Below, piece after piece: positions 1 through 60,812 of a stretch of DNA of 60,812 nucleotides (position 1 is its first letter; each line of letters opens with the position of its first letter). The translations under genes were made by a program, and so were the position numbers. The notes under the pieces were generated by a model. The model searched no databases and had not been told where the DNA came from. It worked only from the letters and a program-made list of their open reading frames with translations. Origin of the DNA: a virus (Duplodnaviria; Caudoviricetes). The stretch lies in the IMG/VR virus record IMGVR_UViG_3300008267_000069, positions 1 to 60,812 of that record; one strand, written 5' to 3'.

Positions 1-302
1 GCCTTCTGATCAGTCATGGAGCGGCTGTTCCGCAGCTGCTCGCCCTTCGCGCAGACGATGCAGGCGCGGTGGGCCATGAGGCGCGGGCAGTTGAAGCTGA
101 CCTTCCGACCATCCGGCAGCTCCAGGTAGTGGCTGTAGGTGGTGGCCAGCGGGCTGGGCTTGCCCAGACGGGGCGGGAGGAAGCGGACGATGTTGTCGCC
201 CTCGGCCAGCTTCATGTAGCTCTTCTGTCCTGCCTTGGTGGCGGCTGCGTCCTGCGCGGCAGCGTCATCGCCCCACTCTCCCCATTTTGCCAGATTGCTC
301 AT
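1..302 (-). CDS. T4 gp32-like single-stranded DNA-binding protein (3' end runs off the window)
   Basis: Hand translation MSNLAKWGEW...DNIVRFLPP...FNCPRLMAHRACIVC shows the gp32-type VRFLP and Cys/His Zn pattern; GAGGAG RBS; close to the UvsY-like gene. Confidence 0.75.
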   Translation of the reverse strand, partial: MSNLAKWGEWGDDAAAQDAAATKAGQKSYMKLAEGDNIVRFLPPRLGKPSPLATTYSHYLELPDGRKVSFNCPRLMAHRACIVCAKGEQLRNSRSMTDQK

Positions 303-372
303 CGGTCACTCCTCGGCGCGGCCTTTGGCCCTGCCCTCTGTTGTCCCTGCGCGGAATGCGAAGGGGGTCTTG

Positions 373-750
373 CTATGCCTCGCGAACCATGAACGAAGTC
401 AGGCGCAGATGCGCTGGAGTTGGCCAGGTCGTGCCCTGCAAGGCGATGAACTGGAAGCCGAGAGGCTGGCCGTTGAACTGAGAGGTGAGATCCTTGGGAT
501 CAACATTCCAAACACCGACGCACTCATCGGCAGCCCAAGTGCGCCATGTGTTGAGAACCTTCAAAACATTCTGCCACTCCAGCGTCTTGTTGCTGTCGAT
601 GTTATCGGCGTCGATGATCCCATAAGCAGCGTGCAGCTCAGCAAGAGTCGGAAGACGCCAACCAGCTTCTGCAACTGCCTCCTTGGTTTCATCTAGTGGC
701 AAACACAGATGCAACGTATCCCACTCAAGTCCGTTCAGAACGATGCTCAT
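373..750 (-). CDS. Hypothetical protein with DUF1566/Lcl-like WRLPTxxEL motif
   Basis: GWRLPTLAEL motif; co-oriented in the operon. Confidence 0.55.
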   Translation of the reverse strand: MSIVLNGLEWDTLHLCLPLDETKEAVAEAGWRLPTLAELHAAYGIIDADNIDSNKTLEWQNVLKVLNTWRTWAADECVGVWNVDPKDLTSQFNGQPLGFQFIALQGTTWPTPAHLRLTSFMVREA

Positions 751-759
751 GCCAGCCCC

Positions 760-1191
760 CTAGAACTCGTAGTTGTCCTTCACGACCGGCTCCTGCTGCA
801 TCTCGGCCCGCTGCTGCGCCCCAAGGCCCACCAGCATGTCCCGCTTGGCGCGCAGAGCCTCCCACACAGCCCGCACCCGGTCGACCTCAAACGTCGCAGC
901 GATCATCGCCTTCTCGGCATCCTGCATGGAGGGGTGCCGAGTGATCCAAGCGGACACCGTCGCCTCGGTGGGCTTCTTGTCACCAGCCAGAGCCTCGCGG
1001 GCCAGCGTGTCGAGGTCGGCAGCCATGACCTCCTTGGCCAGCTTGGCCAGCGCCTCCGTCTGCTTGGCGAAGGCCAGCTTGGTGCCCCAGAAGGAGAGGT
1101 CACCCGTGTACCTGATGAACTCACCTTGGAGGTTGGTGTTGTCCAGCTTCACGCATTCCCGTGCGAAGTTCTCGTCAAACTCGATGCTCAT
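760..1191 (-). CDS. UvsY-like recombination mediator
   Basis: 143 aa helical protein with KPTEATV and EALRAKRDML segments typical of UvsY-like proteins; near the gp32-like gene. Confidence 0.65.
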   Translation of the reverse strand: MSIEFDENFARECVKLDNTNLQGEFIRYTGDLSFWGTKLAFAKQTEALAKLAKEVMAADLDTLAREALAGDKKPTEATVSAWITRHPSMQDAEKAMIAATFEVDRVRAVWEALRAKRDMLVGLGAQQRAEMQQEPVVKDNYEF

Positions 1192-1211
1192 GTGCGGTTC
1201 CTTTCTGTGCG

Positions 1212-1394
1212 CTAGGCGCTCTTGGTGCTGTGATGCAGGTTGGCGTAGATGATGAGGCTAGTGAAGATGTTTGCCTGCTTCTCGGTCAGCTGCGCCCATC
1301 GAGCCTTGTCGGTGGTCCCAACCTCGGCCTGCATGGTCTGGTTGGTGATCGCCAGCGACTTGAGCAGTTGTTTCAGCGTGTCAGTCATGCTCAC
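1212..1394 (-). CDS. Hypothetical protein (60 aa)
   Basis: GGAG RBS, co-oriented, fills the gap. Confidence 0.55.
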   Translation of the reverse strand: MSMTDTLKQLLKSLAITNQTMQAEVGTTDKARWAQLTEKQANIFTSLIIYANLHHSTKSA

Positions 1395-1444
1395 TCCAAG
1401 CAGCCATCGGGCTGCATCTACCTTCTAGCGCGGCGGTCAGACTT

Positions 1445-4129
1445 TTAGGTGCAGCCCTCAACCGGACAGGCGGCGCCCTTCTTCCACTTGACCATCGAGG
1501 CCCAGGTCTTTCCAGCCTTGGCGTCAGCGACCAGCGGCACGCCGTTCTTGGTCTGGTGGCTTCCCATGATCTCCAGCACCCTACCGCACACCTCGGACAT
1601 GCAGTCGTCGCGGACCTCCAACAGCATCGAGTCGTGGATCGTCACCAGCAGCTTGGCCGGGATGCCGTCGCTCACCAGCCAGTCAACCACCTGAATCGCA
1701 GAGGCGACCAGAAACTCGTTGCCGGTCCCTTGGATCGGTGTGTTCCATGAAGAGCGCCGCTGAGTCTTGCCGGCAGGCGAGTCAGGGTTGACTACCTCGA
1801 CCAGAGGCCGACGACGGGCAGGCTTGCCATTCCACCACGTCCATGCGGCCCCGGTCTTCGCAGTCTCAGTCACTCGCTCTCTGATCCACTTGCCCAGCAA
1901 AGGGAAGCACCCGAAGACTGCATCCTTGATGCGCTCGGCCTTCTCGACCTCGACGCCCACCCGCATCGCCAGCCCATAGGGAGAATCGTCGTAGAGCAGG
2001 CCGAAAACATAGGGTTTCACCTCTCGGCGGTGCGTGTCCGTGACCTCTTCCGGCGGGATGTTCCACATGGCCTTAGACAGCAGCAGCGCCGTCTGCATGT
2101 GGAAGTCCTTACCGTCCTTGAAGATGGCGAGCATGTCTGGATCACCGGACAGATCAGCAGCCACGCGCAGCTCAAGCTGGCTGTAGTCCACCTCCATCAG
2201 CGAATAGCCCTCGGGTGGGGCAAAGCATGAGCGGTACATCCGCGCCATCTCAGCCTGCATCGGGTCGCTGGACTCCACCGAAGGCATGACCTGGAGGTTC
2301 GGATGACTAGACGAGGTGCGTCCAGTACGCGCACCGTCAGGATGAATCGAGGGATGGACACGCCCATCGTCGCGGATGTAGCCAAGCATATTGTCCACAT
2401 AGCTGCCGCGCATCTTGGTCAGGCTGCGCCATGTGAGGATGTCCCTGACCACCGGGTGCTGGTCAGCCAGCGCCTCCAGCGCCTCCGCATCGGTGGCCTG
2501 CGCGCCCTTGTCAGTCAGCCGGTCGCTCTTGAGCTTGAGGGTGTCGAAGAGCAGCTTGCCGATCTTCTGAGGGGAGCCAGGGTTGAACTCGCTGGTGTCA
2601 GGGCTTGATGGGTCGTACCCATAAGGGCGCAGCCGCTCCACCAGACTTTCCGTCTGCATATCCAGATAAGTGCCGACGTTTTGGAGCGCGTCCCGATCCA
2701 CCCGCAGCCCCCAACTCTCGATGCGGGCATAGGCATCACCGGCAGGGGTCACGATCTCTCGGGCCACCCGCTGCATGCCTTCCGGCTCTTGGGCCAGCCA
2801 GTACTCCAGAAGCCCGCCCACTAGCGAGGTCACAACCGTGTCGGCTGCGTTGTAGCGGTAGAGGAGGTCGGGATCGACAAAGGCAAAGCCGTATGTCTCC
2901 ACCTCGGCACCGGCCATGATCTTGTCGGCGTGGGACTGCTCGGCCAGACCGGGAAGGGGGATCTTGAACAGGCCGCCGCTGCCCTTGGAGGCTGCCCTCC
3001 TGTAGGCGGTGACGGCCTCCTTCATGGCGTCCTTGAGTTCGTCCTTGTGGCCTCCACGCCCGACGAGGTGCGCCATGTCGGCCAGCTTGCCGGATGCCTC
3101 GGCGTCCATGAGCCGGCGCAGGAGCCTGGTGTCAAAGGTGACACCACGGGTCCAGATGCCAAGGGCTGAGTGCAGCGCCACGGTGTCGGCCTTGAAGTAG
3201 CTGCCCACCTTCTTGTGCTTGGGATCGCGCAGCCAGCCAGCAAGCAGGGAGCGGACCTGGGGGTTGCGTAGCCCCTCGTTAGTCCAGACCCAAGCCTCGT
3301 TCGCGGCATCGTCTGTGAGGTTAGGCGGCATGCCGTCGCGATAGATGTGCGGGGCTGGTGTCATGGCCAGCGACAGGAGCTTGAAGTCCCGATCATAGGG
3401 ACGGCCAGCCCACTCGCAGTCCACGGCCGTCCAGCGGGAGCAGGCCACAGCCTTGAGGGCGATGGCTGCATCCTCAGGAGTGCTGACCAGATGCGCCCAT
3501 GTCTCACCGGGAACCGGCGGCTCGGTGGGTGCCGCGTTGATGCAGGCGGCCGAGAAGTCCTCCTCCAGCCAAGCGGTGAGGAACTTGTTACGCGAGGCGA
3601 GGGCAGGGCTGATGCCGTAGAACACCGGAGTCCAACCGTGAACCAGGTGCAACCACGCAAACCCCTTGCGGGTGGTTGAGGGGATCACGCTCGCCCCGGT
3701 CAGAGCGTAGATGGCGGGAGCGCCCAGCGCGATGATCTTCTGGGGCTTCACCTCCTCCAGCGTACGGACAAGGTACGGACGGCACTGGTCGATGCCGGGA
3801 ACAAGGGCTGCCGCACCCTCACCGATCACGGCGGTCTTCGGAGGACAGCGCAGCGCAGCCGTGAAGGCGATGGGCATGCCCGCGCTCTGCGCCATCTGCC
3901 GCAGCTTGGATCCCAGAGTTCCCATGAGGTGCCTGCGGCTGGCAGCCTCAGGGCGGGAAGGGTAGGAGTCCACGACCAGCAGCCCGCCCACCTCGCCCTC
4001 CCAAGGGAGACATGCCTTACCGGGGCCAGCGGAATGGCCGCAGCGAGAGCAGTCCTTATCGGGGAGCAGCCCCTCCACGCCGTCGAGGACGGTGAGGGCG
4101 GGCTTATAGATGGGCAGGCTGCGGGTCAT
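1445..4129 (-). CDS. Family A DNA polymerase with N-terminal UDG family-4-like domain and 3'-5' exonuclease
   Basis: TGRTSSSHPNLQ, motif A DYSQLELR, motif B RREVKPYVFGLLY, motif C TIHDS; exonuclease DCE and YNAAD; N-terminal CSRC...LRC...QCRPYL...IIALG. Confidence 0.95.
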   Translation of the reverse strand: MTRSLPIYKPALTVLDGVEGLLPDKDCSRCGHSAGPGKACLPWEGEVGGLLVVDSYPSRPEAASRRHLMGTLGSKLRQMAQSAGMPIAFTAALRCPPKTAVIGEGAAALVPGIDQCRPYLVRTLEEVKPQKIIALGAPAIYALTGASVIPSTTRKGFAWLHLVHGWTPVFYGISPALASRNKFLTAWLEEDFSAACINAAPTEPPVPGETWAHLVSTPEDAAIALKAVACSRWTAVDCEWAGRPYDRDFKLLSLAMTPAPHIYRDGMPPNLTDDAANEAWVWTNEGLRNPQVRSLLAGWLRDPKHKKVGSYFKADTVALHSALGIWTRGVTFDTRLLRRLMDAEASGKLADMAHLVGRGGHKDELKDAMKEAVTAYRRAASKGSGGLFKIPLPGLAEQSHADKIMAGAEVETYGFAFVDPDLLYRYNAADTVVTSLVGGLLEYWLAQEPEGMQRVAREIVTPAGDAYARIESWGLRVDRDALQNVGTYLDMQTESLVERLRPYGYDPSSPDTSEFNPGSPQKIGKLLFDTLKLKSDRLTDKGAQATDAEALEALADQHPVVRDILTWRSLTKMRGSYVDNMLGYIRDDGRVHPSIHPDGARTGRTSSSHPNLQVMPSVESSDPMQAEMARMYRSCFAPPEGYSLMEVDYSQLELRVAADLSGDPDMLAIFKDGKDFHMQTALLLSKAMWNIPPEEVTDTHRREVKPYVFGLLYDDSPYGLAMRVGVEVEKAERIKDAVFGCFPLLGKWIRERVTETAKTGAAWTWWNGKPARRRPLVEVVNPDSPAGKTQRRSSWNTPIQGTGNEFLVASAIQVVDWLVSDGIPAKLLVTIHDSMLLEVRDDCMSEVCGRVLEIMGSHQTKNGVPLVADAKAGKTWASMVKWKKGAACPVEGCT

Positions 4130-4429
4130 TTAGACGACCTCAGGCTTGTCGGCCTCGGGAGCGATGATGGCCTTGGTGGCAGCCGTGGCCTGCTCACCCA
4201 GCAGCTTGGCCGTCTCCAGCTGCCACTCGCGGCTGGTGCCGTTGGCCCCGGCAGCCACAGCCATGACCGCGCTGGTCCCGTCCTCCTTGGGAACGGCGAT
4301 GGCAAGGGTGAATGCCTGGATGCCAGCCGTCTGGGCCATGGCGGCGATGTACCGGAAGAACATCTCCCCGTGACTCGGGGGAGGAGTGGCCTTCGCGGTG
4401 GTGGTCGGGACGGTGTTCTCTTCGCTCAT
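4130..4429 (-). CDS. Hypothetical protein
   Basis: Abuts or overlaps both neighbours. Confidence 0.7.
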   Translation of the reverse strand: MSEENTVPTTTAKATPPPSHGEMFFRYIAAMAQTAGIQAFTLAIAVPKEDGTSAVMAVAAGANGTSREWQLETAKLLGEQATAATKAIIAPEADKPEVV

Positions 4430-4860
4430 TGCATACCTGCCCAGGTGCGAGTGACACGATCCTCAAGACCCGCACCAAGGCGCTCAAGGATGGGAACCTC
4501 GGACTGAAGGTTGCGGCACAGCGCCACAACCGACGGGAGGTCAGTAGCCAGCCCGCTCTCCACGATGGAGGCGAGAACCTGCGAGAGCTTCTTGTGCGCT
4601 GCCAGAGTCTCCACCAGCGATCCGCTGGATGTGGGGGCGGGAGCCTCGACCACAGCAGCAGGAGCGGCAGCCTCCACCACCTGCTCCGGAGCAGGCACAG
4701 GGGCAGCGGGAGGTGGCACCTCTACGGTGCCAGCAGGCTCGCGCAGATCCACCTCGGACACCGCGACATCATGTGGCAGTCCAGCCCATGCAGTCATGAT
4801 GTACCGCTTGACCTCTTCGGGAGACATCTCCCCTTCGATGGTGATCTTCAGCCGCGCCAT
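4426..4860 (-). CDS. Hypothetical protein with Ala/Pro-rich linker (start re-called at MARLKIT)
   Basis: AGGAGG RBS plus start-associated hairpin before the ATG at 4860; the longer ORF overlaps two other genes. Confidence 0.7.
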   Translation of the reverse strand: MARLKITIEGEMSPEEVKRYIMTAWAGLPHDVAVSEVDLREPAGTVEVPPPAAPVPAPEQVVEAAAPAAVVEAPAPTSSGSLVETLAAHKKLSQVLASIVESGLATDLPSVVALCRNLQSEVPILERLGAGLEDRVTRTWAGMQ

Positions 4861-5039
4861 GCCGTACCCTCCTGCGCCTTGGAGGCGCACTCTTTGTGGT
4901 CTTGCGTGAACTTGTCGATCCGCTTGGTCATCTCGGACAGGCTGACCGGCAGGGTGACACCCGCCTCCACCTTGCAACTGGGACAGGCCCACCAGATGCG
5001 GCTGTTGCCGGGGGTCCAGATGATGATGTCTCGGCTCAA
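4848..5039 (-). CDS. Small Zn-finger-like protein (CPSC...HKEC)
   Basis: Metal-binding pattern; ATGA overlap with the upstream gene. Confidence 0.6.
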   Translation of the reverse strand: MSRDIIIWTPGNSRIWWACPSCKVEAGVTLPVSLSEMTKRIDKFTQDHKECASKAQEGTAWRG

Positions 5040-5317
5040 GGGATCTCTCCCAGATGCCGACGCAGCCGCTCCACCTCAGCCAGCAGCGCGTCGATGTCCT
5101 GAGGTGCGTGGGCGATGAACTCGGCGGTGCTGGCAAGCGCCTCATGCGGATAGGCAAACACCTTTTCGATGGCGTCGAGGTAGACAACCGCCACCGTATC
5201 GTGGGTGCCTGCGACAAGAATGTGCTTTCTGTTGAGGGCGTTGCCGCCAGTCACCCATGGGCCAGGCTCTGACAAATCACGCCGCTTCTTGATCTCTGCC
5301 AGTTGTTCGTTGGTCAT
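5036..5317 (-). CDS. Ead/Ea22-like phage protein
   Basis: PGPW...AEFIAHAPQDIDALLAEVERLR signature common in phages. Confidence 0.65.
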   Translation of the reverse strand: MTNEQLAEIKKRRDLSEPGPWVTGGNALNRKHILVAGTHDTVAVVYLDAIEKVFAYPHEALASTAEFIAHAPQDIDALLAEVERLRRHLGEIP

Positions 5318-5955
5318 GCCGACACCCCCATCACAAGCTGGCGCAGACCAGACACGATGCGACGGTACAGCGCATCGCGGACCTTGCGCGCATCCCCGTC
5401 CTCCCAGCCCATCCCGTCGCCCTCTTGGGGGTAGGTGTGTGAAGTCGGCTCAAGAATTCCAAGCAGAGTGACGGTTGCTTCCTTCCCGTCATGCCTCCAC
5501 CAGCCGGAAGCGACGTTGCCGCTGCTACCGTGAAAGCTCTGCACCCGCACGCTGCCCAAGGCTTTGACAGTCGCCTTCAACTCTTCCGGCTTGAGGCTGG
5601 GCACATCCTTGAGCGTGACCAAGTAGCCACCCTCGCCGAATCCACGGTTAACGCAGACGCGCTCGTAGGCGCTCTCACAGGCAGCCAGCAGCACCTGTGC
5701 GACCGGCAGCTTGAGACGATCCTCCAGGTGCGCCACCAACCGAGGCACGTCATCAACCTTGGCGCGCAGTCGCTCAAGGAACAGCTGCCGCCTGTATTCG
5801 TCGGCTGCCATGCCCTTCGGTCGCGCCCACTTGATGGTGGACTGCGAATGCCACTCAACTTCAACCGGGGGAACAAACGAGATCGCACTCGCATCCACGC
5901 CAAGCATGATCGCAAGCGCGTTGATGCCCTTCTCAGCCTTCCTTGTCTGACGCAT
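5314..5955 (-). CDS. Hypothetical protein
   Basis: GGAGG RBS; ATGA overlap downstream. Confidence 0.7.
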   Translation of the reverse strand: MRQTRKAEKGINALAIMLGVDASAISFVPPVEVEWHSQSTIKWARPKGMAADEYRRQLFLERLRAKVDDVPRLVAHLEDRLKLPVAQVLLAACESAYERVCVNRGFGEGGYLVTLKDVPSLKPEELKATVKALGSVRVQSFHGSSGNVASGWWRHDGKEATVTLLGILEPTSHTYPQEGDGMGWEDGDARKVRDALYRRIVSGLRQLVMGVSA

Positions 5956-6023
5956 GCCAACCTCCGTGCCTTCCCTCTAGCGCAGTCGCTCCGGTTTTCG
6001 GTGAGCCGCTGAAGTTTCTTCGA

Positions 6024-6872
6024 TCAGCCGCCAAGGCTCGCCTGCGCCCACTCCCACAGGTCGGAGCGATCCACCTCGTCGGGATCTGCCCCGTCGAGCA
6101 GCTTCACGCAGCCAGCCCTGCACCCTTCCAGCCGCAGCCTCATGGAGAGGGCATAGCCCTTTTCCCAAGCATCAGCGTCCAGCACCACGACCAGCGGGCG
6201 CTTGCTCTTGGAGAGCAGCAGGATCTGCTTCTCGCTGGGCATCCCCAGCACCGCCACCGCATGCGGCCAAAGGAACAGGGAGTCGAAGGCACCCTCCACG
6301 ATGTAGAGGTGTTCGTCCGTGTCCTCCCACAGCGCGTTCTGGTTGTGCAGCACGTCCCCGCGCCAGGTTCCGGATGGGTAGCGATACGCGGCCTTCTTCG
6401 GCACTCCCTTGTCATAGGCTCGGGTGGTGTAGCCGTACCAGCTGCCATCCGACCGGAGGTTAGGAATCACGATCCTGCCGGCGTACTTTCCGTAGATGCA
6501 CGCCCCGACCTGGGCCTCATGCCAGACTCGCTCGGGGATGCCGCGCCCGTGCATGTAGTCACGGGCAGGGGCCAGAGTCTCGGAGTCATCCCCGGCCAGC
6601 AGGCAGAAGCCATCCGGCGGGCGGGTGAGGTTGTCCAGCTCGCGCTGTTGCTCGTCGGGGGTGGCGGGGATTGGCTTGAACTCCTCGGCATCCCCGTCCA
6701 GCTTGCCGCGCACCGGACAGCGAAAGCAGTGGTAATAGCTGGTTTCGGGGTTGTAGCTGAAAGAGTCGTCGCGCCCTTGGCAGAAGGGGCAATGGGCGCG
6801 GAGCCAGCCGGCCCTGGGCTTTCCCGTCGAGATGGCCGCACGGACGATGGCCTCCTTCTCAGTGCGATTCAC
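6024..6872 (-). CDS. DnaG-type DNA primase (Zn finger plus TOPRIM)
   Basis: CPFC...HCFRC, RIVIP, IVEGAFD, LDADA, DPDE. Confidence 0.9.
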   Translation of the reverse strand: MNRTEKEAIVRAAISTGKPRAGWLRAHCPFCQGRDDSFSYNPETSYYHCFRCPVRGKLDGDAEEFKPIPATPDEQQRELDNLTRPPDGFCLLAGDDSETLAPARDYMHGRGIPERVWHEAQVGACIYGKYAGRIVIPNLRSDGSWYGYTTRAYDKGVPKKAAYRYPSGTWRGDVLHNQNALWEDTDEHLYIVEGAFDSLFLWPHAVAVLGMPSEKQILLLSKSKRPLVVVLDADAWEKGYALSMRLRLEGCRAGCVKLLDGADPDEVDRSDLWEWAQASLGG

Positions 6873-7323
6873 GGCTCAACCTCCCAGCGTAGCTTGGTCT
6901 GGAGTGGGTGGCGGTCTACTCGCGGACGACTCTTGCATGACCATGCCACCCCCCCGCCTCACCAATGCACTTCCAGCCCGCCCCCCGCAAAGAAGCGCCG
7001 CCCTCTTCCGGCAGCGTGTAGGTGACGAGCTTGCGGTAGCCCAAGGCAAAGGCTGCACGCCGCGCTGCCCCATAGAGCGCAGAGCAGGCGTTAGGACATC
7101 CATCCGTGGCCACGCGGTTGACTTCCAACGTCCACCCGGTGTCGAGGTGACGCGCTACAGGGCGACCGACGATAGCAACGCCTCGGATCGTGTCAGTCTC
7201 GTCGCACACAGCCAGAGAGAACTTGTGACCTGGCACCGGCTTGTGGTGCCTGTGATGCTGGGCCACGAAGGCATTGGCATCCACAAGCTCGCAAGGGATG
7301 ACCGTCAACTTGCTGCGGGTCAC
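6869..7323 (-). pseudogene. XF1762-family (Mom-like, GNAT-fold) putative DNA-modification gene, frameshifted at a G7 tract
   Basis: ANAFVAQHHRHH...GRPVAR...LEVNRVATDG...NACSALY...VTYT...GASLRGAGW; one extra G at 6949-6955 restores WSCKSRPRVDRHPLQTKLRWE, ending in a GTGA overlap with the primase start. Confidence 0.7.
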
Positions 7324-7574
7324 TTATCCCCCCTCTCGATCCGATCAGCCAGATCACGCAGGGCAGCCACAGCAGCCTCGCGGGCCTCTTCCTTGGTGGC
7401 CCATGAAACAGGCGTTAGATCCTGCGGCAGCGCCCACGGCCTTGCATCCTGCGGCAAAATGCAGAAGGGTACGCTGTACGGATCAAACGGATCAAACAGG
7501 GAAACCTCATAGCCCTGCCCTTCGATGCCGCCGACCCTCCAAAACAGTTTGACGGCTGAACGCTTCATCACCAC
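7320..7574 (-). CDS. Hypothetical protein
   Basis: Overlaps both neighbours in the operon. Confidence 0.65.
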   Translation of the reverse strand: MVMKRSAVKLFWRVGGIEGQGYEVSLFDPFDPYSVPFCILPQDARPWALPQDLTPVSWATKEEAREAAVAALRDLADRIERGDK

Positions 7575-8923
7575 GGCTCCTCTCGGACAACGGGAAACAT
7601 CCGGGCCATCGCACGGGCTGCCGGCAGGGAGCCGGTCCCCACTCGGTCGGTTCCGTCACGGTTCAGGATTACGAACCAATCGACCAAGTCCTTGGCGTCC
7701 AACTCCATCCGCATGGCGATGACCAGATCAGCGATGCGGACCTTGTGCTGAGAGTCGGCGGCATCGTCCATGTCCAGAGGCTTGCCAGCCGATCCGGTCC
7801 CGCGCTTGCCCTGCGATGCGCTGATCACATGGTACTTGTGGTTGAGGGCATGGTCGCGGAAGGCATTGCCCACCGTCTTCTGAGCCTTGTAGTCGCCCTC
7901 GTCGCTCTTGCCGCCCTTGCCCGCACCGACGAGGTCAACGTAGTCCACGACCAGCAGATTGAGCGGAGCCTTCCACTCTTCCTGTAGCTGCTCCACCCAG
8001 CGGGTGATCTCTCCCACCGGAGTCTCGGGGGCAAACCGCATCACGCTGATCTTGCCCAGCCGGGGCAGCAGCTTGTCCATGCGACGGCGCACCAGCGGAT
8101 CGCCTCGCTGCACCTCGTCCAACAGGCAGCCGGTCAGGTTGGCGATGATGCGCTCCAGCTGCTTCTTCGCGTCCAGTTCAAGGGTGGCGATGGCGACGTT
8201 GCGCCCGTTCCACAAAGCCTCGGCCGCAACGCTCGACAGCACCATGCTCTTGCCTGACTTCTCGCGCCCAAGGAACAGAGTGTAGCCCTGAGGCAGTCCG
8301 CCTCCGATCACGCCATCCAATTCAAGGCAGCCGGTGGGGAACCTGGTCGCGCTGTTGGCTGCCACGATCTCGTCCAGCAGGGAGCCGTGAAGCGTCTCGC
8401 CCATGGTCACGCGGCTCTCACCGATCCGCTCGGTGGCAGCGATCTCCTGACCTAGCTTGGCGAAGTCGCCGCCCTTAGCCATGGTGTCCATGGCCTTCTT
8501 GACCACCTCTCGCTTGGCGCGCTTCTTGAGGAGGTTGGCCACCTCGGCCACCACCTCGGCAGGATTGGGCAGGCCAGCGTCCTCGGCCTCGTCCAGATAC
8601 TCGACGGCTTCCTGCACCTGCTCGATGGTCGTCTTGCCCTCCTCGCGCCAGGACCGGAGGCGCTGCACCACGGAGAGCGTCGAGGTCGGACCCTCACCCA
8701 ACTCCCCAGCGATGGCCTGCGCCGCCTTGAGTAGCTGGACACCGACCTTGCTGGTGAGCGCCTTGGGGTCGAGCCGCGCCCCGACTCGGGAGTAGACATC
8801 GCGGTTGGAGCAGCAGAAGTAGATGAGCGCCCGCTCAAACTCAGGCAGGAGGCCGTAAGGCTCCACGCCAGAGGTGACTGCGCCGCTGCCCTGCCCGCCG
8901 GGAATCGCCTTCAAGGTCGCCAT
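7568..8923 (-). CDS. DnaB-like replicative helicase
   Basis: FPTG, Walker A GREKSGKS, TLEL, LLVVDY, SASQ, RIADLVI. Confidence 0.92.
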   Translation of the reverse strand: MATLKAIPGGQGSGAVTSGVEPYGLLPEFERALIYFCCSNRDVYSRVGARLDPKALTSKVGVQLLKAAQAIAGELGEGPTSTLSVVQRLRSWREEGKTTIEQVQEAVEYLDEAEDAGLPNPAEVVAEVANLLKKRAKREVVKKAMDTMAKGGDFAKLGQEIAATERIGESRVTMGETLHGSLLDEIVAANSATRFPTGCLELDGVIGGGLPQGYTLFLGREKSGKSMVLSSVAAEALWNGRNVAIATLELDAKKQLERIIANLTGCLLDEVQRGDPLVRRRMDKLLPRLGKISVMRFAPETPVGEITRWVEQLQEEWKAPLNLLVVDYVDLVGAGKGGKSDEGDYKAQKTVGNAFRDHALNHKYHVISASQGKRGTGSAGKPLDMDDAADSQHKVRIADLVIAMRMELDAKDLVDWFVILNRDGTDRVGTGSLPAARAMARMFPVVREEPW

Positions 8924-8926
8924 TGT

Positions 8927-10537
8927 TTACCCCCACATCCACTCGCCGCTACGGCTACGGATGCGGCGTTCAACGTCCTGCTGTGCTGCCTCTCGCTGCC
9001 GTGCCTGCTGCGCCAGCAGCACCTTCCGCTCGGAGTCGGGCAGGACTGCGGACACTACCTCAGAGGTCGGGCGGCCCCAACCCAGCTTCTTGCGGAGGGT
9101 GTCCAGCCGCTCCATCAGCGTCCGCACCGCCGGCAGCGGCACCGGCTGCGCCGTGTTCAGCGTGCCGACGGCTTCATGGCACCAGCCCGCATGCTCATGG
9201 ATCCGCACGGCGCTCCACACCCATCTAGGGCTAGGCGCTCCCTTTTTGGTCATCGAGGCCCACTGGTAGAAAGAAAACCGCGCCCAGGCTGTCGGGCTGA
9301 TGTTCTCAGCCTCAAGAGCCTGCGCCGCCTCCAGCAGCGCCGCCCGCTCCTTGGCCGACTGCGCCTTGGCGGGACGCCAGAAGTCCGTTCGCAACACCTT
9401 CTCATGCACGGCCCGATAGGCCGCCTTGAGCAGCGCCAGCCGCTCGTTCTCGCTGTGGGACGCCTCCACCTTCGGAGGGGCAGGCACCCGCAGCACTTGG
9501 ATCTCGTTGGCGAGCTGCGAGGCGGCGCGCATGTCCTCGCTGGTGTACCGCTGCTGCGGCCCCTTGTAGCCACCGCCCAGCGTGATGCACTTGGGGCCAC
9601 CCTCGCCACCCAGCACCGAGAAGAGATCCACCTCCACGCCGTCGGCCCATGCGGAGGCCGGCGCGGGCTGCGCCTCGGGCGCGCTGCGCCTGACCGGAAG
9701 GGCCGGGGCGGGTGCGCTGTCGCTTGGCTGGGTGAAGTTGGGCATGGGTGCCTCCCCTTCGCTGGGTGTGAGGGTGCCGAGAAGGATGGGGAGAGGGTAC
9801 CTCAAGGGATTCTTCCTCTCCTTTCCAGCCCTCTCTGTAGATAAAGAACGCACGCGGAGTGAAACTCCGCATTTCTGATGAAGAGCCGTAGGCTCTTCAG
9901 AAGAAATAAGATCTTGGTACTTATAGGCAGGTATGTTTGATTTTCCGGGGAGACGTTTGATTGCCTGCCGAGGGGCGCTGTCCTTGGCTCCCTTGGGACG
10001 GCCAGCGCCGGGGCGCACGCCGCCCTGACCGGCGGCTTCCTTCACCAGCCGTGCAGTCTCACGCGGCACCAGCGCGTTCTGGGTCTGGCCGTCGGGGGTG
10101 GCCTTGAGGATGCCCAGCACCTTCCGGACGTAGACCTTGTGCATGTGCGGCCCCAGATCGGGATCGCACCGGCAGGGAACCCTGCGGTAGGTGAAGCCCT
10201 TGTCGTCCACCAGCTTGAACTCGCGGAGGCGGGCAAGGCTCTTGCGGACCTGCTCCAGCCCGAGGCCGGTGGCCTTGACCAGCCCAGGAACGGACGGGTG
10301 CGTCTCGCACTCCCCGTTGCGGAGGGTGAGCAGGGTGGCCCACAGCCGAAAGGTGGAGCGGCCCAGCTTCTTCTGGAGCAGGGTGGCCGGGAGGATGGCG
10401 TCGGCCTTCGCTGAGGAAAGGCGCACCTCGCGCTGCTCACGCTCCACGACCTTGGCGATGCCCTCAGTCCGTCGAGGTATCGGGCGGCGCGGGATGATCC
10501 AGCGACCTTGATCATCAGTCAGTTGTAGGGAAGGCAC
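8927..10537 (-). CDS. Putative replication initiator (N-terminal wHTH, AT-hook-like GGVRPGAGRPKG, internal AT-rich ori-like segment)
   Basis: Directly upstream of the helicase; HPSVPGLVKATGL...VRKSLARLREFKLV wHTH; GAGGAG RBS before GTG. Confidence 0.6.
   Translation of the reverse strand: MPSLQLTDDQGRWIIPRRPIPRRTEGIAKVVEREQREVRLSSAKADAILPATLLQKKLGRSTFRLWATLLTLRNGECETHPSVPGLVKATGLGLEQVRKSLARLREFKLVDDKGFTYRRVPCRCDPDLGPHMHKVYVRKVLGILKATPDGQTQNALVPRETARLVKEAAGQGGVRPGAGRPKGAKDSAPRQAIKRLPGKSNIPAYKYQDLISSEEPTALHQKCGVSLRVRSLSTERAGKERKNPLRYPLPILLGTLTPSEGEAPMPNFTQPSDSAPAPALPVRRSAPEAQPAPASAWADGVEVDLFSVLGGEGGPKCITLGGGYKGPQQRYTSEDMRAASQLANEIQVLRVPAPPKVEASHSENERLALLKAAYRAVHEKVLRTDFWRPAKAQSAKERAALLEAAQALEAENISPTAWARFSFYQWASMTKKGAPSPRWVWSAVRIHEHAGWCHEAVGTLNTAQPVPLPAVRTLMERLDTLRKKLGWGRPTSEVVSAVLPDSERKVLLAQQARQREAAQQDVERRIRSRSGEWMWG
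9853..9945. repeat. Structured 93-bp element, copy 1 (inverted copy at 25570-25662); candidate replication origin
   Basis: Near-identical reverse complement of 25570-25662; hairpins GCGGAGT-GAA-ACTCCGC and TGAAGAGCC-GTA-GGCTCTTCA; locally AT-rich. Confidence 0.9.
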
Positions 10538-10548
10538 GCTCTCCTCGA

Positions 10549-10686
10549 TTCACCGGCAGGGCGAACGTGCCCGGAGGCACGCTGGTTGCGCTAGGGGGGT
10601 GATCGGGGAGGGGCGTCACAGGGGAAGCAAGCTAACCCTTTTTCCCTACCCGATAAGCCACCAAGCACGTTCGCCCTGCCGGCGAA
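10549..10686 (-). promoter_or_regulatory. Long hairpin in the 5' leader of the initiator gene
   Basis: Perfect 18-bp inverted repeat CCGGCAGGGCGAACGTGC (10553-10570 / 10665-10682) with nested internal stems, ending just before the RBS. Confidence 0.7.
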
Positions 10687-10827
10687 CCGTGCCTGCTTTC
10701 TTCGTGACCACCATCAATCCCCGCACCCCTGCAAGGCTTGACAGCGTTAGGCTCACTCTAGTGTAGGCACCGACGGAACGCAACCCCGACTTGCGGCGTC
10801 AAGGTTGCGCCCCATCCAGCCTGCGGA

Positions 10828-10998
10828 TCAGTAGCCTCGCAGCAGTCCCTCGATCCGATAGGCCAGCCACTTGATGCTGGCAAATACCAGCCGCACCGCG
10901 CCTCGGATCAGCCAGGCTCCGATCACGCCGAGGCAGACACCGACGGCGATCCGCAGCGAGACTCCCATCCAGAACATCTGCCCATCGATCCCTTCCAT
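10828..10998 (-). CDS. Small membrane protein (56 aa)
   Basis: Hand translation MEGIDGQMFWMGVSLRIAVGVCLGVIGAWLIRG...; GGAGG RBS. Confidence 0.6.
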   Translation of the reverse strand: MEGIDGQMFWMGVSLRIAVGVCLGVIGAWLIRGAVRLVFASIKWLAYRIEGLLRGY

Positions 10999-10999
10999 C

Positions 11000-11188
11000 T
11001 CAGACCTCCTCGCCGCTGGCGATGGCCAGCATGGGGTGACGGGACGGCAGGACGGCAGCAGCGCGCCGCCAAGTCCGTGCCCGCTCCAGAGCCTGCCTCC
11101 ACTCGTAGTCGGCGGTCCCGTAGACCTCTACCCGCCCTGCCACCTTCTTGAAGTCCACCAGAGACACCCTGCCGTTGAACTTGGCCAT
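11000..11188 (-). CDS. Hypothetical protein (62 aa; start re-called at MAKFNG)
   Basis: GGAGG RBS and start-associated hairpin. Confidence 0.65.
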   Translation of the reverse strand: MAKFNGRVSLVDFKKVAGRVEVYGTADYEWRQALERARTWRRAAAVLPSRHPMLAIASGEEV

Positions 11189-11255
11189 AGACGGCCCTCC
11201 CGCGCCCTCAGGCGCATGATCGGTTGTTGATCGAGTACAGACAGGGGGCGGGTCG

Positions 11256-11738
11256 TCAAACGGCGACAGCGGCCCACCAAGTCGGGGCAGGACGCCCCTT
11301 GGCCCACTTGGCGATGCTGGCCTTGGCGCCACGGTAGTAGGCGCGGTACGCCTCGACCGGATCGTCGCACTTGAACTCGTCGGGCATGGCCAGAGCAAAC
11401 GCGGTCAGCCCCGCATTCGGCAACGAGTCAGCAAGCGCGATGACCTGATCGGCGCACCACTGCATGACCGCGCGGCTCTTGTGAATCTTGCCGAATCGAT
11501 GGGTGTACTCGTCAGCCAGCGCCATGCCATGCACCAGCAGCCATGCGTAGTTGGTCAGGCTGGTGCGCGCCCACACCGCGCAGGGGTGGTTGTGGTGGGT
11601 CCGCTTGTAGGGGGCGACACCCTGCGGAAAGGCGCTGCACAACAGCTGCGCCGTTTCCAGCACCATCTTGACGAGGTGCTTGTCGCACTGCATCCGAGCA
11701 GCGGTGACGGGATCACGGTCCAGAACAAAGATGTTCAT
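11256..11738 (-). CDS. Pyrimidine-dimer DNA glycosylase / endonuclease V (T4 denV-like family)
   Basis: MNIFVLD...CDKHLVKMVLETAQLL...YKRTHHNHPC..W...EYTHRFGKIH...VEAYRAYY. Confidence 0.85.
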   Translation of the reverse strand: MNIFVLDRDPVTAARMQCDKHLVKMVLETAQLLCSAFPQGVAPYKRTHHNHPCAVWARTSLTNYAWLLVHGMALADEYTHRFGKIHKSRAVMQWCADQVIALADSLPNAGLTAFALAMPDEFKCDDPVEAYRAYYRGAKASIAKWAKGRPAPTWWAAVAV

Positions 11739-11808
11739 GAGGTTGTCTCCAGCGCCATGAGGCGCATCGGCTAGTTGCAGGTGCTGGTAGCGGCTACCTG
11801 TAAGGTTG

Positions 11809-11837
11809 CTTCTAGGCTATCGGCGTGAACGTGTCAA
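11809..11837 (-). promoter_or_regulatory. Sigma70-like promoter
   Basis: TTGACA-17 nt-TAGAAG upstream of the glycosylase gene. Confidence 0.45.
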
Positions 11838-11841
11838 CAAC

Positions 11842-13497
11842 TTAGATCAGACGACGCTGCGCCTCCTCCTCGGGGTGATAGCCGGGGCAGGCAGGGGGCA
11901 GGTTGTCGGAGGGTGCGCCGCAGACGGTGCAGCTGTAGCCCACCACCTCATGCGCCCTCATCACCTTGCCGCGCCGGGGGTTGCGGAGCTTGTCCACGCC
12001 AGCGAGATCCTGGAGCGCCTGCCGTCGCAGCTCGGCCCGATAGGCAGCCTGCGCTGCGCTGCCCAGCGTGAAGCCATGCCCATCCTTGCGGGGGTCGGGC
12101 TGCTCCACGCCGATCTGGCCCACCTCCAGCACCTCGACCTTGAAGCCCTCCCGCTCGTACACGTCCTTTCGCGCCCGCCCGTGCTTGGCCAAGTAGCGGT
12201 TCCCGTCATCCAACACGTCCCACGCCTCAAAGGTCTTTTTGTCCTTGGTGACACGGGTGGCACGCCCCAGCCGCTGGAGGGTCAGGATCACGCTCTGCCC
12301 GCCGGCAGCGTTGACCACGGAGGCGAGGCTGGGAATGTCCACGCCTTGGGCGAAGACGTTGCTGCACACGATCACGTCCAACTTGCCCTCGACCAAGCCC
12401 TTGATGGCCTGTCGGCGCTCCTCGGTGTCGTCCTCACCCCAGACCAACTCAGGCCGCAGCCCTGCCTTCTTGGCCATCGCCAGCAGCGTCCTGCCTTGAT
12501 TGACCTGGGAGACGAAGACCAGCGCCGGCTTGGCTGCCTGCCGTGCCATCGCCACCACGGCAGCGTTCCGGACCTTGGAGCGGACCACGCACTCGCCATA
12601 GACACCAGGCCACGTTGGGGCGTTGCTGCCCTGCTCCACCCGGACCATCTTGATCGTGGCATCAGCGAGGAAGCCTCGCGCCCTGAGTTCCGCGCTGCTG
12701 GTCTTGTGAATGATCCCTCCGAACTGGCCCAGCACGAACAAACTCTTTCGGTCGCTCCGGTCCAGCGGGGTGGCCGAGATGCCGATCCGGTAGTAGGCGT
12801 TGATGGCCTTGCTGCTGACGAACGAGAAGGTGCCAGCAGCTACGCTGTGGGCCTCGTCGCAGATCATGCCTTGCACGCTGGCCATGTAGGCATAGGCTGC
12901 TCGGTCCTTGGCCTTGCTCATGCGCCGGCTCAAGGTCTGGAATGTGGCCACGGTGATCTGCTGCGGGTTCCAGACGCCGTCTCCGATGATCCCCGGCTCC
13001 ACGCCCAGCCGCTCCCTGATGTGCTTGGCGAACTGCTCCAGCAGGTCGGACTGAGGGACCAGGATCAGCCAGCGGGCATCCGGCACGGAGGCGAGGATCC
13101 CGGCAGCCGCCACGCTCTTGCCTGCTCCTGTGGGCATCTGAATGATTCCGCGAGTCCGAGTGAGCGCAGCCTCCACCGCCTGCACCTGGTAGTCGCGGAG
13201 GTAGGAGAGGTCAGCCTCCACCCTCGGCGGCGGCTTCTGCCTCACGTCCACCAACTCCACCTCGACGGGATCAAGCCGTCCGCTCAGGTGGGTGCGGGTT
13301 GCCCCTGCCTTCTTGACCTTGCCGGCAAAGCCGCTTGGGAACGAATTGTCGATCCGGTTGACCAACTCCACCACGGGGCTGCCGTTGGTGAAGCGGGCCT
13401 GAGGGTCAGCGAAGGTGAGGTACTCGGAGAGCCACTCCATCTCCTCTGGGGTGTACTGGACGACCTTGGCGGTGGCGCAATCGACCTCGATACGCAT
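11842..13497 (-). CDS. SF2 DExH helicase (UvsW-like)
   Basis: LRDYQ, PTGAGKS, CDEAH, SATP, GVDIP, QRLGRATR. Confidence 0.92.
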   Translation of the reverse strand: MRIEVDCATAKVVQYTPEEMEWLSEYLTFADPQARFTNGSPVVELVNRIDNSFPSGFAGKVKKAGATRTHLSGRLDPVEVELVDVRQKPPPRVEADLSYLRDYQVQAVEAALTRTRGIIQMPTGAGKSVAAAGILASVPDARWLILVPQSDLLEQFAKHIRERLGVEPGIIGDGVWNPQQITVATFQTLSRRMSKAKDRAAYAYMASVQGMICDEAHSVAAGTFSFVSSKAINAYYRIGISATPLDRSDRKSLFVLGQFGGIIHKTSSAELRARGFLADATIKMVRVEQGSNAPTWPGVYGECVVRSKVRNAAVVAMARQAAKPALVFVSQVNQGRTLLAMAKKAGLRPELVWGEDDTEERRQAIKGLVEGKLDVIVCSNVFAQGVDIPSLASVVNAAGGQSVILTLQRLGRATRVTKDKKTFEAWDVLDDGNRYLAKHGRARKDVYEREGFKVEVLEVGQIGVEQPDPRKDGHGFTLGSAAQAAYRAELRRQALQDLAGVDKLRNPRRGKVMRAHEVVGYSCTVCGAPSDNLPPACPGYHPEEEAQRRLI

Positions 13498-14066
13498 TAG
13501 AGCATCTCCTTGATCCGGGGATCGGCAGCCATGCGGCGCTTGGCCTGCTTGGTGGCCTCGTAGAGGGCGGTGACAGGAATGCCGGTAGCCTCGGCCACCT
13601 CGGCGCTCTTGGCCTCTCCGGTCAGCACAGCGCGCACAGCCTCACCGTGACGGCCGGCAGCCAGATGCTCGGCCACCAGCAGGGCCAGCACCTGGTCGCG
13701 CTCGGCCTTGTCGAGGGCGTCATCGGCTGACAGCTGATCAGCCGCCACCACGGTCAGAGTCTCATCCGACACGGAGGCAGCACGCATCCGGCCGATCACC
13801 TGAGGAGTTGCGCTGCGCTGGGGGATGTTGGCAGCCACGCTCAGACGCCAGCAGAGGCTCTTCACCGCACGGGAGGCGCAGGGGTAGAGGTAGCCGCCAA
13901 GGTCACCCGCCTCGGGCTGGTAGCGGGGCAGCGCCTCCAGCATGGCGACCCACGCCTCGCTGACGAGGTCGGCGGTATCCAGCCACGGGTGCGTGCGGTG
14001 ATAGCTGCGGGCCACCTGAGTGGCCACGCGGGACAGAACGGCAGATTGCTCAAGGGAGAGGTTCAT
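13497..14066 (-). CDS. Phage sigma70/ECF-like sigma factor (start re-called at MNLSLEQ)
   Basis: Region 2-like DLVSEAWVAMLEALPRY, region 4 HTH SAEVAEATGIP; GGAG RBS plus hairpin. Confidence 0.75.
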   Translation of the reverse strand: MNLSLEQSAVLSRVATQVARSYHRTHPWLDTADLVSEAWVAMLEALPRYQPEAGDLGGYLYPCASRAVKSLCWRLSVAANIPQRSATPQVIGRMRAASVSDETLTVVAADQLSADDALDKAERDQVLALLVAEHLAAGRHGEAVRAVLTGEAKSAEVAEATGIPVTALYEATKQAKRRMAADPRIKEML

Positions 14067-14113
14067 CTTCGACTCCAGCGCCATAAGGCGCATCAAGGGA
14101 ACGGGGCGGGAGA

Positions 14114-14311
14114 CTACTGCTTCTTGTGCTTCTTGCTACGGATCATCTGCCGGCTTTCAGCGAACGCCCACTCAGCGGCGGTCAGCCGGTGCAAGTTGTT
14201 CGCAGCATGAAAGGAGATGTAGCAACTGCGGCAGCAGCCCTCGTTGTAGGGCTGGCGCATCTCTGCACCGCAGGACACACAACCGATCAGTGGAGGGGGC
14301 TTGGCAGGCAT
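14114..14311 (-). CDS. Small Cys-rich protein (CVSC...CRSC)
   Basis: GGAG RBS and start-associated hairpin before the ATG at 14311. Confidence 0.55.
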   Translation of the reverse strand: MPAKPPPLIGCVSCGAEMRQPYNEGCCRSCYISFHAANNLHRLTAAEWAFAESRQMIRSKKHKKQ

Positions 14312-14347
14312 CTCGGACTCCATGCGCCCTGTGGCGCAGCACGGGTT

Positions 14348-14608
14348 TTACAGGACAGCGCGGTGGGCCTCACACAGCAGCGCAGCGGAGGCACTGGTCG
14401 CCAGCGTCCAGCAGTAGACGCCGGCAGAGTTGTAGCCGTGAGCCATCCACCAGCTAGCACCCGGCAGCAGCGGGGAGAGCTTGCGGAAAAGCTCCATCAG
14501 TTCAGCGTGGTCACGGGGGAAAAGACACTGACCAGACTCGCTCGCGGGCATCGGAGCGGAATCACCACCATCAACGATCTTGAGGACAGTGCGCTTGGTG
14601 CGGGCCAT
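14348..14608 (-). CDS. Hypothetical protein
   Basis: AGGAG RBS, hairpin, promoter upstream. Confidence 0.65.
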   Translation of the reverse strand: MARTKRTVLKIVDGGDSAPMPASESGQCLFPRDHAELMELFRKLSPLLPGASWWMAHGYNSAGVYCWTLATSASAALLCEAHRAVL

Positions 14609-14650
14609 CTCAGACTCCTAAGCGCCATGAGGCGCGTCGGTGATGGACGA

Positions 14651-14679
14651 ACACTACTGATGTGGCAGAGAGCCGTCAA
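14651..14679 (-). promoter_or_regulatory. Sigma70-like promoter
   Basis: TTGACG-17 nt-TAGTGT with an A-rich upstream element. Confidence 0.7.
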
Positions 14680-14779
14680 CCTTTTTGTTGTCTATCTTTT
14701 GACCCTTCGCGTCATGCTCAATTTTGTCGGCTGGACCCACGGGCATTTCTCAAAAACAGGGTAAGCCTCCAGCGTCAGC

Positions 14780-15015
14780 GGGGGAAAATTCTGGGGAATT
14801 TTTCTGGGATTTTTCCCAGAAATTGCTGGGAAATTCTCTGGAAAAAGTCTGGGAATTTCTCTGGAAATTCTCCAAGATTTTGTCAGGAAAAGTTGAGGAA
14901 AATTCTGACAGAATTTTTGGGAAATTCTCCCGAAAAAGTCTGGGAATTTCTCTGGAAATTCTCTGGGAATTTTCCCAAAAAAGTCTGGGAAAAAGTCTGG
15001 AGAATTTTTCTGGAG
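14780..15015. repeat. AT-rich degenerate tandem repeat (unit of about 11-12 bp, CTGGGAATTTT/GGAAAAAGT-like)
   Basis: About 20 imperfect units; a ~45-bp segment occurs at about 14828-14872 and again at 14919-14963. Confidence 0.85.
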
Positions 15016-15712
15016 AGAACCTGGCCCGGCCGGCCTCGAAAAAAATGGTACGGACGAGATCGCTATAGCGTGAAAAATAGCCAATTTCACTTCTGCCCGG
15101 CGACCAGGTCGAAACTGGCCGAAAAGTGGGCCGACCTCCAGTAGCGTCCATTGAATATCTGTTGGTTTTTCAACATTCTATTGAATGGCGGCTGTTGAAT
15201 AGCCGTTCCGCTAGCCGGGGGCTGTTAGGTCGGCGGGGCCGGGGAGCGGTCGGGGGGCTGGCGGGCAGAGTAGGGCGGGAGCGGCCTTTCCGGGGCTTTA
15301 GAGCGCCTAACGGAGGGGGTCTAGTGTAGGATGCAGGGGGAGGGAGAGATCGGGGCTTATAGAGGCTTCACGGCCGTCTCTCGTTTCCCGTTGTCCGGTC
15401 GCCGGCCGTCCGGAGGGTGACCGGGTCGCGGTCCTCGCTTGAGGCCGGCTCGCTGCCCGCGCTCGATAGCAGCGACGGCCAGCCGCCTTCCGACGGCGGG
15501 CGCTCCTCTCCTGGTGCGGCCGGTGAGAGGTTAGGCGGGCAAGGCACGGCCAGCCCGCCGCCCGTGAGGCGCGGCAGGGTCTAGACGTGCGACGACGCTG
15601 GCCCGACACCGGAGGAGAGCACCAGGTAAAACACGCCAAGGCGCACGGCCAGCGGCACCGGGGCGGCGCGGCTGGCGGTGAGTCCTAGCAGGCAGAAAAG
15701 GAAGCGCCCCCT

Positions 15713-15859
15713 CTAGCGCCCTAGCCCGGCGTCGGCCTTAGCCGACGCCGCAAGCGCGGCCTTCAGTTCCTCAAGGGTCCAAGGCCGATCATGCACGATT
15801 CCGTGACGGGGACAGACGACCGGCGCAGGCTCGGTCGGGGAGTTAGGACGTTTCGACAT
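15713..15859 (-). CDS. Small hypothetical protein (48 aa, MSKRPNSP...)
   Basis: GAGG RBS plus start-associated hairpin. Confidence 0.5.
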   Translation of the reverse strand: MSKRPNSPTEPAPVVCPRHGIVHDRPWTLEELKAALAASAKADAGLGR

Positions 15860-15961
15860 AGTGAACCTCTAGCGCCATCTGGCGCACACTCGCCGGGGTA
15901 ATCCGGACGCGGCTGCGCCCTTCCGGACAGAATCCGAAAAGGCGCAGCGACGGCGGACTAG

Positions 15962-16276
15962 CTAGCGCCGCACGTCCGCTACCGCTTGACCGTCGATATT
16001 GACCATGCGCCATCGCAAGTCGCCACCCATCTCGACGACCCTGGCAAGCAACGCCGCCGACGCACGCGCACAGTAGACGCCCGACCAGTCCAGTTGCACG
16101 CAGGCTTCCTCCGCACAGCGTGCGGCATCGCTCTCTGCGATTTCCTGGGTGCGGCCAACGCCCCAAATTAAGCCGCCGTCACTGTAGGCGATCCAGCCAG
16201 CGGGCAGCATCTCAGGGGGGAGCGTCTCAGAGTCCAGCGACTCAAGAGCCTTTTGAATGCTCGTATAAAACGGCAT
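15962..16276 (-). CDS. Hypothetical early protein (start re-called at MPFYTS)
   Basis: GAGG RBS plus hairpin; resembles the C-terminal part of 16777-17211. Confidence 0.65.
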   Translation of the reverse strand: MPFYTSIQKALESLDSETLPPEMLPAGWIAYSDGGLIWGVGRTQEIAESDAARCAEEACVQLDWSGVYCARASAALLARVVEMGGDLRWRMVNIDGQAVADVRR

Positions 16277-16315
16277 GGGAACCTCTAGCGCCATCCGGCG
16301 CACCAAAAGGGAAAA

Positions 16316-16540
16316 CTAGCGGCTCTTGCACTCGCAAGCGGAACGGCCAGCGGGGAGACGGCAGAACGTCCGCCACTGCTGCGCCTCCCACCGCTCGTAG
16401 TCGTCGTCTCCCCATCCCTCGCTCACGTCGTCGGAGGGGAGCGGGAAGGGCAACACGTCGCGTCCGGGGCAGGCACGGGGGGCGGCGGCGGCAGGGAGGG
16501 AGAGGGCGAGAGCGGCGAGGGCGAGGACGATGCGGGACAT
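16316..16540 (-). CDS. Small secreted Cys-containing protein
   Basis: Signal peptide MSRIVLALAALALSLPAAAA; GGAG RBS plus hairpin. Confidence 0.65.
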   Translation of the reverse strand: MSRIVLALAALALSLPAAAAPRACPGRDVLPFPLPSDDVSEGWGDDDYERWEAQQWRTFCRLPAGRSACECKSR

Positions 16541-16583
16541 GGGAACTCCGGAGCGCCATGAGGCGCGGTGAGGGTGTGAGTGC

Positions 16584-16612
16584 TTTGTAGACCAGTTGCG
16601 ATGGCGCGTCAA
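16584..16612 (-). promoter_or_regulatory. Sigma70-like promoter with the -35 inside an inverted repeat
   Basis: TTGACG-17 nt-TACAAA; GCGCGTCAA-N10-TTGACGCGC. Confidence 0.55.
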
Positions 16613-16642
16613 CCTTTTCTTTTTGACGCGCTGCGCCGACTG

Positions 16643-16720
16643 CTACAGATAGAGGTGGAGGCCGATGGCAGCAGCGAAGGTGAGGAGGATGCAGATGCCA
16701 GCGAGGTTGTCATTCGTCAT
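16643..16720 (-). CDS. 25-aa hydrophobic peptide MTNDNLAGICILLTFAAAIGLHLYL
   Basis: GGAG RBS plus start-associated hairpin; one TM-length segment. Confidence 0.55.
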   Translation of the reverse strand: MTNDNLAGICILLTFAAAIGLHLYL

Positions 16721-16776
16721 GGGGAGTCTCCAGGTGCGCCTTAGGGCGCGATAGGGTGGCAAGGGGAGAGGGGAGG

Positions 16777-17211
16777 CTAGCAGAGGTCGTAGACGGGGCC
16801 GTCTGACGTGCGATCGGACAGAGTCACGTCGATCCGGTCGACGCCAGCCTCGACTAGCGCCAGCACTCGCTCCGTCACGCCGCGCACGTCGATAGAGTCG
16901 AGGTCGAACGTCTCGCCCAGCGTCTCCAGCAGGCGGTCAGGGCTGGAGTCGCAGCCGACGACTTGACGACCCGAAAAGGCCACATATCCGGCCAGCAGGG
17001 GAGCGGGAGCGAGGCGCGACTTGTCGGAGGAGAGCGCTTCCGGATAGTCGGAGGCGACGACGTTGCCCGACACCAGCGAGGCCGCCATCATGCAGGCCGG
17101 AATCTTCCAGTGGCGGCCAGCGATCAGCAGCGCGCCAGTAAACGTCGAGGCCAGCACTCGCACCGACTCGCCGTGCCGCGTCACGCAGAAGAGGTGGGTT
17201 CCGTTCGCCAT
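16777..17211 (-). CDS. Hypothetical early protein
   Basis: GGAG RBS plus hairpin, promoter upstream. Confidence 0.7.
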   Translation of the reverse strand: MANGTHLFCVTRHGESVRVLASTFTGALLIAGRHWKIPACMMAASLVSGNVVASDYPEALSSDKSRLAPAPLLAGYVAFSGRQVVGCDSSPDRLLETLGETFDLDSIDVRGVTERVLALVEAGVDRIDVTLSDRTSDGPVYDLC

Positions 17212-17259
17212 GGTCAGTCTCCAGGTGCGCCATCGGGCGCTGTGTTTTGTCTATCGGTT

Positions 17260-17288
17260 GTTGTAGTGCATCCCTTAAGGCGTGTCAA
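17260..17288 (-). promoter_or_regulatory. Sigma70-like promoter with the -35 inside an inverted repeat
   Basis: TTGACA-17 nt-TACAAC; GGCGTGTCAA-N9-TTGACGCGCC. Confidence 0.55.
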
Positions 17289-17314
17289 CCTTTCAGTTTG
17301 ACGCGCCGCGCTAG

Positions 17315-17440
17315 CTACCAGCCCAGCAACGAGAGAATGGACCGGCCCGTCGAGAGCCAGTAACAGCCAGCCACGATGGCAGGGGAGAGGACGGCGAGGA
17401 CGATGGCGGTCTTGAGGGCTTCCTGCTTCAGCGTGTCCAT
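17315..17440 (-). CDS. Small membrane protein (41 aa, MDTLKQEALK...)
   Basis: GGAG RBS within the leader GCAACGGAGACTCCCC that it shares with the gene starting at 17732; hydrophobic stretch. Confidence 0.6.
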   Translation of the reverse strand: MDTLKQEALKTAIVLAVLSPAIVAGCYWLSTGRSILSLLGW

Positions 17441-17483
17441 GGGGAGTCTCCGTTGCGGTGAGAGGGTGAGGGGAGGGAGGCGC

Positions 17484-17732
17484 CTAGCGGCGGCGCAGGT
17501 TGCCGTTGGGCGTGAGGGGGTGCTGCACATTCGTCGGGCGGCCAGCCTCGTAAGCCATGTAGGCGGCGCGCCATGCGTTGTGTGCGGCCTCTTTTTCAGC
17601 CGACAGTCCGCTAGCCTTCGTAGCGGCGATGCCGATGCTATCGAAACTCGCCTCCTCTTCCGCCGCCTTAGCCTGTAGCGCGTCCCACAGGATGCGAATC
17701 GCGCGGCGCTGAGCTGCTTTGCTGGGCGTCAT
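17484..17732 (-). CDS. Hypothetical protein, first gene of the left arm
   Basis: GGAG RBS; sigma54-like promoters directly upstream. Confidence 0.65.
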   Translation of the reverse strand: MTPSKAAQRRAIRILWDALQAKAAEEEASFDSIGIAATKASGLSAEKEAAHNAWRAAYMAYEAGRPTNVQHPLTPNGNLRRR

Positions 17733-17769
17733 GGGGAGTCTCCGTTGCGAGGGGGTTGTTTCGTCTCTC

Positions 17770-17842
17770 TGCTAGCAGCGTGCCAACCGGCTCAGCCCGT
17801 CGCTCGCACGCTGCCGGATAGCCTTAGCAGTCGGCGTGCCAA
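17770..17842 (-). promoter_or_regulatory. Two tandem sigma54-type (-24/-12) promoters
   Basis: TTGGCACGCTGCTAGCA (17786-17770) and TTGGCACGCCGACTGCT (17842-17826), both with GG-N10-GC spacing. Confidence 0.6.
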
Positions 17843-18794
17843 GCTAGGCAAGCCGCACCAAACAAGCTAGAAAGCAGCGGGAAACAAGGGATAGCGGAGG
17901 CTGGGGCGCTATCTCACCATGGGGGGAGAGGCTGGCAGGAGGCTGCCGAAAAGCGCCAGAACTTTGGCGAAAGCCAAGTTCCTGACGCCAAAAACGCGGC
18001 GTTGACGCCAACTGTCTGACAAGGCGGCAACCTCGCCAGCCCTCGCCACGGCAGTCCGGTGGAGGCTAGTCGAGGCCGCAAGGGATGGCAGCGAGAGGAG
18101 TGGCTAGGGGGGCAGGGCTGGCAGGGAGGGGAACCGCACCTGGTACAGCTAAGGCAAGGCTGGCCGCTCCTCCTGCCCCGTAGTCGAGCCGACGAAAAAA
18201 CCTCCCCTGCTACTAGAGAGGGAAGGAAGGGACAGAGAGAGGAGAGCAGAGAGGGAAGGCTAGGTAGGTACAGGAGAGGAGAGAGGAAGAGAGGGAACGA
18301 GCAAGGGAGTACAGGAGAGAGGGCCGAAAGCGCCAGCCGTGCGCCGCAGGCGCATAGGGCTAGAGGGTAGAGCAGAGAGCCAGCCCGATGAGAGCGAGCC
18401 GCGCAGCGTGGAAGCTAGGGGGCTGGACGGGGGAGTCTGGGGAGAGGGGAGCTAGTCGAGGGGAGAGGGGGATCAAGTCTGGGGGAGGGGAGTAGGTCGC
18501 CAGATCCCTTCCGCATCCTCGCCCACTACATTATGTCAACTGGATCGGACAGGGCCGGGGGGCGCCGCAGCCGGGGGAGGCAGGGCGCACCAGCCTCGCA
18601 TGGGCCAGCCCGCCTCCTCCTCCTCCTCCTCGACTCTCCCTCTCCCTCCTCCTCGACTCTCGCTCCCTCTCTCCTCTAGCTCCTCCACCCAGCACCAGCT
18701 GGGGCGCTAGCTCTCTCCTCATGTACTAGGGCAGGCCGCCCCGCTTTAGGTGCTGGTACCAGGCACCGCCCCAGCGACCCGGCAGGGGGAGGGG

Positions 18795-18850
18795 GCTATT
18801 GAATAGACGCCACTCAATAGATGCCACTGAGTAGCCGCCACTGAGTGGAA
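18795..18850. repeat. Four tandem 14-bp imperfect repeats (GCYAYTSARTRG core)
   Basis: gctattgaatagac / gccactcaatagat / gccactgagtagcc / gccactgagtggaa. Confidence 0.75.
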
Positions 18851-19081
18851 GTGTTCACTCCCCCACAATGTTCACTTTCGACAGGGGGAGGGGCCACCCC
18901 CCCAGGGGGGGGAGGGGGGTTGTGTCTCCCCCCGCCATATATGTGCAGAAAGTTTTAAAATCGACCCTTTAAGGATCCGACTGAAAACAAGGGGTTTTGT
19001 GTGGCGAGTCGGTGGGGTGGTGGGGTGGTGTGCTGGGGAAGTGGTGGAAAGGGGGCAGCGTGGTGTGTAGGGTATAGGGCT

Positions 19082-19840
19082 ATGGGCAAACTGGATGACA
19101 AGAAGTGGCAGAAGTTGGTGATCGCGTTTCGGGAGCAGCCTGGGAACATCAAGAACGCTGCGCGGGTGGCTGTGTGTGATCGGGCCACGGCGAGGCGTGC
19201 TTGGGGGTTGGGGTACCCGGAGATCAAGAGGGAGCCGATTCAGGCTCTCATAGAGAGGGAGACGGAGGCGCGGGAGGCGGCGAAGAGAGAGAAGGAGAAG
19301 GCGATCAAGGAGGAGACGGAGGCGTTTGCGGCGTCGTTGCGGGGTGATGTGAGGGCGCAGGCGTTGGAGGAGTACGAGAGGACGAACCGGTACTTGAGGG
19401 CAGCGTCGGCAACGGCGACCTCGGCCTTGGTGGCGGCGCACAAGATTCAGCCTACGGTGCAGGAGTTGGTGGAGTTGGCTCCCCGGTTGGTGGAGATCGT
19501 GCAGACGGAGATTGATCGGGGGGAAGTGTCAGCGACTCAGGCTGTGGCGATGATGGAGAAGATCGCGTCGATCATGAAGGCGGTGGCGACGACAGCGAAC
19601 AGTGCGACGTTGCAGGGAGCGAAGGTGTTTGAGGTGAGTCGGGCGAGGAGCAGTTCGGATGCCTTGATCAACATCGAGAAGGCAGTGAGCGCGGAGCCGT
19701 TTGATCCTGGTGAGGCCAAGCGGTTGGCGGCTGAGTTGGCAGAGGCAGCTGCGGAGGCCGAGGCTTGGGATCCGAGCAAGCCTACGCTGAACGTGATCAA
19801 GGGAGATGTCGAGGAGATCCCGGCACCCAGCCAAGGCTAG
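19082..19840 (+). CDS. Putative terminase small subunit (start re-called at MGKLDD)
   Basis: N-terminal HTH (NIKNAARVAVCDRATARR), helical body, directly before the large subunit. Confidence 0.6.
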   Translation: MGKLDDKKWQKLVIAFREQPGNIKNAARVAVCDRATARRAWGLGYPEIKREPIQALIERETEAREAAKREKEKAIKEETEAFAASLRGDVRAQALEEYERTNRYLRAASATATSALVAAHKIQPTVQELVELAPRLVEIVQTEIDRGEVSATQAVAMMEKIASIMKAVATTANSATLQGAKVFEVSRARSSSDALINIEKAVSAEPFDPGEAKRLAAELAEAAAEAEAWDPSKPTLNVIKGDVEEIPAPSQG

Positions 19841-19927
19841 GTGGAGAGGGGGGTATGACCCAATCGACCCTCACGGTTTTGGCGTTTTGGCGCGAATAGA
19901 ACCGGCAAAAAATTTAAAAATGGACGT

Positions 19928-21457
19928 GTGGTGATGAACCTGGAGCAGTCGGTGAGCAAACGGCCCAAGAACAAGCTGATCGGGCTGGGAGACATCCCGA
20001 GGCCCAATCCGAATGCGGACAAGCTGGCCATGATGAAGGCCAGCCGCGAGAAGCTGATTGAGTTGGCGCGAACGAATGGGGCTGCGTTCAACGCCATGGT
20101 GCTGAAGGACGAGTTGCTGGGAACTCCGGTGCGGATGGCTCCCATGCATCGTGAGTGGCACCGCTTGGCTGATCGGCACCCGCGCCTCAACATTATTTCT
20201 CATGTAGAGGCTGCAAAAAGTCAGAATCTTTCTGTGGGCCGCATCCTTTTTGAGTTGGGAAAGAACCCCAACACGCGCTGCGTGATCGTGAGCAACACGA
20301 TGATGCAGGCGCAGAAGCTGCTGAAGTCGATTGCCAGCTACATCGAGCGCAGCGAGGAGCTGCATGAGATCTTTCCCAAGCTGAAGCCCAATCCGACGGG
20401 ACCATGGACGCTGACGCAGTTGGCGGTGCAGCGAAAGGGGCATCCCAAGGATCCCTCGGTGCAGTCAACGGGCGTGCATGGGGCCATCACGGGTGCGCGT
20501 ATCGACCTGTTGGTGCTGGACGACATCCTGGACTACGAGAACGCACGGACGCCTGCTGGACGTGAGGACTTGTGGCTCTGGGTGCATTCGGCGCTGTTTG
20601 GTCGATTGACGGAGCATGCGCGAGTGATCTCGGTGGGAAACGCCTACCACCGGGACGACTTCCTGCACCGGATTGAGAAGAACCCTCTGTGGCACACGCG
20701 CCGGTTTCCGGTGCTGACGGAGGAGGGGGAGTCCTCTTGGCCTGAGAGGTGGCCGCTTGAGCGGATCACCATGAAGCGGGAGGAGCTTGGCCCGCTTGAG
20801 TTCGCTCGGCAGATGATGTGCCAGGCACGGGATGACGCGGAGAGCCGGTTCCAGAAAGAGTGGGTTGACCTGTGCATGATGCGGGGCAACGGGCGCAATC
20901 TGGTCAATGCGGTAGCGCAGCCCCCGGCCGGCTGCTCGATCTACACGGGCGTGGACTTGGCGGTGCAGCAGCACTCCAGCGCCGACCTGACGGCCTTTGT
21001 GACCATCCTTGTGTACCCCAACGGTGATCGGGAGATCCTGAACATTGAGACGGGGCGTCTGGCTGGTCCTCAGATCGTTGAGAAGATCAAGGAACTGCAC
21101 CACCGCTACCAGGGCATCTTCTTCGTGGAGAACAACGCAAGCCAGGACTTCATTCTTCAGTTCTTGAGGTCGTCCTCGGCCATTCCGGTCAAGCCGTTCA
21201 CCACGGGCCGAAACAAAGTGCATCCCGAGTTCGGTGTTGAGTCGATTGCGGCTGAGATGGCGGCTGGCAAGTGGGTTATTCCCAATCGCGATGGGCGAAT
21301 GCACAGCGAGGTCGAGGCACTGGTCAACGAGATGTTGTACTACGACCCGAAATCGCATACAGGCGACCGGCTGATGGCGCTGTGGTTTGCGCGAGAAGCC
21401 GCAAGACAAGGTAATATCCGCGCCGAGGTTGGGTACATTCCGACCCTTCGCCGCTAG
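19928..21457 (+). CDS. Terminase large subunit
   Basis: GAITGARIDLLVLDD (Walker B), WPERW, GVDLA nuclease motif, VENNASQ, HTGDRLMA; exact start uncertain. Confidence 0.93.
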   Translation: MVMNLEQSVSKRPKNKLIGLGDIPRPNPNADKLAMMKASREKLIELARTNGAAFNAMVLKDELLGTPVRMAPMHREWHRLADRHPRLNIISHVEAAKSQNLSVGRILFELGKNPNTRCVIVSNTMMQAQKLLKSIASYIERSEELHEIFPKLKPNPTGPWTLTQLAVQRKGHPKDPSVQSTGVHGAITGARIDLLVLDDILDYENARTPAGREDLWLWVHSALFGRLTEHARVISVGNAYHRDDFLHRIEKNPLWHTRRFPVLTEEGESSWPERWPLERITMKREELGPLEFARQMMCQARDDAESRFQKEWVDLCMMRGNGRNLVNAVAQPPAGCSIYTGVDLAVQQHSSADLTAFVTILVYPNGDREILNIETGRLAGPQIVEKIKELHHRYQGIFFVENNASQDFILQFLRSSSAIPVKPFTTGRNKVHPEFGVESIAAEMAAGKWVIPNRDGRMHSEVEALVNEMLYYDPKSHTGDRLMALWFAREAARQGNIRAEVGYIPTLRR

Positions 21458-21465
21458 GAAGTGCT

Positions 21466-21720
21466 GTGACACGCCGATCCAATACCTTCTTTGCAGAGCC
21501 TCCACGGGAGGATGGCCCCTTGCGGTACCCGTGCGACAGGTGCGGGGAGCGGGAGGCGCGTCGGTGGGGCGTGGCCACGGTCATGACAGGAGAGCGCGGG
21601 GGTCGTCAGCAGCGGGTGGGGCTGTGCGATCCCTGCGCTGCCTGCTGCGCGGCTCCTGGGGCTATGTCCTCTTCGCTAGGCGGCACCCATAGCATTGTGG
21701 GCAACGGGAGGAAGGGATGA
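21466..21720 (+). CDS. Small Zn-ribbon protein (CDRC...CDPC)
   Basis: Two CxxC; ATGA overlap with the next gene; start uncertain. Confidence 0.5.
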   Translation: MTRRSNTFFAEPPREDGPLRYPCDRCGEREARRWGVATVMTGERGGRQQRVGLCDPCAACCAAPGAMSSSLGGTHSIVGNGRKG

Positions 21721-21983
21721 CCACGGAAGAGATGGAGCAGGCGCTGGCTCACGACTTGGCGCAGAAGAAACTGCCCAAGGAGACGGAGACGCCTGTGGTG
21801 CTGGCGCGGTTCTGCTTGCAGAACGCAGCCTTGGCGACACGGGGAGCGGAGATGGCCTTGGTGGCGGTCCATCCCCCGGCAGTGGTAGAGGCGCGGCAGG
21901 CGATTCAGTTGGCGCTTTCCAGCTTGGAGCAGGCGCTGGTCCTTTTGGGAACGATGGAGCAGACGAATGAGCAGCGGGACTAG
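21717..21983 (+). CDS. Hypothetical helical protein
   Basis: Overlaps both neighbours. Confidence 0.65.
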   Translation: MTTEEMEQALAHDLAQKKLPKETETPVVLARFCLQNAALATRGAEMALVAVHPPAVVEARQAIQLALSSLEQALVLLGTMEQTNEQRD

Positions 21984-23721
21984 GACTGAGCCGTATGCCG
22001 CAAGGCGTATGCAGACGGCGCTGGCTCCAGAGGTGATGGCCAAGGTGGCCCGCCTCGGGCTGTCGCCTCGTCAGCAGGAGATGAATCGGCTCTGGGCTGC
22101 CTATCGAGGCCAGCAGTACAACGCTCGCAAGGTCGATTGGGATGGGACCGAGAGGACGGGCGGGATCGAGGCCGAGGCTATCGCCTCTGCGGGATTCATT
22201 TCCCCTGGCTTCTACGATGCGGGTGCGACCTTTCCGCTCAAGTTCCGCCGACCGACGACGCCCTATCACCTGCGGAAGGTGATCGTGGACCGTTTTTCGG
22301 GTCTGTTGTTCAGCGACCGAAAGCATCCGGCCATTCGGGTGGAGGGTGACGGGTTGGCCGAGGACTACATCCGGACGCTGGCCGAGGTCAGCCGCTTGTG
22401 GCCTGCCATGATCATGGCGCGGACCTATGGCGGGTCGATGGGATCGACGGCTGTTGGCTTCCAGTTCGTGGATGGAAAGCCGGTGGTTGAGGTGCATGAT
22501 CCCCGCTGGTGCCAGCCGGTGTTTGAGGATCGCCACGCTCTCAGGCTACGCAGCATTGAGAAGCGGTACATGTTTCCGGTGGATGAGCAGGATCCGGAGA
22601 CAGGCTACTGGGTGCAGCGTCCCTACTGGTACAGAAGGATTATTGACGAAGAGCGGGACATCCTCTTCGTGGCTACTCCCGTAACGGAGGAGGAGCCTGA
22701 GTGGGAGGTCGAGCGCGAGGTCGTTCATGGCTTTGGCTTCTGCCCTGTGGTCTGGGTGCAGAACCTGCCGGTGCAGGACGACATTGACGGAGATCCTGAC
22801 TGTCTGGGTGTGGACGACATGTGCGAGCAGATCGACGCACTGCTCTCGCAGGCCAATCAGGGCATTCTGGCGTCCTGTGATCCGACGCTGAAGTTGATCA
22901 CCGACGCCGAGTTGGACAGCATCAAGACCGGCAGCAAGAACGCCCTCAAGCTGCCGCAGGGTTCAACTGCCGACTACATGGAGATCAGCGGCCACGGCAT
23001 CAAGGCTGCGATGGACATGGTCAAGTACCTCCGTGAGATGGTGCTTGAGGTCGCGCAGTGCGTTCTGGATCAGCCTGGTGGCGCTTCCAGCCGACGCACG
23101 GCCACGGAGATTGAGCGCCTCTACGCCTCCATGCTGGCCAAGGCTGACGTGCTGCGCGAGCAGTACGGTGAGCGGTGCATCAAGCCCCTGCTGGAGATGA
23201 TGACCCGCGCCATCCGGATGATCGAGAAGCCCCGCGCTGTGGAGGGCGGCATCGTTCGGCAGTTCGTGAAGCTGCCGCCCCGCATCGTGACTCAGGCTGA
23301 TCTGTCCACCACTCGGGAAGAGCGGCGGCTGCCTCCGGATGAGGGGGCCATGATCAACCTGAACTGGGGGCCGTACTTCAACCCGTCGCTGGATGAGGCG
23401 TTCAAGGCCGTGCAGGCCGCCACCACCGCTCGGCTGGGTGGGCTGCTTGATCATGAGCAGGCGGTTGGCTTTGTGGCCCCCTACTTCCTTGTTGAGGACT
23501 CGCGAGCCATGGCTCGAAAGATCCAGCAGGAAAAGCAGGCGGCAGCCGAAAAGCTGGACGAGGAACTCATGCGGGGGCTGACCAGCCCTGAGTGGGGCGA
23601 GAGCAAGCTGAAGCTCTCCTCCGACGCGGCTGCTCTGATCCCGCCGCTGCCGTCGGATGACGTGGATGCGCCGGCCAAGGTGGCGCACCCGGATGACGTG
23701 CCCGCATCTGAGTTGTCATAA
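21967..23721 (+). CDS. Portal protein
   Basis: 584 aa after the terminase; HGFGFCPVVWVQN, TATEIERLY as in SPP1-type portals. Confidence 0.88.
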   Translation: MSSGTRTEPYAARRMQTALAPEVMAKVARLGLSPRQQEMNRLWAAYRGQQYNARKVDWDGTERTGGIEAEAIASAGFISPGFYDAGATFPLKFRRPTTPYHLRKVIVDRFSGLLFSDRKHPAIRVEGDGLAEDYIRTLAEVSRLWPAMIMARTYGGSMGSTAVGFQFVDGKPVVEVHDPRWCQPVFEDRHALRLRSIEKRYMFPVDEQDPETGYWVQRPYWYRRIIDEERDILFVATPVTEEEPEWEVEREVVHGFGFCPVVWVQNLPVQDDIDGDPDCLGVDDMCEQIDALLSQANQGILASCDPTLKLITDAELDSIKTGSKNALKLPQGSTADYMEISGHGIKAAMDMVKYLREMVLEVAQCVLDQPGGASSRRTATEIERLYASMLAKADVLREQYGERCIKPLLEMMTRAIRMIEKPRAVEGGIVRQFVKLPPRIVTQADLSTTREERRLPPDEGAMINLNWGPYFNPSLDEAFKAVQAATTARLGGLLDHEQAVGFVAPYFLVEDSRAMARKIQQEKQAAAEKLDEELMRGLTSPEWGESKLKLSSDAAALIPPLPSDDVDAPAKVAHPDDVPASELS

Positions 23722-24188
23722 TGTTGCTGGCCATCGACTTCGACAACGTGGTGGTGGACAGCCGCAAGCGGTCCTACGCTGACACCACCACGCCGCTGGA
23801 GTTCATGCCTGGTGCCAAGGAGGGGCTGCGCTCGCTCAAGGCGGCAGGGCATACGCTGCTTCTCTACAGCGCCCGCTCCAATCGCGCTCTGCTCTACACC
23901 TCCGAGTGGGATCCGCTGGTGCGGGCTGGAGTGAAGCGCCCCCATGAGGCGACGTGGGCGCAATCCAAGACGCTGCATTGGGCGCGCTATCGGCAGATGC
24001 TAGACTTTGTGGCAGCTGAGTTGCCCGGCATCTTTGATGCGGTCGATGACGGCTTGCAGGGCAAGCCCTTGGCTGACGTGTTCATTGATGATCGGGCTTT
24101 ATCATTCGGTGACGGCTCGGATCGTATAGGATGGGCGCAGATCGCAAACCTGTACGGCGCGCCCTCCGCACGCGCCGAGGAGTCCTGA
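23721..24188 (+). CDS. HAD-superfamily phosphatase
   Basis: IDFDNVV, YSAR, KPLADVFIDDRA. Confidence 0.85.
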   Translation: MLLAIDFDNVVVDSRKRSYADTTTPLEFMPGAKEGLRSLKAAGHTLLLYSARSNRALLYTSEWDPLVRAGVKRPHEATWAQSKTLHWARYRQMLDFVAAELPGIFDAVDDGLQGKPLADVFIDDRALSFGDGSDRIGWAQIANLYGAPSARAEES

Positions 24189-24649
24189 TGTCTGACGACA
24201 CCAAGTCCAAGATCATCTCCCCCGCCGAGGCTCTGGCCCCCAAGCAGGAGATCCTGCATCGGCAGAAGTTCATGAAGGGGCAGATGACGCCGCAAGAGGC
24301 CCATCGGAAGTGGGGCATCGGCAAGCGATGCAGCGGCTGTGGCGCCCCTGGTGCGATCCGCATTCGGGTGTTCATGCCGGTGGACGAGGCCATGAAGAAG
24401 GCGCCCAACCTCATGGCGCAGATCATGCTGGCTAATCCTGATGGCAGCGGCAAGCTACCGACCATTCGGTTCAAGGAGTCCAAGGGCGACGAGGCGGGCA
24501 AGGACTACATCAAGGCCAGCGACACCGCTTGGTGCAGCCACTGCTCGACGCAGGCCCGTCTGGATGCTGCGCGTGGCGCGCCCAGCTGGGCTGTGGTTGA
24601 GATTGATGAGGGCAAGAAGGACAAGATCCGCGTCGGCTACGGAGACTGA
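24188..24649 (+). CDS. Hypothetical Zn-binding protein (CSGC...CSHC; start at MSDDTK)
   Basis: GAGGAG RBS, TGATG overlap. Confidence 0.7.
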   Translation: MSDDTKSKIISPAEALAPKQEILHRQKFMKGQMTPQEAHRKWGIGKRCSGCGAPGAIRIRVFMPVDEAMKKAPNLMAQIMLANPDGSGKLPTIRFKESKGDEAGKDYIKASDTAWCSHCSTQARLDAARGAPSWAVVEIDEGKKDKIRVGYGD

Positions 24650-24651
24650 CC

Positions 24652-25092
24652 ATGGGTGAGTTGGCAGCCCGCTACATGGCGCACAAGCGCAAGCCTGAAC
24701 CTGACCTCTCACCCAACGAGGCCAAGGCGCTTCAGAAGCTGCAAGCCGAGGCTGCGGCACATGGAGCGTCCTTGCACTCTAAGGGCTATGGCGGGCTGCC
24801 TCCTTCCCTGGTGCTGGGGCTGATGCGGCGAGACGAGTGGCGCTGCAAGCGGTGCGGTGGGCAGGACGACCTGTCCGTTCACCACAAGGCTGGCGTGGTG
24901 TCCTCCAAGTACATCAGCCGCATGGGGCACAAGAACGTGCCGGGCGCACTCGCCGTGATCTGCCATTCCTGCCATGACGCCATTCATGACCAAGCAAGAG
25001 CCGAGGGCATCGACTCCAGCCAGGTCATGCCCGAGGGCGACGTGGCTACTGAGCGAGACAAGGGGCTGCCCGTGGCGCAGCCAGAGACGTAG
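24652..25092 (+). CDS. HNH endonuclease
   Basis: RDEWRCKRCG...VHH...N...ICHSCHDAIH. Confidence 0.85.
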   Translation: MGELAARYMAHKRKPEPDLSPNEAKALQKLQAEAAAHGASLHSKGYGGLPPSLVLGLMRRDEWRCKRCGGQDDLSVHHKAGVVSSKYISRMGHKNVPGALAVICHSCHDAIHDQARAEGIDSSQVMPEGDVATERDKGLPVAQPET

Positions 25093-25103
25093 AGGCACCA
25101 TCC

Positions 25104-25478
25104 ATGGCCATTGATCCCAAGAAGCTGTCTGCCTACTTGTCCACCGTTGAGGCCCGCCCCGGCCGAAAGCCGCTGCCAGTTGTGTCAAGTGAGGAGCGCG
25201 AGAGCAAGGCCGCGCCTGACCTCGACGCCCAGCGTGAACGGCTTGAGCATGGTGCCGACACCACGGACGACCAGTTGAAGCGCCTCCTCTCCGAGAGTGT
25301 GGGCTACATGGAGTTGGACGAGGCTGCCAAGGGCTTCGCGTGCGGCGCTTGTGTCAGCTACGACACCGACGGTGAAGGCTGCGGCAACCCCAAGGTCAAG
25401 GCTCCGGTGAGCGCCCGACATGGCTGCTGCAACCTCTACTGGCCGGCGCATGGAGAACCGGCTTTCCCCGCGAAATAG
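25104..25478 (+). CDS. Protein with a C-terminal HiPIP-like Cys cluster
   Basis: CGACVSY...C...VSARHGCCNLY. Confidence 0.6.
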   Translation: MAIDPKKLSAYLSTVEARPGRKPLPVVSSEERESKAAPDLDAQRERLEHGADTTDDQLKRLLSESVGYMELDEAAKGFACGACVSYDTDGEGCGNPKVKAPVSARHGCCNLYWPAHGEPAFPAK

Positions 25479-25500
25479 CTGGCGTTTTTAGTCTCCAGAA

Positions 25501-25671
25501 AATCAAGTGTCGCTGGTGGCTTTGAGGGCTGGAGTGGACCCTGTGGAGCGATAATCAAGTGTCGCGGGTGAAAATCAAGTGTACCTGCCTATAAGTACCA
25601 AGAACTTATTTCTTCTGAAGAGCCTTACGGCTCTTCATCAGAAAGCGGAGTTTCACTCCGCGACTGATTTT
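25501..25671. repeat. Structured 93-bp element, copy 2 (25570-25662), with three AATCAAGTGT iteron-like repeats
   Basis: Reverse complement of 9853-9945 with a few substitutions and two 1-nt indels; AATCAAGTGT at 25501, 25553 and 25573. Confidence 0.9.
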
Positions 25672-25863
25672 GTTTCACAAGGAAGGCTGGACTGATCCAA
25701 CCCTCCTCACCCAGCCTCAACAAGGCACTGTGCCTCCCTCTTCACTCCAGCCTGCCGCGCCACCGGCCCGTCCGTGGCCGTAAAAGGCCATAGGACGCGC
25801 GAACGCACCCTCTCCCGTGTCCCACAGCACCCTCACCCCTCCGAGCGCGCCAGCGAGGCTCTA

Positions 25864-26805
25864 ATGGCTTCCCGAGAAACAGCCGCCCTGCGCGCCTATC
25901 AAGCCTCCATCGCCAAGGGGCGGGCGCGCTTGGATCGTCTTCTTGACCGGCGCAGCGTGCTGGCGCTCAAGAAGTTCTACGACCGAGCGCAGGATGACCT
26001 GGAGGGGCGCCTGCACAAGATGGCTCGGGGAGTTCACAAGGAGCCGCTGACGCCGCTTCAGGTTCAGCAGTTGCTGGAGCAGGTGCGGCTGGCCCAGCAG
26101 GTCATCGCCCGCCGACTGCACCAGCAATTCATGCCCATCTCGATGGAGGCGCAGGAGGAGGGGCTGGAGCAGGTGGCTGAGACGATTGAGGAGCAGGAGC
26201 GGCGCGCCTTTGGCTTGTCAGTCACGCTTCCGTTGGGTGACCCAGCGGTGGATGCCTCGCTGGTTGAAGTGCGCCGACCTCAACTAGCCGCACTCAACGA
26301 GCGGAGCTACCGCCGGTTCGGGGAGGCGGTGGCCTCGGCCATGGAGTTGGCGTTGGCAACGGCGCTATCGATGGGCGAGACTCCGGATGATGCGATTGAC
26401 CGTGTTCGCGCTGCTGCCGACGAGGAGTGGTGGCAGAGCGAGCGAGTTATTCACACAGAGATGGCGGCAGCGTTTAACACGGCGCAGGCGGATGGGATCT
26501 CGCTGGTCGGCCCGCAATTCAAGGGACTCGGCAAGCGGTGGTGTGAACTTGTGGACGATGCTACAGGCGCTCCGTTGGATAATCGTGTCGGCAACGACTC
26601 TCTTGTACTGCATGGGCAGGTGACTGCCATGTCTGGCGTGTTCGTAATGCCGCCAGACCCGCGTGTGAGTGCGCGTATGTGGAACTTGACATACTTCAGC
26701 AGTCCTAATCGACCCAATGATCGTAGCGTAACCAATGCGTGGCGACCTGGATGGGGTGTTCCAGGGTACCTGTGGCAAGGGGGCGAGCGTGTTCCTGTTC
26801 GCTAA
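25864..26805 (+). CDS. Head morphogenesis / minor capsid protein (Mu gpF, SPP1 gp7-like)
   Basis: ERVIHTEMAAAFN, KRW, LHGQ, PNRPNDR; start re-called at MASRET. Confidence 0.8.
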   Translation: MASRETAALRAYQASIAKGRARLDRLLDRRSVLALKKFYDRAQDDLEGRLHKMARGVHKEPLTPLQVQQLLEQVRLAQQVIARRLHQQFMPISMEAQEEGLEQVAETIEEQERRAFGLSVTLPLGDPAVDASLVEVRRPQLAALNERSYRRFGEAVASAMELALATALSMGETPDDAIDRVRAAADEEWWQSERVIHTEMAAAFNTAQADGISLVGPQFKGLGKRWCELVDDATGAPLDNRVGNDSLVLHGQVTAMSGVFVMPPDPRVSARMWNLTYFSSPNRPNDRSVTNAWRPGWGVPGYLWQGGERVPVR

Positions 26806-26876
26806 TCGCTTGACAGCGTGACATATTCCCCTCAACGGCGTATTGTGCCGCTGTTGACTTTTTGTGAGGGCTGCCA

Positions 26877-27311
26877 ATGCCGGTCGATCCCAAGTTGCTG
26901 AAGTCCTACATGTCTGAGGTCAAGGAGGCCAATGAGCCTGCTGACTACGAGGAAGAGGACGAGGGCGGTGGTGAGTTTGTCCATGAGGCCGCAGAGGCGC
27001 TGGAAGAGGCTGGCGTTGAGGATGGCTATGAGGGTTTCCTCAAGGCGTTCTTTGAGGCCGCGCCGGCTATTCAGGCAGCCGCCAGCAAGATCTACGTCAC
27101 GGCGCTGGACGAGATCGAAGACGACGTGAAGGAAGAGATCGCGTCGGCTCTGGACGAAATGCCTGACGAGGTTGTCAACGGCATCAAGGAGCATCTCTCG
27201 TCGCTTGATCCTGACGACCTCCATGAGTTCGTGGAAGAGTTGGAAGAGGCCGGTGGCATTGAGAACGACGCCTCTGTCGTTGCTTGGCTCTATTGGGCCT
27301 CGCGGATCTAG
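26877..27311 (+). CDS. Highly acidic hypothetical protein
   Basis: Glu/Asp-rich ORF with RBS. Confidence 0.75.
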   Translation: MPVDPKLLKSYMSEVKEANEPADYEEEDEGGGEFVHEAAEALEEAGVEDGYEGFLKAFFEAAPAIQAAASKIYVTALDEIEDDVKEEIASALDEMPDEVVNGIKEHLSSLDPDDLHEFVEELEEAGGIENDASVVAWLYWASRI

Positions 27312-27353
27312 TGGTTTGACGATTCCTCTGCGCTAGGGGAATCTGGAGGGACT

Positions 27354-27578
27354 ATGGCGCGCACCGTCGCAATGACCTATCCGCTCGACAAGCCCATTGA
27401 GATCCGTCCCGGTGTCATGCACCGCGAGGCGGACTTCCACGGCAACACGGGCCGATGGTACGCGCTGCCCCCTGAGGCAGCAGATCGCGCATCCAAGGGC
27501 GACCTGTCGATGACCTCGATCAAGGACTTTGAGCCTCGGGCGCTGACGGCACCCGGCGCTCCCTACCGACTGAAGTAG
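27354..27578 (+). CDS. Micro-protein 1 of the paralogous array (divergent)
   Basis: GGAGG RBS; FHGNTGRWY...PGAPYRLK. Confidence 0.65.
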   Translation: MARTVAMTYPLDKPIEIRPGVMHREADFHGNTGRWYALPPEAADRASKGDLSMTSIKDFEPRALTAPGAPYRLK

Positions 27579-27587
27579 AGGCTCACC

Positions 27588-27815
27588 ATGGCGTACACTC
27601 CTCCTCCCTCCCCTGGCACTTTGCGGTCCAGCCGCAAGCGCGCCCTTGAGATCGGAACCGAGCGTTCCGGCTTTGAGGGAACGATCCCGTACGATGCGAC
27701 TGCCGGTGTGCCGGTTGGCGCCTCGACGGGACACTATGTCCAGCGGCCCCCGGCAGTCGGCGGTGCCGGCGGCTCGATCAACACGCCCACCCCGTTCGCC
27801 AACCTCAAGAAGTAG
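27588..27815 (+). CDS. Micro-protein 2 of the paralogous array
   Basis: YDATAG...TPTPFANLKK. Confidence 0.75.
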   Translation: MAYTPPPSPGTLRSSRKRALEIGTERSGFEGTIPYDATAGVPVGASTGHYVQRPPAVGGAGGSINTPTPFANLKK

Positions 27816-27824
27816 AGGATCAAC

Positions 27825-28004
27825 ATGCACAGCAACGACAAGCTGGCGTCTGCCGTCAGCCCCGCAATGCCTGAGGTGGTCAACGTCTATGACGCTGCCG
27901 CCGGCAAGTACCACAGCCGCGTGTGCGACACGCCCCCGGCACCTGCCTCGATGCACCTGCCGGGAACCCCCATGCCGTTCGCCAACCTCAAGGCTGGCAA
28001 GTAG
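27825..28004 (+). CDS. Micro-protein 3 of the paralogous array (59 aa, absent from the ORF track)
   Basis: MHSNDKL...YDAAAGKY...TPMPFANLKAGK; GAGGA RBS. Confidence 0.75.
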   Translation: MHSNDKLASAVSPAMPEVVNVYDAAAGKYHSRVCDTPPAPASMHLPGTPMPFANLKAGK

Positions 28005-28013
28005 GAGTCACAG

Positions 28014-28205
28014 ATGGATACCAGCAATGTTGGACAGGGCCGCGCTTACGCCGAGGCAGTGAACGCCTACGACGCCAAGGCCGGCAAGTACGCAGATCAG
28101 CTGCCCGCCATGCCGACCGAGAGCAAGCTGCCCACGCAGCAGATGCCCATGGCTCCCATGCCTTCGCCCTTCGTCATCAAGGGTGGCGGCGGCGGCGAGC
28201 GGTAA
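28014..28205 (+). CDS. Micro-protein 4 of the paralogous array
   Basis: YDAKAGKY...PMPSPFVIK; AGGAG RBS. Confidence 0.75.
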   Translation: MDTSNVGQGRAYAEAVNAYDAKAGKYADQLPAMPTESKLPTQQMPMAPMPSPFVIKGGGGGER

Positions 28206-28586
28206 GTGGCCGACCAGTTCACACTTGCAGGCAGCTACACGGCGACCCCGGCCTCGGGGTCGCCTTCTGCTGATCCCATGATCACGGCTCCGATCAACGA
28301 GTCGATGATGCTGGGAACAGAGCTGACCTCGCAGATCACGCTGAACGCGGACGCGCCTGCAAGCCTGCCTTTCGGCGGGCTTTCTGGCGTCAATGCGCTG
28401 ATCGTCAAGTGCGTGGGTGGGAAGGTCATTGTCCGGATCACCTCGGCGGATGGTTCCGCTCAGGCGATTCCGGTCGATTCCTTCCTTGCATTGACCAGCG
28501 CATCCGCAGACATTACGGCCGTCACGGTGCAGCGGACTCCCGCTACGCAGACGGTCGTTAAGTACTTCCTTGGCCAGAAGGCTTAG
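28206..28586 (+). CDS. Putative virion structural protein (beta-rich)
   Basis: Position in the head module; Ala/Thr/Ser-rich. Confidence 0.6.
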   Translation: MADQFTLAGSYTATPASGSPSADPMITAPINESMMLGTELTSQITLNADAPASLPFGGLSGVNALIVKCVGGKVIVRITSADGSAQAIPVDSFLALTSASADITAVTVQRTPATQTVVKYFLGQKA

Positions 28587-28615
28587 GAATCATCCCCAAC
28601 CTGGAGAGCAAGACA

Positions 28616-28978
28616 ATGGCTGAGACTCTGAAGAGCGCGCTCAACCGCGCCAACCCCAACACTCTGGCTGACGCGATGGCGAAGGTTGACTTCGGCACCA
28701 TGATCGAGCCTAAGACCGCGACTGTGGCGCAGCCTGCGGCTGCCACCATCACTCTGGACCCGCCGGCTCTGGCAGTGTTCAGCGTGCGCGTGACTGCTGG
28801 TGCTGCGGCTGCTGGCGTTCGCACCGTGACCGATGCGGGCGGCACCGCCTCTGGCACCGTCTGCACCCTGTCGGCTGACGGCGCGACCCTGACCTTTGAG
28901 GCGAACGTGACCGGCGCGGTGGTCAGCTACATGCCCCGTTCGGCCACCCCGCTCGACACCGCTTGGCCGTCGATCTAA
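28616..28978 (+). CDS. Putative head decoration/structural protein
   Basis: GGAG RBS; Ala/Thr-rich; upstream of scaffold and capsid. Confidence 0.55.
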   Translation: MAETLKSALNRANPNTLADAMAKVDFGTMIEPKTATVAQPAAATITLDPPALAVFSVRVTAGAAAAGVRTVTDAGGTASGTVCTLSADGATLTFEANVTGAVVSYMPRSATPLDTAWPSI

Positions 28979-29136
28979 TCGACTGACGCAGCGATTCCCT
29001 TCCGCCCGTGTGCGATAGCAGTTCACCGATCAACGGGACACGGCCCGCTGATCATTCTTAGCAGAAGCTCGCACTTCGACCGTCACCACGCTAACGACGG
29101 CGGTGAATAGTCGGAAAGGCGAGAGAAGGAGAGCAG

Positions 29137-29997
29137 ATGCAGGAAGAGAACACCAACCCCACCAACGAGGTGACCGCAGCGGATGCTGTGGCGGCCTCGC
29201 TTGCCCCGACCATGGAGGTTACTTCGGCTCCTGGCGCGGCAGACGTGTCCCTGCCGACCATCGCAGGTGGCAAGAACGTGATCCTCCCCCAGCACGCCAT
29301 TGGCAAGCTGAAGGAGGAGCATCGGCAGCGCGGCAAGCGCGAGGCAATGACTGAGCTGGAGGCCAAGTTCAAGGCTGCTGGCTTCTCTAGCCTTGACGAT
29401 GCGCTTGCGGCTATGGCGGCGGCTCGCAATCCGCCTCCCGCCAAGGCAGCGCAGCCGGCCAAGCAGGTGAAGGCTCCTGTGGTTGAGGAGATGGATGAAG
29501 ACGTGCAGGCAACGACCGCTGCACAGCCCTCCTCGGGCGCGGACTACACCAAGCAGTTGCAGCGACTCCAGCGTGAGCGGGAGCGTTTGGCCAAGCAGTT
29601 CGCCACTGAGCAGGCACAGCGCCGGAAGCTCCAGCGCACCCTTGAGGCCAAGGAGGCCGAGTTCGCTATTCGCGAGACGGCTGTGGGCAAGGGCGTGAAG
29701 GACGTGGATTACGCAGTGCGTCTGATTCAGCGGGAACTGGAAGGCAAGGACGAGAGGGCACTGGCTGCGTTTGACGAGGGCAAGTTCTTTGACACCCTTC
29801 GTTCGACCCATCCGTACCTTTTCGGTGAGACTGTGGTGCCGGCAAACACCGGAACCGGCGTTGGGGCTGCTCCTGCGGCTCCCAAGGCGGGCACGGTGCA
29901 GGCAGCGCAGGGTGCGGCAGGCAAGGTTGATGTCCGCACCATGAAGCCCGACGAGTACCGGAACTACCTCCGTATGCGGGGTCTGTACGCCCCCTAG
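29137..29997 (+). CDS. Capsid scaffolding protein
   Basis: Coiled coil, GVKDVDYA, HPYLF, C-terminal MKPDEY; immediately before the capsid gene. Confidence 0.78.
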   Translation: MQEENTNPTNEVTAADAVAASLAPTMEVTSAPGAADVSLPTIAGGKNVILPQHAIGKLKEEHRQRGKREAMTELEAKFKAAGFSSLDDALAAMAAARNPPPAKAAQPAKQVKAPVVEEMDEDVQATTAAQPSSGADYTKQLQRLQRERERLAKQFATEQAQRRKLQRTLEAKEAEFAIRETAVGKGVKDVDYAVRLIQRELEGKDERALAAFDEGKFFDTLRSTHPYLFGETVVPANTGTGVGAAPAAPKAGTVQAAQGAAGKVDVRTMKPDEYRNYLRMRGLYAP

Positions 29998-30056
29998 ATT
30001 GACGAAAACTGAAGGCGCACCGAATATCCGTTGCGACCTATCAAGGAGACTGACAG

Positions 30057-31463
30057 ATGGCAGATTTTAGCACCATCCTGCAAACGCCCCAGATTCGGGC
30101 CATCGTGCAGGAGAACATCCTGGAGCGTGCGTTCCACGACGCTCTCTTTCCCCGCCTGCTCTTCCGTGGCGAGGCCACCGTCCAGAACTACCCGCTGAAC
30201 GTCGGTGACTCGATGGTGTTCACGGGCGCCGGCCTCATCAAGCCCAAGATGAAGCCGCTGGTTCCGGGTTCCGATCCGGCTCCGTCGAACTACCAGTTTG
30301 AGCAGTGGACCGCGACCCTCCAGCAGTACGCGGACTCCATCGACACCAACATGCCGACCAGCATCGCGGCTATCGCCAACCTGTTCCTCCGGAACGCGGC
30401 GCAGCTGGGTATGTCGGCTGGTCAGTCCCTCAACCGCATCGTGCGTGATCGCATGTACAACGCGGCTGAGTCGGGCTGGACCGTGTCGGATGGCGCTCAG
30501 GCTGCCACCAGCGCCCTGCGCGTGAAGCGCCTCAACGGCTTCACCACCGCTCGCCGTCCGGACCTGCCGACCGGCAGCGCCGTGCGCTTCTCGACCGTCA
30601 GCACCAACAACCCCCTCCCGATCACCGTCTATGACTCTGCGCTGGCCGCTCCGGTCAACGTCAACGTCATCGGCTTCTCGCCCGACATTCCGGGTGACGA
30701 GATCGGTCCTGGCGTCCTCGTCCTCTCGGCTCCCGTGACCGTGGCTGATCGTGGCTACGTCTACAGCGCCGACCGCTCCTTCATCGTTCGCGTCGGTGGC
30801 GGCAACAGCGTTGACGACATCGGCTCCAACGACACCCTGAAGCTGTCGGACATCCGCGCTGCGGTTGCCCGCTTCTGGCAGGAGAACGTTCCGGAGCATG
30901 CAGACGGCCGCTTCCACTGCCACCTTGACCCGACCGCACAGGCTCAGGTCTTCGGTGATCAGGAGTGGCGCCAGCTGCTCACCTCGCTGCCCGACTACTA
31001 CATGTACCGTCAGTTCGCCCTTGGCGAGCTGCTGAACACCGTCTTCTTCCGTAACTCGGAGTGCCCGCTGCCCGAGACGGTTGAGGGTGGTCTGACCGCG
31101 ACCTACACCCCGGACGACCCGTTCGCTGGCGAACTTTACAACGACGGAACCCCCGCCGGCGTGAAGATCCACCGCGCACTGTTCACCGGTCAGGGTGGCG
31201 TGTACGAGTACTATCAGGATCTCGCTGGTCTGATCACCGACGCTGGCCTCACCGGCAAGGTGGGCGAGCCTCGCGTGACCAACAACAGCATCGAGGTCTT
31301 CACCGAGCGGATCCAGCTGATCCTGCGCTCGCCGCTGAACCGCCTCCAGGACCAGGTTTCGACCTCCTGGAAGTTCATCGGTGACTGGCCGGTTCGCACC
31401 GACGCCACCACTGGCGATGCGGCACGCTATAAGCGTTTCGCGGTCGTGATGAGCGGCGAGTAA
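30057..31463 (+). CDS. Major capsid protein
   Basis: 468 aa, strong codon bias, follows the scaffold, ends at a terminator; LQQYADSI and LNRLQD segments. Confidence 0.88.
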   Translation: MADFSTILQTPQIRAIVQENILERAFHDALFPRLLFRGEATVQNYPLNVGDSMVFTGAGLIKPKMKPLVPGSDPAPSNYQFEQWTATLQQYADSIDTNMPTSIAAIANLFLRNAAQLGMSAGQSLNRIVRDRMYNAAESGWTVSDGAQAATSALRVKRLNGFTTARRPDLPTGSAVRFSTVSTNNPLPITVYDSALAAPVNVNVIGFSPDIPGDEIGPGVLVLSAPVTVADRGYVYSADRSFIVRVGGGNSVDDIGSNDTLKLSDIRAAVARFWQENVPEHADGRFHCHLDPTAQAQVFGDQEWRQLLTSLPDYYMYRQFALGELLNTVFFRNSECPLPETVEGGLTATYTPDDPFAGELYNDGTPAGVKIHRALFTGQGGVYEYYQDLAGLITDAGLTGKVGEPRVTNNSIEVFTERIQLILRSPLNRLQDQVSTSWKFIGDWPVRTDATTGDAARYKRFAVVMSGE

Positions 31464-31472
31464 GCACACAAA

Positions 31473-31519
31473 GTGGGGCGCCCTGCCTGATCTAGATGCG
31501 GGCGCCCCACCTTCTTTTT
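31473..31519 (+). terminator. Rho-independent terminator after the capsid gene
   Basis: GTGGGGCGCCC...GGGCGCCCCAC followed by TTCTTTTT. Confidence 0.85.
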
Positions 31520-31837
31520 CGCTCCACCCACGATGTGGGTTCATGTTCGGGACTTGACTGTTCCGTCTTGGAGCGATCCCGGTTGCTTGGTCACCTGTGG
31601 TGGCCCTTGTCACGGCACCGGGTTTTGCTGGTCCCTTTGTGGTCCAGCGTCGGGGCAAACCCAGCGTTTTTACGCTTGGAGCCGCCCCATCCTGCGGTGA
31701 TAGGACTCGCTCGCCTTCATGGCTCGTCGTTCGTCCTATCGGCTTTGTCTGCGGGGTCGGTCTGTTTGGGATCACTACTCCCGCCACGGGGTCGGTCACC
31801 CCGGTTAATCGTGATTCCTGTTTATGACCGGCCCCGC
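31519..31837 (+). ncRNA. Candidate structured non-coding RNA (~320 nt)
   Basis: Run of consecutive stems with G-U pairs favouring the + strand; A-poor; no convincing ORF. Confidence 0.55.
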
Positions 31838-31872
31838 GCCGCTTTCCCTCAGAGATGAGGATGGAGATTTCA

Positions 31873-32181
31873 ATGGGTCGTCGGCGCAAGGAAGTGGCAT
31901 CGCAGGACACCGTGGAGGCCGTCGAGGCTGACCAGGTGGACGCTGCCGCAGAGGCGCAGGCTCTGGTTGAGGCCGAGGTGCTTCCCGAGAGCGTTGCCGC
32001 GCAGGAGGGCGCTCCGGTCGCTGCTCCGACCAAGTGGGTGGTCAAGGAAGACAAGACCGTGTCGCTGTTCGGACAGATGACGCTTCTGCCTGCCGGCACA
32101 GTGGTTTCGGCAGCCTCCTATGGTCCAGCCGGATTGCGGCGTATCATGGAGCAGGGCGTGACGCTGGAGCCAGTGGCCTAG
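31873..32181 (+). CDS. Hypothetical capsid-associated protein
   Basis: GGAG RBS before MGRRRKE; lies between the capsid and neck genes. Confidence 0.7.
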   Translation: MGRRRKEVASQDTVEAVEADQVDAAAEAQALVEAEVLPESVAAQEGAPVAAPTKWVVKEDKTVSLFGQMTLLPAGTVVSAASYGPAGLRRIMEQGVTLEPVA

Positions 32182-32204
32182 CAGCACGTCAGAGGAGGTG
32201 AGCC

Positions 32205-32612
32205 ATGGCGCTAACTGAAGAAGAGCAGCAGAGGACAAGGTACCACCTCGGCTACCTTAGCGTATCGCCTGCTGTTGCGCTGAACTTTGGCCTGCCTCGA
32301 CCCTCGCAGACGCTGTTCCTTGTCGAGTCGGCCATGCAGTACATCATGCCGGTGGCCGAGGACAAGGTGCGGCAGATCCTGTCCGTGATGGACGGGATTG
32401 AGTGTCGGCTGGTGGATGCTCAGACGCGCCTTGCGGCCTCGTCCATCGACAACCTGACCATGCGGCGAGACGAGCCGGATGCGCTGGAGGCTGAGTACTA
32501 CCGCTGGGGCGGACGCCTTGCAGACATCTTGGGTGTGCCGTTCTACGCCTACAGCAACCGCTACAAGCGCCATGGTGCCAAGTTCGCCGGCAGCATCCCG
32601 GTGAGGAACTAA
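32205..32612 (+). CDS. Head-tail adaptor
   Basis: MALTEEE..R.RYHLGY, helical; synteny. Confidence 0.65.
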   Translation: MALTEEEQQRTRYHLGYLSVSPAVALNFGLPRPSQTLFLVESAMQYIMPVAEDKVRQILSVMDGIECRLVDAQTRLAASSIDNLTMRRDEPDALEAEYYRWGGRLADILGVPFYAYSNRYKRHGAKFAGSIPVRN

Positions 32613-32615
32613 GCC

Positions 32616-33164
32616 ATGGGCGCGTGCGACACGCCGCAGTTCACGCAGTTGAACGGGCTGGATTTGTCGCGCACGCTGGCACGTCAGCTCATCTCGACTG
32701 TGGACTCCTTGCGCGACCTTGCCACGCAGTTCGGGCTGCGCCCTTATGAGGTCCGGATGGTACGGACCAAGTGGAGCGGTGGCGAGCGTGGCGTGGGGCA
32801 GGAGTTTGTCGTCTTTGACGAGCCGATTCTGCCGACGCCGCTCATCATGGGATTGGACGGCGTGACTCGCATCGTACAGCCGGTGGGGCTGGACGAGATC
32901 GGTGCTTGTCAGGTCACGGAGATCTCTGGCCGGTATGCCGAGGGCTACCTGACCGGCAACGACGCAGACGGCAACCCGCTTGATCCGGACGTGCAGTACT
33001 ACTTTGAGGTGGTGTTCCCGACTCCAGGGTCGGTGACTGATGGCGCTCCTCGGCGGCGGTTCTATGCCTCCAGCGCCCCCACCTATGATGCTGGCGGCTT
33101 TCAGTGGCGAGTCAATCTGCAAAGGTCGCACAGCGACCGGCGGAACGACGGGAGTCCGTACTGA
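32616..33164 (+). CDS. Head closure/stopper protein
   Basis: Synteny, beta-rich. Confidence 0.55.
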   Translation: MGACDTPQFTQLNGLDLSRTLARQLISTVDSLRDLATQFGLRPYEVRMVRTKWSGGERGVGQEFVVFDEPILPTPLIMGLDGVTRIVQPVGLDEIGACQVTEISGRYAEGYLTGNDADGNPLDPDVQYYFEVVFPTPGSVTDGAPRRRFYASSAPTYDAGGFQWRVNLQRSHSDRRNDGSPY

Positions 33165-33763
33165 TGGCTACGGCGCGTCGGATTATTGACACGCGCAGTC
33201 TGAGCCGCATCCCGCGTGTGCTGGAGCGATATCGGCAGGAAGTCAATCGCGAGGCATACAAGGGACTGAAGGACGTAGCCAAGTCGGCCGTGGACGTAAT
33301 GCAGATGGCTGTGAGGGCGGCGCCTCCGACGCACTATCCGTCCTCCTCGGCTCCGGTTAAGGGTAGCCGCTCCAAGTTGCCTGCCATGCCGCTGGTCAAT
33401 AATGGTGCCGTGGCTTCCGGTCGGTACTTGAAGGATTGGAAGGCCAAGCGCATGACCATGGCCGGGGTCATGGGCGTCTTGATCTACAACACCAAGGTCT
33501 ATGCGCCCAACATCGAGTACGGGCGCAAGCCAGGTCGAATGCCTCCGGTGCAAGCTATTCGGCAATGGCTGCAAAAGAAGTTCTCACTGCCCTATCGGCA
33601 AGCCAAGAAGCTGGCCTATCCTGTGGCGCGAAAAATCGCCCAGCGTGGAATTCCGGGGCGCAAGATCCTGACCGCAGAACGCACAGCAGACGCGCTGTTT
33701 TTCTATCTTGAAGAAGCCGTTGAGAAGGCAATTCAGCGGGCCGCAAGGCGGGTGTTCCCATGA
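33164..33763 (+). CDS. Neck protein (HK97 gp10-like)
   Basis: SGRYLKDW...YAPNIEYGRKPG; basic; TGATG overlap. Confidence 0.7.
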   Translation: MATARRIIDTRSLSRIPRVLERYRQEVNREAYKGLKDVAKSAVDVMQMAVRAAPPTHYPSSSAPVKGSRSKLPAMPLVNNGAVASGRYLKDWKAKRMTMAGVMGVLIYNTKVYAPNIEYGRKPGRMPPVQAIRQWLQKKFSLPYRQAKKLAYPVARKIAQRGIPGRKILTAERTADALFFYLEEAVEKAIQRAARRVFP

Positions 33764-34458
33764 GTGTCTGCTGTCCGACATGCGGCGCTCCTGCTCCTGC
33801 GCCTCTTCAGCCCACGCGAAACAGCGTTCAGTTGAAGCCTGGAGCAAAGCCACAATCCGCACTCATTCGCGACCCGGAAACGCTGATTCACCTGACCGGC
33901 TATCGCGAGACGGACGTGCATACGGCCCTTGCGCGAGGTCTGGCTGAGTACATCGGGCAGCAGAGCATTGAGATCGGCGGTCGCAAGCTCCAGCTGACTA
34001 CCTACACCACTTGGGCCGAGCCGGAAGATGCCGTTCGGTACCCGTCAGCGGTGGTTGGTGCGGATGCTGGCGTTTACGACCGAGGGTTCACGCCCTCGCT
34101 CTTGACCACGATCAGCGGCAACACGCGGCTAGTCGCCTACACTGAGTTTGCTCAGGATCTGACTTTGGACGTGTGGGCGACCGATCCTAAGGAGCGGTCC
34201 TATCTTGCGGCCATGGTCGAGGAGGCGCTTAATCCCGTGGACTGGATGTACGGGATGCGGCTGATCCTGCCCTTCTACCACGCAGCCCCGGCGACCTACG
34301 AATTGCTGTCCAGCCAGTATGTGGACAGCAGCGATGATGCGATGGCCAAGTACCGTCGCGTGCAGTTCACCATCAAGGGAAACGTCACAGCCTACAGGCT
34401 GCTTGACTTTCCCGATGCATACCCACGGGCGCAGGTGGACGTTATCCAGCCCCCGTGA
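33760..34458 (+). CDS. Tail terminator/completion protein
   Basis: YPSAVV and LDVWA pattern; immediately before the sheath. Confidence 0.6.
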   Translation: MSVCCPTCGAPAPAPLQPTRNSVQLKPGAKPQSALIRDPETLIHLTGYRETDVHTALARGLAEYIGQQSIEIGGRKLQLTTYTTWAEPEDAVRYPSAVVGADAGVYDRGFTPSLLTTISGNTRLVAYTEFAQDLTLDVWATDPKERSYLAAMVEEALNPVDWMYGMRLILPFYHAAPATYELLSSQYVDSSDDAMAKYRRVQFTIKGNVTAYRLLDFPDAYPRAQVDVIQPP

Positions 34459-34491
34459 TACCTACGTCCGATAGCTAGGAGGCTTTCCCCT

Positions 34492-36450
34492 ATGAGTTTC
34501 ATCCGCCGTTTTCAGTCGTTCCCCTCGACTCAGGTCATCAGCCAGATTGAGGGCGTTGTCATTGTGGACGCTACGCCTCCTTCGACCATTGAGGGTGTCA
34601 GCACGGGCGTTGTGGGCATCGTTGGCGAGTTCGCTGACATGACCTATGCCGTCAACGTGGACGGCTCGGGCAACGTGACCACCAAGCCGCAGCCTGTTGT
34701 TGTCACCAGCGCGCAGGACATGATCAACAAGGTCGGCGGCTGGGACGCCACCCTTGGCGAGTTCGGCGGCGATGACGGCAACGGCTATGCGGCAGTCAGC
34801 GGGCGCCGTTTCAGCCAGCTTGTGATCTGCCCCGTGAACCTGGCCTCGTCCAAGGGCACCCGTCTTTGGCGCGAGCTGCCCACCAACAAGAGCGCCACCA
34901 ACGCCACTCCCATCGTGCCTATGCAGGCTGCGACGGTGGCTGCTGGCACTGAGTTCAAGCAGGGTGCAAACCGCGTCAAGCTGGGCAAGGCTGTGGCCTT
35001 CACGGGCGACATTGCCTTCGCCTCGGGCATTGATGGGCAGCAGAACGCTAGCGGACCGGCCGCGTCCGCCACCTTCCAGTGCGCGACCGGCGACTTCATC
35101 AATAAGGGCGCGCAGGCTGGTGATGCTCTTGTTGTGGGCGTCATCGGCGGCGCAGGCGTTCCCGGCACCTACCGCATCCTGAGCGTCACGGCAACCACCC
35201 TTGAGGTTGAGGCGCTTGACGGTTCTGACATCACTTGGACGACGGTTTCGGACCTGCCCTACCGCATCCACCCGGCAGCCTCGTTCGACACCTCGTCGGC
35301 TGCATACGATGCACAGAGCGGCTATCTGCTCCCGGCTCGCCCGCTGGACGCCACCATCTCTGCCGGTCAGGCTCTCGCTGCTACGGTGGCGGCCCCGGCC
35401 GGAACGGCATCTGCTTGGGCACCCTTGAGCGGCCTGCGGCTCGGTACGATGCCGGGCGCTGGTGGCGCTCTGACCTACACCGCAGCGGTGCAGGCTCCCA
35501 ACGCAGCGACCTCGTCCTCGCTTGAGGCTCTCTACAGCGAGTGCTTTGACGCACTGCTGGCAGACTCGACGCCTGCTCGCGATATCTCGATCCTGTTCGC
35601 GGCACGGACCAGCGACGTGATCCGGTCGGCCCTTCGCACGCACGTTCTTTCGGCGTCCTCGCAGGGCGTGGGCCGAATGGCGGTTGTGTCGCCGGCCATC
35701 TCTCAGGTGACTGAGGCTACCGTGCTGGGAGACGCGGCCCCCGGCGTGGGCGCAACCCGCAGCGAGCGAGTTGTCTACTGCTGGCCTGGCGTGAAGGTGC
35801 AGCAGCCCGCAGCGGTTGGGTACTCCATTCAGAAGGCGGATGGCACCTACACCAGCGACGGCGTCCTTGACGTGCGGGCCGACTCGTTCATGGCCAGCAT
35901 CCTGTCGAACCTCGCAGCAGAGCGAAACCCCGGTCAGGCCACTGATCCGGTCCCGCTGTGTCTTGCTCCCATCCTCGGGTTCCAGAGCGGCAGCCTGCCT
36001 GCCTTCTCGATGACCAGCTACATCCAGTTCAAGCAGAACGGCGTTGCGGCCATTCGCTTTGATCGGACGGCTGGCACCGTGTTCCAGAGCGGCATCACCT
36101 CCTCGATCACCTCGGGCGAGAAGAACATCAACCGCCGCCGGATGGCTGACGAGATTCAGGACTCGCTGGCTGCCGCCTACGAGAAGTACACCAAACTGCC
36201 CCTGACCACGGCGCTCAAGGACACCATCGACTCCGAGACGGTGGCCTACCTCAACGGCCTGCTCTCGCCCAACAATCCGGCAGCGCAGCGCATTGAGGCG
36301 TACAGTGTGGACAGCCGGTCGGGCAACACGCCTGAACTGTCGGCGCAGGGCATCCATGTGGTGATCGTGCGAGTCCGTATGCTGGCTACGGCGGATGACA
36401 TCGTCCTCCAGGCTGAAGTTGGTCCCAACGTCAACATCGCAACTGCCTAA
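34492..36450 (+). CDS. Tail sheath protein
   Basis: IEGVSTGVVGIVGEF, YCWP, NINRRRMADEI, C-terminal ADDIVLQ. Confidence 0.9.
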   Translation: MSFIRRFQSFPSTQVISQIEGVVIVDATPPSTIEGVSTGVVGIVGEFADMTYAVNVDGSGNVTTKPQPVVVTSAQDMINKVGGWDATLGEFGGDDGNGYAAVSGRRFSQLVICPVNLASSKGTRLWRELPTNKSATNATPIVPMQAATVAAGTEFKQGANRVKLGKAVAFTGDIAFASGIDGQQNASGPAASATFQCATGDFINKGAQAGDALVVGVIGGAGVPGTYRILSVTATTLEVEALDGSDITWTTVSDLPYRIHPAASFDTSSAAYDAQSGYLLPARPLDATISAGQALAATVAAPAGTASAWAPLSGLRLGTMPGAGGALTYTAAVQAPNAATSSSLEALYSECFDALLADSTPARDISILFAARTSDVIRSALRTHVLSASSQGVGRMAVVSPAISQVTEATVLGDAAPGVGATRSERVVYCWPGVKVQQPAAVGYSIQKADGTYTSDGVLDVRADSFMASILSNLAAERNPGQATDPVPLCLAPILGFQSGSLPAFSMTSYIQFKQNGVAAIRFDRTAGTVFQSGITSSITSGEKNINRRRMADEIQDSLAAAYEKYTKLPLTTALKDTIDSETVAYLNGLLSPNNPAAQRIEAYSVDSRSGNTPELSAQGIHVVIVRVRMLATADDIVLQAEVGPNVNIATA

Positions 36451-36496
36451 GCCCCCGCTCTGACCTTATCCGCGACCTGCGCGAGGCTTTTTGAAC

Positions 36497-39400
36497 ATGT
36501 CCAAGACACTGATCCGCAACAACAGTCAGTCGCCCATTACGCTGCCGCCGCCTTACACGGGGATTATTGCCCCTGGTGATGCAGTGGTGCTGGATGAGGC
36601 GCCTAGCGTCGTTACGGAAAAGATCGGCATTGTTCCTGAGTTGATCAACTACCTGATCGTGACGCAGGTACCGGCTTCTCAGCCGAATGATGGTCATACA
36701 CGCGATGCTGCGGCAGAGGGAATTGCGGATGCGCTGTCGGCCTTGACGGTGCCGCTGGATCTGAATGGTCAGAAGATCGTCAATCTGGCAACGCCAACCG
36801 CTGACCATGACGCGGCCACCAAGGAATATGTGGACGCACATGGCGGTGGCGGTGGTGGCGGCACGGTCACCAATGTCAGCAGCACCAACGCCTACCTCAC
36901 GGTGGCAAACGGTACCACGACTCCGCAGCTGACCGTCAACGTCGGCACCGGAGCCAGTGATGTTGCAGCAGGAACTGACGCCCGATTCAATCCGGCACCC
37001 TCTACTGCTGGTGCCGTCGTTTACGATACGGGTTCGGCGTATGCGGAAACGGCTGCGGGAGCTGTTGGGCAGGTTCTTAAGGTGGGTGCGGGCGGGCTTC
37101 CGGAGTGGGCTGCCGACAGTACTGCTCCTTCTGGCCCTGCTGGCGGTTCTCTTGCTGGTACTTACCCCGATCCGTCGATTGCGCCGGGCGCTATCAGTGA
37201 TGCGGAAGTAAGCGTCACCGCAGCGATTGCCACCAGCAAGCTGTCGGGCCTGCTGACGGACATCACCGGCAACGGTCTCTCCTCGGCTATTGCGGCAGGC
37301 ACGCTTCCGGCGCGCACCTACTACGTTGCGGTCAACGGCAACGACCTGAACGACGGCTCGCTCTCTGCGCCGTTTGCCACCATTCAGGCCGCCCATGACG
37401 AGGCGGCAACGGCCTATCCGGCCGGCGAGATGGTGCAGATTCTGGTTGGCCCTGGATCCTTCACGGGCAACCTCAACCTGACTCGCTACAACACGATGAT
37501 TCAAGGCGTGGGCCACCGCGCCGAGATGTTCGCCACGCGCCTTGTGGGCAGCGTGCTGGTCAATCCCTCGACGGCCTCTGACAAGTTTGGGCATCAGGTG
37601 GGGATTGCTGGTTGCTTCATCAGCAACAGCAGCACGGCGGCAACGGTTCGGGCCTCCGGGTCGGGCCTCTACTCGCTGATCCTCAACGACTGCTATCTCT
37701 ACAGCAACAACGCAGCCGCAACGGCTTCTGCGTTTTCTTGCGATGCGACTAACGCTAGCCGACCGCGCATCATCGCCAACGAGTGCATTCTGGCGACTGA
37801 GGCAGCTGGTCCCAGCATCATGCAGCTGGATCGTGGCGATGTCCGCATGGACGCCACGCAGATCCGCCACAACAGCAGCGTGACTTCTGGCTCGGCTGGC
37901 TCGGGTGTGGTTGTCGCCAACGACGCGACTCTGTGGCTCAACGGCTCGCTGGTTGAGACGCGGACCCGTGACTCGGCCATTAATGCGACAGGCGCATCGG
38001 CTGGCGTGAAACTGCTGCTGACCAACTCGGGTGTGACGGCAGCCTACGCAGGGGCTGAGAACACCACGCACGGCATCACGGTCAACAACAGCACTGGCGT
38101 TGCGGCGCTGCTGTATCAGGTTTCGTTCAACGTCGCAGATGTTTCGGCTGGCGTGTACGCCATCAACGGCAGCGCGCCTGCGGTTGTGACCTACGCCGAC
38201 GTGAGCTTCCAGTACGGCACCAACTCGGCCATCGCTCCTGCGGTTCTGGCCACGGCGCTGGCTCAGACTGAGGTTCACGGCACGATGGTGCTGCCTTCGC
38301 TTGCAGCAGCATCGCTGCCGCTGAAGGTGGACGCCAACAAGCAGGTCAAGGCCGAGGCCATCAGCCTGTCTGGCGCAGAGGTGTCTGGCACTCTGACGGT
38401 GGGCAAGGGCGGCACCGGGATCTCGACCACGCCGCCTGCTGGTTCAGTGGCCTACGGCAACGGCTCCACGCAGGCGTACACGGCAGTTGGCACCTCGGGC
38501 CAGCCGCTGCTGTCCGCTGGCACGGGAACCCCTGCATTCGGCTCTCTGGATCTGAGCGTTGCTGGCAACGTGACGGGCGTCCTGCCTGAGGCCAATCAGG
38601 CTGATCAGACGATGGGCGGTGACGCCTCGGGCAGCACTAGCAGCATGACCGTGACGGGCCTTCAGGGTCGCCCGATGGCAGCCACGGCCCCGGCCTCCGG
38701 TCAGGTGGTGGCTTGGTCCGGTTCTGCATGGGAGCCGGCAACGGTTGCCACTGGCGGTGGGGGCGGCGGCGCTTCCGGTCTGGCCTACTACTTCAACGGC
38801 AACACGGCAGGCGAGGCACCGATCTATGCGGTTGGCGACAAGCAGATGTCGCTGTCGTTTGACACGCTGGGCGGGCAGTACAACACGGGTGCGGTCACGG
38901 CTCCTGCGCTTGGCACGGAAGCGGTCCTCGCGCAGTTCATCACCAATGTCGGTGAGCCTGGGGCGACCACGATTCCCCCCGGCATCTGGGACTTCAACTT
39001 CTATCTGCTGTCCTCGGTGGCAAGCGGAACGCAGTTCCGGGTGCGCCTCTACAAGTGGGATGGGTCGACCCTCACGGAGCTGTCGCAGTCGCCCTCTGAC
39101 TTTGTGGTGATTGACAACGCAGGGCCGGCCCCGGCACAGTTCACGGCCACGCTGTACGTTGAGCAGGCCATTTTGACTGTTTCGGATCGTCTGGTTGCTC
39201 AGATCGAGATCAGCAGCGTTGACGCCACGACGGGTCGGACTGTCACTGGATACTTCAACGGCAACACGCCTTCGCACGTTCACACCTCCATCGGCGCTCC
39301 TGGCGGCACGGGTGTGGTCAAGGTTGTGGATGGCGTGATTCAGACGCCGGCAACTGGAATCAACAATGCTGATGTGGCCGCCGATGCGGCTATCGTCGTC

Positions 39401-41431
39401 AGCAAGCTGGACGGCAACTCTGAGTCGGGTGCGGCCAACAAGGTGCTGCACGGAAGTGCTACCCCCAACGGGCCTGCTGTCTGGGGTGCGGTTGCTCTTG
39501 GGTCGGATGTCTCCGGTCAGCTGCCTGTGGCCAATGGCGGCACGGGACTGTCGAGCGGGACTCAGGGGGGCGTCCCGTTCTTTGACACCACCGGCTCGAT
39601 GGCCTCCAGCAGCGCCCTGACTGCGAATGCGCTGGTGGTTGGCGGTGGCGCTTCTGGCCCCTCGACGCTGGCCGATCTGGGCACCTCGACCAAGGTTCTG
39701 CATGGCAACGCGACCGGCGCTCCGACTTGGGGCGCTATCTCGCTGACCGCAGATGTGAGCGGCACTCTGGCGATTGCCAATGGCGGCACCAACGGAACGG
39801 CCGCGCCGACTGCTGGTGAGGTCGCGTATGGTGACGGGACCAGCTACGCCTTCACCGCAGGCAGCGTGGCTGGCAAGCTGCTTCAGAGCAACGGAATCAG
39901 CCCGCCGACGTGGCTGGACATTGTTCCCTACACCGCAGGCGGTACCGGCACCAATGCAGTTCCGTTGGCCAATCAGGTTCCCTATGGCACTGGCACGGCG
40001 CTGACCTACACCAGCGGCGGTTCCGTTGGCGAGGTGCTGGGCATCGGTGCGGGTGGGCAGCCTGAGTGGATGAGCAATGGCTCCTCCCCGACTGGCCCGG
40101 CAACCGGCGATCTGACCAGCAACTACCCCAGCCCGACCGTCGCCAAGATCAATGGCGCCACGATCACCTCGGCAGGAGGTGCGCTGACTGTCGGGCAGGT
40201 GTTGCAGGTTACGGGTGTTTCGACTGTGGACTACGGAGCCGTGCAGCTTGGCAGCGCGGGTGCTGTGACCGGCACGCTTCCTGTGGAGCATGGCGGTACC
40301 GGCGTAGCCGCTCTGACGCAGCACAGCCTGATTGTGGGCAACGGCACCAGCGCAGTCGCCTTCATCGCTCCTGGCGCATCAGGAAACGTCCTCAAGAGCG
40401 ACGGCACGACTTGGGCCAGCTCCAACTCAATCAGCGGCTCGATCATCAGCGGCAACATCTCCGGTAGCGCGGGCAACGTCACGGGCACTGTGGCGGTGGG
40501 GAATGGCGGCACCGGAGCCACGTCGCTCACGCAGTACGAGGTGCTGCTGGGTAACGGCACCAGCCCCGTTTCGACTGTGATCGGGTTGGGCTCCTCTGGG
40601 CAGGTCTTGACCAGCCAAGGTACGGGTGCGGCACCGATCTGGTCGAACGCAGCGGTTGGTACAGTGACCAGCGTCAGCAGCGCCAATGCGCTTCTCACGG
40701 TCACCGATCCTAATGACACGCCCAGCCTGACGATCAACACGGGTGCCACGTCTTCGACGGTGGCCATCGGCAACGATGCCCGCTTCAACGTGGATCCTTC
40801 GGTTGGGAATGGGTACCTCTCGCTGACATCGGCGGGTGCTTGGTCTTCGCTGCCCCTCGGCGCAGCCAATACGGTGCTTCGCTCCAATGGCAGCGCACCT
40901 TCTTGGGGCGCGGTTGTACTGACGACGGACGTGAGTGGTGTGCTTCCCATTACTAATGGCGGCACCGGAACAAACTCGCTTGTCATTGGCGATGCCAACA
41001 AGGTCTTTGCCTCACCGAATGGTTCAGCTGGTGCCCCATCGTTCCGTGCGCTGGTTGCGGCAGATATCCCGTCAGGGATTCCGGCAGCCAGCATCAGCGG
41101 CATTCCTTACGACATCGCAGGAAGCGCCGCTGGTACTCCGGGGCTGACCAGCAAGATCTTCTTCTTCAAGGCAGTTCGGAGCGCAACCATTGCCGCCTCG
41201 GGCCACCAGGCCGGATGCAGCGTCAATCCGAGCAGCACCACCACCTTCACGGTTCGTCTTAATGGGGGCGGGACTCCCATCGGCACTTTCGACATTGACT
41301 CGTCGGGAGTTGCCTCCTTCTCAATCGCCCAGACTGCGATTGTTGCAGGTGACGTTGTGACGGTGGAGACGGGTGCTGCGGTCAACGGCATCGAGGATCC
41401 GTACTTCACCTTCTTTGCAACTCTGGCCTAG
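36497..41431 (+). CDS. Very large fibre/spike protein (beta-helix-like region plus repeated GxLPVxxGGTG modules)
   Basis: KIVNLATPT..DAATKEYVD, YYVAVNGND...PFATIQAA, repeated LPVANGGTG-type units. Confidence 0.8.
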   Translation: MSKTLIRNNSQSPITLPPPYTGIIAPGDAVVLDEAPSVVTEKIGIVPELINYLIVTQVPASQPNDGHTRDAAAEGIADALSALTVPLDLNGQKIVNLATPTADHDAATKEYVDAHGGGGGGGTVTNVSSTNAYLTVANGTTTPQLTVNVGTGASDVAAGTDARFNPAPSTAGAVVYDTGSAYAETAAGAVGQVLKVGAGGLPEWAADSTAPSGPAGGSLAGTYPDPSIAPGAISDAEVSVTAAIATSKLSGLLTDITGNGLSSAIAAGTLPARTYYVAVNGNDLNDGSLSAPFATIQAAHDEAATAYPAGEMVQILVGPGSFTGNLNLTRYNTMIQGVGHRAEMFATRLVGSVLVNPSTASDKFGHQVGIAGCFISNSSTAATVRASGSGLYSLILNDCYLYSNNAAATASAFSCDATNASRPRIIANECILATEAAGPSIMQLDRGDVRMDATQIRHNSSVTSGSAGSGVVVANDATLWLNGSLVETRTRDSAINATGASAGVKLLLTNSGVTAAYAGAENTTHGITVNNSTGVAALLYQVSFNVADVSAGVYAINGSAPAVVTYADVSFQYGTNSAIAPAVLATALAQTEVHGTMVLPSLAAASLPLKVDANKQVKAEAISLSGAEVSGTLTVGKGGTGISTTPPAGSVAYGNGSTQAYTAVGTSGQPLLSAGTGTPAFGSLDLSVAGNVTGVLPEANQADQTMGGDASGSTSSMTVTGLQGRPMAATAPASGQVVAWSGSAWEPATVATGGGGGGASGLAYYFNGNTAGEAPIYAVGDKQMSLSFDTLGGQYNTGAVTAPALGTEAVLAQFITNVGEPGATTIPPGIWDFNFYLLSSVASGTQFRVRLYKWDGSTLTELSQSPSDFVVIDNAGPAPAQFTATLYVEQAILTVSDRLVAQIEISSVDATTGRTVTGYFNGNTPSHVHTSIGAPGGTGVVKVVDGVIQTPATGINNADVAADAAIVVSKLDGNSESGAANKVLHGSATPNGPAVWGAVALGSDVSGQLPVANGGTGLSSGTQGGVPFFDTTGSMASSSALTANALVVGGGASGPSTLADLGTSTKVLHGNATGAPTWGAISLTADVSGTLAIANGGTNGTAAPTAGEVAYGDGTSYAFTAGSVAGKLLQSNGISPPTWLDIVPYTAGGTGTNAVPLANQVPYGTGTALTYTSGGSVGEVLGIGAGGQPEWMSNGSSPTGPATGDLTSNYPSPTVAKINGATITSAGGALTVGQVLQVTGVSTVDYGAVQLGSAGAVTGTLPVEHGGTGVAALTQHSLIVGNGTSAVAFIAPGASGNVLKSDGTTWASSNSISGSIISGNISGSAGNVTGTVAVGNGGTGATSLTQYEVLLGNGTSPVSTVIGLGSSGQVLTSQGTGAAPIWSNAAVGTVTSVSSANALLTVTDPNDTPSLTINTGATSSTVAIGNDARFNVDPSVGNGYLSLTSAGAWSSLPLGAANTVLRSNGSAPSWGAVVLTTDVSGVLPITNGGTGTNSLVIGDANKVFASPNGSAGAPSFRALVAADIPSGIPAASISGIPYDIAGSAAGTPGLTSKIFFFKAVRSATIAASGHQAGCSVNPSSTTTFTVRLNGGGTPIGTFDIDSSGVASFSIAQTAIVAGDVVTVETGAAVNGIEDPYFTFFATLA

Positions 41432-41536
41432 TTTCCATAGAGTTCTGATCACTCAGAGCTGTTTGGGGTGAAAATGTAGCGGCTGGGCACGGTTCGTCCG
41501 CAAACCGTGGCGTGCCTAGCATTACGAGGCGCGCAG

Positions 41537-42448
41537 GTGAAAACCCTCATCCGAAACAATACGCAGAGTCCCGTGGCCCTGCCGTTGCCCTACACCGGCA
41601 TTCTCTCGGCCGGTGAGGGCATCGTCGTGGACGAGCCGACCAATGAGGTCGTGAACTCGCTCTTCGATGGGCAGAAGTCAGAACTGTCGAACATCTACAC
41701 CGTCACTCAGGTCAGCCAAGGCGCCAGGTCTGGGCGTATTTCGCGCAAAGAAACTGCGCGAAAGATCGGACAAGCCCTAGCGCAAGCTCCTGTCGATCTG
41801 GAGATCAACGGAAAGCGCCTCCGCAAGGTTGGAACTCCTACTGCGTCGGATGACGCGACCACCCGCGCTTATGTGGATGCAGCGGACGCCCGCCTTGAGG
41901 GTCTGATTGAGGCAATCCCTCGCTGGGTCTTTGGGGAGCGGTACTTTGAGTTGGGCACGGCGGCTACCGGAACCTGGTATGTCACCGTGTCAGCCAGAGG
42001 CGTGAGCGAGGCTGCGCTCAATGGCATCACAGCCAGCCAGCACGCCTCGTCAACCGCAGGCCCGATGGGTACCTTTGCGGTGGCGTTGTCCACTCCGGAG
42101 GGCGTGGCCGTTCAGTCGGTCACGCTCTTCACCTATACGCGAATGGAGACTCAGCCCAAGGTGGTCCTAATTCTGGATAATCCACAAGGACCACGACTTG
42201 CCCATCGTTTTGTGCGTCCTTCGGTGCTGCAATTTCCGCCCACAAACGCACAGCAGCACAGCCCGATGGTATCCGTGGCTGATAGCAGCGGGCAGATTCC
42301 TGAGACGTTTGGTGTACTTGGGCAGTTGGACCCGACCGCTGCCTACCCGAAAATCCGCATCGTTGCCGTCGGCTTTTTTTCTGCTGAAAGCAACTCGGTC
42401 GCGGATCGCTTCTACAACAAGCCACAATCATTGGTGGTGCAGTTCTAA
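41537..42448 (+). CDS. Virion appendage protein sharing its N-terminal module with 36497
   Basis: GTG start, KTLIRNNTQSPVALPLPYTG...DATTRAYVD. Confidence 0.7.
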   Translation: MKTLIRNNTQSPVALPLPYTGILSAGEGIVVDEPTNEVVNSLFDGQKSELSNIYTVTQVSQGARSGRISRKETARKIGQALAQAPVDLEINGKRLRKVGTPTASDDATTRAYVDAADARLEGLIEAIPRWVFGERYFELGTAATGTWYVTVSARGVSEAALNGITASQHASSTAGPMGTFAVALSTPEGVAVQSVTLFTYTRMETQPKVVLILDNPQGPRLAHRFVRPSVLQFPPTNAQQHSPMVSVADSSGQIPETFGVLGQLDPTAAYPKIRIVAVGFFSAESNSVADRFYNKPQSLVVQF

Positions 42449-42451
42449 GGA

Positions 42452-43246
42452 GTGTTACCAATGATCGACCGCCCTGTGGTTCTTGGGTACACGCCTACGT
42501 CATGCACTCCGATGGGGGCAGGTGCTTGGGCAGTAACGGCTACAATCGATGACCCGCTGGAGATCAATGACGGCTGGGCTATTGCTGTGGGAGATGTGGT
42601 TTTTCTTGACCATCGTCTGGCCACTACGCCCCCCAGCGCCAGCCGCTACGAGGTTGGCAGCTTGTCCGTCAAAAGCAGCCGCTCAGTGAGCATGGTGCTT
42701 GAGTGGGCTTGTGCTGCTGCTCCAGTAAGCCCTGCTGAATGCCTTGGTGTGCGGGGCTACCTAGCCCAGCCCGTGGACGCCGTGGGTACGGTGATGCACC
42801 CGCTTCCTCAGGCAATTCTTCTGGACGCTGCCTTCATTGACCTTGCCAAGAAGGTGCAGTTGTACGCCATTGGCGACGAGTCTAGTGAGTCGGAGCAGGT
42901 GCGTGCCTATCCGATGGGCGAGACGGTGACCGTGGGTCAATTTGTCCATGTGACGCCTGCGGGCTTAGTGGTGGTGGCGCTTCCCCAGGATGCGGCACGC
43001 ATGCCGGCGGCAGGACTTGTGCTGGCCGTGGACGGCAATTTGGCGCGGGTGCAGGTGAGCGGAATCGCCCCACGCATTGCGTCTGGCTTGATTCCCGGCG
43101 CTCCAGTGTTTGTTGGGGAGGGCGGCTTGCCAGTATCCGATCCTGAGGGCATAACCCTTCCAGCGGCAGTGCAGGTCACGGGAGTGGCGCTTGATTCTTC
43201 GTCTGTTGCTCTATCCATCACAGGTCAGCTTGTGAAACGTGCGTGA
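42452..43246 (+). CDS. Structural protein with a C-terminal capsid-cement (DUF2190-like) domain
   Basis: VGQFVHV...PAAGLV...GLIPGAPVFVG...GVA. Confidence 0.55.
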   Translation: MLPMIDRPVVLGYTPTSCTPMGAGAWAVTATIDDPLEINDGWAIAVGDVVFLDHRLATTPPSASRYEVGSLSVKSSRSVSMVLEWACAAAPVSPAECLGVRGYLAQPVDAVGTVMHPLPQAILLDAAFIDLAKKVQLYAIGDESSESEQVRAYPMGETVTVGQFVHVTPAGLVVVALPQDAARMPAAGLVLAVDGNLARVQVSGIAPRIASGLIPGAPVFVGEGGLPVSDPEGITLPAAVQVTGVALDSSSVALSITGQLVKRA

Positions 43247-43350
43247 TTCCTAGCCGATTCTGTCCGTAAGTGGACGGATTCCGGTTCAACTGCTAACATG
43301 ATCTTGCTCGCTGGGATTCCGCCCCCGGTCAGCAAGAGGAGGCGGATCAA

Positions 43351-43743
43351 GTGAGTGCAGCCCCGGCAAAGACTCGACGCACCAAGAAGGCAGCGCCCGC
43401 AGCCGTTGTGGCTGTGGTTGAGGCTGTTCCTGAGGTTGCTCCGCTCCCTAACAAGGTGAGCCTGTCGGACCTCTGGGAGATGCGGCTGGCGCAGCTTGAG
43501 AAGCGGGCGCTGCTGGCAGAGGCCGAGGTGGCCCGCATGACCAAGCTCTATGCACTGTCCAAGCTGGACAAGCAGGGCATCGTGCTGGGCCTTGAGAAGA
43601 AGATGGATACGGCCAAGCGGCAGGCAGAAGCCGCAGAGAACCGCGTGCTGATCGCCAAGAAGCGAATGGAAGGCACGCTGGGCCGGTCCTTGACCAATCT
43701 TGCCATCGACCCGGACACCGGGGAGATCGTGAACCCCTCGTAG
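43351..43743 (+). CDS. Coiled-coil hypothetical protein (possible fibre chaperone)
   Basis: GGAGG RBS; helical, ends IDPDTGEI. Confidence 0.6.
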   Translation: MSAAPAKTRRTKKAAPAAVVAVVEAVPEVAPLPNKVSLSDLWEMRLAQLEKRALLAEAEVARMTKLYALSKLDKQGIVLGLEKKMDTAKRQAEAAENRVLIAKKRMEGTLGRSLTNLAIDPDTGEIVNPS

Positions 43744-43756
43744 GAGTAGTACAGCC

Positions 43757-44977
43757 ATGGCACGCACCCTTATCTGGAACATCAGCGCAACAGCACAGAC
43801 GTTGCCGGCAGGTTACGGCGGCGAAACCGTGCAGCCTGGCTACGGCTGGATCGTGTCTGATGAGTCGTCTGTGGCTGTTACTGTCATGGGTGGCTTTGAG
43901 GTCATGCACGGCAAGTGGGCTGTGTCGGCCATCTCGACCGATGAGGCGCTTGGCTCTGTAGACATGAGCGCGGCTGGCGTTGCGCTGATCGCTGATGTGT
44001 CGGCCTCTATTGGCGGGGGCGGTGGTGGGGGCGGTGGTCCGGTTACTTGGGCCAGCGTCACGGGCAAGCCGACTTTTGCCACGGTGGCCACCTCTGGAGC
44101 CTATGCAGACCTGAGCGGCAAGCCTGCGCTGGCTGATGTGGCAACCAGCGGCCTCTACAGCGACCTGAGCGGCACGCCCTCGATCCCGACCGCATCAAAC
44201 GATGTGGCGACCTCGGTCAGCGCAACCGGCGCTGCTGGCGTGCTTGGGACGTTCGCTCGCGCTGATCACCAGCACGCTCACGGGAACCTGAACGGCGGCG
44301 CGCTGCACTCGACGGCGACGACGCTGGCTGCTGGCTTCATGTCGGCGGCTGACAAGTCCAAGTTGGACGGGCTGGCCACTGTAGCCACCTCTGGCAGCTA
44401 CAACGACCTGGCCGATATTCCTACTTTGGCCGCTTCGGCCTTCTCTTCCAGCTACACCGTACTAGACGACACCCCTGAGCTGGCACCTGTCGCAACGAGC
44501 GGAGCCTACGCAGATCTCACGGGAACGCCCTCGCTGGCCGCAGTAGCAACGAGTGGCGGCTACGCCGACTTGACGGGCAAGCCGAGCCTCTTCTCGGGTG
44601 CCTACGCAGACTTGAGTGGTAAGCCGCCGCTCTTCTCAGGCGCTTATGCAGATCTTTCTGGGAAGCCCTCGCTGGCAACCGTGGCAACCTCGGGTTCGTT
44701 CAATGACCTGAGCGGCAAGCCCGACAAGACCTACGACATTGCGTCCTACGCAAGCGGGACGCTGTCGTCGGGAGCGACTCTCGCGCAGGTCATCGCGCCC
44801 AAGAACCTGACGCTGACGGCGCTGACCCAGACGGGTGGGGCCACGGTGGCAGTCAAGGTTGCCGGCGTTGCGGTCGCCAGCTTCCCGCAGTCGGTGACCA
44901 TCGGCCAGGTGATCTCCGTTGTGGTGTCGATTGCCGGCGTCGGCGCCACCTTCACCATTTCCGCAGTGGAGGCGTAA
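43757..44977 (+). CDS. Fibre protein with LATVATSGxYxDLxGKP repeats
   Basis: Multiple ATSGAYADLSGKP repeats, ARADHQH, GFMSAADKSKLDG. Confidence 0.8.
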   Translation: MARTLIWNISATAQTLPAGYGGETVQPGYGWIVSDESSVAVTVMGGFEVMHGKWAVSAISTDEALGSVDMSAAGVALIADVSASIGGGGGGGGGPVTWASVTGKPTFATVATSGAYADLSGKPALADVATSGLYSDLSGTPSIPTASNDVATSVSATGAAGVLGTFARADHQHAHGNLNGGALHSTATTLAAGFMSAADKSKLDGLATVATSGSYNDLADIPTLAASAFSSSYTVLDDTPELAPVATSGAYADLTGTPSLAAVATSGGYADLTGKPSLFSGAYADLSGKPPLFSGAYADLSGKPSLATVATSGSFNDLSGKPDKTYDIASYASGTLSSGATLAQVIAPKNLTLTALTQTGGATVAVKVAGVAVASFPQSVTIGQVISVVVSIAGVGATFTISAVEA

Positions 44978-45276
44978 TGCCGCTTATTTACGTTCAGCGG
45001 TTCTCGCAGGCGCAGGCAGTTACAGGCGGCACTCAGTCTGTGAGCGGCGTGTTTGATCTGACCGGCGAGACCGAGTTTTTTCTTGATCCGACAGTGTTCA
45101 CGGTGGCAGGCACCTACACGCTGGTGAGTTACTCGACCTTCACCTATCCGGGAGCATACGGCTCGGGGCAGGCGGCGCTGAACGCGCTGGTGACGGTGGA
45201 CGATTCCGCGCTGGTGGGGCTGACTGCGTCGGGGCTGACCGACACCGGCACCTCGATCACCGTGACGTTGAGCTAA
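44977..45276 (+). CDS. Small beta-rich protein resembling the C-terminal domain of 45290
   Basis: DLTG...GTYTL...ITVTLS matches DLTG...GTYTL...ITVTIS. Confidence 0.65.
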   Translation: MPLIYVQRFSQAQAVTGGTQSVSGVFDLTGETEFFLDPTVFTVAGTYTLVSYSTFTYPGAYGSGQAALNALVTVDDSALVGLTASGLTDTGTSITVTLS

Positions 45277-45289
45277 GGGAGAGTCCGCG

Positions 45290-47605
45290 ATGGCGACGGG
45301 AACATGGATTTTTGACGGCAGCGATATTTGGTCAAATAGCGCCCGTTGGTCTGGCACCATCGCGGATGGCGCTGGCTTTACCGCGAACTTTACGAACAAC
45401 ATCACCGCCACCCGCACGGTGACGCTGAATACCAGCCGCACCATTGGTAACCTGACGTTCTCGGACGCTGGCGGAAGCGGCTCTGCTTGGGTGTTGACTA
45501 ATAGTAGCAGTTCGACGCTGACTCTGAGCGGCGGCAGCACGCCCGTTCTGAACGTCAGCACGCCGACGACGATCAACGGCGCGGCGTTCAACATCACCGG
45601 AACTCAGGGCTTCATCAAGTCCGGTTCTGCGGATCTTCAGTACGACGCTCAAGGCAGCACGCTCACCGGCACGATCATTATCAGTACCGGCGTTCTTGCG
45701 ACCAACTCGTTCAACGTGTTGGGTGTGTCCACCAACGTGTTCCCGACCGCAACCGCCTACGTCATCAACGGTGATCGACGGCTCTTCAACGGGGCTAATG
45801 CTGGGTACACGATCACTGCCCCGATATCGGGTAGCGGGCTTATATTAAACACCAACAGCAGCACCGCGACGGCGGCTTCTAACACCGTTACTTTTGCCGA
45901 CCTCACCTCATTTACAGGGATACTTGCTCTTTGGCAGAACCAGTTAACGCAGAACATCCGGTCCTTCGCTGCGATTAAGAAGTTCCCGACCTCTTCGGCG
46001 AACATCTTGTTCGACAACGGGGCGGGTGCCGCAGTCAGCACTCAGATCACTACGCTGACTATCCCTGCTGATGCTACGGCTGGAACGTATCCAGTAAATT
46101 TCTGGATTCGTTCAAACAGCTTTGTCTCCGCTTGGGCGATGTCGCTGGTCAACAACATGACCAGCGGGGCGATGACCTTTACGGGCGACCTGTATCGGTC
46201 AGACGCCAGCGGCTCGCCGACACTCACTTTCACGCTCGACGGGACCAACACCAACGCCAACACGATCAGCGGTTTTGTTCGCAGCGATGTAGGCGCGAGT
46301 GCGCTCGCCATCGCCAAGGCTGGCGCAGGTACTTGGGTCTTCAGCAACGCCAACACCTACACGGGGGGAACCAACGTCTCTGGCGGCATCCTGCGCGGTT
46401 CCAACGCTACGGCGTTCGGTACCGGATCGGTGACCGCTTCTGGCGGCGCCGTCGAACTGACCGGCGGCAACACCTACACCAACGCCTTCAACACCTCTGG
46501 CAGCACGATCCGAAACGTGTCCGGCACCAACGTCCTGTCCGGCACCGTCACGATGTCGGGCGCGACGACCCTCGGATCGACGGCAGGATCGCTCTCACTG
46601 ACGAACGCTTCTGCGATGGGCGGCAGCAACATCGCTTTGACGCTGGGCGAGGCAGGCGATAGCGGCAGCATCTCCATTACGTCCCGCTTGCCGGGAGGCA
46701 CGGCCTCCATCACGAAGGTGGGCGGCGGCACCTCCACCCTGCTCGCAACCGATAGCGCCGGAACGGGGGCCACGACCATCAACGCAGGTGTGCTTGAGGC
46801 GAAGGTGCTCGCCAATAGCGGCTCCAACAGCAGCATCGGTGCTGGTGTCAGCATCGCCTTCGGCACAGGAAGCACGGGCTTCCTGAAGTACACAGGCACG
46901 GCGGTGGCGACGACCAACCGGGGACTGTCCTTCTCTGGCAGCACGGCGGCAGGTCTGGATTCGTCGGCCACCAATGAGTTCAACTCGACCACGTTCAGCG
47001 GTTCGATCACTCCAACCGGAACCAATACCTTCGCCCTCAAGGGCAGCAATACCGGCTACAACACCCTGTCGGGAACGGTGATTGGTGGTCACGGCTTTGC
47101 CAAGACTGAGGCGGGCCGCTGGATCCTCAAGGGGGCCAACGACCTGACCGGGACGACGACTGTGTCGGCTGGGCGCCTGGTCGCCTCCAACACCTCCTAT
47201 GGAAACAAGCTGCTCGGCGGCAGCGTCATCGTGCAGGCCGGCGGCGAGATCCAACTCAGCTCAGAGGGTGATCAAAAGGGACGCTGCGCCTACACCAACC
47301 TGACGGTGGGCGGCACCTCGGGGAATCCGGCCAAGATCCGCATCGGCGGTACGGCCACCAGCCCGACGGTCTACCTCAACGGCGACTTGGCGCTTCCGAC
47401 AGGGACCGACAAGACCAACTGGGACTTGACCGGCGACACCTTCAAGGCGCCCGGCACCTACACTCTGTTCGTGTTCAGCGGGGTGTTCGGTGTAACCGGC
47501 GGAACGGTGGCCTCCAACGTGCTGGCGACCTATCCCACGGGCCGTTCGGGCGTGCTGTCCTACAACGTCGGCTCCCCCAACACCATCACCGTGACCATTT
47601 CGTAA
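45290..47605 (+). CDS. Adhesin-like protein with autotransporter-associated beta-strand (PATR-like) repeats
   Basis: KAGAGTWVFSNANTYTGGTNVSGGIL, KVGGGTSTL, KTEAGRWILKGAN. Confidence 0.8.
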   Translation: MATGTWIFDGSDIWSNSARWSGTIADGAGFTANFTNNITATRTVTLNTSRTIGNLTFSDAGGSGSAWVLTNSSSSTLTLSGGSTPVLNVSTPTTINGAAFNITGTQGFIKSGSADLQYDAQGSTLTGTIIISTGVLATNSFNVLGVSTNVFPTATAYVINGDRRLFNGANAGYTITAPISGSGLILNTNSSTATAASNTVTFADLTSFTGILALWQNQLTQNIRSFAAIKKFPTSSANILFDNGAGAAVSTQITTLTIPADATAGTYPVNFWIRSNSFVSAWAMSLVNNMTSGAMTFTGDLYRSDASGSPTLTFTLDGTNTNANTISGFVRSDVGASALAIAKAGAGTWVFSNANTYTGGTNVSGGILRGSNATAFGTGSVTASGGAVELTGGNTYTNAFNTSGSTIRNVSGTNVLSGTVTMSGATTLGSTAGSLSLTNASAMGGSNIALTLGEAGDSGSISITSRLPGGTASITKVGGGTSTLLATDSAGTGATTINAGVLEAKVLANSGSNSSIGAGVSIAFGTGSTGFLKYTGTAVATTNRGLSFSGSTAAGLDSSATNEFNSTTFSGSITPTGTNTFALKGSNTGYNTLSGTVIGGHGFAKTEAGRWILKGANDLTGTTTVSAGRLVASNTSYGNKLLGGSVIVQAGGEIQLSSEGDQKGRCAYTNLTVGGTSGNPAKIRIGGTATSPTVYLNGDLALPTGTDKTNWDLTGDTFKAPGTYTLFVFSGVFGVTGGTVASNVLATYPTGRSGVLSYNVGSPNTITVTIS

Positions 47606-47616
47606 GGAGTTGAGCG

Positions 47617-49365
47617 ATGGCGACAAGGTATAAAAACAGCGTCAATGACACGGGTGTGCCGGGATGGGTTGGTGGTGTCGTCCCGACTAACAATGATCTG
47701 GCTGCGTTCGATTCCCAGATTGGCGCTCTTACGCAGATCACGTTGTCAACCGCAGCGTTTCCCGGTGGCAGCTTTGCTTATCTGAGTTCGACTCCTGCAA
47801 CTGATTTCTATTTCGGGACGACCGTCAGCAGCACTGCGTTTTCGATGAACCAGAAGCTCGCTGGACCTTCTGGGCCTGACAACCTATACACGGTCTACAT
47901 CGCGCCCAATAAGACGTTCTCTTATGACGGTTCGTTTCGCGCCCTCAACGACGCTAGCGATTACCAGCCCATCATCTTTGTCGACACTGGAGCTGGCATC
48001 GTTCTGAACAAGAACGCCAGCGATTCCGTGCTTGGCGCTATCGGCAGCGAGTCGGTTGCTACTCCGTTTGTCATTGAAAAGCGGGGAGAGGGCTGGGTTC
48101 TTACTGGGCGCGGCGTAACTCCCGCAGCCTTCAATCAGTTGTTCGGCAAAGTTCAGATTCGTCAGGGCGAAGTTCGTCTTGACGGTGGGCGAACTGCAAC
48201 CGCAGGCTACACCTCTCCACTGGGCAACGCGGCTACCGAGTTCAGCGCGCTTGGAGGCAGCACTCCGACGCTGCGGTTCGCGACGACCTATTCAGGAGTC
48301 ACAACCTTCGGTCGCGCTGATCGCACGGTCACGACCGGCGCGACGTTTACGACGGCTGGCACCATCACGGTGGACTCGGGATTCACCGCCACGATGCAGG
48401 GGGCATTTACCGGCAGCGGCACCTTCACAAAGGACGGCGCAGGCACTCTGTCGTTGACCGGCACTAGCTTGGCAATGCCTCTCGTATTGACCAGCGGCAC
48501 CGTGCAGCTTGGCGCAAGCGCCAACTTCACCGGCTCGACCTTGTCAGGCACCGGCACGCTGGCGATGAACAGCGGCTCGCTCGGCTCTGGCTCCACGATC
48601 AGCGCCTCCGGTCACACGGGTACTATCACCGGCAACTGTTCGATCTCCGGTGGTGTCAGCACCTTTGGCTCCCAATTCACGGGAACCGTTAGCAATATCA
48701 GCAGCGGCATTATTGACCTTACCGGAACCAGCACGGGCGGAATCGCCAGCATCGGTTTCGCTATTATCAACCTCACCGGATCGTTCAGTGCTGCTGGCAC
48801 GACGGCACTTGCTGGTGCTGGTGTCAACCCCGCCACGGTGAATATCTCCGGCGCGGGGGCAGGCTTTTCAAACCGCACCCTGACGATGGCTAGCAACTCC
48901 AAGCTGACGCTGGCGAACGGCGCCTCTGCTGCCAATACCATCACGGCCAACGTCGACACGTCGACCGTGACACTGGAGGTGCCTAACGCGACGACCGCGA
49001 CCTACAGCGGGACGTTCAGCACCAATCAGGCATCCGGCAGCGTGAAGGTGCAGGCGCTCGCTGGAGGAACCCTGATTCTCAGCGGCGGCTTCACCAGCAG
49101 CAACGCAGGGCGCACCTTCGCGCTCAACAATGACGCTGGCTACGCCGGCACGCTGAAGGCAACCGGCGCGGGCTTCACGGGCGCAGCCGCCACCCTCTCG
49201 CGAGGCACCCTGCACATCGCTGGCTCGACCAACAAGAACATCGGCACCACGCTGACCGTCGTCGCCGGCGCCACGATGGCTCATAGCCCCGATGTTCCGG
49301 TCACGCTGACCGGCAACCTCGCTCTTGCAGCCAACTCCACTTTCCGCTTCGGCGCACCGGCCTAA
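47617..49365 (+). CDS. Second autotransporter-passenger-like beta-helix protein
   Basis: GSGTFTKDGAGTLSLTG, EKRGEG; Thr/Gly/Ser-rich. Confidence 0.75.
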   Translation: MATRYKNSVNDTGVPGWVGGVVPTNNDLAAFDSQIGALTQITLSTAAFPGGSFAYLSSTPATDFYFGTTVSSTAFSMNQKLAGPSGPDNLYTVYIAPNKTFSYDGSFRALNDASDYQPIIFVDTGAGIVLNKNASDSVLGAIGSESVATPFVIEKRGEGWVLTGRGVTPAAFNQLFGKVQIRQGEVRLDGGRTATAGYTSPLGNAATEFSALGGSTPTLRFATTYSGVTTFGRADRTVTTGATFTTAGTITVDSGFTATMQGAFTGSGTFTKDGAGTLSLTGTSLAMPLVLTSGTVQLGASANFTGSTLSGTGTLAMNSGSLGSGSTISASGHTGTITGNCSISGGVSTFGSQFTGTVSNISSGIIDLTGTSTGGIASIGFAIINLTGSFSAAGTTALAGAGVNPATVNISGAGAGFSNRTLTMASNSKLTLANGASAANTITANVDTSTVTLEVPNATTATYSGTFSTNQASGSVKVQALAGGTLILSGGFTSSNAGRTFALNNDAGYAGTLKATGAGFTGAAATLSRGTLHIAGSTNKNIGTTLTVVAGATMAHSPDVPVTLTGNLALAANSTFRFGAPA

Positions 49366-49377
49366 AGGAGGCCCGAC

Positions 49378-49785
49378 ATGGCCCTGACTCTTTCCCTGAC
49401 CCTTCCTGCGACCTCGGCCCTTGTCGATGATGTCGTTGTCGAAGTCCCTGAGATCACCTATCCGCAGGCATACGCCCGCGCCTACGCCATTCGGGCCTTC
49501 GCGCAGGAGTCCTATATCCTTGTCACTTGGTACGCGGACGAGGCGGCTCGGTTCGCCAACGCCGATCCGGTGAAGGCTTACGAGTACAGCACCTCGACGG
49601 CCTCGCTGGTGGGCGACATCTACCCGGCAGCCTACGCCTTCCTGAAGACGCTGCCCGACTTCGCCGGGGCCACCGATCATCCGTTCGTTGATCCGGCGGA
49701 GGTGGTTGAGCCTGCACCCGAGCCGCAACCTGAGCCTGCGCCGGAACCGCAGCCGGAACCGCAGCCTGAGCCTGTTGAGGGCTAA
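49378..49785 (+). CDS. Hypothetical protein with a C-terminal (PEPQ/PEPA)n tail; possible fibre assembly factor
   Basis: AGGAGG RBS; AYAFLKTLPDFAGATD. Confidence 0.7.
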   Translation: MALTLSLTLPATSALVDDVVVEVPEITYPQAYARAYAIRAFAQESYILVTWYADEAARFANADPVKAYEYSTSTASLVGDIYPAAYAFLKTLPDFAGATDHPFVDPAEVVEPAPEPQPEPAPEPQPEPQPEPVEG

Positions 49786-49870
49786 CACATATTGCTGATC
49801 CGCGAGCAGCAAGTAGGTCGGCATAGGGCTGACCAAACCCCGCGTGGGGCGGGGTAGAGGAGAGTAAGAC

Positions 49871-51775
49871 ATGGCGACTGTTAAGAAGTTCCTCTGGCTG
49901 GACGCAGACGGCCAGATGCGTGAGCAGACTGCGAACGAGACGATCCAGGTTGCGAACGGCGTGGCCTCGGCTGACGCTGTCAACAAGGGCCAGCTGGACA
50001 GCGTGTCCGCTGACCTGACCGACCTGATCAATGCAGAGGCGGCACGCGCCACTCAGGCCGAGGCGGCTCTGGGTGACAGCATCACCGCAGAGGCGGCTGC
50101 TCGCGTTGCGGGTGACGCTGCACTCTCGGCCTCGCTGACCAGCGAGACGAACGCTCGCACCGCAGCCGACACCGCGCTGGGCGGCCGGATCGACACCGAG
50201 ATCGCTGACCGTCAGGCAGCGGTCACCGCCGAGGAGACGGCCCGCATCGCTGGCGATGCAGCCCTCCGCACCGACCTCGACGCAGAGATCGCTCGCGCCA
50301 CCGCAGCAGAGGCCGCAGAGGCCACTGCTCGCGAGAACGCGGACGACGCACTGGACGCGAGGATCGATGCACTTGAGACCTCCAGCAGCACCGCGCTGAC
50401 CAATGCGATCAATGCGCTGACCGCTGACTTGGACGCCGAGGAGGCCGCACGCATCGCGGCTGACGCAGCTCTTCAGACCGAGCTGGACGCAGAGGAGGCC
50501 CGCGCTGCGGCTGCCGAGGCTGCGGAGCAGGCTGCCCGCATCGCTGCGGACAACGCGCTCCAGGGCGAGATCGATGCCGAGGAGGCCCGTGCGCTCGCCG
50601 CCGAGGGCGTCCTGACCGCAGACCTCGCTGCTGAGGTTGCTCGCGCACAGGCTGCCGAGCAGGATCTGGCTGACGACATTGCAGCCGAGCAGAGCCGCGC
50701 ACAGGCTGCTGAGTCGACCCTGACCAGCAACCTCGCGTCTGAGGTGAGTCGCGCAACCGCCGCAGAGGCAGCCATCGCGGCTGACCTCGCGACCGAGATC
50801 GCGCGCGCCACCGCTGCTGAGTCGGCCAACCTCCAGGAGGCCAAGGACTACGCAGACGCTCGCGTGCAGGGTCTGTCGTGGAAGGCGTCGGTTGACTACG
50901 CATTCCCCCGTAGCTGGGGCGAGTGGACGCTGCCGGCAGATGGCGCGGCGCTCATCTCTGACCTTGGGATGGACGCTGGCGACCGCGTCCTGCTGTACTC
51001 GGCCGATCAGGGCGCCCACGCTGACAACGGCGTTTACGTCGTTGCTGGCGGCGCGCTGGTTCGCGCTGCCGACATGGCTGCTGGCAAGGACGCAGCCGGC
51101 GCCGTGATCTACGTCGAGCGCGCCACGGCAGCAGGTGCCGCACCCGGCACCTCGTTCGTCTGCGCCAACGCTGGCACCGCCATCGTGGGCACCGACGCGC
51201 TGGAGTTCGTCATCTTCTCGCGCGCCGAGAACCTGTCCTTCACGGGTGGCGTGCAGAAGAACGGCACTGTGGTTTCTGCCAAGGTGGCAGACGCCAAGCC
51301 GGTGTTCGTCAACGGGGCGAACGAACTTGACTTCCGTACCGTTGGTGACGACTTCGAGTTCGATGGCAACGGCTATCTGAAGATGGCTGGCGCGCTCGTC
51401 GGCGGCAGCTTCGTCAGCGCAGACGCCAAGCACACTCATGAGGCTCTTGCCAAGGCAATGGCCTCGGCAGCCACGCTCGGTGTGTTTGTTGACACCGCAG
51501 GCGCAGCCGCCACCTACGACGCAGCACTGGCTTTTGGGTGCGTGGACAACACCGATGGCAGCGCCGCGCGTGTGGTGTTTGCGGGCCTCTCCAACGTGGC
51601 CTCGGGCGCGCTCAACGCCTTCTCGGATGGCGAGCGCGTCTACCTGGGCAGCGCGGCTGGCGTGTTCGCGAAGTTCGCTGACATTCCGAGCGGCAAGTGG
51701 GCTGTTCCGGTTGGCTTCCGCAAGGATGCATCGACCCTGTTCGTGCATCTGATGCCGGCGGCACAGAAGGCGTAA
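49871..51775 (+). CDS. Long coiled-coil fibre (whisker or head-fibre-like)
   Basis: DAVNKGQLD, many ExxAR(A/I)AA(D/E) repeats, GDRVLL...DNGVYVV...RAAD domain, cement-like C-terminus. Confidence 0.75.
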   Translation: MATVKKFLWLDADGQMREQTANETIQVANGVASADAVNKGQLDSVSADLTDLINAEAARATQAEAALGDSITAEAAARVAGDAALSASLTSETNARTAADTALGGRIDTEIADRQAAVTAEETARIAGDAALRTDLDAEIARATAAEAAEATARENADDALDARIDALETSSSTALTNAINALTADLDAEEAARIAADAALQTELDAEEARAAAAEAAEQAARIAADNALQGEIDAEEARALAAEGVLTADLAAEVARAQAAEQDLADDIAAEQSRAQAAESTLTSNLASEVSRATAAEAAIAADLATEIARATAAESANLQEAKDYADARVQGLSWKASVDYAFPRSWGEWTLPADGAALISDLGMDAGDRVLLYSADQGAHADNGVYVVAGGALVRAADMAAGKDAAGAVIYVERATAAGAAPGTSFVCANAGTAIVGTDALEFVIFSRAENLSFTGGVQKNGTVVSAKVADAKPVFVNGANELDFRTVGDDFEFDGNGYLKMAGALVGGSFVSADAKHTHEALAKAMASAATLGVFVDTAGAAATYDAALAFGCVDNTDGSAARVVFAGLSNVASGALNAFSDGERVYLGSAAGVFAKFADIPSGKWAVPVGFRKDASTLFVHLMPAAQKA

Positions 51776-51840
51776 TGAGCCTTCTGGCAAGGTAACCTGA
51801 CACCGCCAGGCGGCAGCGGAACCGGCTGGTAGGACAGGTG

Positions 51841-51881
51841 GGAGGGGTCACACAGGACGCTGTGTGGCCCCTCCTCTTTTT
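51841..51881 (+). terminator. Rho-independent terminator
   Basis: GGAGGGGTCACACAG-GACG-CTGTGTGGCCCCTCC followed by TCTTTTT. Confidence 0.85.
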
Positions 51882-51915
51882 GCGGTGTATTCTTCGCTTC
51901 TCAGGAGGCTAGCGC

Positions 51916-52626
51916 ATGTCCCGTTTGTCGTTGAACCTTGTGTCCGTTCCCAACGTCCTCGGCATCTACGGCAAGTCCAAGGATCAGTTTCCGGCGCGCA
52001 TGTCCCGGCTGCACTTTGACGCAGCCTCGGCCTTTGCCGCTGTCGAGAAGACTCTTGGCCAGCGCCTGCGGGTGTCGGACATGTTCCGCACGGCAGAGCA
52101 GAGCCTTCAGGCCATGCAGGAAAAGTCAGGCGTCCAGCCTCCGGGGTTCAGCCTCCACAACTACGGCATCGCCATTGACGTGGACATCGACTCCATGCTG
52201 GCAGCCACCAAGATGGACAAGCCCTCCTTCGACAAGCTGATGAGGGAGCATGGCTGGTACTGTCACCGCAAGGACAACAAGCGGGGCATGGAGGATTGGC
52301 ACTACAACCACCTCGGGGCTGATGCGGCCACCTTCCTCAAGGCCAGCGAGAAGTCCACCAACACCAGCGCCGCCGGGGATGCCCGCATCACGGCCCTCTA
52401 CGGTGACCAGCTGACGCTGGATCCCAAGGAAGTGCAGGAGTGCCTGCTGCACCTCAAGCTGTACTCGGGCGAGATGGACGGGCTGATCGGCCCCAGGACG
52501 AGGCAGTCAATCATGGCCTTCCAGCGAGCATGGCGGCTTCAGCCCTCCGGTCAGGTGGATGCCCGCACCGAGCGAACGCTGGCCTATGTGAGCGCAGACC
52601 TTCCATCTTTGCAGCAGGTGGGGTAG
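51916..52626 (+). CDS. Endolysin: peptidase M15 (VanY-like) plus C-terminal peptidoglycan-binding domain
   Basis: FRTAEQ, SLHNYGIAIDV, EDWHY; DGLIGPRTRQSIMAFQ. Confidence 0.88.
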   Translation: MSRLSLNLVSVPNVLGIYGKSKDQFPARMSRLHFDAASAFAAVEKTLGQRLRVSDMFRTAEQSLQAMQEKSGVQPPGFSLHNYGIAIDVDIDSMLAATKMDKPSFDKLMREHGWYCHRKDNKRGMEDWHYNHLGADAATFLKASEKSTNTSAAGDARITALYGDQLTLDPKEVQECLLHLKLYSGEMDGLIGPRTRQSIMAFQRAWRLQPSGQVDARTERTLAYVSADLPSLQQVG

Positions 52627-52744
52627 AAGGAAGGCACATGGCTCGCCCCTCTGCGCTTTTTGGCACGGGCGGGTCTTCGCAACAAAGCCGGCCAAGGCTA
52701 CGTCCCTAGCTAGGGGGCTCCTCAAACTGGCCGGCTACTTTGAC

Positions 52745-52820
52745 GGGGGCTTCGCATAGCGGCTATTGCACCGCCTTTGCAAGGCGGCACCCGTGGGTTC
52801 GAGTCCCACAGCCTCCACCA
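52745..52820 (+). tRNA. tRNA-Ala (UGC)
   Basis: Acceptor GGGGGCT/AGCCTCC with G3-U70, anticodon arm CCGCC-TTTGCAA-GGCGG, T arm GTGGG-TTCGAGT-CCCAC, discriminator A and encoded CCA. Confidence 0.92.
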
Positions 52821-52884
52821 CATGAGAGAGGTCACAGGGCATCCCCTTGTGGCCTCTCGACCTTTTTAGGGGTAGAGTGCGCCC

Positions 52885-53097
52885 ATGCGTTGCGAGACAT
52901 GCGACAGCGAAGACACCCAGCTCTGGGCACACAACGGGGGTGTCGGCACCCACCATTGGGGTGACCGAGAAGAGCAGGATTGTGGCTGCGGCCCCCAGCT
53001 GATCTGCACGGTCTGCAACGCGCCCCTTCTGAAGCAGTACGGCTTCATCGTGCTGGATGCCGCCTACTTCGGCCACACCAACGACACCCTCCAGTAG
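52885..53097 (+). CDS. Small Cys-rich protein (CETC...CTVC)
   Basis: Metal-binding pattern, co-oriented. Confidence 0.55.
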   Translation: MRCETCDSEDTQLWAHNGGVGTHHWGDREEQDCGCGPQLICTVCNAPLLKQYGFIVLDAAYFGHTNDTLQ

Positions 53098-53105
53098 AGG
53101 ACTCC

Positions 53106-53297
53106 ATGCCTTTAAAGTCGAAGGCCCAGCAGCGTTACCTCTTCAGCGCCCAGGCCCGTGGGGAGATCCCCAAGGGAACGGCGGAGAAGTTCGTCAAGGA
53201 GACGCCCAAGAGCAAGCTAGCGCGCCTCCCTGAGTACAAGAAGCAGGACGAGAAGACGATGCGGAAGCTGGCGCGGGCAAGGAAACCCAAAAAGTAG
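53106..53297 (+). CDS. Small basic protein (MPLKSKAQQR..., common phage family)
   Basis: GAGGA RBS; Lys/Arg-rich. Confidence 0.7.
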   Translation: MPLKSKAQQRYLFSAQARGEIPKGTAEKFVKETPKSKLARLPEYKKQDEKTMRKLARARKPKK

Positions 53298-53433
53298 CCA
53301 GCCTGCACTAGAGTGAAGCAGAGCAGCGCGCCTTGGAGTCAGCCTGCCCTGTCACGCACAGGATGCCGCGTCACCCATCCCACAGCGGCCCCTTCCTCCC
53401 TAGTGCCAGGTCTGACTCAGGCGCCGCTCCCTC

Positions 53434-53462
53434 TTGACCGAAAGCCCCCTTCAGCGTACTTT
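53434..53462 (+). promoter_or_regulatory. Sigma70-like promoter upstream of the tail tube operon
   Basis: TTGACC-17 nt-TACTTT. Confidence 0.55.
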
Positions 53463-53519
53463 CCTCCCATGCCCGCAAGGGCGGCACGCTTCACGGCAGC
53501 ATGACGCTGCTGGATAGGG

Positions 53520-53552
53520 CGCGCAGGACCGAGAATGGTTCTGCGCGTTTTT
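53520..53552 (+). terminator. Terminator-like hairpin just before the tube gene
   Basis: CGCGCAGGACC-GAGAAT-GGTTCTGCGCG followed by TTTTT. Confidence 0.65.
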
Positions 53553-53569
53553 GCTTTGGAGGATCGAAC

Positions 53570-54004
53570 ATGGCGCAAAGAATCAAGGGCCAAGAAGTTC
53601 AGTTGCAGGTTGTTGTCGCAGGCGTGGTGCAGTCTACGCTGACCGATATCCGGAACTTTGAACTGACGCCCAAGTTCAGCAAGCTGGAGGAGCAGTACCT
53701 CGGGCAGACCACCAAGCGGTACGACGAGATCTTCGACGGCGTGGACTTCAAGATGGATCTGCACTTTGAGGATGCGGGCGTTCTCAACTTTGTGGATGCT
53801 GTGAGGGCGCGCGCCACTCAGCAGACTCCCGGCGTGAAGATCAACATTCAGACCACGCTGAACTTCCCTGGTGCCGTCAATCCGCGAGTGCTAATCCTGC
53901 TGACTGACTGCTTCTTTGAGAACATGCCCATCGAGTTCGGTGGTCGCGAGCAGTACGGCCAGTTCACCATCTCTGGCAGCTGCTCTGACTTCTCGCGTGT
54001 GTAA
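53570..54004 (+). CDS. Tail tube protein (start at MAQRIKG)
   Basis: 144 aa, GGAGG RBS, precedes chaperone and tape measure. Confidence 0.75.
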   Translation: MAQRIKGQEVQLQVVVAGVVQSTLTDIRNFELTPKFSKLEEQYLGQTTKRYDEIFDGVDFKMDLHFEDAGVLNFVDAVRARATQQTPGVKINIQTTLNFPGAVNPRVLILLTDCFFENMPIEFGGREQYGQFTISGSCSDFSRV

Positions 54005-54047
54005 CAACTAGGCACTTCACCCATCCTCACTCCGCAGGGGACAACAC

Positions 54048-54416
54048 ATGAACGCTTTTGAGCAGAAACTGTTTGGAAACCAGCCTGACCGCGTGATCCA
54101 CCGCTTCAACGTGCCTGATTCCATTCCTGGGGAAGTCCGCTCCCTTGGGCTGGTCGAGATCACGGCAGACGAGGAACTGCGTGCCGAGCAGCGATGCAAG
54201 GGCGCGTCGGACAAGCGGGCAGCGGAGATGGCCAAGCAGGCTCTGGTCGAGGTGAATGGGCAGGCGGTCGGGTTTGCGGACGCCTCGGTGGACAAGGCAT
54301 GGAACGCCATGCACCCCAAGGTCCGCACGCTTCTGGCCTCTGCTTGGGTGAAGCTGCATCTGGCCAATGATGATGAGGTGGAGAGTTTTTTCGCCTCGCG
54401 CACCAGCAGCGTCTAG
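54048..54416 (+). CDS. Tail assembly chaperone (gpG-like)
   Basis: Between tube and tape measure; slippery T TTT TTC near the 3' end. Confidence 0.75.
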   Translation: MNAFEQKLFGNQPDRVIHRFNVPDSIPGEVRSLGLVEITADEELRAEQRCKGASDKRAAEMAKQALVEVNGQAVGFADASVDKAWNAMHPKVRTLLASAWVKLHLANDDEVESFFASRTSSV

Positions 54417-54664
54417 CGCCGATTGGGCGGCTGCGGTTCTCTATGGGGGTTTCCCTTGGAGAGCTTGCAGCCGCCTACGAGCGGGCCGGCAGCACAGAGG
54501 AACGGATCTGGAAGTTGCTGGCCTATGTGGGGCGCTATGGGCATCAGCCCGTGAACGTGGCTCGACAGCTGACTGTGCGCGACCTCCATCGTTTGGCTGG
54601 CAAGGTTGCAGAGATTGTGGAGCAGGAAAACGCCGCCGGCAAGGGGCCGCACAACGGGGATTAG
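54386..54664 (+). CDS. Chaperone extension (gpGT-like) reached by -1 frameshift
   Basis: The -1 frame from TTTTTTC (54386-54392) is open through to the stop at 54664. Confidence 0.7.
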   Translation, partial: FFRLAHQQRLAPIGRLRFSMGVSLGELAAAYERAGSTEERIWKLLAYVGRYGHQPVNVARQLTVRDLHRLAGKVAEIVEQENAAGKGPHNGD

Positions 54665-54673
54665 GACAACAGC

Positions 54674-56353
54674 ATGGCAGCCAGCCACGTCACAATCTCA
54701 GCGTTTCTGGAGCTGCGGGACCATATGTCCGCAGGTGTGCGGGCTGTTTCGTCTGAGATCGACCGGCTGAACCGTGCTGCTAGGGATGCGGAAGATGCTA
54801 TCCGCCGGATGAGGATGGCCACAAGGTTTAGGCCGCCTCCCGGCCCGCCTGCTCCTCCTGGGCGCGGCACTCCTGGCGCTCCGGATCGAGGCGGTCGCGG
54901 TAGTGTGTTTGGGGATGTCCTTCGCGCCAATCTGGCAGTGGATGCGCTAGAGGCCGGCATTTCGGTTGCAATTAGCGGCATGTCGCAGTTGCTGAAGTAC
55001 AGCGTCAAGGTTGGGCAAGAGTACGAGAACACTCAGTTGCGGATCGCCAACACGCTCACCAGCATGAACTTGGCACCTACGGTTCAGACTGCGGCAGCGG
55101 GTGCGACTGATGTGATGAGCAAACTGCGCGAGATGGCAGCCAAGCTGCCAGGTGAGGCCAAGGACTACTACCAAGTTTTCGCGCAGGGTCTGCCTAACGC
55201 TGTTGCCTCGGGCATGACCGACATCAAGAAGTACACCGACTTCGCTGCTCGTTACACGGCCACCGCCATCTCATTTGGCGTGGATGCCCCGCAGGCGGGC
55301 CGCGACCTATCCGAAATGCTGCGCGGGGTGGCGACTGCTCGCACCAAGACCTTCCAAGAACTTCGCACGTTCATTGGCATGACGGCCAAGGAATTCAACA
55401 AGCTGGCACCTGAGCAGAAGATGGCCACGCTGGAATCGGCCGTCAAGAAGGCCGGCGGCGGAATGTCCATGGCGGCTGAGACGGCCAACGCCAAGTTCGG
55501 TGAGTTGAAGTCGCGTGTGGACGAGATCTTCATTGTCGGAGGCAAGCCGTTCTTTGAAGGCGTCAAGTCGGCTGTTTCGGATCTGAACTTCTGGCTGGAT
55601 AAAAACAAAGCCAAGATCTTGGAAGTTGCTGAGACTGTTTCCAGCACGCTTGGGCGCGCCTTTCGCGGCATTGAGACGATTGTTGAGTCCATCGGCAACA
55701 AACTGTTGGGCATGGGGATTGGTGCTGGTCGAACCAAGATCGCTGAAATGTCATACAAGCAAGCAGATGTTCGCCGCGAGCAGGTGCGTCGATTGCTGTC
55801 ACAGTCGTTTGGCGCGGCTGACATCTCGCCGCACAAGTGGCTTGAGCGCACCATGCTGTCTGGCGAGTACCAGCAGTTGACTGATCGAATGTCTGAAATT
55901 GATAAGGCGACTCGCCGGGTTGCAGAGACTCGGCAACGGTTCAAAGAACGAGAACTTGGCTATCAGACTCAATTTGAGGGAAGGACTACACCCCCTGAGG
56001 TCAAGCTGCTCTCCCGCTGGAAGGCAGGCTTCTTTGAAGATGCGGAGCGCATGGGGTTCGACTCAGCCAAGGAGGCGTTTGATCGTTACGCTGAGTCGCT
56101 GGGTGTGACCGAGAAGGGCCGCTTTGATCTCTGGCAGGAGTTGGTCAAGAAGGGTGCCATTGAGATTCCGACCGGCGCGCTGGCCACCCGCGAGGTCAAC
56201 GTCAACTTCAACAACAACCGCTTTGACATTCGACAGGCGTTTGCGGAGGGGTTTGATCCTGACCGAATCGCGGTGGCCTTTGCATCGGACCTTGGGCGGC
56301 TGGGCGAGTTCCAGATGCAGTCGGCTCTGGCTCCTTACGCCAGCGTGAACTAA
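54674..56353 (+). CDS. Tape measure protein
   Basis: Helical Ala-rich 559 aa after the chaperones; AAKLPG... Confidence 0.8.
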   Translation: MAASHVTISAFLELRDHMSAGVRAVSSEIDRLNRAARDAEDAIRRMRMATRFRPPPGPPAPPGRGTPGAPDRGGRGSVFGDVLRANLAVDALEAGISVAISGMSQLLKYSVKVGQEYENTQLRIANTLTSMNLAPTVQTAAAGATDVMSKLREMAAKLPGEAKDYYQVFAQGLPNAVASGMTDIKKYTDFAARYTATAISFGVDAPQAGRDLSEMLRGVATARTKTFQELRTFIGMTAKEFNKLAPEQKMATLESAVKKAGGGMSMAAETANAKFGELKSRVDEIFIVGGKPFFEGVKSAVSDLNFWLDKNKAKILEVAETVSSTLGRAFRGIETIVESIGNKLLGMGIGAGRTKIAEMSYKQADVRREQVRRLLSQSFGAADISPHKWLERTMLSGEYQQLTDRMSEIDKATRRVAETRQRFKERELGYQTQFEGRTTPPEVKLLSRWKAGFFEDAERMGFDSAKEAFDRYAESLGVTEKGRFDLWQELVKKGAIEIPTGALATREVNVNFNNNRFDIRQAFAEGFDPDRIAVAFASDLGRLGEFQMQSALAPYASVN

Positions 56354-56363
56354 GGAGTGAGTC

Positions 56364-57584
56364 GTGGCTGTGGTTCAGAACGAGGCGGGATCACTCACGC
56401 TGGCCGAGGAGGGCGGCGGCACGCTGAAGCTGACTCAGCGGGCGCTGCCGTATATGCCTCTGTCGATCTCGGGCAAGCAGCGCGCTGAGTTCAACTGGTA
56501 TCCTGGCAACCCGCAGGCCACGGTTCAGATGCTGGGTCCGGAAGAGCAGACGATCACGCTCAAGGGCTTCTGGAAGGACAAGTTCATTCAGGGAACGACT
56601 GCGGCGCAGTTCATTAGTGCTGAAGTCAATGCGCTTAGGGCTGCGCTTTCTACCAACTCCACGACATCTGCTTCTGTGCGCGATGTCGCCTCGCTTGTCA
56701 AGATCGTGGACAACATGCGCCGGATGGGTCGGCGGATCGTGCTGCAATGGGACAAGCTGATCCGCTACGGCCACATCATCGGGTTCACCCAGACGTGGCA
56801 CACCCCGCACTACTGCGAGTGGGAACTTGAGTTCGCTGTGGCTGCTCTGGAGGAGCCGAGGGTCGCCGCCAGCACTCCCAACCAGACCAACCTGGGGGAT
56901 GCGGCCGTGCAGGCTGCTGAGTGGGCGAAGGAGCTTGAGCGGGCGAAGGTGGCCTACAAGCCGGCGACGGTGGTGCTGGCTCCTGAGGTGTTGAAGGCGC
57001 TGAATGAGTTTGAGAACAACTGCATTCGGACCTCCAACTACATCGGCGGCGGCGCTTCCTATGTGGCGCAGGCCATCTCCCTTGGCCCCAACATCACGCG
57101 CTCGGTGATCTCCTCGCTGGCTGGCGTAGGAACCAATGCGGTGACCGCAGCAGGTGCGGTGTTTGACGTGGCGCTCACTGAGGTGTTTGCGATTGGCACG
57201 TTCACCGCAGCCGGTGTGAGTCTGGTGACGGGTGAAACCAACTCGTTCCGCGAGGACAGCCTGCCGTTTGGCGTCCAGCTTGGAGCGGCCAGCTACCAGC
57301 GTGGGCTGAAGAACCAGTGCCAGACGATTGCCTACAGCACGGCAGTCACCCGCTGGGCCATGCAGCAGCAGCTTCAGGATGAACTGAAGGCGTCCTTTAC
57401 GGCCAAGCAGGATATGGATCTGCGGGACGTGTCCACGCAGTTCTACGGCACTCCGGACAACTGGCGCGATCTGCTGATCTACAACGGCCTGACTTCTAGC
57501 CGACTGACGGCAGGGCAGTTGATCTGGGTGCCGCAGCAGGGCTACTCAGCGGGTGCTGGGTTTACGCAGGGAGGAGGCTACTGA
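56364..57584 (+). CDS. Tube initiator/baseplate protein with C-terminal LysM-like domain
   Basis: YPGNP...QMLG; LRDVSTQFYGTPDNWRDLLIYNGL...GQLIWVP. Confidence 0.75.
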   Translation: MAVVQNEAGSLTLAEEGGGTLKLTQRALPYMPLSISGKQRAEFNWYPGNPQATVQMLGPEEQTITLKGFWKDKFIQGTTAAQFISAEVNALRAALSTNSTTSASVRDVASLVKIVDNMRRMGRRIVLQWDKLIRYGHIIGFTQTWHTPHYCEWELEFAVAALEEPRVAASTPNQTNLGDAAVQAAEWAKELERAKVAYKPATVVLAPEVLKALNEFENNCIRTSNYIGGGASYVAQAISLGPNITRSVISSLAGVGTNAVTAAGAVFDVALTEVFAIGTFTAAGVSLVTGETNSFREDSLPFGVQLGAASYQRGLKNQCQTIAYSTAVTRWAMQQQLQDELKASFTAKQDMDLRDVSTQFYGTPDNWRDLLIYNGLTSSRLTAGQLIWVPQQGYSAGAGFTQGGGY

Positions 57585-59425
57585 TGACAACTCCTCTGGG
57601 CGTGACCTACTACCCGTCCTGTCTGGTCAATCTTCGGATCAAGTTTGATGAGGCGTATACCGCACCTCAGACGATTCCTTCGTACAATCCGAATACGGTG
57701 CCTGCTCCGATTGTGAACCTGCCGGCACAAGGCGCCATGGTGGTCAACGCGGAGGCCAACAAGACCGGCAGCCATGTGCTGGGGCGGGTGCCGCTCAAGG
57801 CCAGCGTTGAGTTGCAGGGTGTGCGGAAGCCAGGGAAGTTCACGCTGACCTTTGACTACCGAGTGCTGCCGATTGATCCGCGACTGATCCGCTCAACGGC
57901 AGTTGAGATCTACATGGACTCGGTGCAGGCCAACAACTTCGCGGCTGGCGTGGTGGGTCCGACGATTCCCAACGAGACGCGGACCTCTCAGATCACGGCA
58001 GCGCAGCGGCTGTCGGCTCTCAAGCCCAGCGTGGACAACCTGGTCTTGCAGGGGCTGGTGGATAGCTGGCGGGTGGAGCATTCAGCATCTGGCAGCATTG
58101 CCATCCTAGAAGGCCGGGACATGGTTGGGATGTTTTTGAACACCCCGATCACGCCTGAGATGGTGGCTGGGCTGAAGTTGGATCAGCGGATCGACTCTGT
58201 TGTCAGGGACATCGCCCACAAGATCAATGGGTGGGCTGAGAAGTTGAATGTGACGGCAGCGCCTTCAGAAGCATGGCCGAATGCAACCGTGCCGCAGTTG
58301 GCCAAGCTGACTGAGTTGGATGTGAGCGTGCCTCGGGTGCGGATCAGTGCCAAGACGGGAAAGATCCTGCGGCGCTCCCCAGGCTCCAAGACGGACAAGC
58401 TGAACTTCTGGGATCTCATCACCCGATACTGCGGGCTGGTGGGGGCTGTTCCCTACTTCACGGTGCAGCCGGTGGCCAATGCAGGGCCGGAAAACTCTCA
58501 GTACCTTCCTACGATCATGATCGCCCCGCAGCGGTCTCTGTACGACAACCTTGCGCTGAATGACAGCAACGTCCCGGCTCCTTTTGCGGGCGGCGCCGTG
58601 CGTACAGATGACCAGGGTCGACAGTTCAAGGTGCGCCGCCTCATGTTCGGTCGGAACATTGAGGACTTGAACATTGAACGGAAGTTTCAAGGTGTCACGG
58701 CTCGCGCTGTGCGGGTGATCTGCTACAACACCAGCAGCAGGGAGCGTGGACCTGCTCGACTGCTGCAAGCCATCTCGACGGATCGCAAGACCTATGCAGA
58801 GTTACAAGGCGTTGCGGTTGCCAAGGACACGGATGCCGCTGGGCGGTCAGGCGTCATGCCCAGCGGCGAGTACGGGGCCAAGGACGTGATGACCGTTCAG
58901 GTCAACGGCGTCAAGGATCAAGTGCAGCTCCAACTCATCGCGGACGGACTCTACAACGAGATCATGCGGGGCGAGACGGGCGGCAACGTCAAGACGCGCA
59001 GCTTGTCCTCGTTTGGGGCTGGCAACGAGGATCCGGACCTGATCCGAATCCGCCCCATGGATGGCATCTCCATCATGGTGGACTCGCGACTGCTCTCGGA
59101 TCGTGCCCCCAGCGTCAGCCCGCTTAATGCTGAATGGCAGGCGGGTGCTAATGAGTGGGAAGCGCAATTGCGGCGTGAGCTGGGCGACGAGAACTTGGCG
59201 CGTTCCATCGTGGCCACGACCCGCAACAGCCTTGTGGAGTACCACACCACCTATCGGGTCAACGCTGTTCGGTTTGATTGGGACGTGAAATCAGGCATCT
59301 CGCTGGCGCTGGACTTCCACAACTACGTCATTCCGCGCAACAGTATCTACCCGACGCTGCCGACGGGCACGCCGGCACAGACCCGTAGCGGTTCGGTCGC
59401 AGTGCCGTCAGTGAGGGGCACCTAG
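57584..59425 (+). CDS. Baseplate hub protein
   Basis: LQGLVD...LEGRD, FGRNIEDL; synteny. Confidence 0.7.
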   Translation: MTTPLGVTYYPSCLVNLRIKFDEAYTAPQTIPSYNPNTVPAPIVNLPAQGAMVVNAEANKTGSHVLGRVPLKASVELQGVRKPGKFTLTFDYRVLPIDPRLIRSTAVEIYMDSVQANNFAAGVVGPTIPNETRTSQITAAQRLSALKPSVDNLVLQGLVDSWRVEHSASGSIAILEGRDMVGMFLNTPITPEMVAGLKLDQRIDSVVRDIAHKINGWAEKLNVTAAPSEAWPNATVPQLAKLTELDVSVPRVRISAKTGKILRRSPGSKTDKLNFWDLITRYCGLVGAVPYFTVQPVANAGPENSQYLPTIMIAPQRSLYDNLALNDSNVPAPFAGGAVRTDDQGRQFKVRRLMFGRNIEDLNIERKFQGVTARAVRVICYNTSSRERGPARLLQAISTDRKTYAELQGVAVAKDTDAAGRSGVMPSGEYGAKDVMTVQVNGVKDQVQLQLIADGLYNEIMRGETGGNVKTRSLSSFGAGNEDPDLIRIRPMDGISIMVDSRLLSDRAPSVSPLNAEWQAGANEWEAQLRRELGDENLARSIVATTRNSLVEYHTTYRVNAVRFDWDVKSGISLALDFHNYVIPRNSIYPTLPTGTPAQTRSGSVAVPSVRGT

Positions 59426-59427
59426 CC

Positions 59428-60093
59428 ATGCTGCGCTCTCGCGTCTCCTCCAGCATTGATACGGCCCGCCTCTCCAATGCGGTCTCCCGCCCTGGCATCG
59501 ATCCGCGCATCTGGGTCAGCTATGCGGTGCTGACCAGCGAGCCGTACATCGAGGACGTGGAAGGCCAGCAGGACATCGTTGTGGATATCCAACTCATGCC
59601 GGTTGGGGATCAAGAGACGGCACGGGTGGGGGCGATCTACGCTGGCAACGGGTTCGGGTTCTACACGCCGCTGCATGAGGGAGATGAGGTGCTGGTCTGC
59701 GCTCCCTCGGGTGATCCCGACGAGGGGCTGGTGGTGATGCAGCGCCTCTGGTCGCCGGCTGATCCGCCTCCGCAGGAGGTCTACGACAACCCGGACGACG
59801 TGACCTTGGTGGTGCAGCCGGGGCGCAACCTGCGGATCAGCGTCAAGGGCGAGGGCAACGTCACGATTGCGGCTGCGGACGGCAAGGTGAAGTTGGGCAG
59901 CGAGGACGCCACTCAGGGCGTGGCTCGGCTGGATGATGCGGTAACGGCAGGCGATACTCCTGTCACGGGCATGGCGGCATGGATCGCCTTTGTCAACAGC
60001 GCGCTCACGACGCTTGGCGCAGTCGTGCCGCCGGGAGCGCCCTCCGACTTTGGCAAGATCAGCGCAGCTTCTGAGAAGGTGGTGGCATCGTGA
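59428..60093 (+). CDS. Baseplate spike (gpV/gp5 OB-fold-like)
   Basis: AGNGFGFYTPLHEGDEVLV...GD, VARLDD. Confidence 0.8.
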   Translation: MLRSRVSSSIDTARLSNAVSRPGIDPRIWVSYAVLTSEPYIEDVEGQQDIVVDIQLMPVGDQETARVGAIYAGNGFGFYTPLHEGDEVLVCAPSGDPDEGLVVMQRLWSPADPPPQEVYDNPDDVTLVVQPGRNLRISVKGEGNVTIAAADGKVKLGSEDATQGVARLDDAVTAGDTPVTGMAAWIAFVNSALTTLGAVVPPGAPSDFGKISAASEKVVAS

Positions 60094-60812
60094 GCGGCTA
60101 CGGCACACAGATTTATGGTGTGGGGTCTTGGGGATTGAATGGCTCCTCGCTGCCTGTCGCGGGCGCTATGGCTTACGCCGTGGGCGACCGAAAGGTGCGG
60201 GTCATTCTGGACTCAGAGCCGCAGCACTCAGGCAGCACGCTGACCGGAGACGCTCTGAATCCTCGCACCTGGACGATTACGGAGCCTGCAACTGGCAAGG
60301 TCTGGACGGTCATGTCCGTGGCCATGGTGGACAAGTTCACCTATGACCTTGTGACGCTGGAGATCTTTCCCGACCACTTTGGCTCGCTGGAACTAGAAAC
60401 CACGACGCTGATTGCGATCACGGGGCTGCCGTTTCCGACGATCACTGAGACGTTTACTGGCGCGTATCTGGACGCCAACAGCACCGACCAGAAGCGCACC
60501 ACGGCTCGCGGCTACTCGCCCAAGGACTTGGCCAACGTCCAGACGCCCTTTGAGGATTTGGTCGGCGGCACTCTCCAGATCGAGTCTGGGGGCGATTACG
60601 CCTCCATGAGCGGGGATGCCTTGGTTCGCAAGCTGATCCTGCGACGGCTGATCTCCAAGCGAGGCGACTTCTTCCATCTGCCTGAGTACGGGGCAGGACT
60701 GCGCGAGAAGGAGCCGGTGCCGACGGTGGACTTGCGGAAGATTGCGGTTCAGATTGAGCAGCAGGTGGCGCTGGAAAGGGAAGTGTCTGAGGTGCGGGCC
60801 AGCCTGACCTAT
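60090..60812 (+). CDS. Baseplate wedge protein with gp25/GPW-like domain (3' end runs off the window)
   Basis: GTGA overlap; hand translation ...LILRRLISKRGDFFHLPEYGAGL... Confidence 0.7.
   Translation, partial: MSGYGTQIYGVGSWGLNGSSLPVAGAMAYAVGDRKVRVILDSEPQHSGSTLTGDALNPRTWTITEPATGKVWTVMSVAMVDKFTYDLVTLEIFPDHFGSLELETTTLIAITGLPFPTITETFTGAYLDANSTDQKRTTARGYSPKDLANVQTPFEDLVGGTLQIESGGDYASMSGDALVRKLILRRLISKRGDFFHLPEYGAGLREKEPVPTVDLRKIAVQIEQQVALEREVSEVRASLTY

Follow-up and report, generated by a model that had tools for sequence, protein, structure and literature searches.

The nearest analogues of the hairpin described here are the start-associated sequence (SAS) and the ESAS of Cluster K phages, the PeSLs of T4 and the T4 translational operators, and the hairpin belongs to none of these. 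According to the excerpted Cluster K report, the SAS is present in 11-19 copies per genome, in the non-structural half and a few nucleotides upstream of mostly ATG starts, and it is conserved across relatives ahead of genes from different families (PMC3203893). The excerpt of a 2025 survey calls its function unverified (PMC12699233). The ESAS are inverted repeats of 17 bp, imperfect in ways that lend no support to pairing as RNA, and the authors leaned towards DNA binding (PMC3203893, same excerpt). In T4-type phages, a PeSL combines a strong sigma-70-like promoter with a terminator stem-loop (Arbiol et al. 2010, PMC2839356, in the part available). Furthermore, the available part of a review states that RegA represses many early mRNAs at initiation regions and that RegB cleaves the GGAG Shine-Dalgarno (SD) of early, not late, mRNAs (PMC3014915).

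Here, we analysed a 60,812-nt stretch of DNA (hereafter the window) from an uncultivated freshwater phage, in which one small G+C hairpin is repeated at nearly every independently started early gene. Like the SAS, the hairpin is a short repeated motif of the non-structural half, located near the starts of diverse gene families, and the comparison with Cluster K made in an initial annotation of the window is apt as an analogy (PMC3203893, in excerpt). However, the SAS is, in that excerpt, an asymmetric 13-nt sequence, GGGATAGGAGCCC, that includes the SD, while the hairpin is separate and lies 5' of the SD; GGGATAGGAGCCC has 0 matches in the window at up to 2 mismatches. Unlike the ESAS, the element is a 5-bp hairpin with its pairing preserved, and the host and phage lineage of Cluster K are unrelated to the window phage. 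As with PeSLs, in the part of the source available, small, conserved regulatory cassettes stand ahead of many small non-essential early ORFs and mark the limits of the insertions, deletions and replacements by which relatives differ; unlike PeSLs, the hairpin has no U-tract, has a promoter-like site at only 4 of 11 copies and is locked to the SD, not to a promoter. The likeness to the T4 gp43 operator, RegA and RegB lies in post-transcriptional control of a whole class at the initiation region, but in the excerpted review gp43 has one operator, which is autoregulatory, and the RegA and RegB sites share no hairpin. No homologues of the gp43-operator, RegA or RegB proteins were detected, and the small early proteins of the window fall into no Pfam or PHROG family.

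Stem-loops of about 5-7 bp that are read sequence-specifically by a phage protein are also known from the MS2 and PP7 coat-protein operators and from lambda-type boxB. The coat protein of RNA phages, bound at the initiation region, represses translation. These operators, which contain the start codon, and boxB, which has a pentaloop and serves antitermination, occur once or twice per genome, whereas the 11-13 copies of the window all lie 5' of the SD. Cluster A stoperators are asymmetric double-stranded DNA sites bound by the immunity repressor in temperate phages, through which one protein exerts genome-wide control. The hairpin resembles them in its many 13-14-bp sites, placed in short intergenic spaces along one transcription direction, and differs in being a palindrome with RNA-type variation, in a phage with no integrase in the examined part of its genome. 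Stoperators are also mentioned in the Cluster K excerpt (PMC3203893).

The pattern GCGCC-N4-GGCGC has ten matches across the window, every one between 11202 and 17240 (Table 1). A scan returned all ten at the plus-strand coordinates given by the initial annotation. The virion arm, which runs rightward, has no copy, in agreement with the annotation, which had noticed none before a virion gene. Shuffled sequences gave a mean of 0.60 matches and a maximum of 3, and 0 of 100 shuffles reached ten. An eleventh copy (4874-4888), which has a 5-nt loop and overlaps the 3' end of an upstream 63-aa ORF, is not significant alone, at least one match being found in 44 of 100 shuffles; the relative G003 retains it at the orthologous 144-aa gene with another loop, TCTGT. 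The distances reported before, 0-4 nt from the hairpin to a GGAG-type SD and 11-15 nt from its end to the ATG, hold for all 11 copies, and each gene is encoded by the minus strand. A start context of this type is present at only 1476 of 121,476 window positions (1.2%), so that its presence at 10 of 10 copies has P ~7e-17. The association of the hairpin with starts is confirmed.

The ORFs behind the 11 copies have 25-189 aa and a coding-type GC3 of 0.67-0.86. The hairpin adjoins the SD even where the spacer from the upstream stop codon is long, namely ~77 nt (15885) and 40 nt (11215). The marked genes include, as annotated, a sigma factor (Sigma70_r2 match, E = 1.2e-9) and very short ORFs (25 and 48 aa); the annotated glycosylase matches Pyr_excise (E = 3.5e-7) and a PHROG with the name 'DNA binding protein'. 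The marking of the left arm is restricted to early, non-structural leftward genes, but it is incomplete, being absent from overlapping, coupled genes and from the two most upstream genes. A separate conserved promoter-like element, TATAAGTA, is located at 9850-9950 and heads the replication and virion blocks; beyond it, the copy at 4874 is the sole canonical one.

Table 1 Hairpin copies, variants and promoter-like sites in the window.
Feature	Positions	Strand	Sequence	Distance to SD	Distance to start codon	Following ORF (minus strand) or remark
Hairpin	17227..17240	-	GCGCC-CGAT-GGCGC	4 nt to GGAG	15 nt to ATG 17211	16777-17211, 144 aa
Hairpin	16736..16749	-	GCGCC-CTAA-GGCGC	4 nt to GGAG	15 nt to ATG 16720	16643-16720, 25 aa, hydrophobic
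Hairpin	16553..16566	-	GCGCC-TCAT-GGCGC	3 nt to GGAG	12 nt to ATG 16540	74 aa, signal-peptide-like N-terminus
Hairpin	16288..16301	-	GCGCC-GGAT-GGCGC	2 nt to GAGG	11 nt to ATG 16276	104 aa
Hairpin	15872..15885	-	GCGCC-AGAT-GGCGC	2 nt to GAGG	12 nt to ATG 15859	48 aa
Hairpin	14622..14635	-	GCGCC-TCAT-GGCGC		13 nt to ATG 14608	86 aa
Hairpin	14324..14337	-	GCGCC-ACAG-GGCGC	2 nt to GGAG	12 nt to ATG 14311	65 aa, Cys-rich
Hairpin	14078..14091	-	GCGCC-TTAT-GGCGC	1 nt to GGAG	11 nt to ATG 14066	189 aa, sigma-70 region-2 protein
Hairpin	11752..11765	-	GCGCC-TCAT-GGCGC	1 nt to GGAG	13 nt to ATG 11738	160 aa, Pyr_excise-like protein
Hairpin	11202..11215	-	GCGCC-TGAG-GGCGC	1 nt to GGAGG	13 nt to ATG 11188	62 aa, conserved in G002 and G003
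Hairpin, 5-nt loop	4874..4888	-	GCGCC-TCCAA-GGCGC	0 nt to AGGAGG	13 nt to ATG 4860	144 aa
Variant	1400..1415	-	GCAGCC-CGAT-GGCTGC	2 nt to GGAG	11 nt to ATG 1388	58 aa
Possible variant, 3-nt loop	11010..11022	-	TCGCC-AGC-GGCGA	adjoins GGAGG	11 nt to ATG 10998	56 aa
Weak repeat, 4 bp, 3-nt loop	1205..1215	-	GCGC-CTA-GCGC	6 nt before AGGA	ATG 1191	
Promoter-like site	17261..17288	-	TTGACA-N17-TACAA			-10-like hexamer 19 nt from hairpin 17240
Promoter-like site	16585..16612	-	TTGACG-N17-TACAA			17 nt ahead of hairpin 16566
Promoter-like site	14652..14679	-	TTGACG-N17-TAGTG			15 nt ahead of hairpin 14635
Promoter-like site	11810..11837	-	TTGACA-N17-TAGAA			43 nt ahead of hairpin 11765

We tentatively regard the hairpin as a translation-initiation tag of the early gene class, probably read by a factor and accompanied by cassette exchange. 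The palindrome would be transcribed within the leaders or intercistronic spacers of the early genes that run leftward, and the transcript would fold into a 5-bp G+C hairpin whose 3' foot stands directly on the SD. Hairpin, SD and ATG would then form a standard translation-initiation cassette that tags independently initiated early genes. The hairpin would most likely be a common recognition site for a trans-acting factor, encoded by the phage or the host, which could govern translation or the fate of the mRNA across the entire class at once, by shut-off, activation or cleavage beside the GGAG, with a logic like that of the T4 gp43 operator, RegA and RegB. We infer RNA as the active form, its reading by a factor and any direction of regulation.

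Departures from the consensus stem were found in several variants. In the copy at 1400-1415, the stem changes are compensatory and the CC/GG core is unchanged, and a variant of G003, GCAGCC-AAGT-GGTTGC, which has one G.U pair, precedes a 143-aa orthologue. The annotation had listed a weaker variant near 1208. This repeat exists, but it has just 4 bp and a 3-nt loop, lies 6 nt before AGGA and includes the stop codon of the upstream gene; the better variant at 1400-1415 and another at 11010-11022, whose membership is uncertain because it is located within the upstream coding region, had both been missed. In an alignment of 27 copies, 134 of 135 stem cells are paired, a count biased by the selection of members with at least 4 of 5 pairs. 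There are three one-sided stem changes, each a C>U that gives G.U on the sense strand. The G002 site orthologous to 11202-11215 has a G.U closing pair. Two stem pairs have compensatory double changes, which stem from one variant lineage (W1414 and G3_4765) and may represent a single event. No stem departures other than G.U or compensatory ones were seen.

The loop is asymmetric as well. Its third base is A in all ten tetraloops of the window, as had been noticed (P = 3e-8 vs 17.8% A), and over 20 copies A3 occurs in 16 while the mirror T2 occurs in 2 (sign test P = 0.0013). This A is found in 6 of 9 copies of G002, in 0 of 1 canonical copy of G003 and in 0 of 4 copies of the distant phage G001, and the preferred loop differs by genome, NNAT in the window and NNCG in G001. 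The strand asymmetry that the annotation took to suggest a protein reader is real, but the invariant A is confined to this genome and is weak evidence for a loop-reading protein.

These features bear on a double-stranded DNA operator, in which a dimeric regulator of the phage would bind the 14-bp palindrome and, in the manner of the Cluster A stoperators, modulate or block transcription through each early gene; we consider this rather unlikely. A perfect palindrome that is nearly invariant in paralogous and orthologous copies and is repeated within one transcription unit would suit such a site, a protein containing HTH_36 and a sigma-like protein are encoded in the window, and the motif-bearing G001 encodes an integrase and is probably temperate. 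However, the central 4 bp show a strong asymmetry that would not be expected of a site for a symmetric dimer, the variants alter both half-sites but stay paired, and one-sided changes are G.U. Moreover, the copies keep a fixed distance to SD and ATG but a variable one (15-43 nt) to the promoter-like sites, and no integrase or resolvase was found within the 69% of the window phage genome that was examined. From the SD register, the asymmetric loop, the G.U and compensatory departures and the upstream promoter-like sites, we favour a sense-strand RNA hairpin, in line with the idea first put forward.

The four promoter-like sites follow the pattern TTGACR-N17-TASWR, which was defined post hoc, and a scan for canonical sigma-70 sites found none. 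All four stand upstream of hairpins at variable distances (15, 17, 19 and 43 nt), which places those hairpins in the transcribed leader and not in the promoter; the seven other copies are intercistronic and have no such site. It is very improbable that the hairpin itself is a promoter element that provides every early gene with a separate start just upstream of the SD, used by the phage sigma-like protein or extruded as in N4, whose virion RNA polymerase promoters are small DNA hairpins. A copy precedes almost every gene and a sigma-like gene is present, but if transcription began downstream of the hairpin, hardly any leader would remain (gap 0-4 nt), promoter-like sites already exist upstream of four copies, the late and virion genes expected as targets of a phage sigma have no copy, and a different element, TATAAGTA, heads the replication and virion blocks. 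No virion RNA polymerase was recognised, the large 1644-aa ORF having no Pfam match.

The stem of 5 bp, all G/C around a core CGCC-N4/5-GGCG, has a predicted energy of -7.7 to -9.0 kcal/mol. In context, folding is predicted with P of at least 0.86 at 7 of 11 sites, moderately at two (P = 0.49 and 0.67) and poorly at two (P = 0.01 at 14337 and 0.06 at 11215). A U-tract after the hairpin was flagged at 1 of 10 copies, on the antisense strand only. Near-invariance of the stem may be explained without a reader, since any change weakens an all-G/C stem and paralogous copies may share descent. An RNA element that acts intrinsically, needing no reader of its own, is unlikely but realistic; located at the 5' foot of the SD, it would stabilise the cistron, as a 5' hairpin left by processing or close to where the transcript begins, or would dock or stack beside the SD-anti-SD helix and so standardise initiation, its identical stems reflecting descent of copied cassettes and selection against weakening changes. 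The fixed SD register, the stable stems, the exclusively G.U or compensatory changes and the lack of a reader among the proteins searched agree with it; for an assumed -10-to-start distance, the hairpins behind 3 of the 4 promoter-like sites would begin ~8-12 nt from a predicted start. However, banning the hairpin in silico left predicted SD/AUG accessibility unchanged (mean unpaired 0.50 vs 0.48), stability alone does not explain the strand-specific loop (A3 in 10/10), and helicase relatives of up to 46% identity have no analogous hairpin. Genes of the virion arm that have an intergenic spacer and a good SD also manage without it, which speaks against a general translational need. A factor-read tag remains our preferred reading, and no candidate reader was found among the phage early proteins examined; the clade-specific 62-aa protein had no match in the Atlas (best score 0.83). 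Nor was a processing site, or an RNA run covering the stretch, found. With no reader and no predicted effect on SD accessibility, the translational switch, processing site or stabilising element of the annotation did not advance beyond inference.

Two syntenic relatives have a helicase with 70% identity: G002, in which 9 copies are start-associated, and G003, in which 2 are. At five orthologous sites both arms are retained while loop and flanks have changed, and the G002 orthologue of the 74-aa ORF (ATG 16540) also has the hairpin. G001, with 5 start-associated copies and no detectable early proteins in common with the window, was found by searching with this motif, so its identical stem reflects ascertainment and is not independent support.

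For a factor-read tag, the cassette of ~20-25 nt would, as a by-product, supply microhomology for gain, loss and reordering of early ORFs. That the hairpin-SD unit is mainly a recombination boundary with little regulatory role, mediating cassette exchange like the PeSLs, is improbable: sequence identity would suffice for exchange, leaving SD register, variant pairing and loop asymmetry unexplained, 14-25 nt is short for homologous exchange, and no recombinase specific for the hairpin was seen. It draws on the shuffling of T4-type phage genes by PeSL recombination (PMC2839356, in the part available) and on the flux among the relatives, which differ in whole hairpin-led ORFs and in their order. 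Non-orthologous ORFs of 94, 87, 218, 107 and 66 aa carry the hairpin in G002. The order is helicase, Pyr_excise, 62-aa gene in the window and helicase, 62-aa gene, Pyr_excise in G002, and Pyr_excise is missing from G003. Furthermore, the contig of a relative joins 14094 to 14711, replacing 14095-14710, and this breakpoint lies 3 nt from the hairpin at 14078-14091, which forms the edge of homology.

The motif GCGCC-N4-GGCGC is a conserved hairpin that is locked to the start codons of early genes, is under constraints of the RNA type, and is the place at which early gene cassettes have been exchanged. A pattern scan of the window gave 10 matches, at exactly the positions listed in the initial annotation; shuffled sequences gave a mean of 0.60 and at most 3, and 0 of 100 reached 10. 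The proposed association with start codons holds over the whole window, with 10/10 matches in a Shine-Dalgarno (SD) plus ATG context that is found at 1.2% of all positions (P ~7e-17). An eleventh copy has a 5-nt loop. On the minus strand, each of the 11 copies is followed after 0-4 nt by a GGAG-type SD (GGAG, GAGG or AGGA) and ends 11-15 nt before the ATG, which are the spacings that had been claimed. This register is the same with an upstream stop codon 10 nt away as with one ~77 nt away; the hairpin is anchored to the SD, not to where the preceding gene stops. The ORFs opened by these ATGs encode 25-189 aa and have coding-type GC3, and the hairpin shows where tiny early ORFs of 25-65 aa, overlooked by gene callers, really begin. 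The virion arm (19-60.8 kb), where many genes have spacers and good SDs, contains no copy, in line with what had been noticed. The left-arm genes that lack the hairpin mostly overlap and are coupled (helicase, 56-aa, 93-aa, 63-aa, 99-aa, PolA), and several start at GTG or TTG. The two most upstream leftward genes (starts 17732 and 17440; 82 aa and 41 aa) also lack it. These two genes have an identical 21-nt initiation region, cgcaacGGAGactccccATG, at 17438-17458 and 17731-17751, and its segment GGAGACTCCCCATG also follows the hairpin that ends at 16749.

The record is 60,812 bp long, has an estimated completeness of 69% and a G+C content of 60-67%. From ~17.8 kb down to base 1 the genes lie on the minus strand (leftward); rightward genes begin at ~19 kb. 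The right arm consists of the portal and of very divergent virion genes, on which no Pfam family was found. DNA runs containing parts of the window are mostly labelled as freshwater metagenomes, and no host was drawn from the label; among RNA runs, none was listed as containing it. Megablast of the region gave no close cultured relative. The helicase is at most 30% identical to those of cultured phages (tblastn), and the portal is 27-28% identical to those of Ralstonia and Komagataeibacter phages. There are 84 helicase homologues at E <= 1e-20, about 40 of them at 59-82% identity and mostly from Logan or ENA. Some homologues, P0020, P0027, P0029, P0037 and P0041, are 870-903 aa in length and carry intein or homing-endonuclease Pfam domains (PF05204, PF14528, PF07591, PF14890), so that relatives have intein-bearing versions of the window helicase. 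In IMG/VR, a scan with a single protein brought up no relative, and one with a profile brought up 21 loci. Two of these are close, G002 (18.6 kb) and G003 (17.3 kb), which are syntenic with the window and have helicases 70% identical to that of the window. A metagenome scan gave 19 loci, every one at 49% identity or less.

Features of the window and of its relatives, with their coordinates
Feature	Position	Strand or arm	Remark
Family A DNA polymerase	1445-4129	-	N-terminal UDG-like domain (Pfam UDG, E = 2.6e-6); 3'-5' exonuclease domain also present
Primase	6024-6872	left arm	
DnaB-like helicase	7568-8923	left arm	
HTH_36 protein	8927-10537	-	nominal 536 aa
Pyr_excise-like protein	11256-11738	left arm	
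SF2 helicase	11842-13497	left arm	
Protein with sigma-70 region 2	13497-14066	left arm	189 aa
Divergent inter-arm region	18160-18700		long purine-rich run (GGAGAGG-type), then pyrimidine-rich low-complexity stretch
tRNA-Ala (TGC)	52745-52820	+	inside virion arm
Block-head element	9950-9850 (within 9845-9950)	-	inside nominal 536-aa ORF, ahead of replication genes
Block-head element	25570-25665 (within 25565-25670)	+	ahead of virion genes
Block-head element, relative L180	16766-16875		
Block-head element, relative L181	13360-13470		

The hairpin is conserved in both close relatives. G002 has eight perfect copies (control pattern, 0) and one with a G.U closing pair, and 9/9 stand before an SD and an ATG. 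G003 has one perfect copy with a 4-nt loop, one with a 5-nt loop and two variants. At five orthologous sites both arms are kept and the loops differ, namely at the sigma gene (TTAT in the window, GGAT in the relative), the Pyr_excise gene (TCAT, TGTT), the 74-aa secreted-like gene (TCAT, GATC), the 62-aa gene (TGAG in the window, CGAG in G002, AAGT in G003) and the 144-aa gene (TCCAA, TCTGT); the flanks of these sites can hardly be aligned. The 5-nt-loop copy of the window (4874-4888) is a single match of the kind obtainable by chance alone, and it is validated by the conservation of the hairpin at the orthologous 144-aa site. Among 38 more distant loci (helicase identity of 49% or less), which have sigma, HTH, DnaB, primase and PolA genes in common with the window, no repeated SD-adjacent hairpin of this kind was found, and perfect SD-adjacent hairpins reach at most two copies per stem (L013, L033).

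The genes led by the hairpin are the variable part of the left arm. In G002, hairpins also precede ORFs of 94, 87, 218, 107 and 66 aa that are absent from the window, and most small hairpin-led ORFs are found in one genome only. The order is helicase, Pyr_excise, 62-aa gene in the window and helicase, 62-aa gene, Pyr_excise in G002, and Pyr_excise is missing from G003. The DNA contigs that match the window are short fragments, with one informative joint. There, in a contig of a relative, 83 nt stand in place of 14095-14710, a segment holding two hairpin-led ORFs and a promoter-like site. The breakpoint of this replacement and the sigma-gene hairpin are 3 nt apart. Whichever reading holds, the hairpin points to exchange sites of early gene cassettes; that it should be a recombination boundary and nothing else we consider very unlikely.

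We favour a sense-strand RNA hairpin over a symmetric site on double-stranded DNA. The initial annotation had the third loop base as A in all ten window tetraloops. In the window clade it is A in 16/20 copies, and the mirror base, T at position 2, is found in 2/20 (P = 0.0013); the asymmetry thus stands, and the invariance of the A does not extend to all copies of the clade. Such a loop is unlike the product of a symmetric dimer on double-stranded DNA. The departures from the stem also bear on this choice. When start-associated copies with one mismatch were collected from four genomes with pairing not required, two were intergenic, and both have a C>U change in their 3' arm that makes the pair G.U when read on the sense strand; a third match is inside the helicase gene. 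Variants with longer stems, GCAGCC-CGAT-GGCTGC at 1400-1415 of the window and GCAGCC-AAGT-GGTTGC in G003, agree with the other copies in their core (CC/GG), type of loop and register. They have two pairs changed on both sides, which may be a single event, and one extra G.U in G003. In an alignment of 27 copies, a biased choice in that members had at least 4/5 pairs, pairing holds in 134/135 stem cells, with departures of the G.U or compensatory kind. The observed covariation score is reached by 0/500 shuffles, and in slid controls 27-45% of cells pair. For a reader of DNA, too, a G.U at the outermost pair would be the mildest change to a half-site. With the asymmetric loop, the SD/ATG register and the G.U or compensatory departures against it, an operator on double-stranded DNA is distinctly unlikely. 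Folding in context predicts the hairpin with P >= 0.86 at 7/11 sites, 0.49-0.67 at two and <0.1 at two. Rfam gave no family at the hairpins at gathering score, nor at E <= 1 in 10800-17800, where the only weak hits are on a repeat array (14788-15011).

The hairpins could also have been promoters. A strict sigma-70 scan of 10500-19200 gave 0 sites. The looser pattern TTGACR-N17-TASWR, derived post hoc from sites first spotted by eye, has exactly four matches across the window (0.1 expected), each of them on the minus strand. They are 15, 17, 19 and 43 nt upstream of the hairpins ending at 14635, 16566, 17240 and 11765, respectively. Since the promoter-like sites are upstream and at varying distance, the hairpins belong to leaders or lie between cistrons, and a promoter role for them is most improbable. 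The -10-like CTAnAAc of these sites resembles the alphaproteobacterial sigma-70 consensus. In two of the early promoter-like sites (16600-16640 and 17275-17312, minus strand), the -35-like TTGAC doubles as the 3' arm of an inverted repeat of 7-9 bp, GCGCGTCAA ... TTGACGCGC, whose loop is A-rich and which may be an operator or an upstream terminator.

It is quite possible that hairpin and SD together form a common operator on early mRNAs, and we put this forward tentatively. One factor would bind these operators and set the translation or the decay of the early mRNAs. Precedents may be seen by analogy in phage T4, which has a hairpin-plus-RBS operator for gp43, RegA as a repressor of many early initiation regions, and RegB as a nuclease that cuts GGAG SDs in early and not in late mRNAs (PMC3014915). 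The proposal is kept tentative because the searches for a reader gave no candidate and because the invariance of the all-G/C stem is also explicable by the weakening effect of every single change. No Pfam or PHROGs family was found on the small early proteins, and a search of the Atlas with the 62-aa protein gave a best score of 0.83, below the lead threshold. The small proteins conserved across the clade are those of 62 aa (11000-11188), 99 aa (4130-4429) and 63 aa (4848-5039). The same invariance speaks for the main rival, an intrinsic role of the hairpin that needs no dedicated reader. This rival we hold to be rather unlikely, as constrained folding gives a TIR accessibility of 0.50 versus 0.48 and as it leaves unexplained how virion genes manage without the hairpin. 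The idea of an insulator, in which the hairpin frees the SD, was unsupported by constrained folding. Inspection of the loops led us to reject an anti-SD mimic (CCUCC, from the 5' arm and the loop), which is present in some copies only, and the AUG further upstream, within AUGGCGC, lacks an SD and is not in frame with the gene. Were a factor to read the hairpin, it would amount to a new translational switch for a whole gene class and offer a compact part for synthetic control; if there is no factor, it would show how a plain stem-loop abutting the SD standardises initiation in G+C-rich phages.

Several known systems were compared with the hairpin. The nut/boxB sites of lambda-type phages have a 5-bp stem and a GNRA-like pentaloop, and there are one or two of them per genome, after early promoters; the window has 11 copies, each locked to an SD, and 10/11 loops are of 4 nt. 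N4-type promoters are DNA hairpins with 3-nt loops at which a giant virion RNA polymerase acts. The loops here have 4-5 nt, and no polymerase family was found on the large virion-arm ORFs of this 69%-complete record. The stoperators of Cluster A are asymmetric double-stranded DNA sites recognised by the immunity repressor that a temperate phage encodes. The window site is palindromic, and no integrase or resolvase was found in the record (69% complete).

Among described phenomena, the SAS/ESAS of Cluster K mycobacteriophages come closest; SAS are repeated and start-associated, lie at non-structural genes and mostly precede ATG (PMC3203893, PMC12699233). Like these, the hairpin is limited to the non-structural half, here the leftward arm, and precedes genes of different families, including the non-orthologous ORFs of G002. 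Repeated start-associated phage motifs have been known since 2011, and the function of SAS was still unverified in 2025 (PMC3203893, PMC12699233). Under the definition given there, a 13-nt consensus (GGGATAGGAGCCC) with at most two departures, the window has 0 SAS matches. SAS lie 3-7 bp upstream of start codons, at the SD position (PMC3203893, PMC12699233); SAS contains the SD, whereas the hairpin precedes it. ESAS are imperfect inverted repeats of 17 bp, spaced by 4-13 bp, with departures that do not preserve RNA pairing (PMC3203893). The hairpin arms, by contrast, are of 5 bp (6 in the variant) around a loop of 4-5 nt, with nearly every stem cell paired. The absence of the SAS consensus, the separate SD and the 17-bp ESAS without RNA pairing place the hairpin outside this family. 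The PeSLs of T4-type phages combine a strong sigma-70-like early promoter per cassette with a terminator stem-loop (PMC2839356). The hairpin resembles them in its cassette behaviour (PMC2839356) and differs in having no strict sigma-70 site, with the looser pattern before 4/11 copies. In contrast to PeSLs and intrinsic terminators, the sense-strand hairpins have no T-runs and lead into the SD; the only terminator-like flag, at 17227-17240, is on the plus (antisense) strand. In the main text of the open-access literature, we found no report of GCGCC-N4-GGCGC or of another repeated phage hairpin abutting the SD. At 14 nt, with RNA-type constraints, apart from the SD and movable into reporters, it is the simplest start-associated form so far.

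A scan of IMG/VR for the motif with SD and ATG gave, among the matches listed, mostly single, chance-like ones, apart from G001 (L178), a complete phage genome of 56.5 kb that has terminal repeats and encodes an integrase. Its kinship with the window is weak and confined to virion genes (23-34% identity, BLAST), and BLAST found no early protein common to the two, virion proteins only. At 32.1-35.9 kb, in a stretch of small non-structural ORFs, G001 has five copies associated with starts, with loops TGCC, TCCG, CACG, TCCG and TACCG and a G.U closing pair in one copy; two further perfect copies are not associated with starts. Because the motif itself led to G001, its identical stem cannot serve as an independent argument. 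A second repeated leader hairpin, tcacaccGGCGCG-N4-CGCGCCac, precedes two other small ORFs of G001 (~34391-34420 and 34717-34745), and a longer repeat, gcgtttcactttt(c)acc, precedes two of its GCGCC hairpins. A phage may thus have several kinds of start-associated hairpins. A scan of bacterial genomes for the same type of pattern gave, among the matches listed, scattered single hits in many phyla and no enriched host or prophage relative. A wider view, which we regard as somewhat doubtful, is that the hairpin is a universal address label of early mRNAs. One small RNA-binding or RNA-cutting factor would read CGCC-N4-GGCG beside GGAG and turn the whole early proteome on or off, and early ORFs would be portable, self-expressing cassettes swapped in an integron-like manner by way of their translation signal. 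The SAS of Cluster K, the second hairpin of G001 and similar labels would then belong to one widespread, overlooked layer of phage translational control.

A different element, of ~100 nt, is found once per arm at the head of a gene block, in the sense of transcription. It is composed of GAAAATCAA-N11-CCTATAAGTACC, a 16-17-bp hairpin and a second hairpin, GCGGnGTTTCACnCCGC. It is also present in G002 and G003, where the stems are partly compensatory, with double changes in 4/18 predicted pairs. This element may be a promoter of the middle or late class with a structured leader, perhaps served by the phage sigma, or else a small RNA. If it is such a promoter, the ten tetraloop hairpins are all in the early unit upstream of it, which is consistent with a class-specific tag. 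Residues 196-228 of the 536-aa HTH_36 ORF, at the block-head element, read like non-protein sequence, and this ORF may consist of two genes with an open spacer between them. Its homologues in G002 and G003, though, align with it over the full length. The early arm has an A+T-rich non-coding gap at 14789-15009, with ~20 degenerate 11-bp units (TTCTGGGAATTT) and higher periods of 23, 45 and 91. This array, the source of the spurious sub-threshold Rfam hits, is iteron-like and may be a replication origin or a protein-binding array. Three 21-nt direct repeats (GAAAATCAAGTGTCGC...) at 25498-25590, just 5' of the rightward TATAAGTA element, may be activator sites.

Follow-up and report, generated by a model that had tools for sequence, protein, structure and literature searches.

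The 60,812-nt stretch of phage DNA analysed here (the window) carries one structured module twice, in inverted orientation and 15.6 kb apart. Copy 1 lies on the minus strand inside an open reading frame (ORF) for a 536-aa protein, and copy 2 lies on the plus strand in a gap ahead of a head-morphogenesis-like gene. The parts follow the same order in both copies: two or three 16-nt direct repeats that start with AATCAA, a 17-mer, a long hairpin, and an abutting GC-rich hairpin. We tentatively read both copies as origin-like sites to which the phage initiator binds, and hold this reading with confidence a little short of even.

Results

The phage is uncultivated and comes from freshwater. An earlier note on this DNA had described a 93-bp element in two inverted copies, and that description was borne out. 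When 9840-9965 was compared with the whole record by BLAST, 9853-9945 matched the reverse complement of 25570-25662 with 94% identity over 93 nt (E 8.8e-35), and this opposite-strand match was the only further one in the record; a repeat search of the window recovered the same inverted pair as two arms. In pairwise alignment the two cores differ by two 1-nt indels and a few substitutions, and weaker similarity extends the pair to 9822-9962 and 25501-25693. Misassembly of copy 2, which the note had named as a refuting outcome, can be ruled out because each copy is spanned, along with the unique sequence that flanks it, by contigs from other runs: one covers 8001-10705 around copy 1 and another 23379-27000 around copy 2, each about 6% diverged, and a second contig at copy 2, also from another run, covers 25235-25676 with 0 differences. 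Ranked by AT content, the copies come 4th and 5th among the window's 60-mers (37-38% GC as against about 63%), and each thus has, by sequence, the adjacent AT-rich tract of an in-gene origin.

Copy 1 (9822-9962, minus strand) was delimited by repeat search, BLAST and alignment; a covariance model matched it at 9822-9958 with 128.5 bits, copy 1 being itself one of the training sequences. Its distal direct repeat, AATCAAACGTCTCCCC, lies at 9947-9962 and its proximal repeat, AATCAAACATACCTGC, at 9927-9942, starting 14 nt before the 17-mer GCCTATAAGTACCAAGA (9912-9928), the AT-rich core, which reads AYKYQ in the ORF translation. These are followed by an extended hairpin 1 (TTTCT..TGAAGAGCC-TAC-GGCTCTTCA..AGAAA; 9872-9906) and by hairpin 2 (GCGGAGT-TTC-ACTCCGC; 9854-9870). 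Copy 2 (25501-25693, plus strand; BLAST and alignment) lies in a 386-nt gap between the ORF at 25104-25478 and the head-morphogenesis-like gene, with a covariance-model match at 25557-25693 of 139.5 bits, for which copy 2 had likewise served in training. It has three direct repeats, AATCAAGTGTCGCTGG (25501-25516), AATCAAGTGTCGCGGG (25553-25568) and AATCAAGTGTACCTGC (25573-25588), the last starting 14 nt before the 17-mer (25587-25603), and then the extended hairpin 1 (25609-25644) and hairpin 2 (25645-25661). The 17-mer is invariant in both copies. As the earlier note had it, both copies keep the stems TGAAGAGCC/GGCTCTTCA and GCGGAGT/ACTCCGC, and AATCAA repeats start twice at copy 1 (9962 and 9942, minus strand) and three times at copy 2 (25501, 25553 and 25573). 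The AAAATCA...TGATTTT closure that it had also pointed out is indeed present at copy 2; since neither copy 1 nor the aligned relatives have it, we treat it as chance.

That copy 1 sits within an initiator-like gene had also been proposed. The 536-aa ORF (8927-10537, minus strand) encodes an N-terminal HTH_36-like domain, a linker formed by copy 1, and a conserved C-terminal domain, and its third-position GC collapses at 9760-9970 only. Directly downstream is a DnaB-family helicase gene (7568-8923, minus strand), and primase and family A polymerase genes also lie downstream. With iteron-like repeats, a position in the linker of an HTH protein and a DnaB-type helicase next door, the origin-like anatomy is stronger than previously noted. 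Copy 1 occupies this linker position in every full-length homologue of the ORF examined and is in frame in all 14 (45-92% identity), and in G003 and G006 as well; its footprint in the homologous proteins consists of KSN/KSK, an AYKYQ-like motif and hairpin-encoded peptides. The ORF is a candidate initiator or replisome organiser, although this assignment is weak: the HTH_36 match is below the Pfam cut-off (19.8 versus 25 bits; 10 of 16 members match), profile searches returned zero PHROG or NCBIfam matches, a PDB sequence search gave no match, and a replisome-organiser or Phage_rep_O-type family match was not found in Pfam, PHROG or NCBIfam. Language-model leads for its domains (Phg_2220_C, DnaB_2 and T4_Gp59_N, at 0.85-0.90) fall below the reliability bar. 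If the protein is an initiator, copy 1 occupies the place of an in-gene origin, namely within the initiator ORF, between the coding parts of its two domains, and translated in frame.

The repeats are confined to the module, in the manner of the iterons of an in-gene origin: AATCAARYRT occurs five times in the 60.8 kb, each time inside copy 1 or copy 2. Every element has one repeat that starts exactly 14 nt before the 17-mer and up to two more further upstream, and L067 ends inside an array of at least four repeats. The tail after AATCAA varies from genome to genome. In G003 the tails of copy 1 and copy 2 are near-identical (AGGTAAGG and AGGTAGGG); in the window the agreement is limited to the final six bases (ACATACCT and GTGTACCT). 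The tail GTGGCATCAC is identical in copy 1 of G006 and the copy 2 pair of G001, two contigs whose origin from a single phage is not established. Tails that differ between genomes yet are near-identical across the two copies of G003 suggest that the repeats behave as iterons, and the tails of G003, together with the partly shared ones of the window, indirectly point to the same protein at both sites. Judged by reading the sequences, the listed 16-nt repeats have no internal dyad of the lambda type (18-19-bp inverted repeats).

The earlier note had suggested searching relatives for paired copies and covariation, and both were found. Across the two hairpins, 14 of 19 pairs are altered on both sides, and the observed covariation score was reached by none of 500 shuffles; the hairpin sequences differ between the two copies of G003 and between the tandem copies in G001 and G002. 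The hairpins are therefore selected as structure. Watson-Crick pairs fill 179 of the 190 hairpin cells, and since only 1 G-T and 4 C-A occur among the rest, there is no wobble bias for either strand. In G003 both copies are present with 15.4 kb between them, and their orientation and the order of genes are those of the window. Copy 2 was found in six portal-linked relatives, in two of them as tandem pairs; its site is occupied in L066, L070, L072, L079, L074 and L075. A second site of the kind seen in an SPP1-type pair, in a gap without coding sequence within the late head region, is thus present at 25501-25693 and in six relatives. The distant homologue in G004 shows the same architecture in another sequence: four AWTCAAACYGTGGAG repeats alternating in orientation, an AT-rich stretch, and two perfect hairpins. 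The module was absent from the 185,579 species genomes and the GenBank phage collection that were searched.

Several features of the surroundings bear on what the copies do. The head-morphogenesis-like gene (25864-26805, plus strand) lies downstream of copy 2, and its conserved start is the ATG at 25864, not the GTG at 25774; at copy 2 sites this conserved ATG is found 274-320 nt downstream of the 17-mer. At copy 1 a Shine-Dalgarno sequence and an ATG lie 183 nt downstream of the 17-mer core. Between the copies are an ECF-type sigma factor gene (13497-14096, minus strand), which has a homologue in G003, and a separate AT-rich repeat array at 14.77-15.02 kb, another origin candidate, whose counterpart was not found in G003 with Tandem Repeats Finder. 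The "likely terminus" that had been placed between the copies found no support: cumulative GC skew reaches its minimum at about 12-14 kb, away from both copies, and the gene-strand switch is at 17.7-19.0 kb.

Discussion

[quoted passage not shown] As far as the cited accounts go (PMC6316719, PMC3485210), the two systems share a site in the initiator (here initiator-like) gene, which has a DnaB-family helicase gene as its neighbour, another site like it close to the portal gene, where the late head genes leave a non-coding gap, and direct repeats plus an AT-rich tract at both sites; the spacing is about 13 kb in SPP1 and 15.6 kb here. Divergence of the replication genes from the structural ones accounts for the inverted orientation of the copies here; the SPP1 genome, by contrast, is described as transcribed from left to right, and the covarying twin hairpins and the invariant 17-mer do not appear in that description of SPP1 (PMC6316719). 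Nor was a sequence relation of the 536-aa protein to gp38 detected, the sub-threshold HTH_36 match being all that Pfam, PHROG and NCBIfam gave.

Among lambdoid phages the iteron sequence varies with initiator type and the AT-rich side stays conserved. According to the sources consulted, ori-lambda sits midway through O, encodes a tolerant linker, and has iterons adjoining an AT-rich tract, two iterons and the tract being sufficient for unwinding (PMC7466680, PMC6022878); copy 1 is alike in its mid-gene position, its translation, and its adjoining repeats and tract. However, lambda has a single origin and 18-19-bp inverted-repeat iterons, whereas the module has 16-nt direct repeats without an internal dyad (alternating in G004) and its host protein lacks a Phage_rep_O-type family match. 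Two-site iteron replicons, such as P4 ori/crr, R6K alpha/gamma/beta and RSF1010 oriV with its ssiA and ssiB hairpins, serve as mechanistic analogies only.

If both copies are initiator-binding sites, the 536-aa protein, whose gene holds copy 1, would bind their repeats through its winged-helix N-terminal domain. Binding would destabilise the AT-rich core, so that the neighbouring DnaB-type helicase could be loaded, and the palindromes might extrude as hairpins that aid unwinding, helicase loading or priming. Copy 1 would then be the primary origin, located in the inter-domain linker of the initiator gene like ori-lambda in O and SPP1 oriL in gene 38. Copy 2, among the head genes, would act either as a second origin or as a site of strong initiator binding, like SPP1 oriR, a proposed fork barrier. 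A plain unwinding element, however, fails to explain the conservation of the 17-mer or the retention of twin hairpins, and the ECF-type sigma factor gene, the rival AT-rich array and a GC-skew minimum that lies off both copies also count against this mechanism.

The main rival makes the module a promoter specific to the phage, followed by a structured leader or short RNA and with no function as an origin; we regard it as possible but rather unlikely. An activator or the phage ECF-type sigma factor, a candidate trans factor encoded between the copies and conserved in G003, would read both the TATAAG core and AATCAA with its tail; the transcript would start just downstream and fold into the two hairpins, and the RNA would be stabilised, terminated or attenuated, or would act in put-like antitermination. 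The copies would fire outward, to the left into the genes for the C-terminal domain, helicase, primase and polymerase, and to the right into the head and tail genes. Both copies are indeed co-oriented with the local genes, in the window as in G003, and the start codons 183 nt past the core at copy 1 and 274-320 nt past it at copy 2 fit a promoter as well. All 12 elements have the same spacing between the proximal repeat and the TATA-containing core, and G004 has TAATAA at about that distance, yet the -10-like hexamer (TATAAG, TATAGG or TATAGA) never ends in T, a sigma-70 scan did not call the module, and AATCAA is 11 nt upstream of the hexamer instead of the expected 16-18 nt. The additional upstream repeats, at least four in one array and alternating in G004, are better suited to iterons.

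On the RNA side of the promoter hypothesis, terminator-like structures were flagged on both strands of the window, and hairpin 2 followed by TTCTTTTT in L072 resembles a canonical intrinsic terminator; in G001 and G002, however, hairpin 2 has no T-tract after it, and a terminator within an ORF that is kept open would be odd. In the cited account, the putL and putR sites of HK022 are likewise a pair of related elements about 70 nt long, in which two stem-loops stand side by side; they lie behind divergent promoters, on arms of the phage genome that are transcribed divergently (PMC9378689). The module has two adjacent covarying stem-loops, a likeness of layout. But put RNA is described there as having bulges, a triplex and non-canonical pairs (PMC9378689), whereas the stems here, in which a single G-U occurs among 190 cells, are almost wholly Watson-Crick, and in 11 of 12 elements folding of the reverse complement is equally good or better. 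In addition, no iterons precede the put sites, transcription of the module is only putative, and the module matched no Rfam family.

A hybrid of the two, which we consider improbable, would be a transcription-primed or transcription-activated origin present twice, with a factor-dependent promoter and an R-loop or primer downstream as at T4 oriF and oriG. AATCAA at about -29 to -24 relative to TATAAG and a module of about 100-140 nt would suit it. The T7 primary origin, with its tandem promoters, is brought to mind by the tandem copies of G001 and G002. The T4 origins are described as about 100 bp long, having a -10-like motif and, near -30, a factor site, and requiring a downstream region in cis; that region is A+T-rich, and R-loop formation is independent of its specific sequence (PMC3016281). 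Here, in contrast, several repeats lie upstream, and the downstream region is a strongly conserved pair of stable GC-containing hairpins and not an easily melted tract; all objections to a plain promoter apply too.

Recombination sites that invert the 15.6-kb segment, as the earlier note had entertained, are very improbable. The arms are long, inverted and 94% identical over their 93 nt, and the window's copies are more alike (85/94 positions) than those of G003 (69/95), which suggests gene conversion between them. Inversion is nonetheless unlikely because recombination of one copy with the other would break the 536-aa ORF, separating N- and C-terminal halves that are intact in 14 of 14 homologues. 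G003 has kept the same orientation and gene order, no recombinase was seen among the ORFs scanned between 0 and 27 kb, and none of the 15 joints listed, with 28 more outside the list, changes strand at the copies, contigs being poor evidence here. Equally hard to credit is a selfish or neutral repeat without phage function, such as a miniature mobile element or a recent duplication: the core is near-identical in the window's two copies, assemblies tend to break at the module (as in L067), and seven full C-terminal-only protein calls plus one truncated call begin just past it, but the module holds the same two positions in diverged genomes, is read in frame by all 14 homologues, the most distant at 45% identity, keeps both hairpins by compensatory changes, shows neither terminal inverted repeats nor a target-site duplication that relatives conserve, and was absent from the genome collections searched.

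Conclusion

The initiator-binding, origin-like reading of both copies is favoured by the two-site layout, which recurs in G003, and by the oriL/oriR precedent of SPP1. On this reading the phage may replicate by a two-origin system, in which an initiator encoded around one copy would bind, and perhaps unwind, DNA both in its own gene and among the head genes.

Results

Two inverted copies of a structured module

The earlier note had claimed that one element occurs in two inverted copies in the window, and this is indeed the case: 9853-9945 and 25570-25662 are reverse complements of each other (94% identity; E 8.8e-35), and in a pairwise alignment weaker similarity stretches the pair to 9822-9962 and 25553-25691. 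Each copy was read in the direction of its local genes, i.e. on the minus strand for copy 1, which lies inside an initiator-like open reading frame (ORF), and on the plus strand for copy 2, which lies among head genes. The module begins with direct repeats starting AATCAA, two in copy 1 and three in copy 2, followed by the 17-mer GCCTATAAGTACCAAGA, a spacer of ~5 nt, a long hairpin (hairpin 1; TTTCT..TGAAGAGCC-loop-GGCTCTTCA..AGAAA), a GC-rich hairpin that abuts it (hairpin 2; GCGGAGT-TTC-ACTCCGC), and a loosely conserved tail with GGCTGGA as its last letters. AATCAARYRT occurs five times in the window, every time inside the two copies, and the copies rank 4th and 5th in AT-richness among the 60-mers of this 60,812-base contig, the completeness of which is estimated at 69% (IMG/VR). 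The module is real, conserved, and structured.

The motif GGCTGGAGTGG or its complement CCACTCCAGCC lies beside copy 2 at 25527-25537, 25685-25695, and 25742-25752, and also adjoins elements in the relatives G001, G002, G003, G006, and L072; with up to two mismatches allowed, GGCTGGAGTGG is only mildly enriched in the window (55 observed versus 37 expected).

Genes around the two copies

From ~17.7 kb as far as the window's left end the genes point leftward; from 19.0 kb on they point rightward. The host ORF of copy 1, 8927-10537(-), encodes 536 aa. Its N-terminal part matches HTH_36 below threshold (19.8 bits versus a Pfam cut-off of 25), 10 of the 16 members of its protein family match HTH_36, and the language-model neighbours of this part all belong to HTH_36 clusters, some with DnaD_N or RP-C as well. 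The C-terminal part gave only weak language-model leads, all on a replication-loading theme, and a PDB sequence search with the protein returned no match. Genes for a DnaB-family helicase, a DnaG-like primase, and a family A polymerase lie downstream; at the N terminus of this DNA polymerase, encoded at 1445-4129(-), is a segment that resembles uracil-DNA glycosylase (UDG, 2.6e-6). Positions 13497-14096(-) encode an ECF-type sigma factor (Sigma70_r2, 1.3e-9; TIGR02937 over regions 2-4, below the cut-off). Copy 2 lies in a 386-nt gap, preceded by the portal gene plus four small ORFs, and followed by a head-morphogenesis-like gene with a conserved start at ATG 25864.

Several other features were seen. 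AT-richness in the window peaks at 14770-15020 (32% GC), in an array of ~20 phased 11-nt units, GGAAATTCTCT / TCTGGGAATTT, arranged in super-repeats of 23 nt and 91 nt, within a ~1.6-kb gap between leftward genes where the GC3 filter retained no ORF. It might serve as a further origin, as a site for partition, or as a series of operators; in the corresponding stretch of G003, Tandem Repeats Finder detected no equivalent. Three TTGAATA-type repeats at 15150-15210, and three tandem copies of TGAATAGACGCCAC at 18800-18844, shortly before the first rightward gene, may act as operators or as early promoters in the divergent control region. Among the late genes there are a tRNA gene at 52745-52817(+) (Rfam, 57.9 bits) and, in large ORFs, coding repeats of 38 nt and 88 nt (38378-40965 and 44092-44722), with units that end ...AATGGCGGCAC, and ...GCAACCAGCGG..., which resemble the repeat domains found in proteins of the tail-fibre type. 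The large terminase gene (19928-21457) matches G003 (tblastn, ~5500-6461) in two pieces ~960 nt apart, and a contig from another sequencing run has 1171 extra letters at window 21138-21143, within the same gene; this suggests that the terminase of relatives is interrupted by an intein, intron, or homing-endonuclease insertion absent from the window.

Position of the module in relatives

Relatives were not recovered by simple searches: blastn ('distant') of window 9800-10000 against the GenBank phage collection gave no match, an exact 21-mer scan of IMG/VR gave none, GTDB species genomes contained neither an initiator relative nor a match to the module pattern, and locus searches based on one protein at a time, the 536-aa ORF or the head gene, found no relatives, so that profile searches were needed. 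Portal-based profile searches yielded 142 loci. A covariance model built from six sequences was then scanned against 86 sources (1.2 Mb in total), and full-length matches were confined to the window and six loci, L070, L079, L066, L072, L075, and L074; no other locus with at least 71% portal identity extends that far. Each element lies 1.36-1.63 kb past the portal match, upstream of the head-gene homologue. A further locus, L067 (the L003 contig), ends within an array of at least four repeats, and two whole relative records, G001 and G002, carry tandem module pairs at the copy 2 site. In 19 loci of distant portal relatives (portal 46-57% identical), no comparable AT-rich module was seen when the 600 nt preceding the head-gene homologue were read.

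Paired copies, which the earlier note proposed to look for in related phages, were found in one relative by searching whole records: G003 has a second, inverted copy 15.4 kb from the first, inside a homologue of the 536-aa ORF whose reading frame is open. Gene order between the copies is common to G003 and the window over the whole region, including the sigma factor (37% identity). Both copies are visible in these two records only, the only ones long enough. A degenerate module pattern detected 15 stretches in IMG/VR, six of them on known relatives; of the nine new ones, only L157 was genuine, and L154, L155, L156, L158, L162, L163, L165, and L167 were rejected on reading, as the hairpins are absent. 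The L157 element falls within the G006 homologue of the initiator, in which identity is 40% and internal stops are absent. G004 encodes a distant homologue of the 536-aa ORF (31-41% identical in pieces) and gave no covariance-model match; nevertheless, AWTCAAACYGTGGAG occurs four times in its linker, with orientation alternating, alongside an AT-rich stretch and a pair of perfect hairpins that adjoin each other.

Covariation of the hairpins

Compensatory change, likewise sought in relatives, is extensive. In an alignment of 10 elements fitted to the covariance model, 14 of the 19 pairs changed on both sides, pairing was kept in 94.7% of cells, and none of 500 shuffles attained the observed score; sliding the partners by 1-3 columns lowered pairing to 38-52%. 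Watson-Crick pairs filled 179 of the 190 cells, with one G-T and four C-A, and the reverse complement folded at least as well in 11 of 12 elements. The data show selection for a palindrome or hairpin, and are compatible with folding of either strand, as RNA or as DNA. In G003 the hairpin sequences of the two copies are unlike, as are those of tandem copies, which speaks for structure and against a sequence-specific dimer site. Rfam searches at gathering and permissive thresholds gave noise only.

Direct repeats and the protein footprint of copy 1

In all 12 elements one direct repeat begins exactly 14 nt before the 17-mer, with zero to two more upstream, and the tail that follows AATCAA varies from genome to genome. 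The repeat tails of the two G003 copies are near-identical (AGGTAAGG and AGGTAGGG), those of the two window copies have only the last six bases in common (ACATACCT and GTGTACCT), and GTGGCATCAC is common to copy 1 of G006 and the copy 2 pair of G001, two contigs not established to come from one phage. Such variation between genomes, with matching of varying degree within them, points to one co-evolving trans-acting protein that would recognize both sites. The two copies are more alike in the window (85 of 94 positions) than in G003 (69 of 95), which hints that gene conversion took place recently in the lineage of the window.

Third-position GC of the 536-aa ORF drops sharply across 9760-9970 only, with the same frame on either side. 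The linkers of all 14 full-length homologues (45-92% identical) contain KSN/KSK, encoded by AAATCAA, an AYKYQ-like motif from GCCTATAAGTACCAA, and palindrome-spelling peptides that differ among homologues; the peptide of the linker is replaced completely (SSEEPTALHQK versus SQKNLKVLLRN), with the palindrome kept. This footprint indicates constraint at the DNA level, with an open frame preserved.

A strong Shine-Dalgarno sequence, GGGGAGG, with an in-frame ATG (9743-9757(-)) lies 183 nt past the copy 1 core, and could give rise to a nested C-terminal product; the homologous codon in G006 is CTG. Seven full and one truncated C-terminal-only database proteins begin right after the module, at the internal ATG site, and these may stem either from split genes or from contigs that broke at the repeat.

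Discussion

Iterons, an AT-rich core, a location in the inter-domain linker of an HTH protein gene beside a DnaB helicase gene, and a second copy within a non-coding gap of the head module are together reminiscent of ori-lambda and SPP1, and favour an origin. We tentatively suggest that the modules are paired initiator-binding, origin-type sites, a reading to which we give slightly less than an even chance. The module is best filed with origins that lie inside the initiator gene and have a second site in the late region. In SPP1 (PMC6316719; PMC3485210), oriL is in gene 38 and oriR in the late region, ~13 kb apart; both consist of direct repeats together with an AT-rich unwinding element bound by gp38, and gp38-bound oriR has been proposed to stall forks. 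Ori-lambda is located in gene O (PMC7466680, PMC6022878), and its anatomy also matches that of the module, with SPP1 the closer match. The hairpins and the invariant 17-mer exceed these precedents, and are left unexplained by an origin.

A phage-specific promoter with a structured leader is a less likely alternative. The module is co-oriented with the genes, the distance from its TATA core to the proximal repeat is fixed, the phage encodes a sigma factor, and hairpin 2 of L072 resembles a terminator; however, a sigma-70 promoter scan did not call it, and the repeat arrays and the near absence of wobble pairs tell against it. Moreover, put RNA stems have bulges and non-canonical pairs (PMC9378689), unlike those of the module. 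It is less probable still that the module is a hybrid, a promoter-primed origin by analogy with T4 oriF/oriG (PMC3016281). Equally speculative is the idea that one sequence performs three jobs, as an in-frame linker of the initiator, as the initiator's iteron origin, and as a promoter dependent on a phage factor, whose two-hairpin transcript would prime replication or make RNA polymerase resist termination. If so, the head-gene copy would let a single initiator-bound element launch replication and, at the same time, turn on late transcription.

Sites for inversion are very improbable, since inversion would break the initiator ORF; no strand change occurred at the copies among the 15 contig joints listed (28 others exist), contigs being unable to exclude rare inversion. 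A neutral or selfish repeat, no more probable, is contradicted by positional conservation and covariation.

To our knowledge, origins of uncultivated phages have almost never been located. The module provides a concrete pair of candidate origins for a widespread lineage of freshwater phages, and suggests that the SPP1-style layout, with one site in the initiator gene and another in the late region, is not peculiar to one Bacillus phage. Differences in repeat tails from genome to genome offer a handle on initiator-DNA recognition from sequence alone, and the module is a clear example from nature of selection on DNA prevailing over protein sequence within an ORF.
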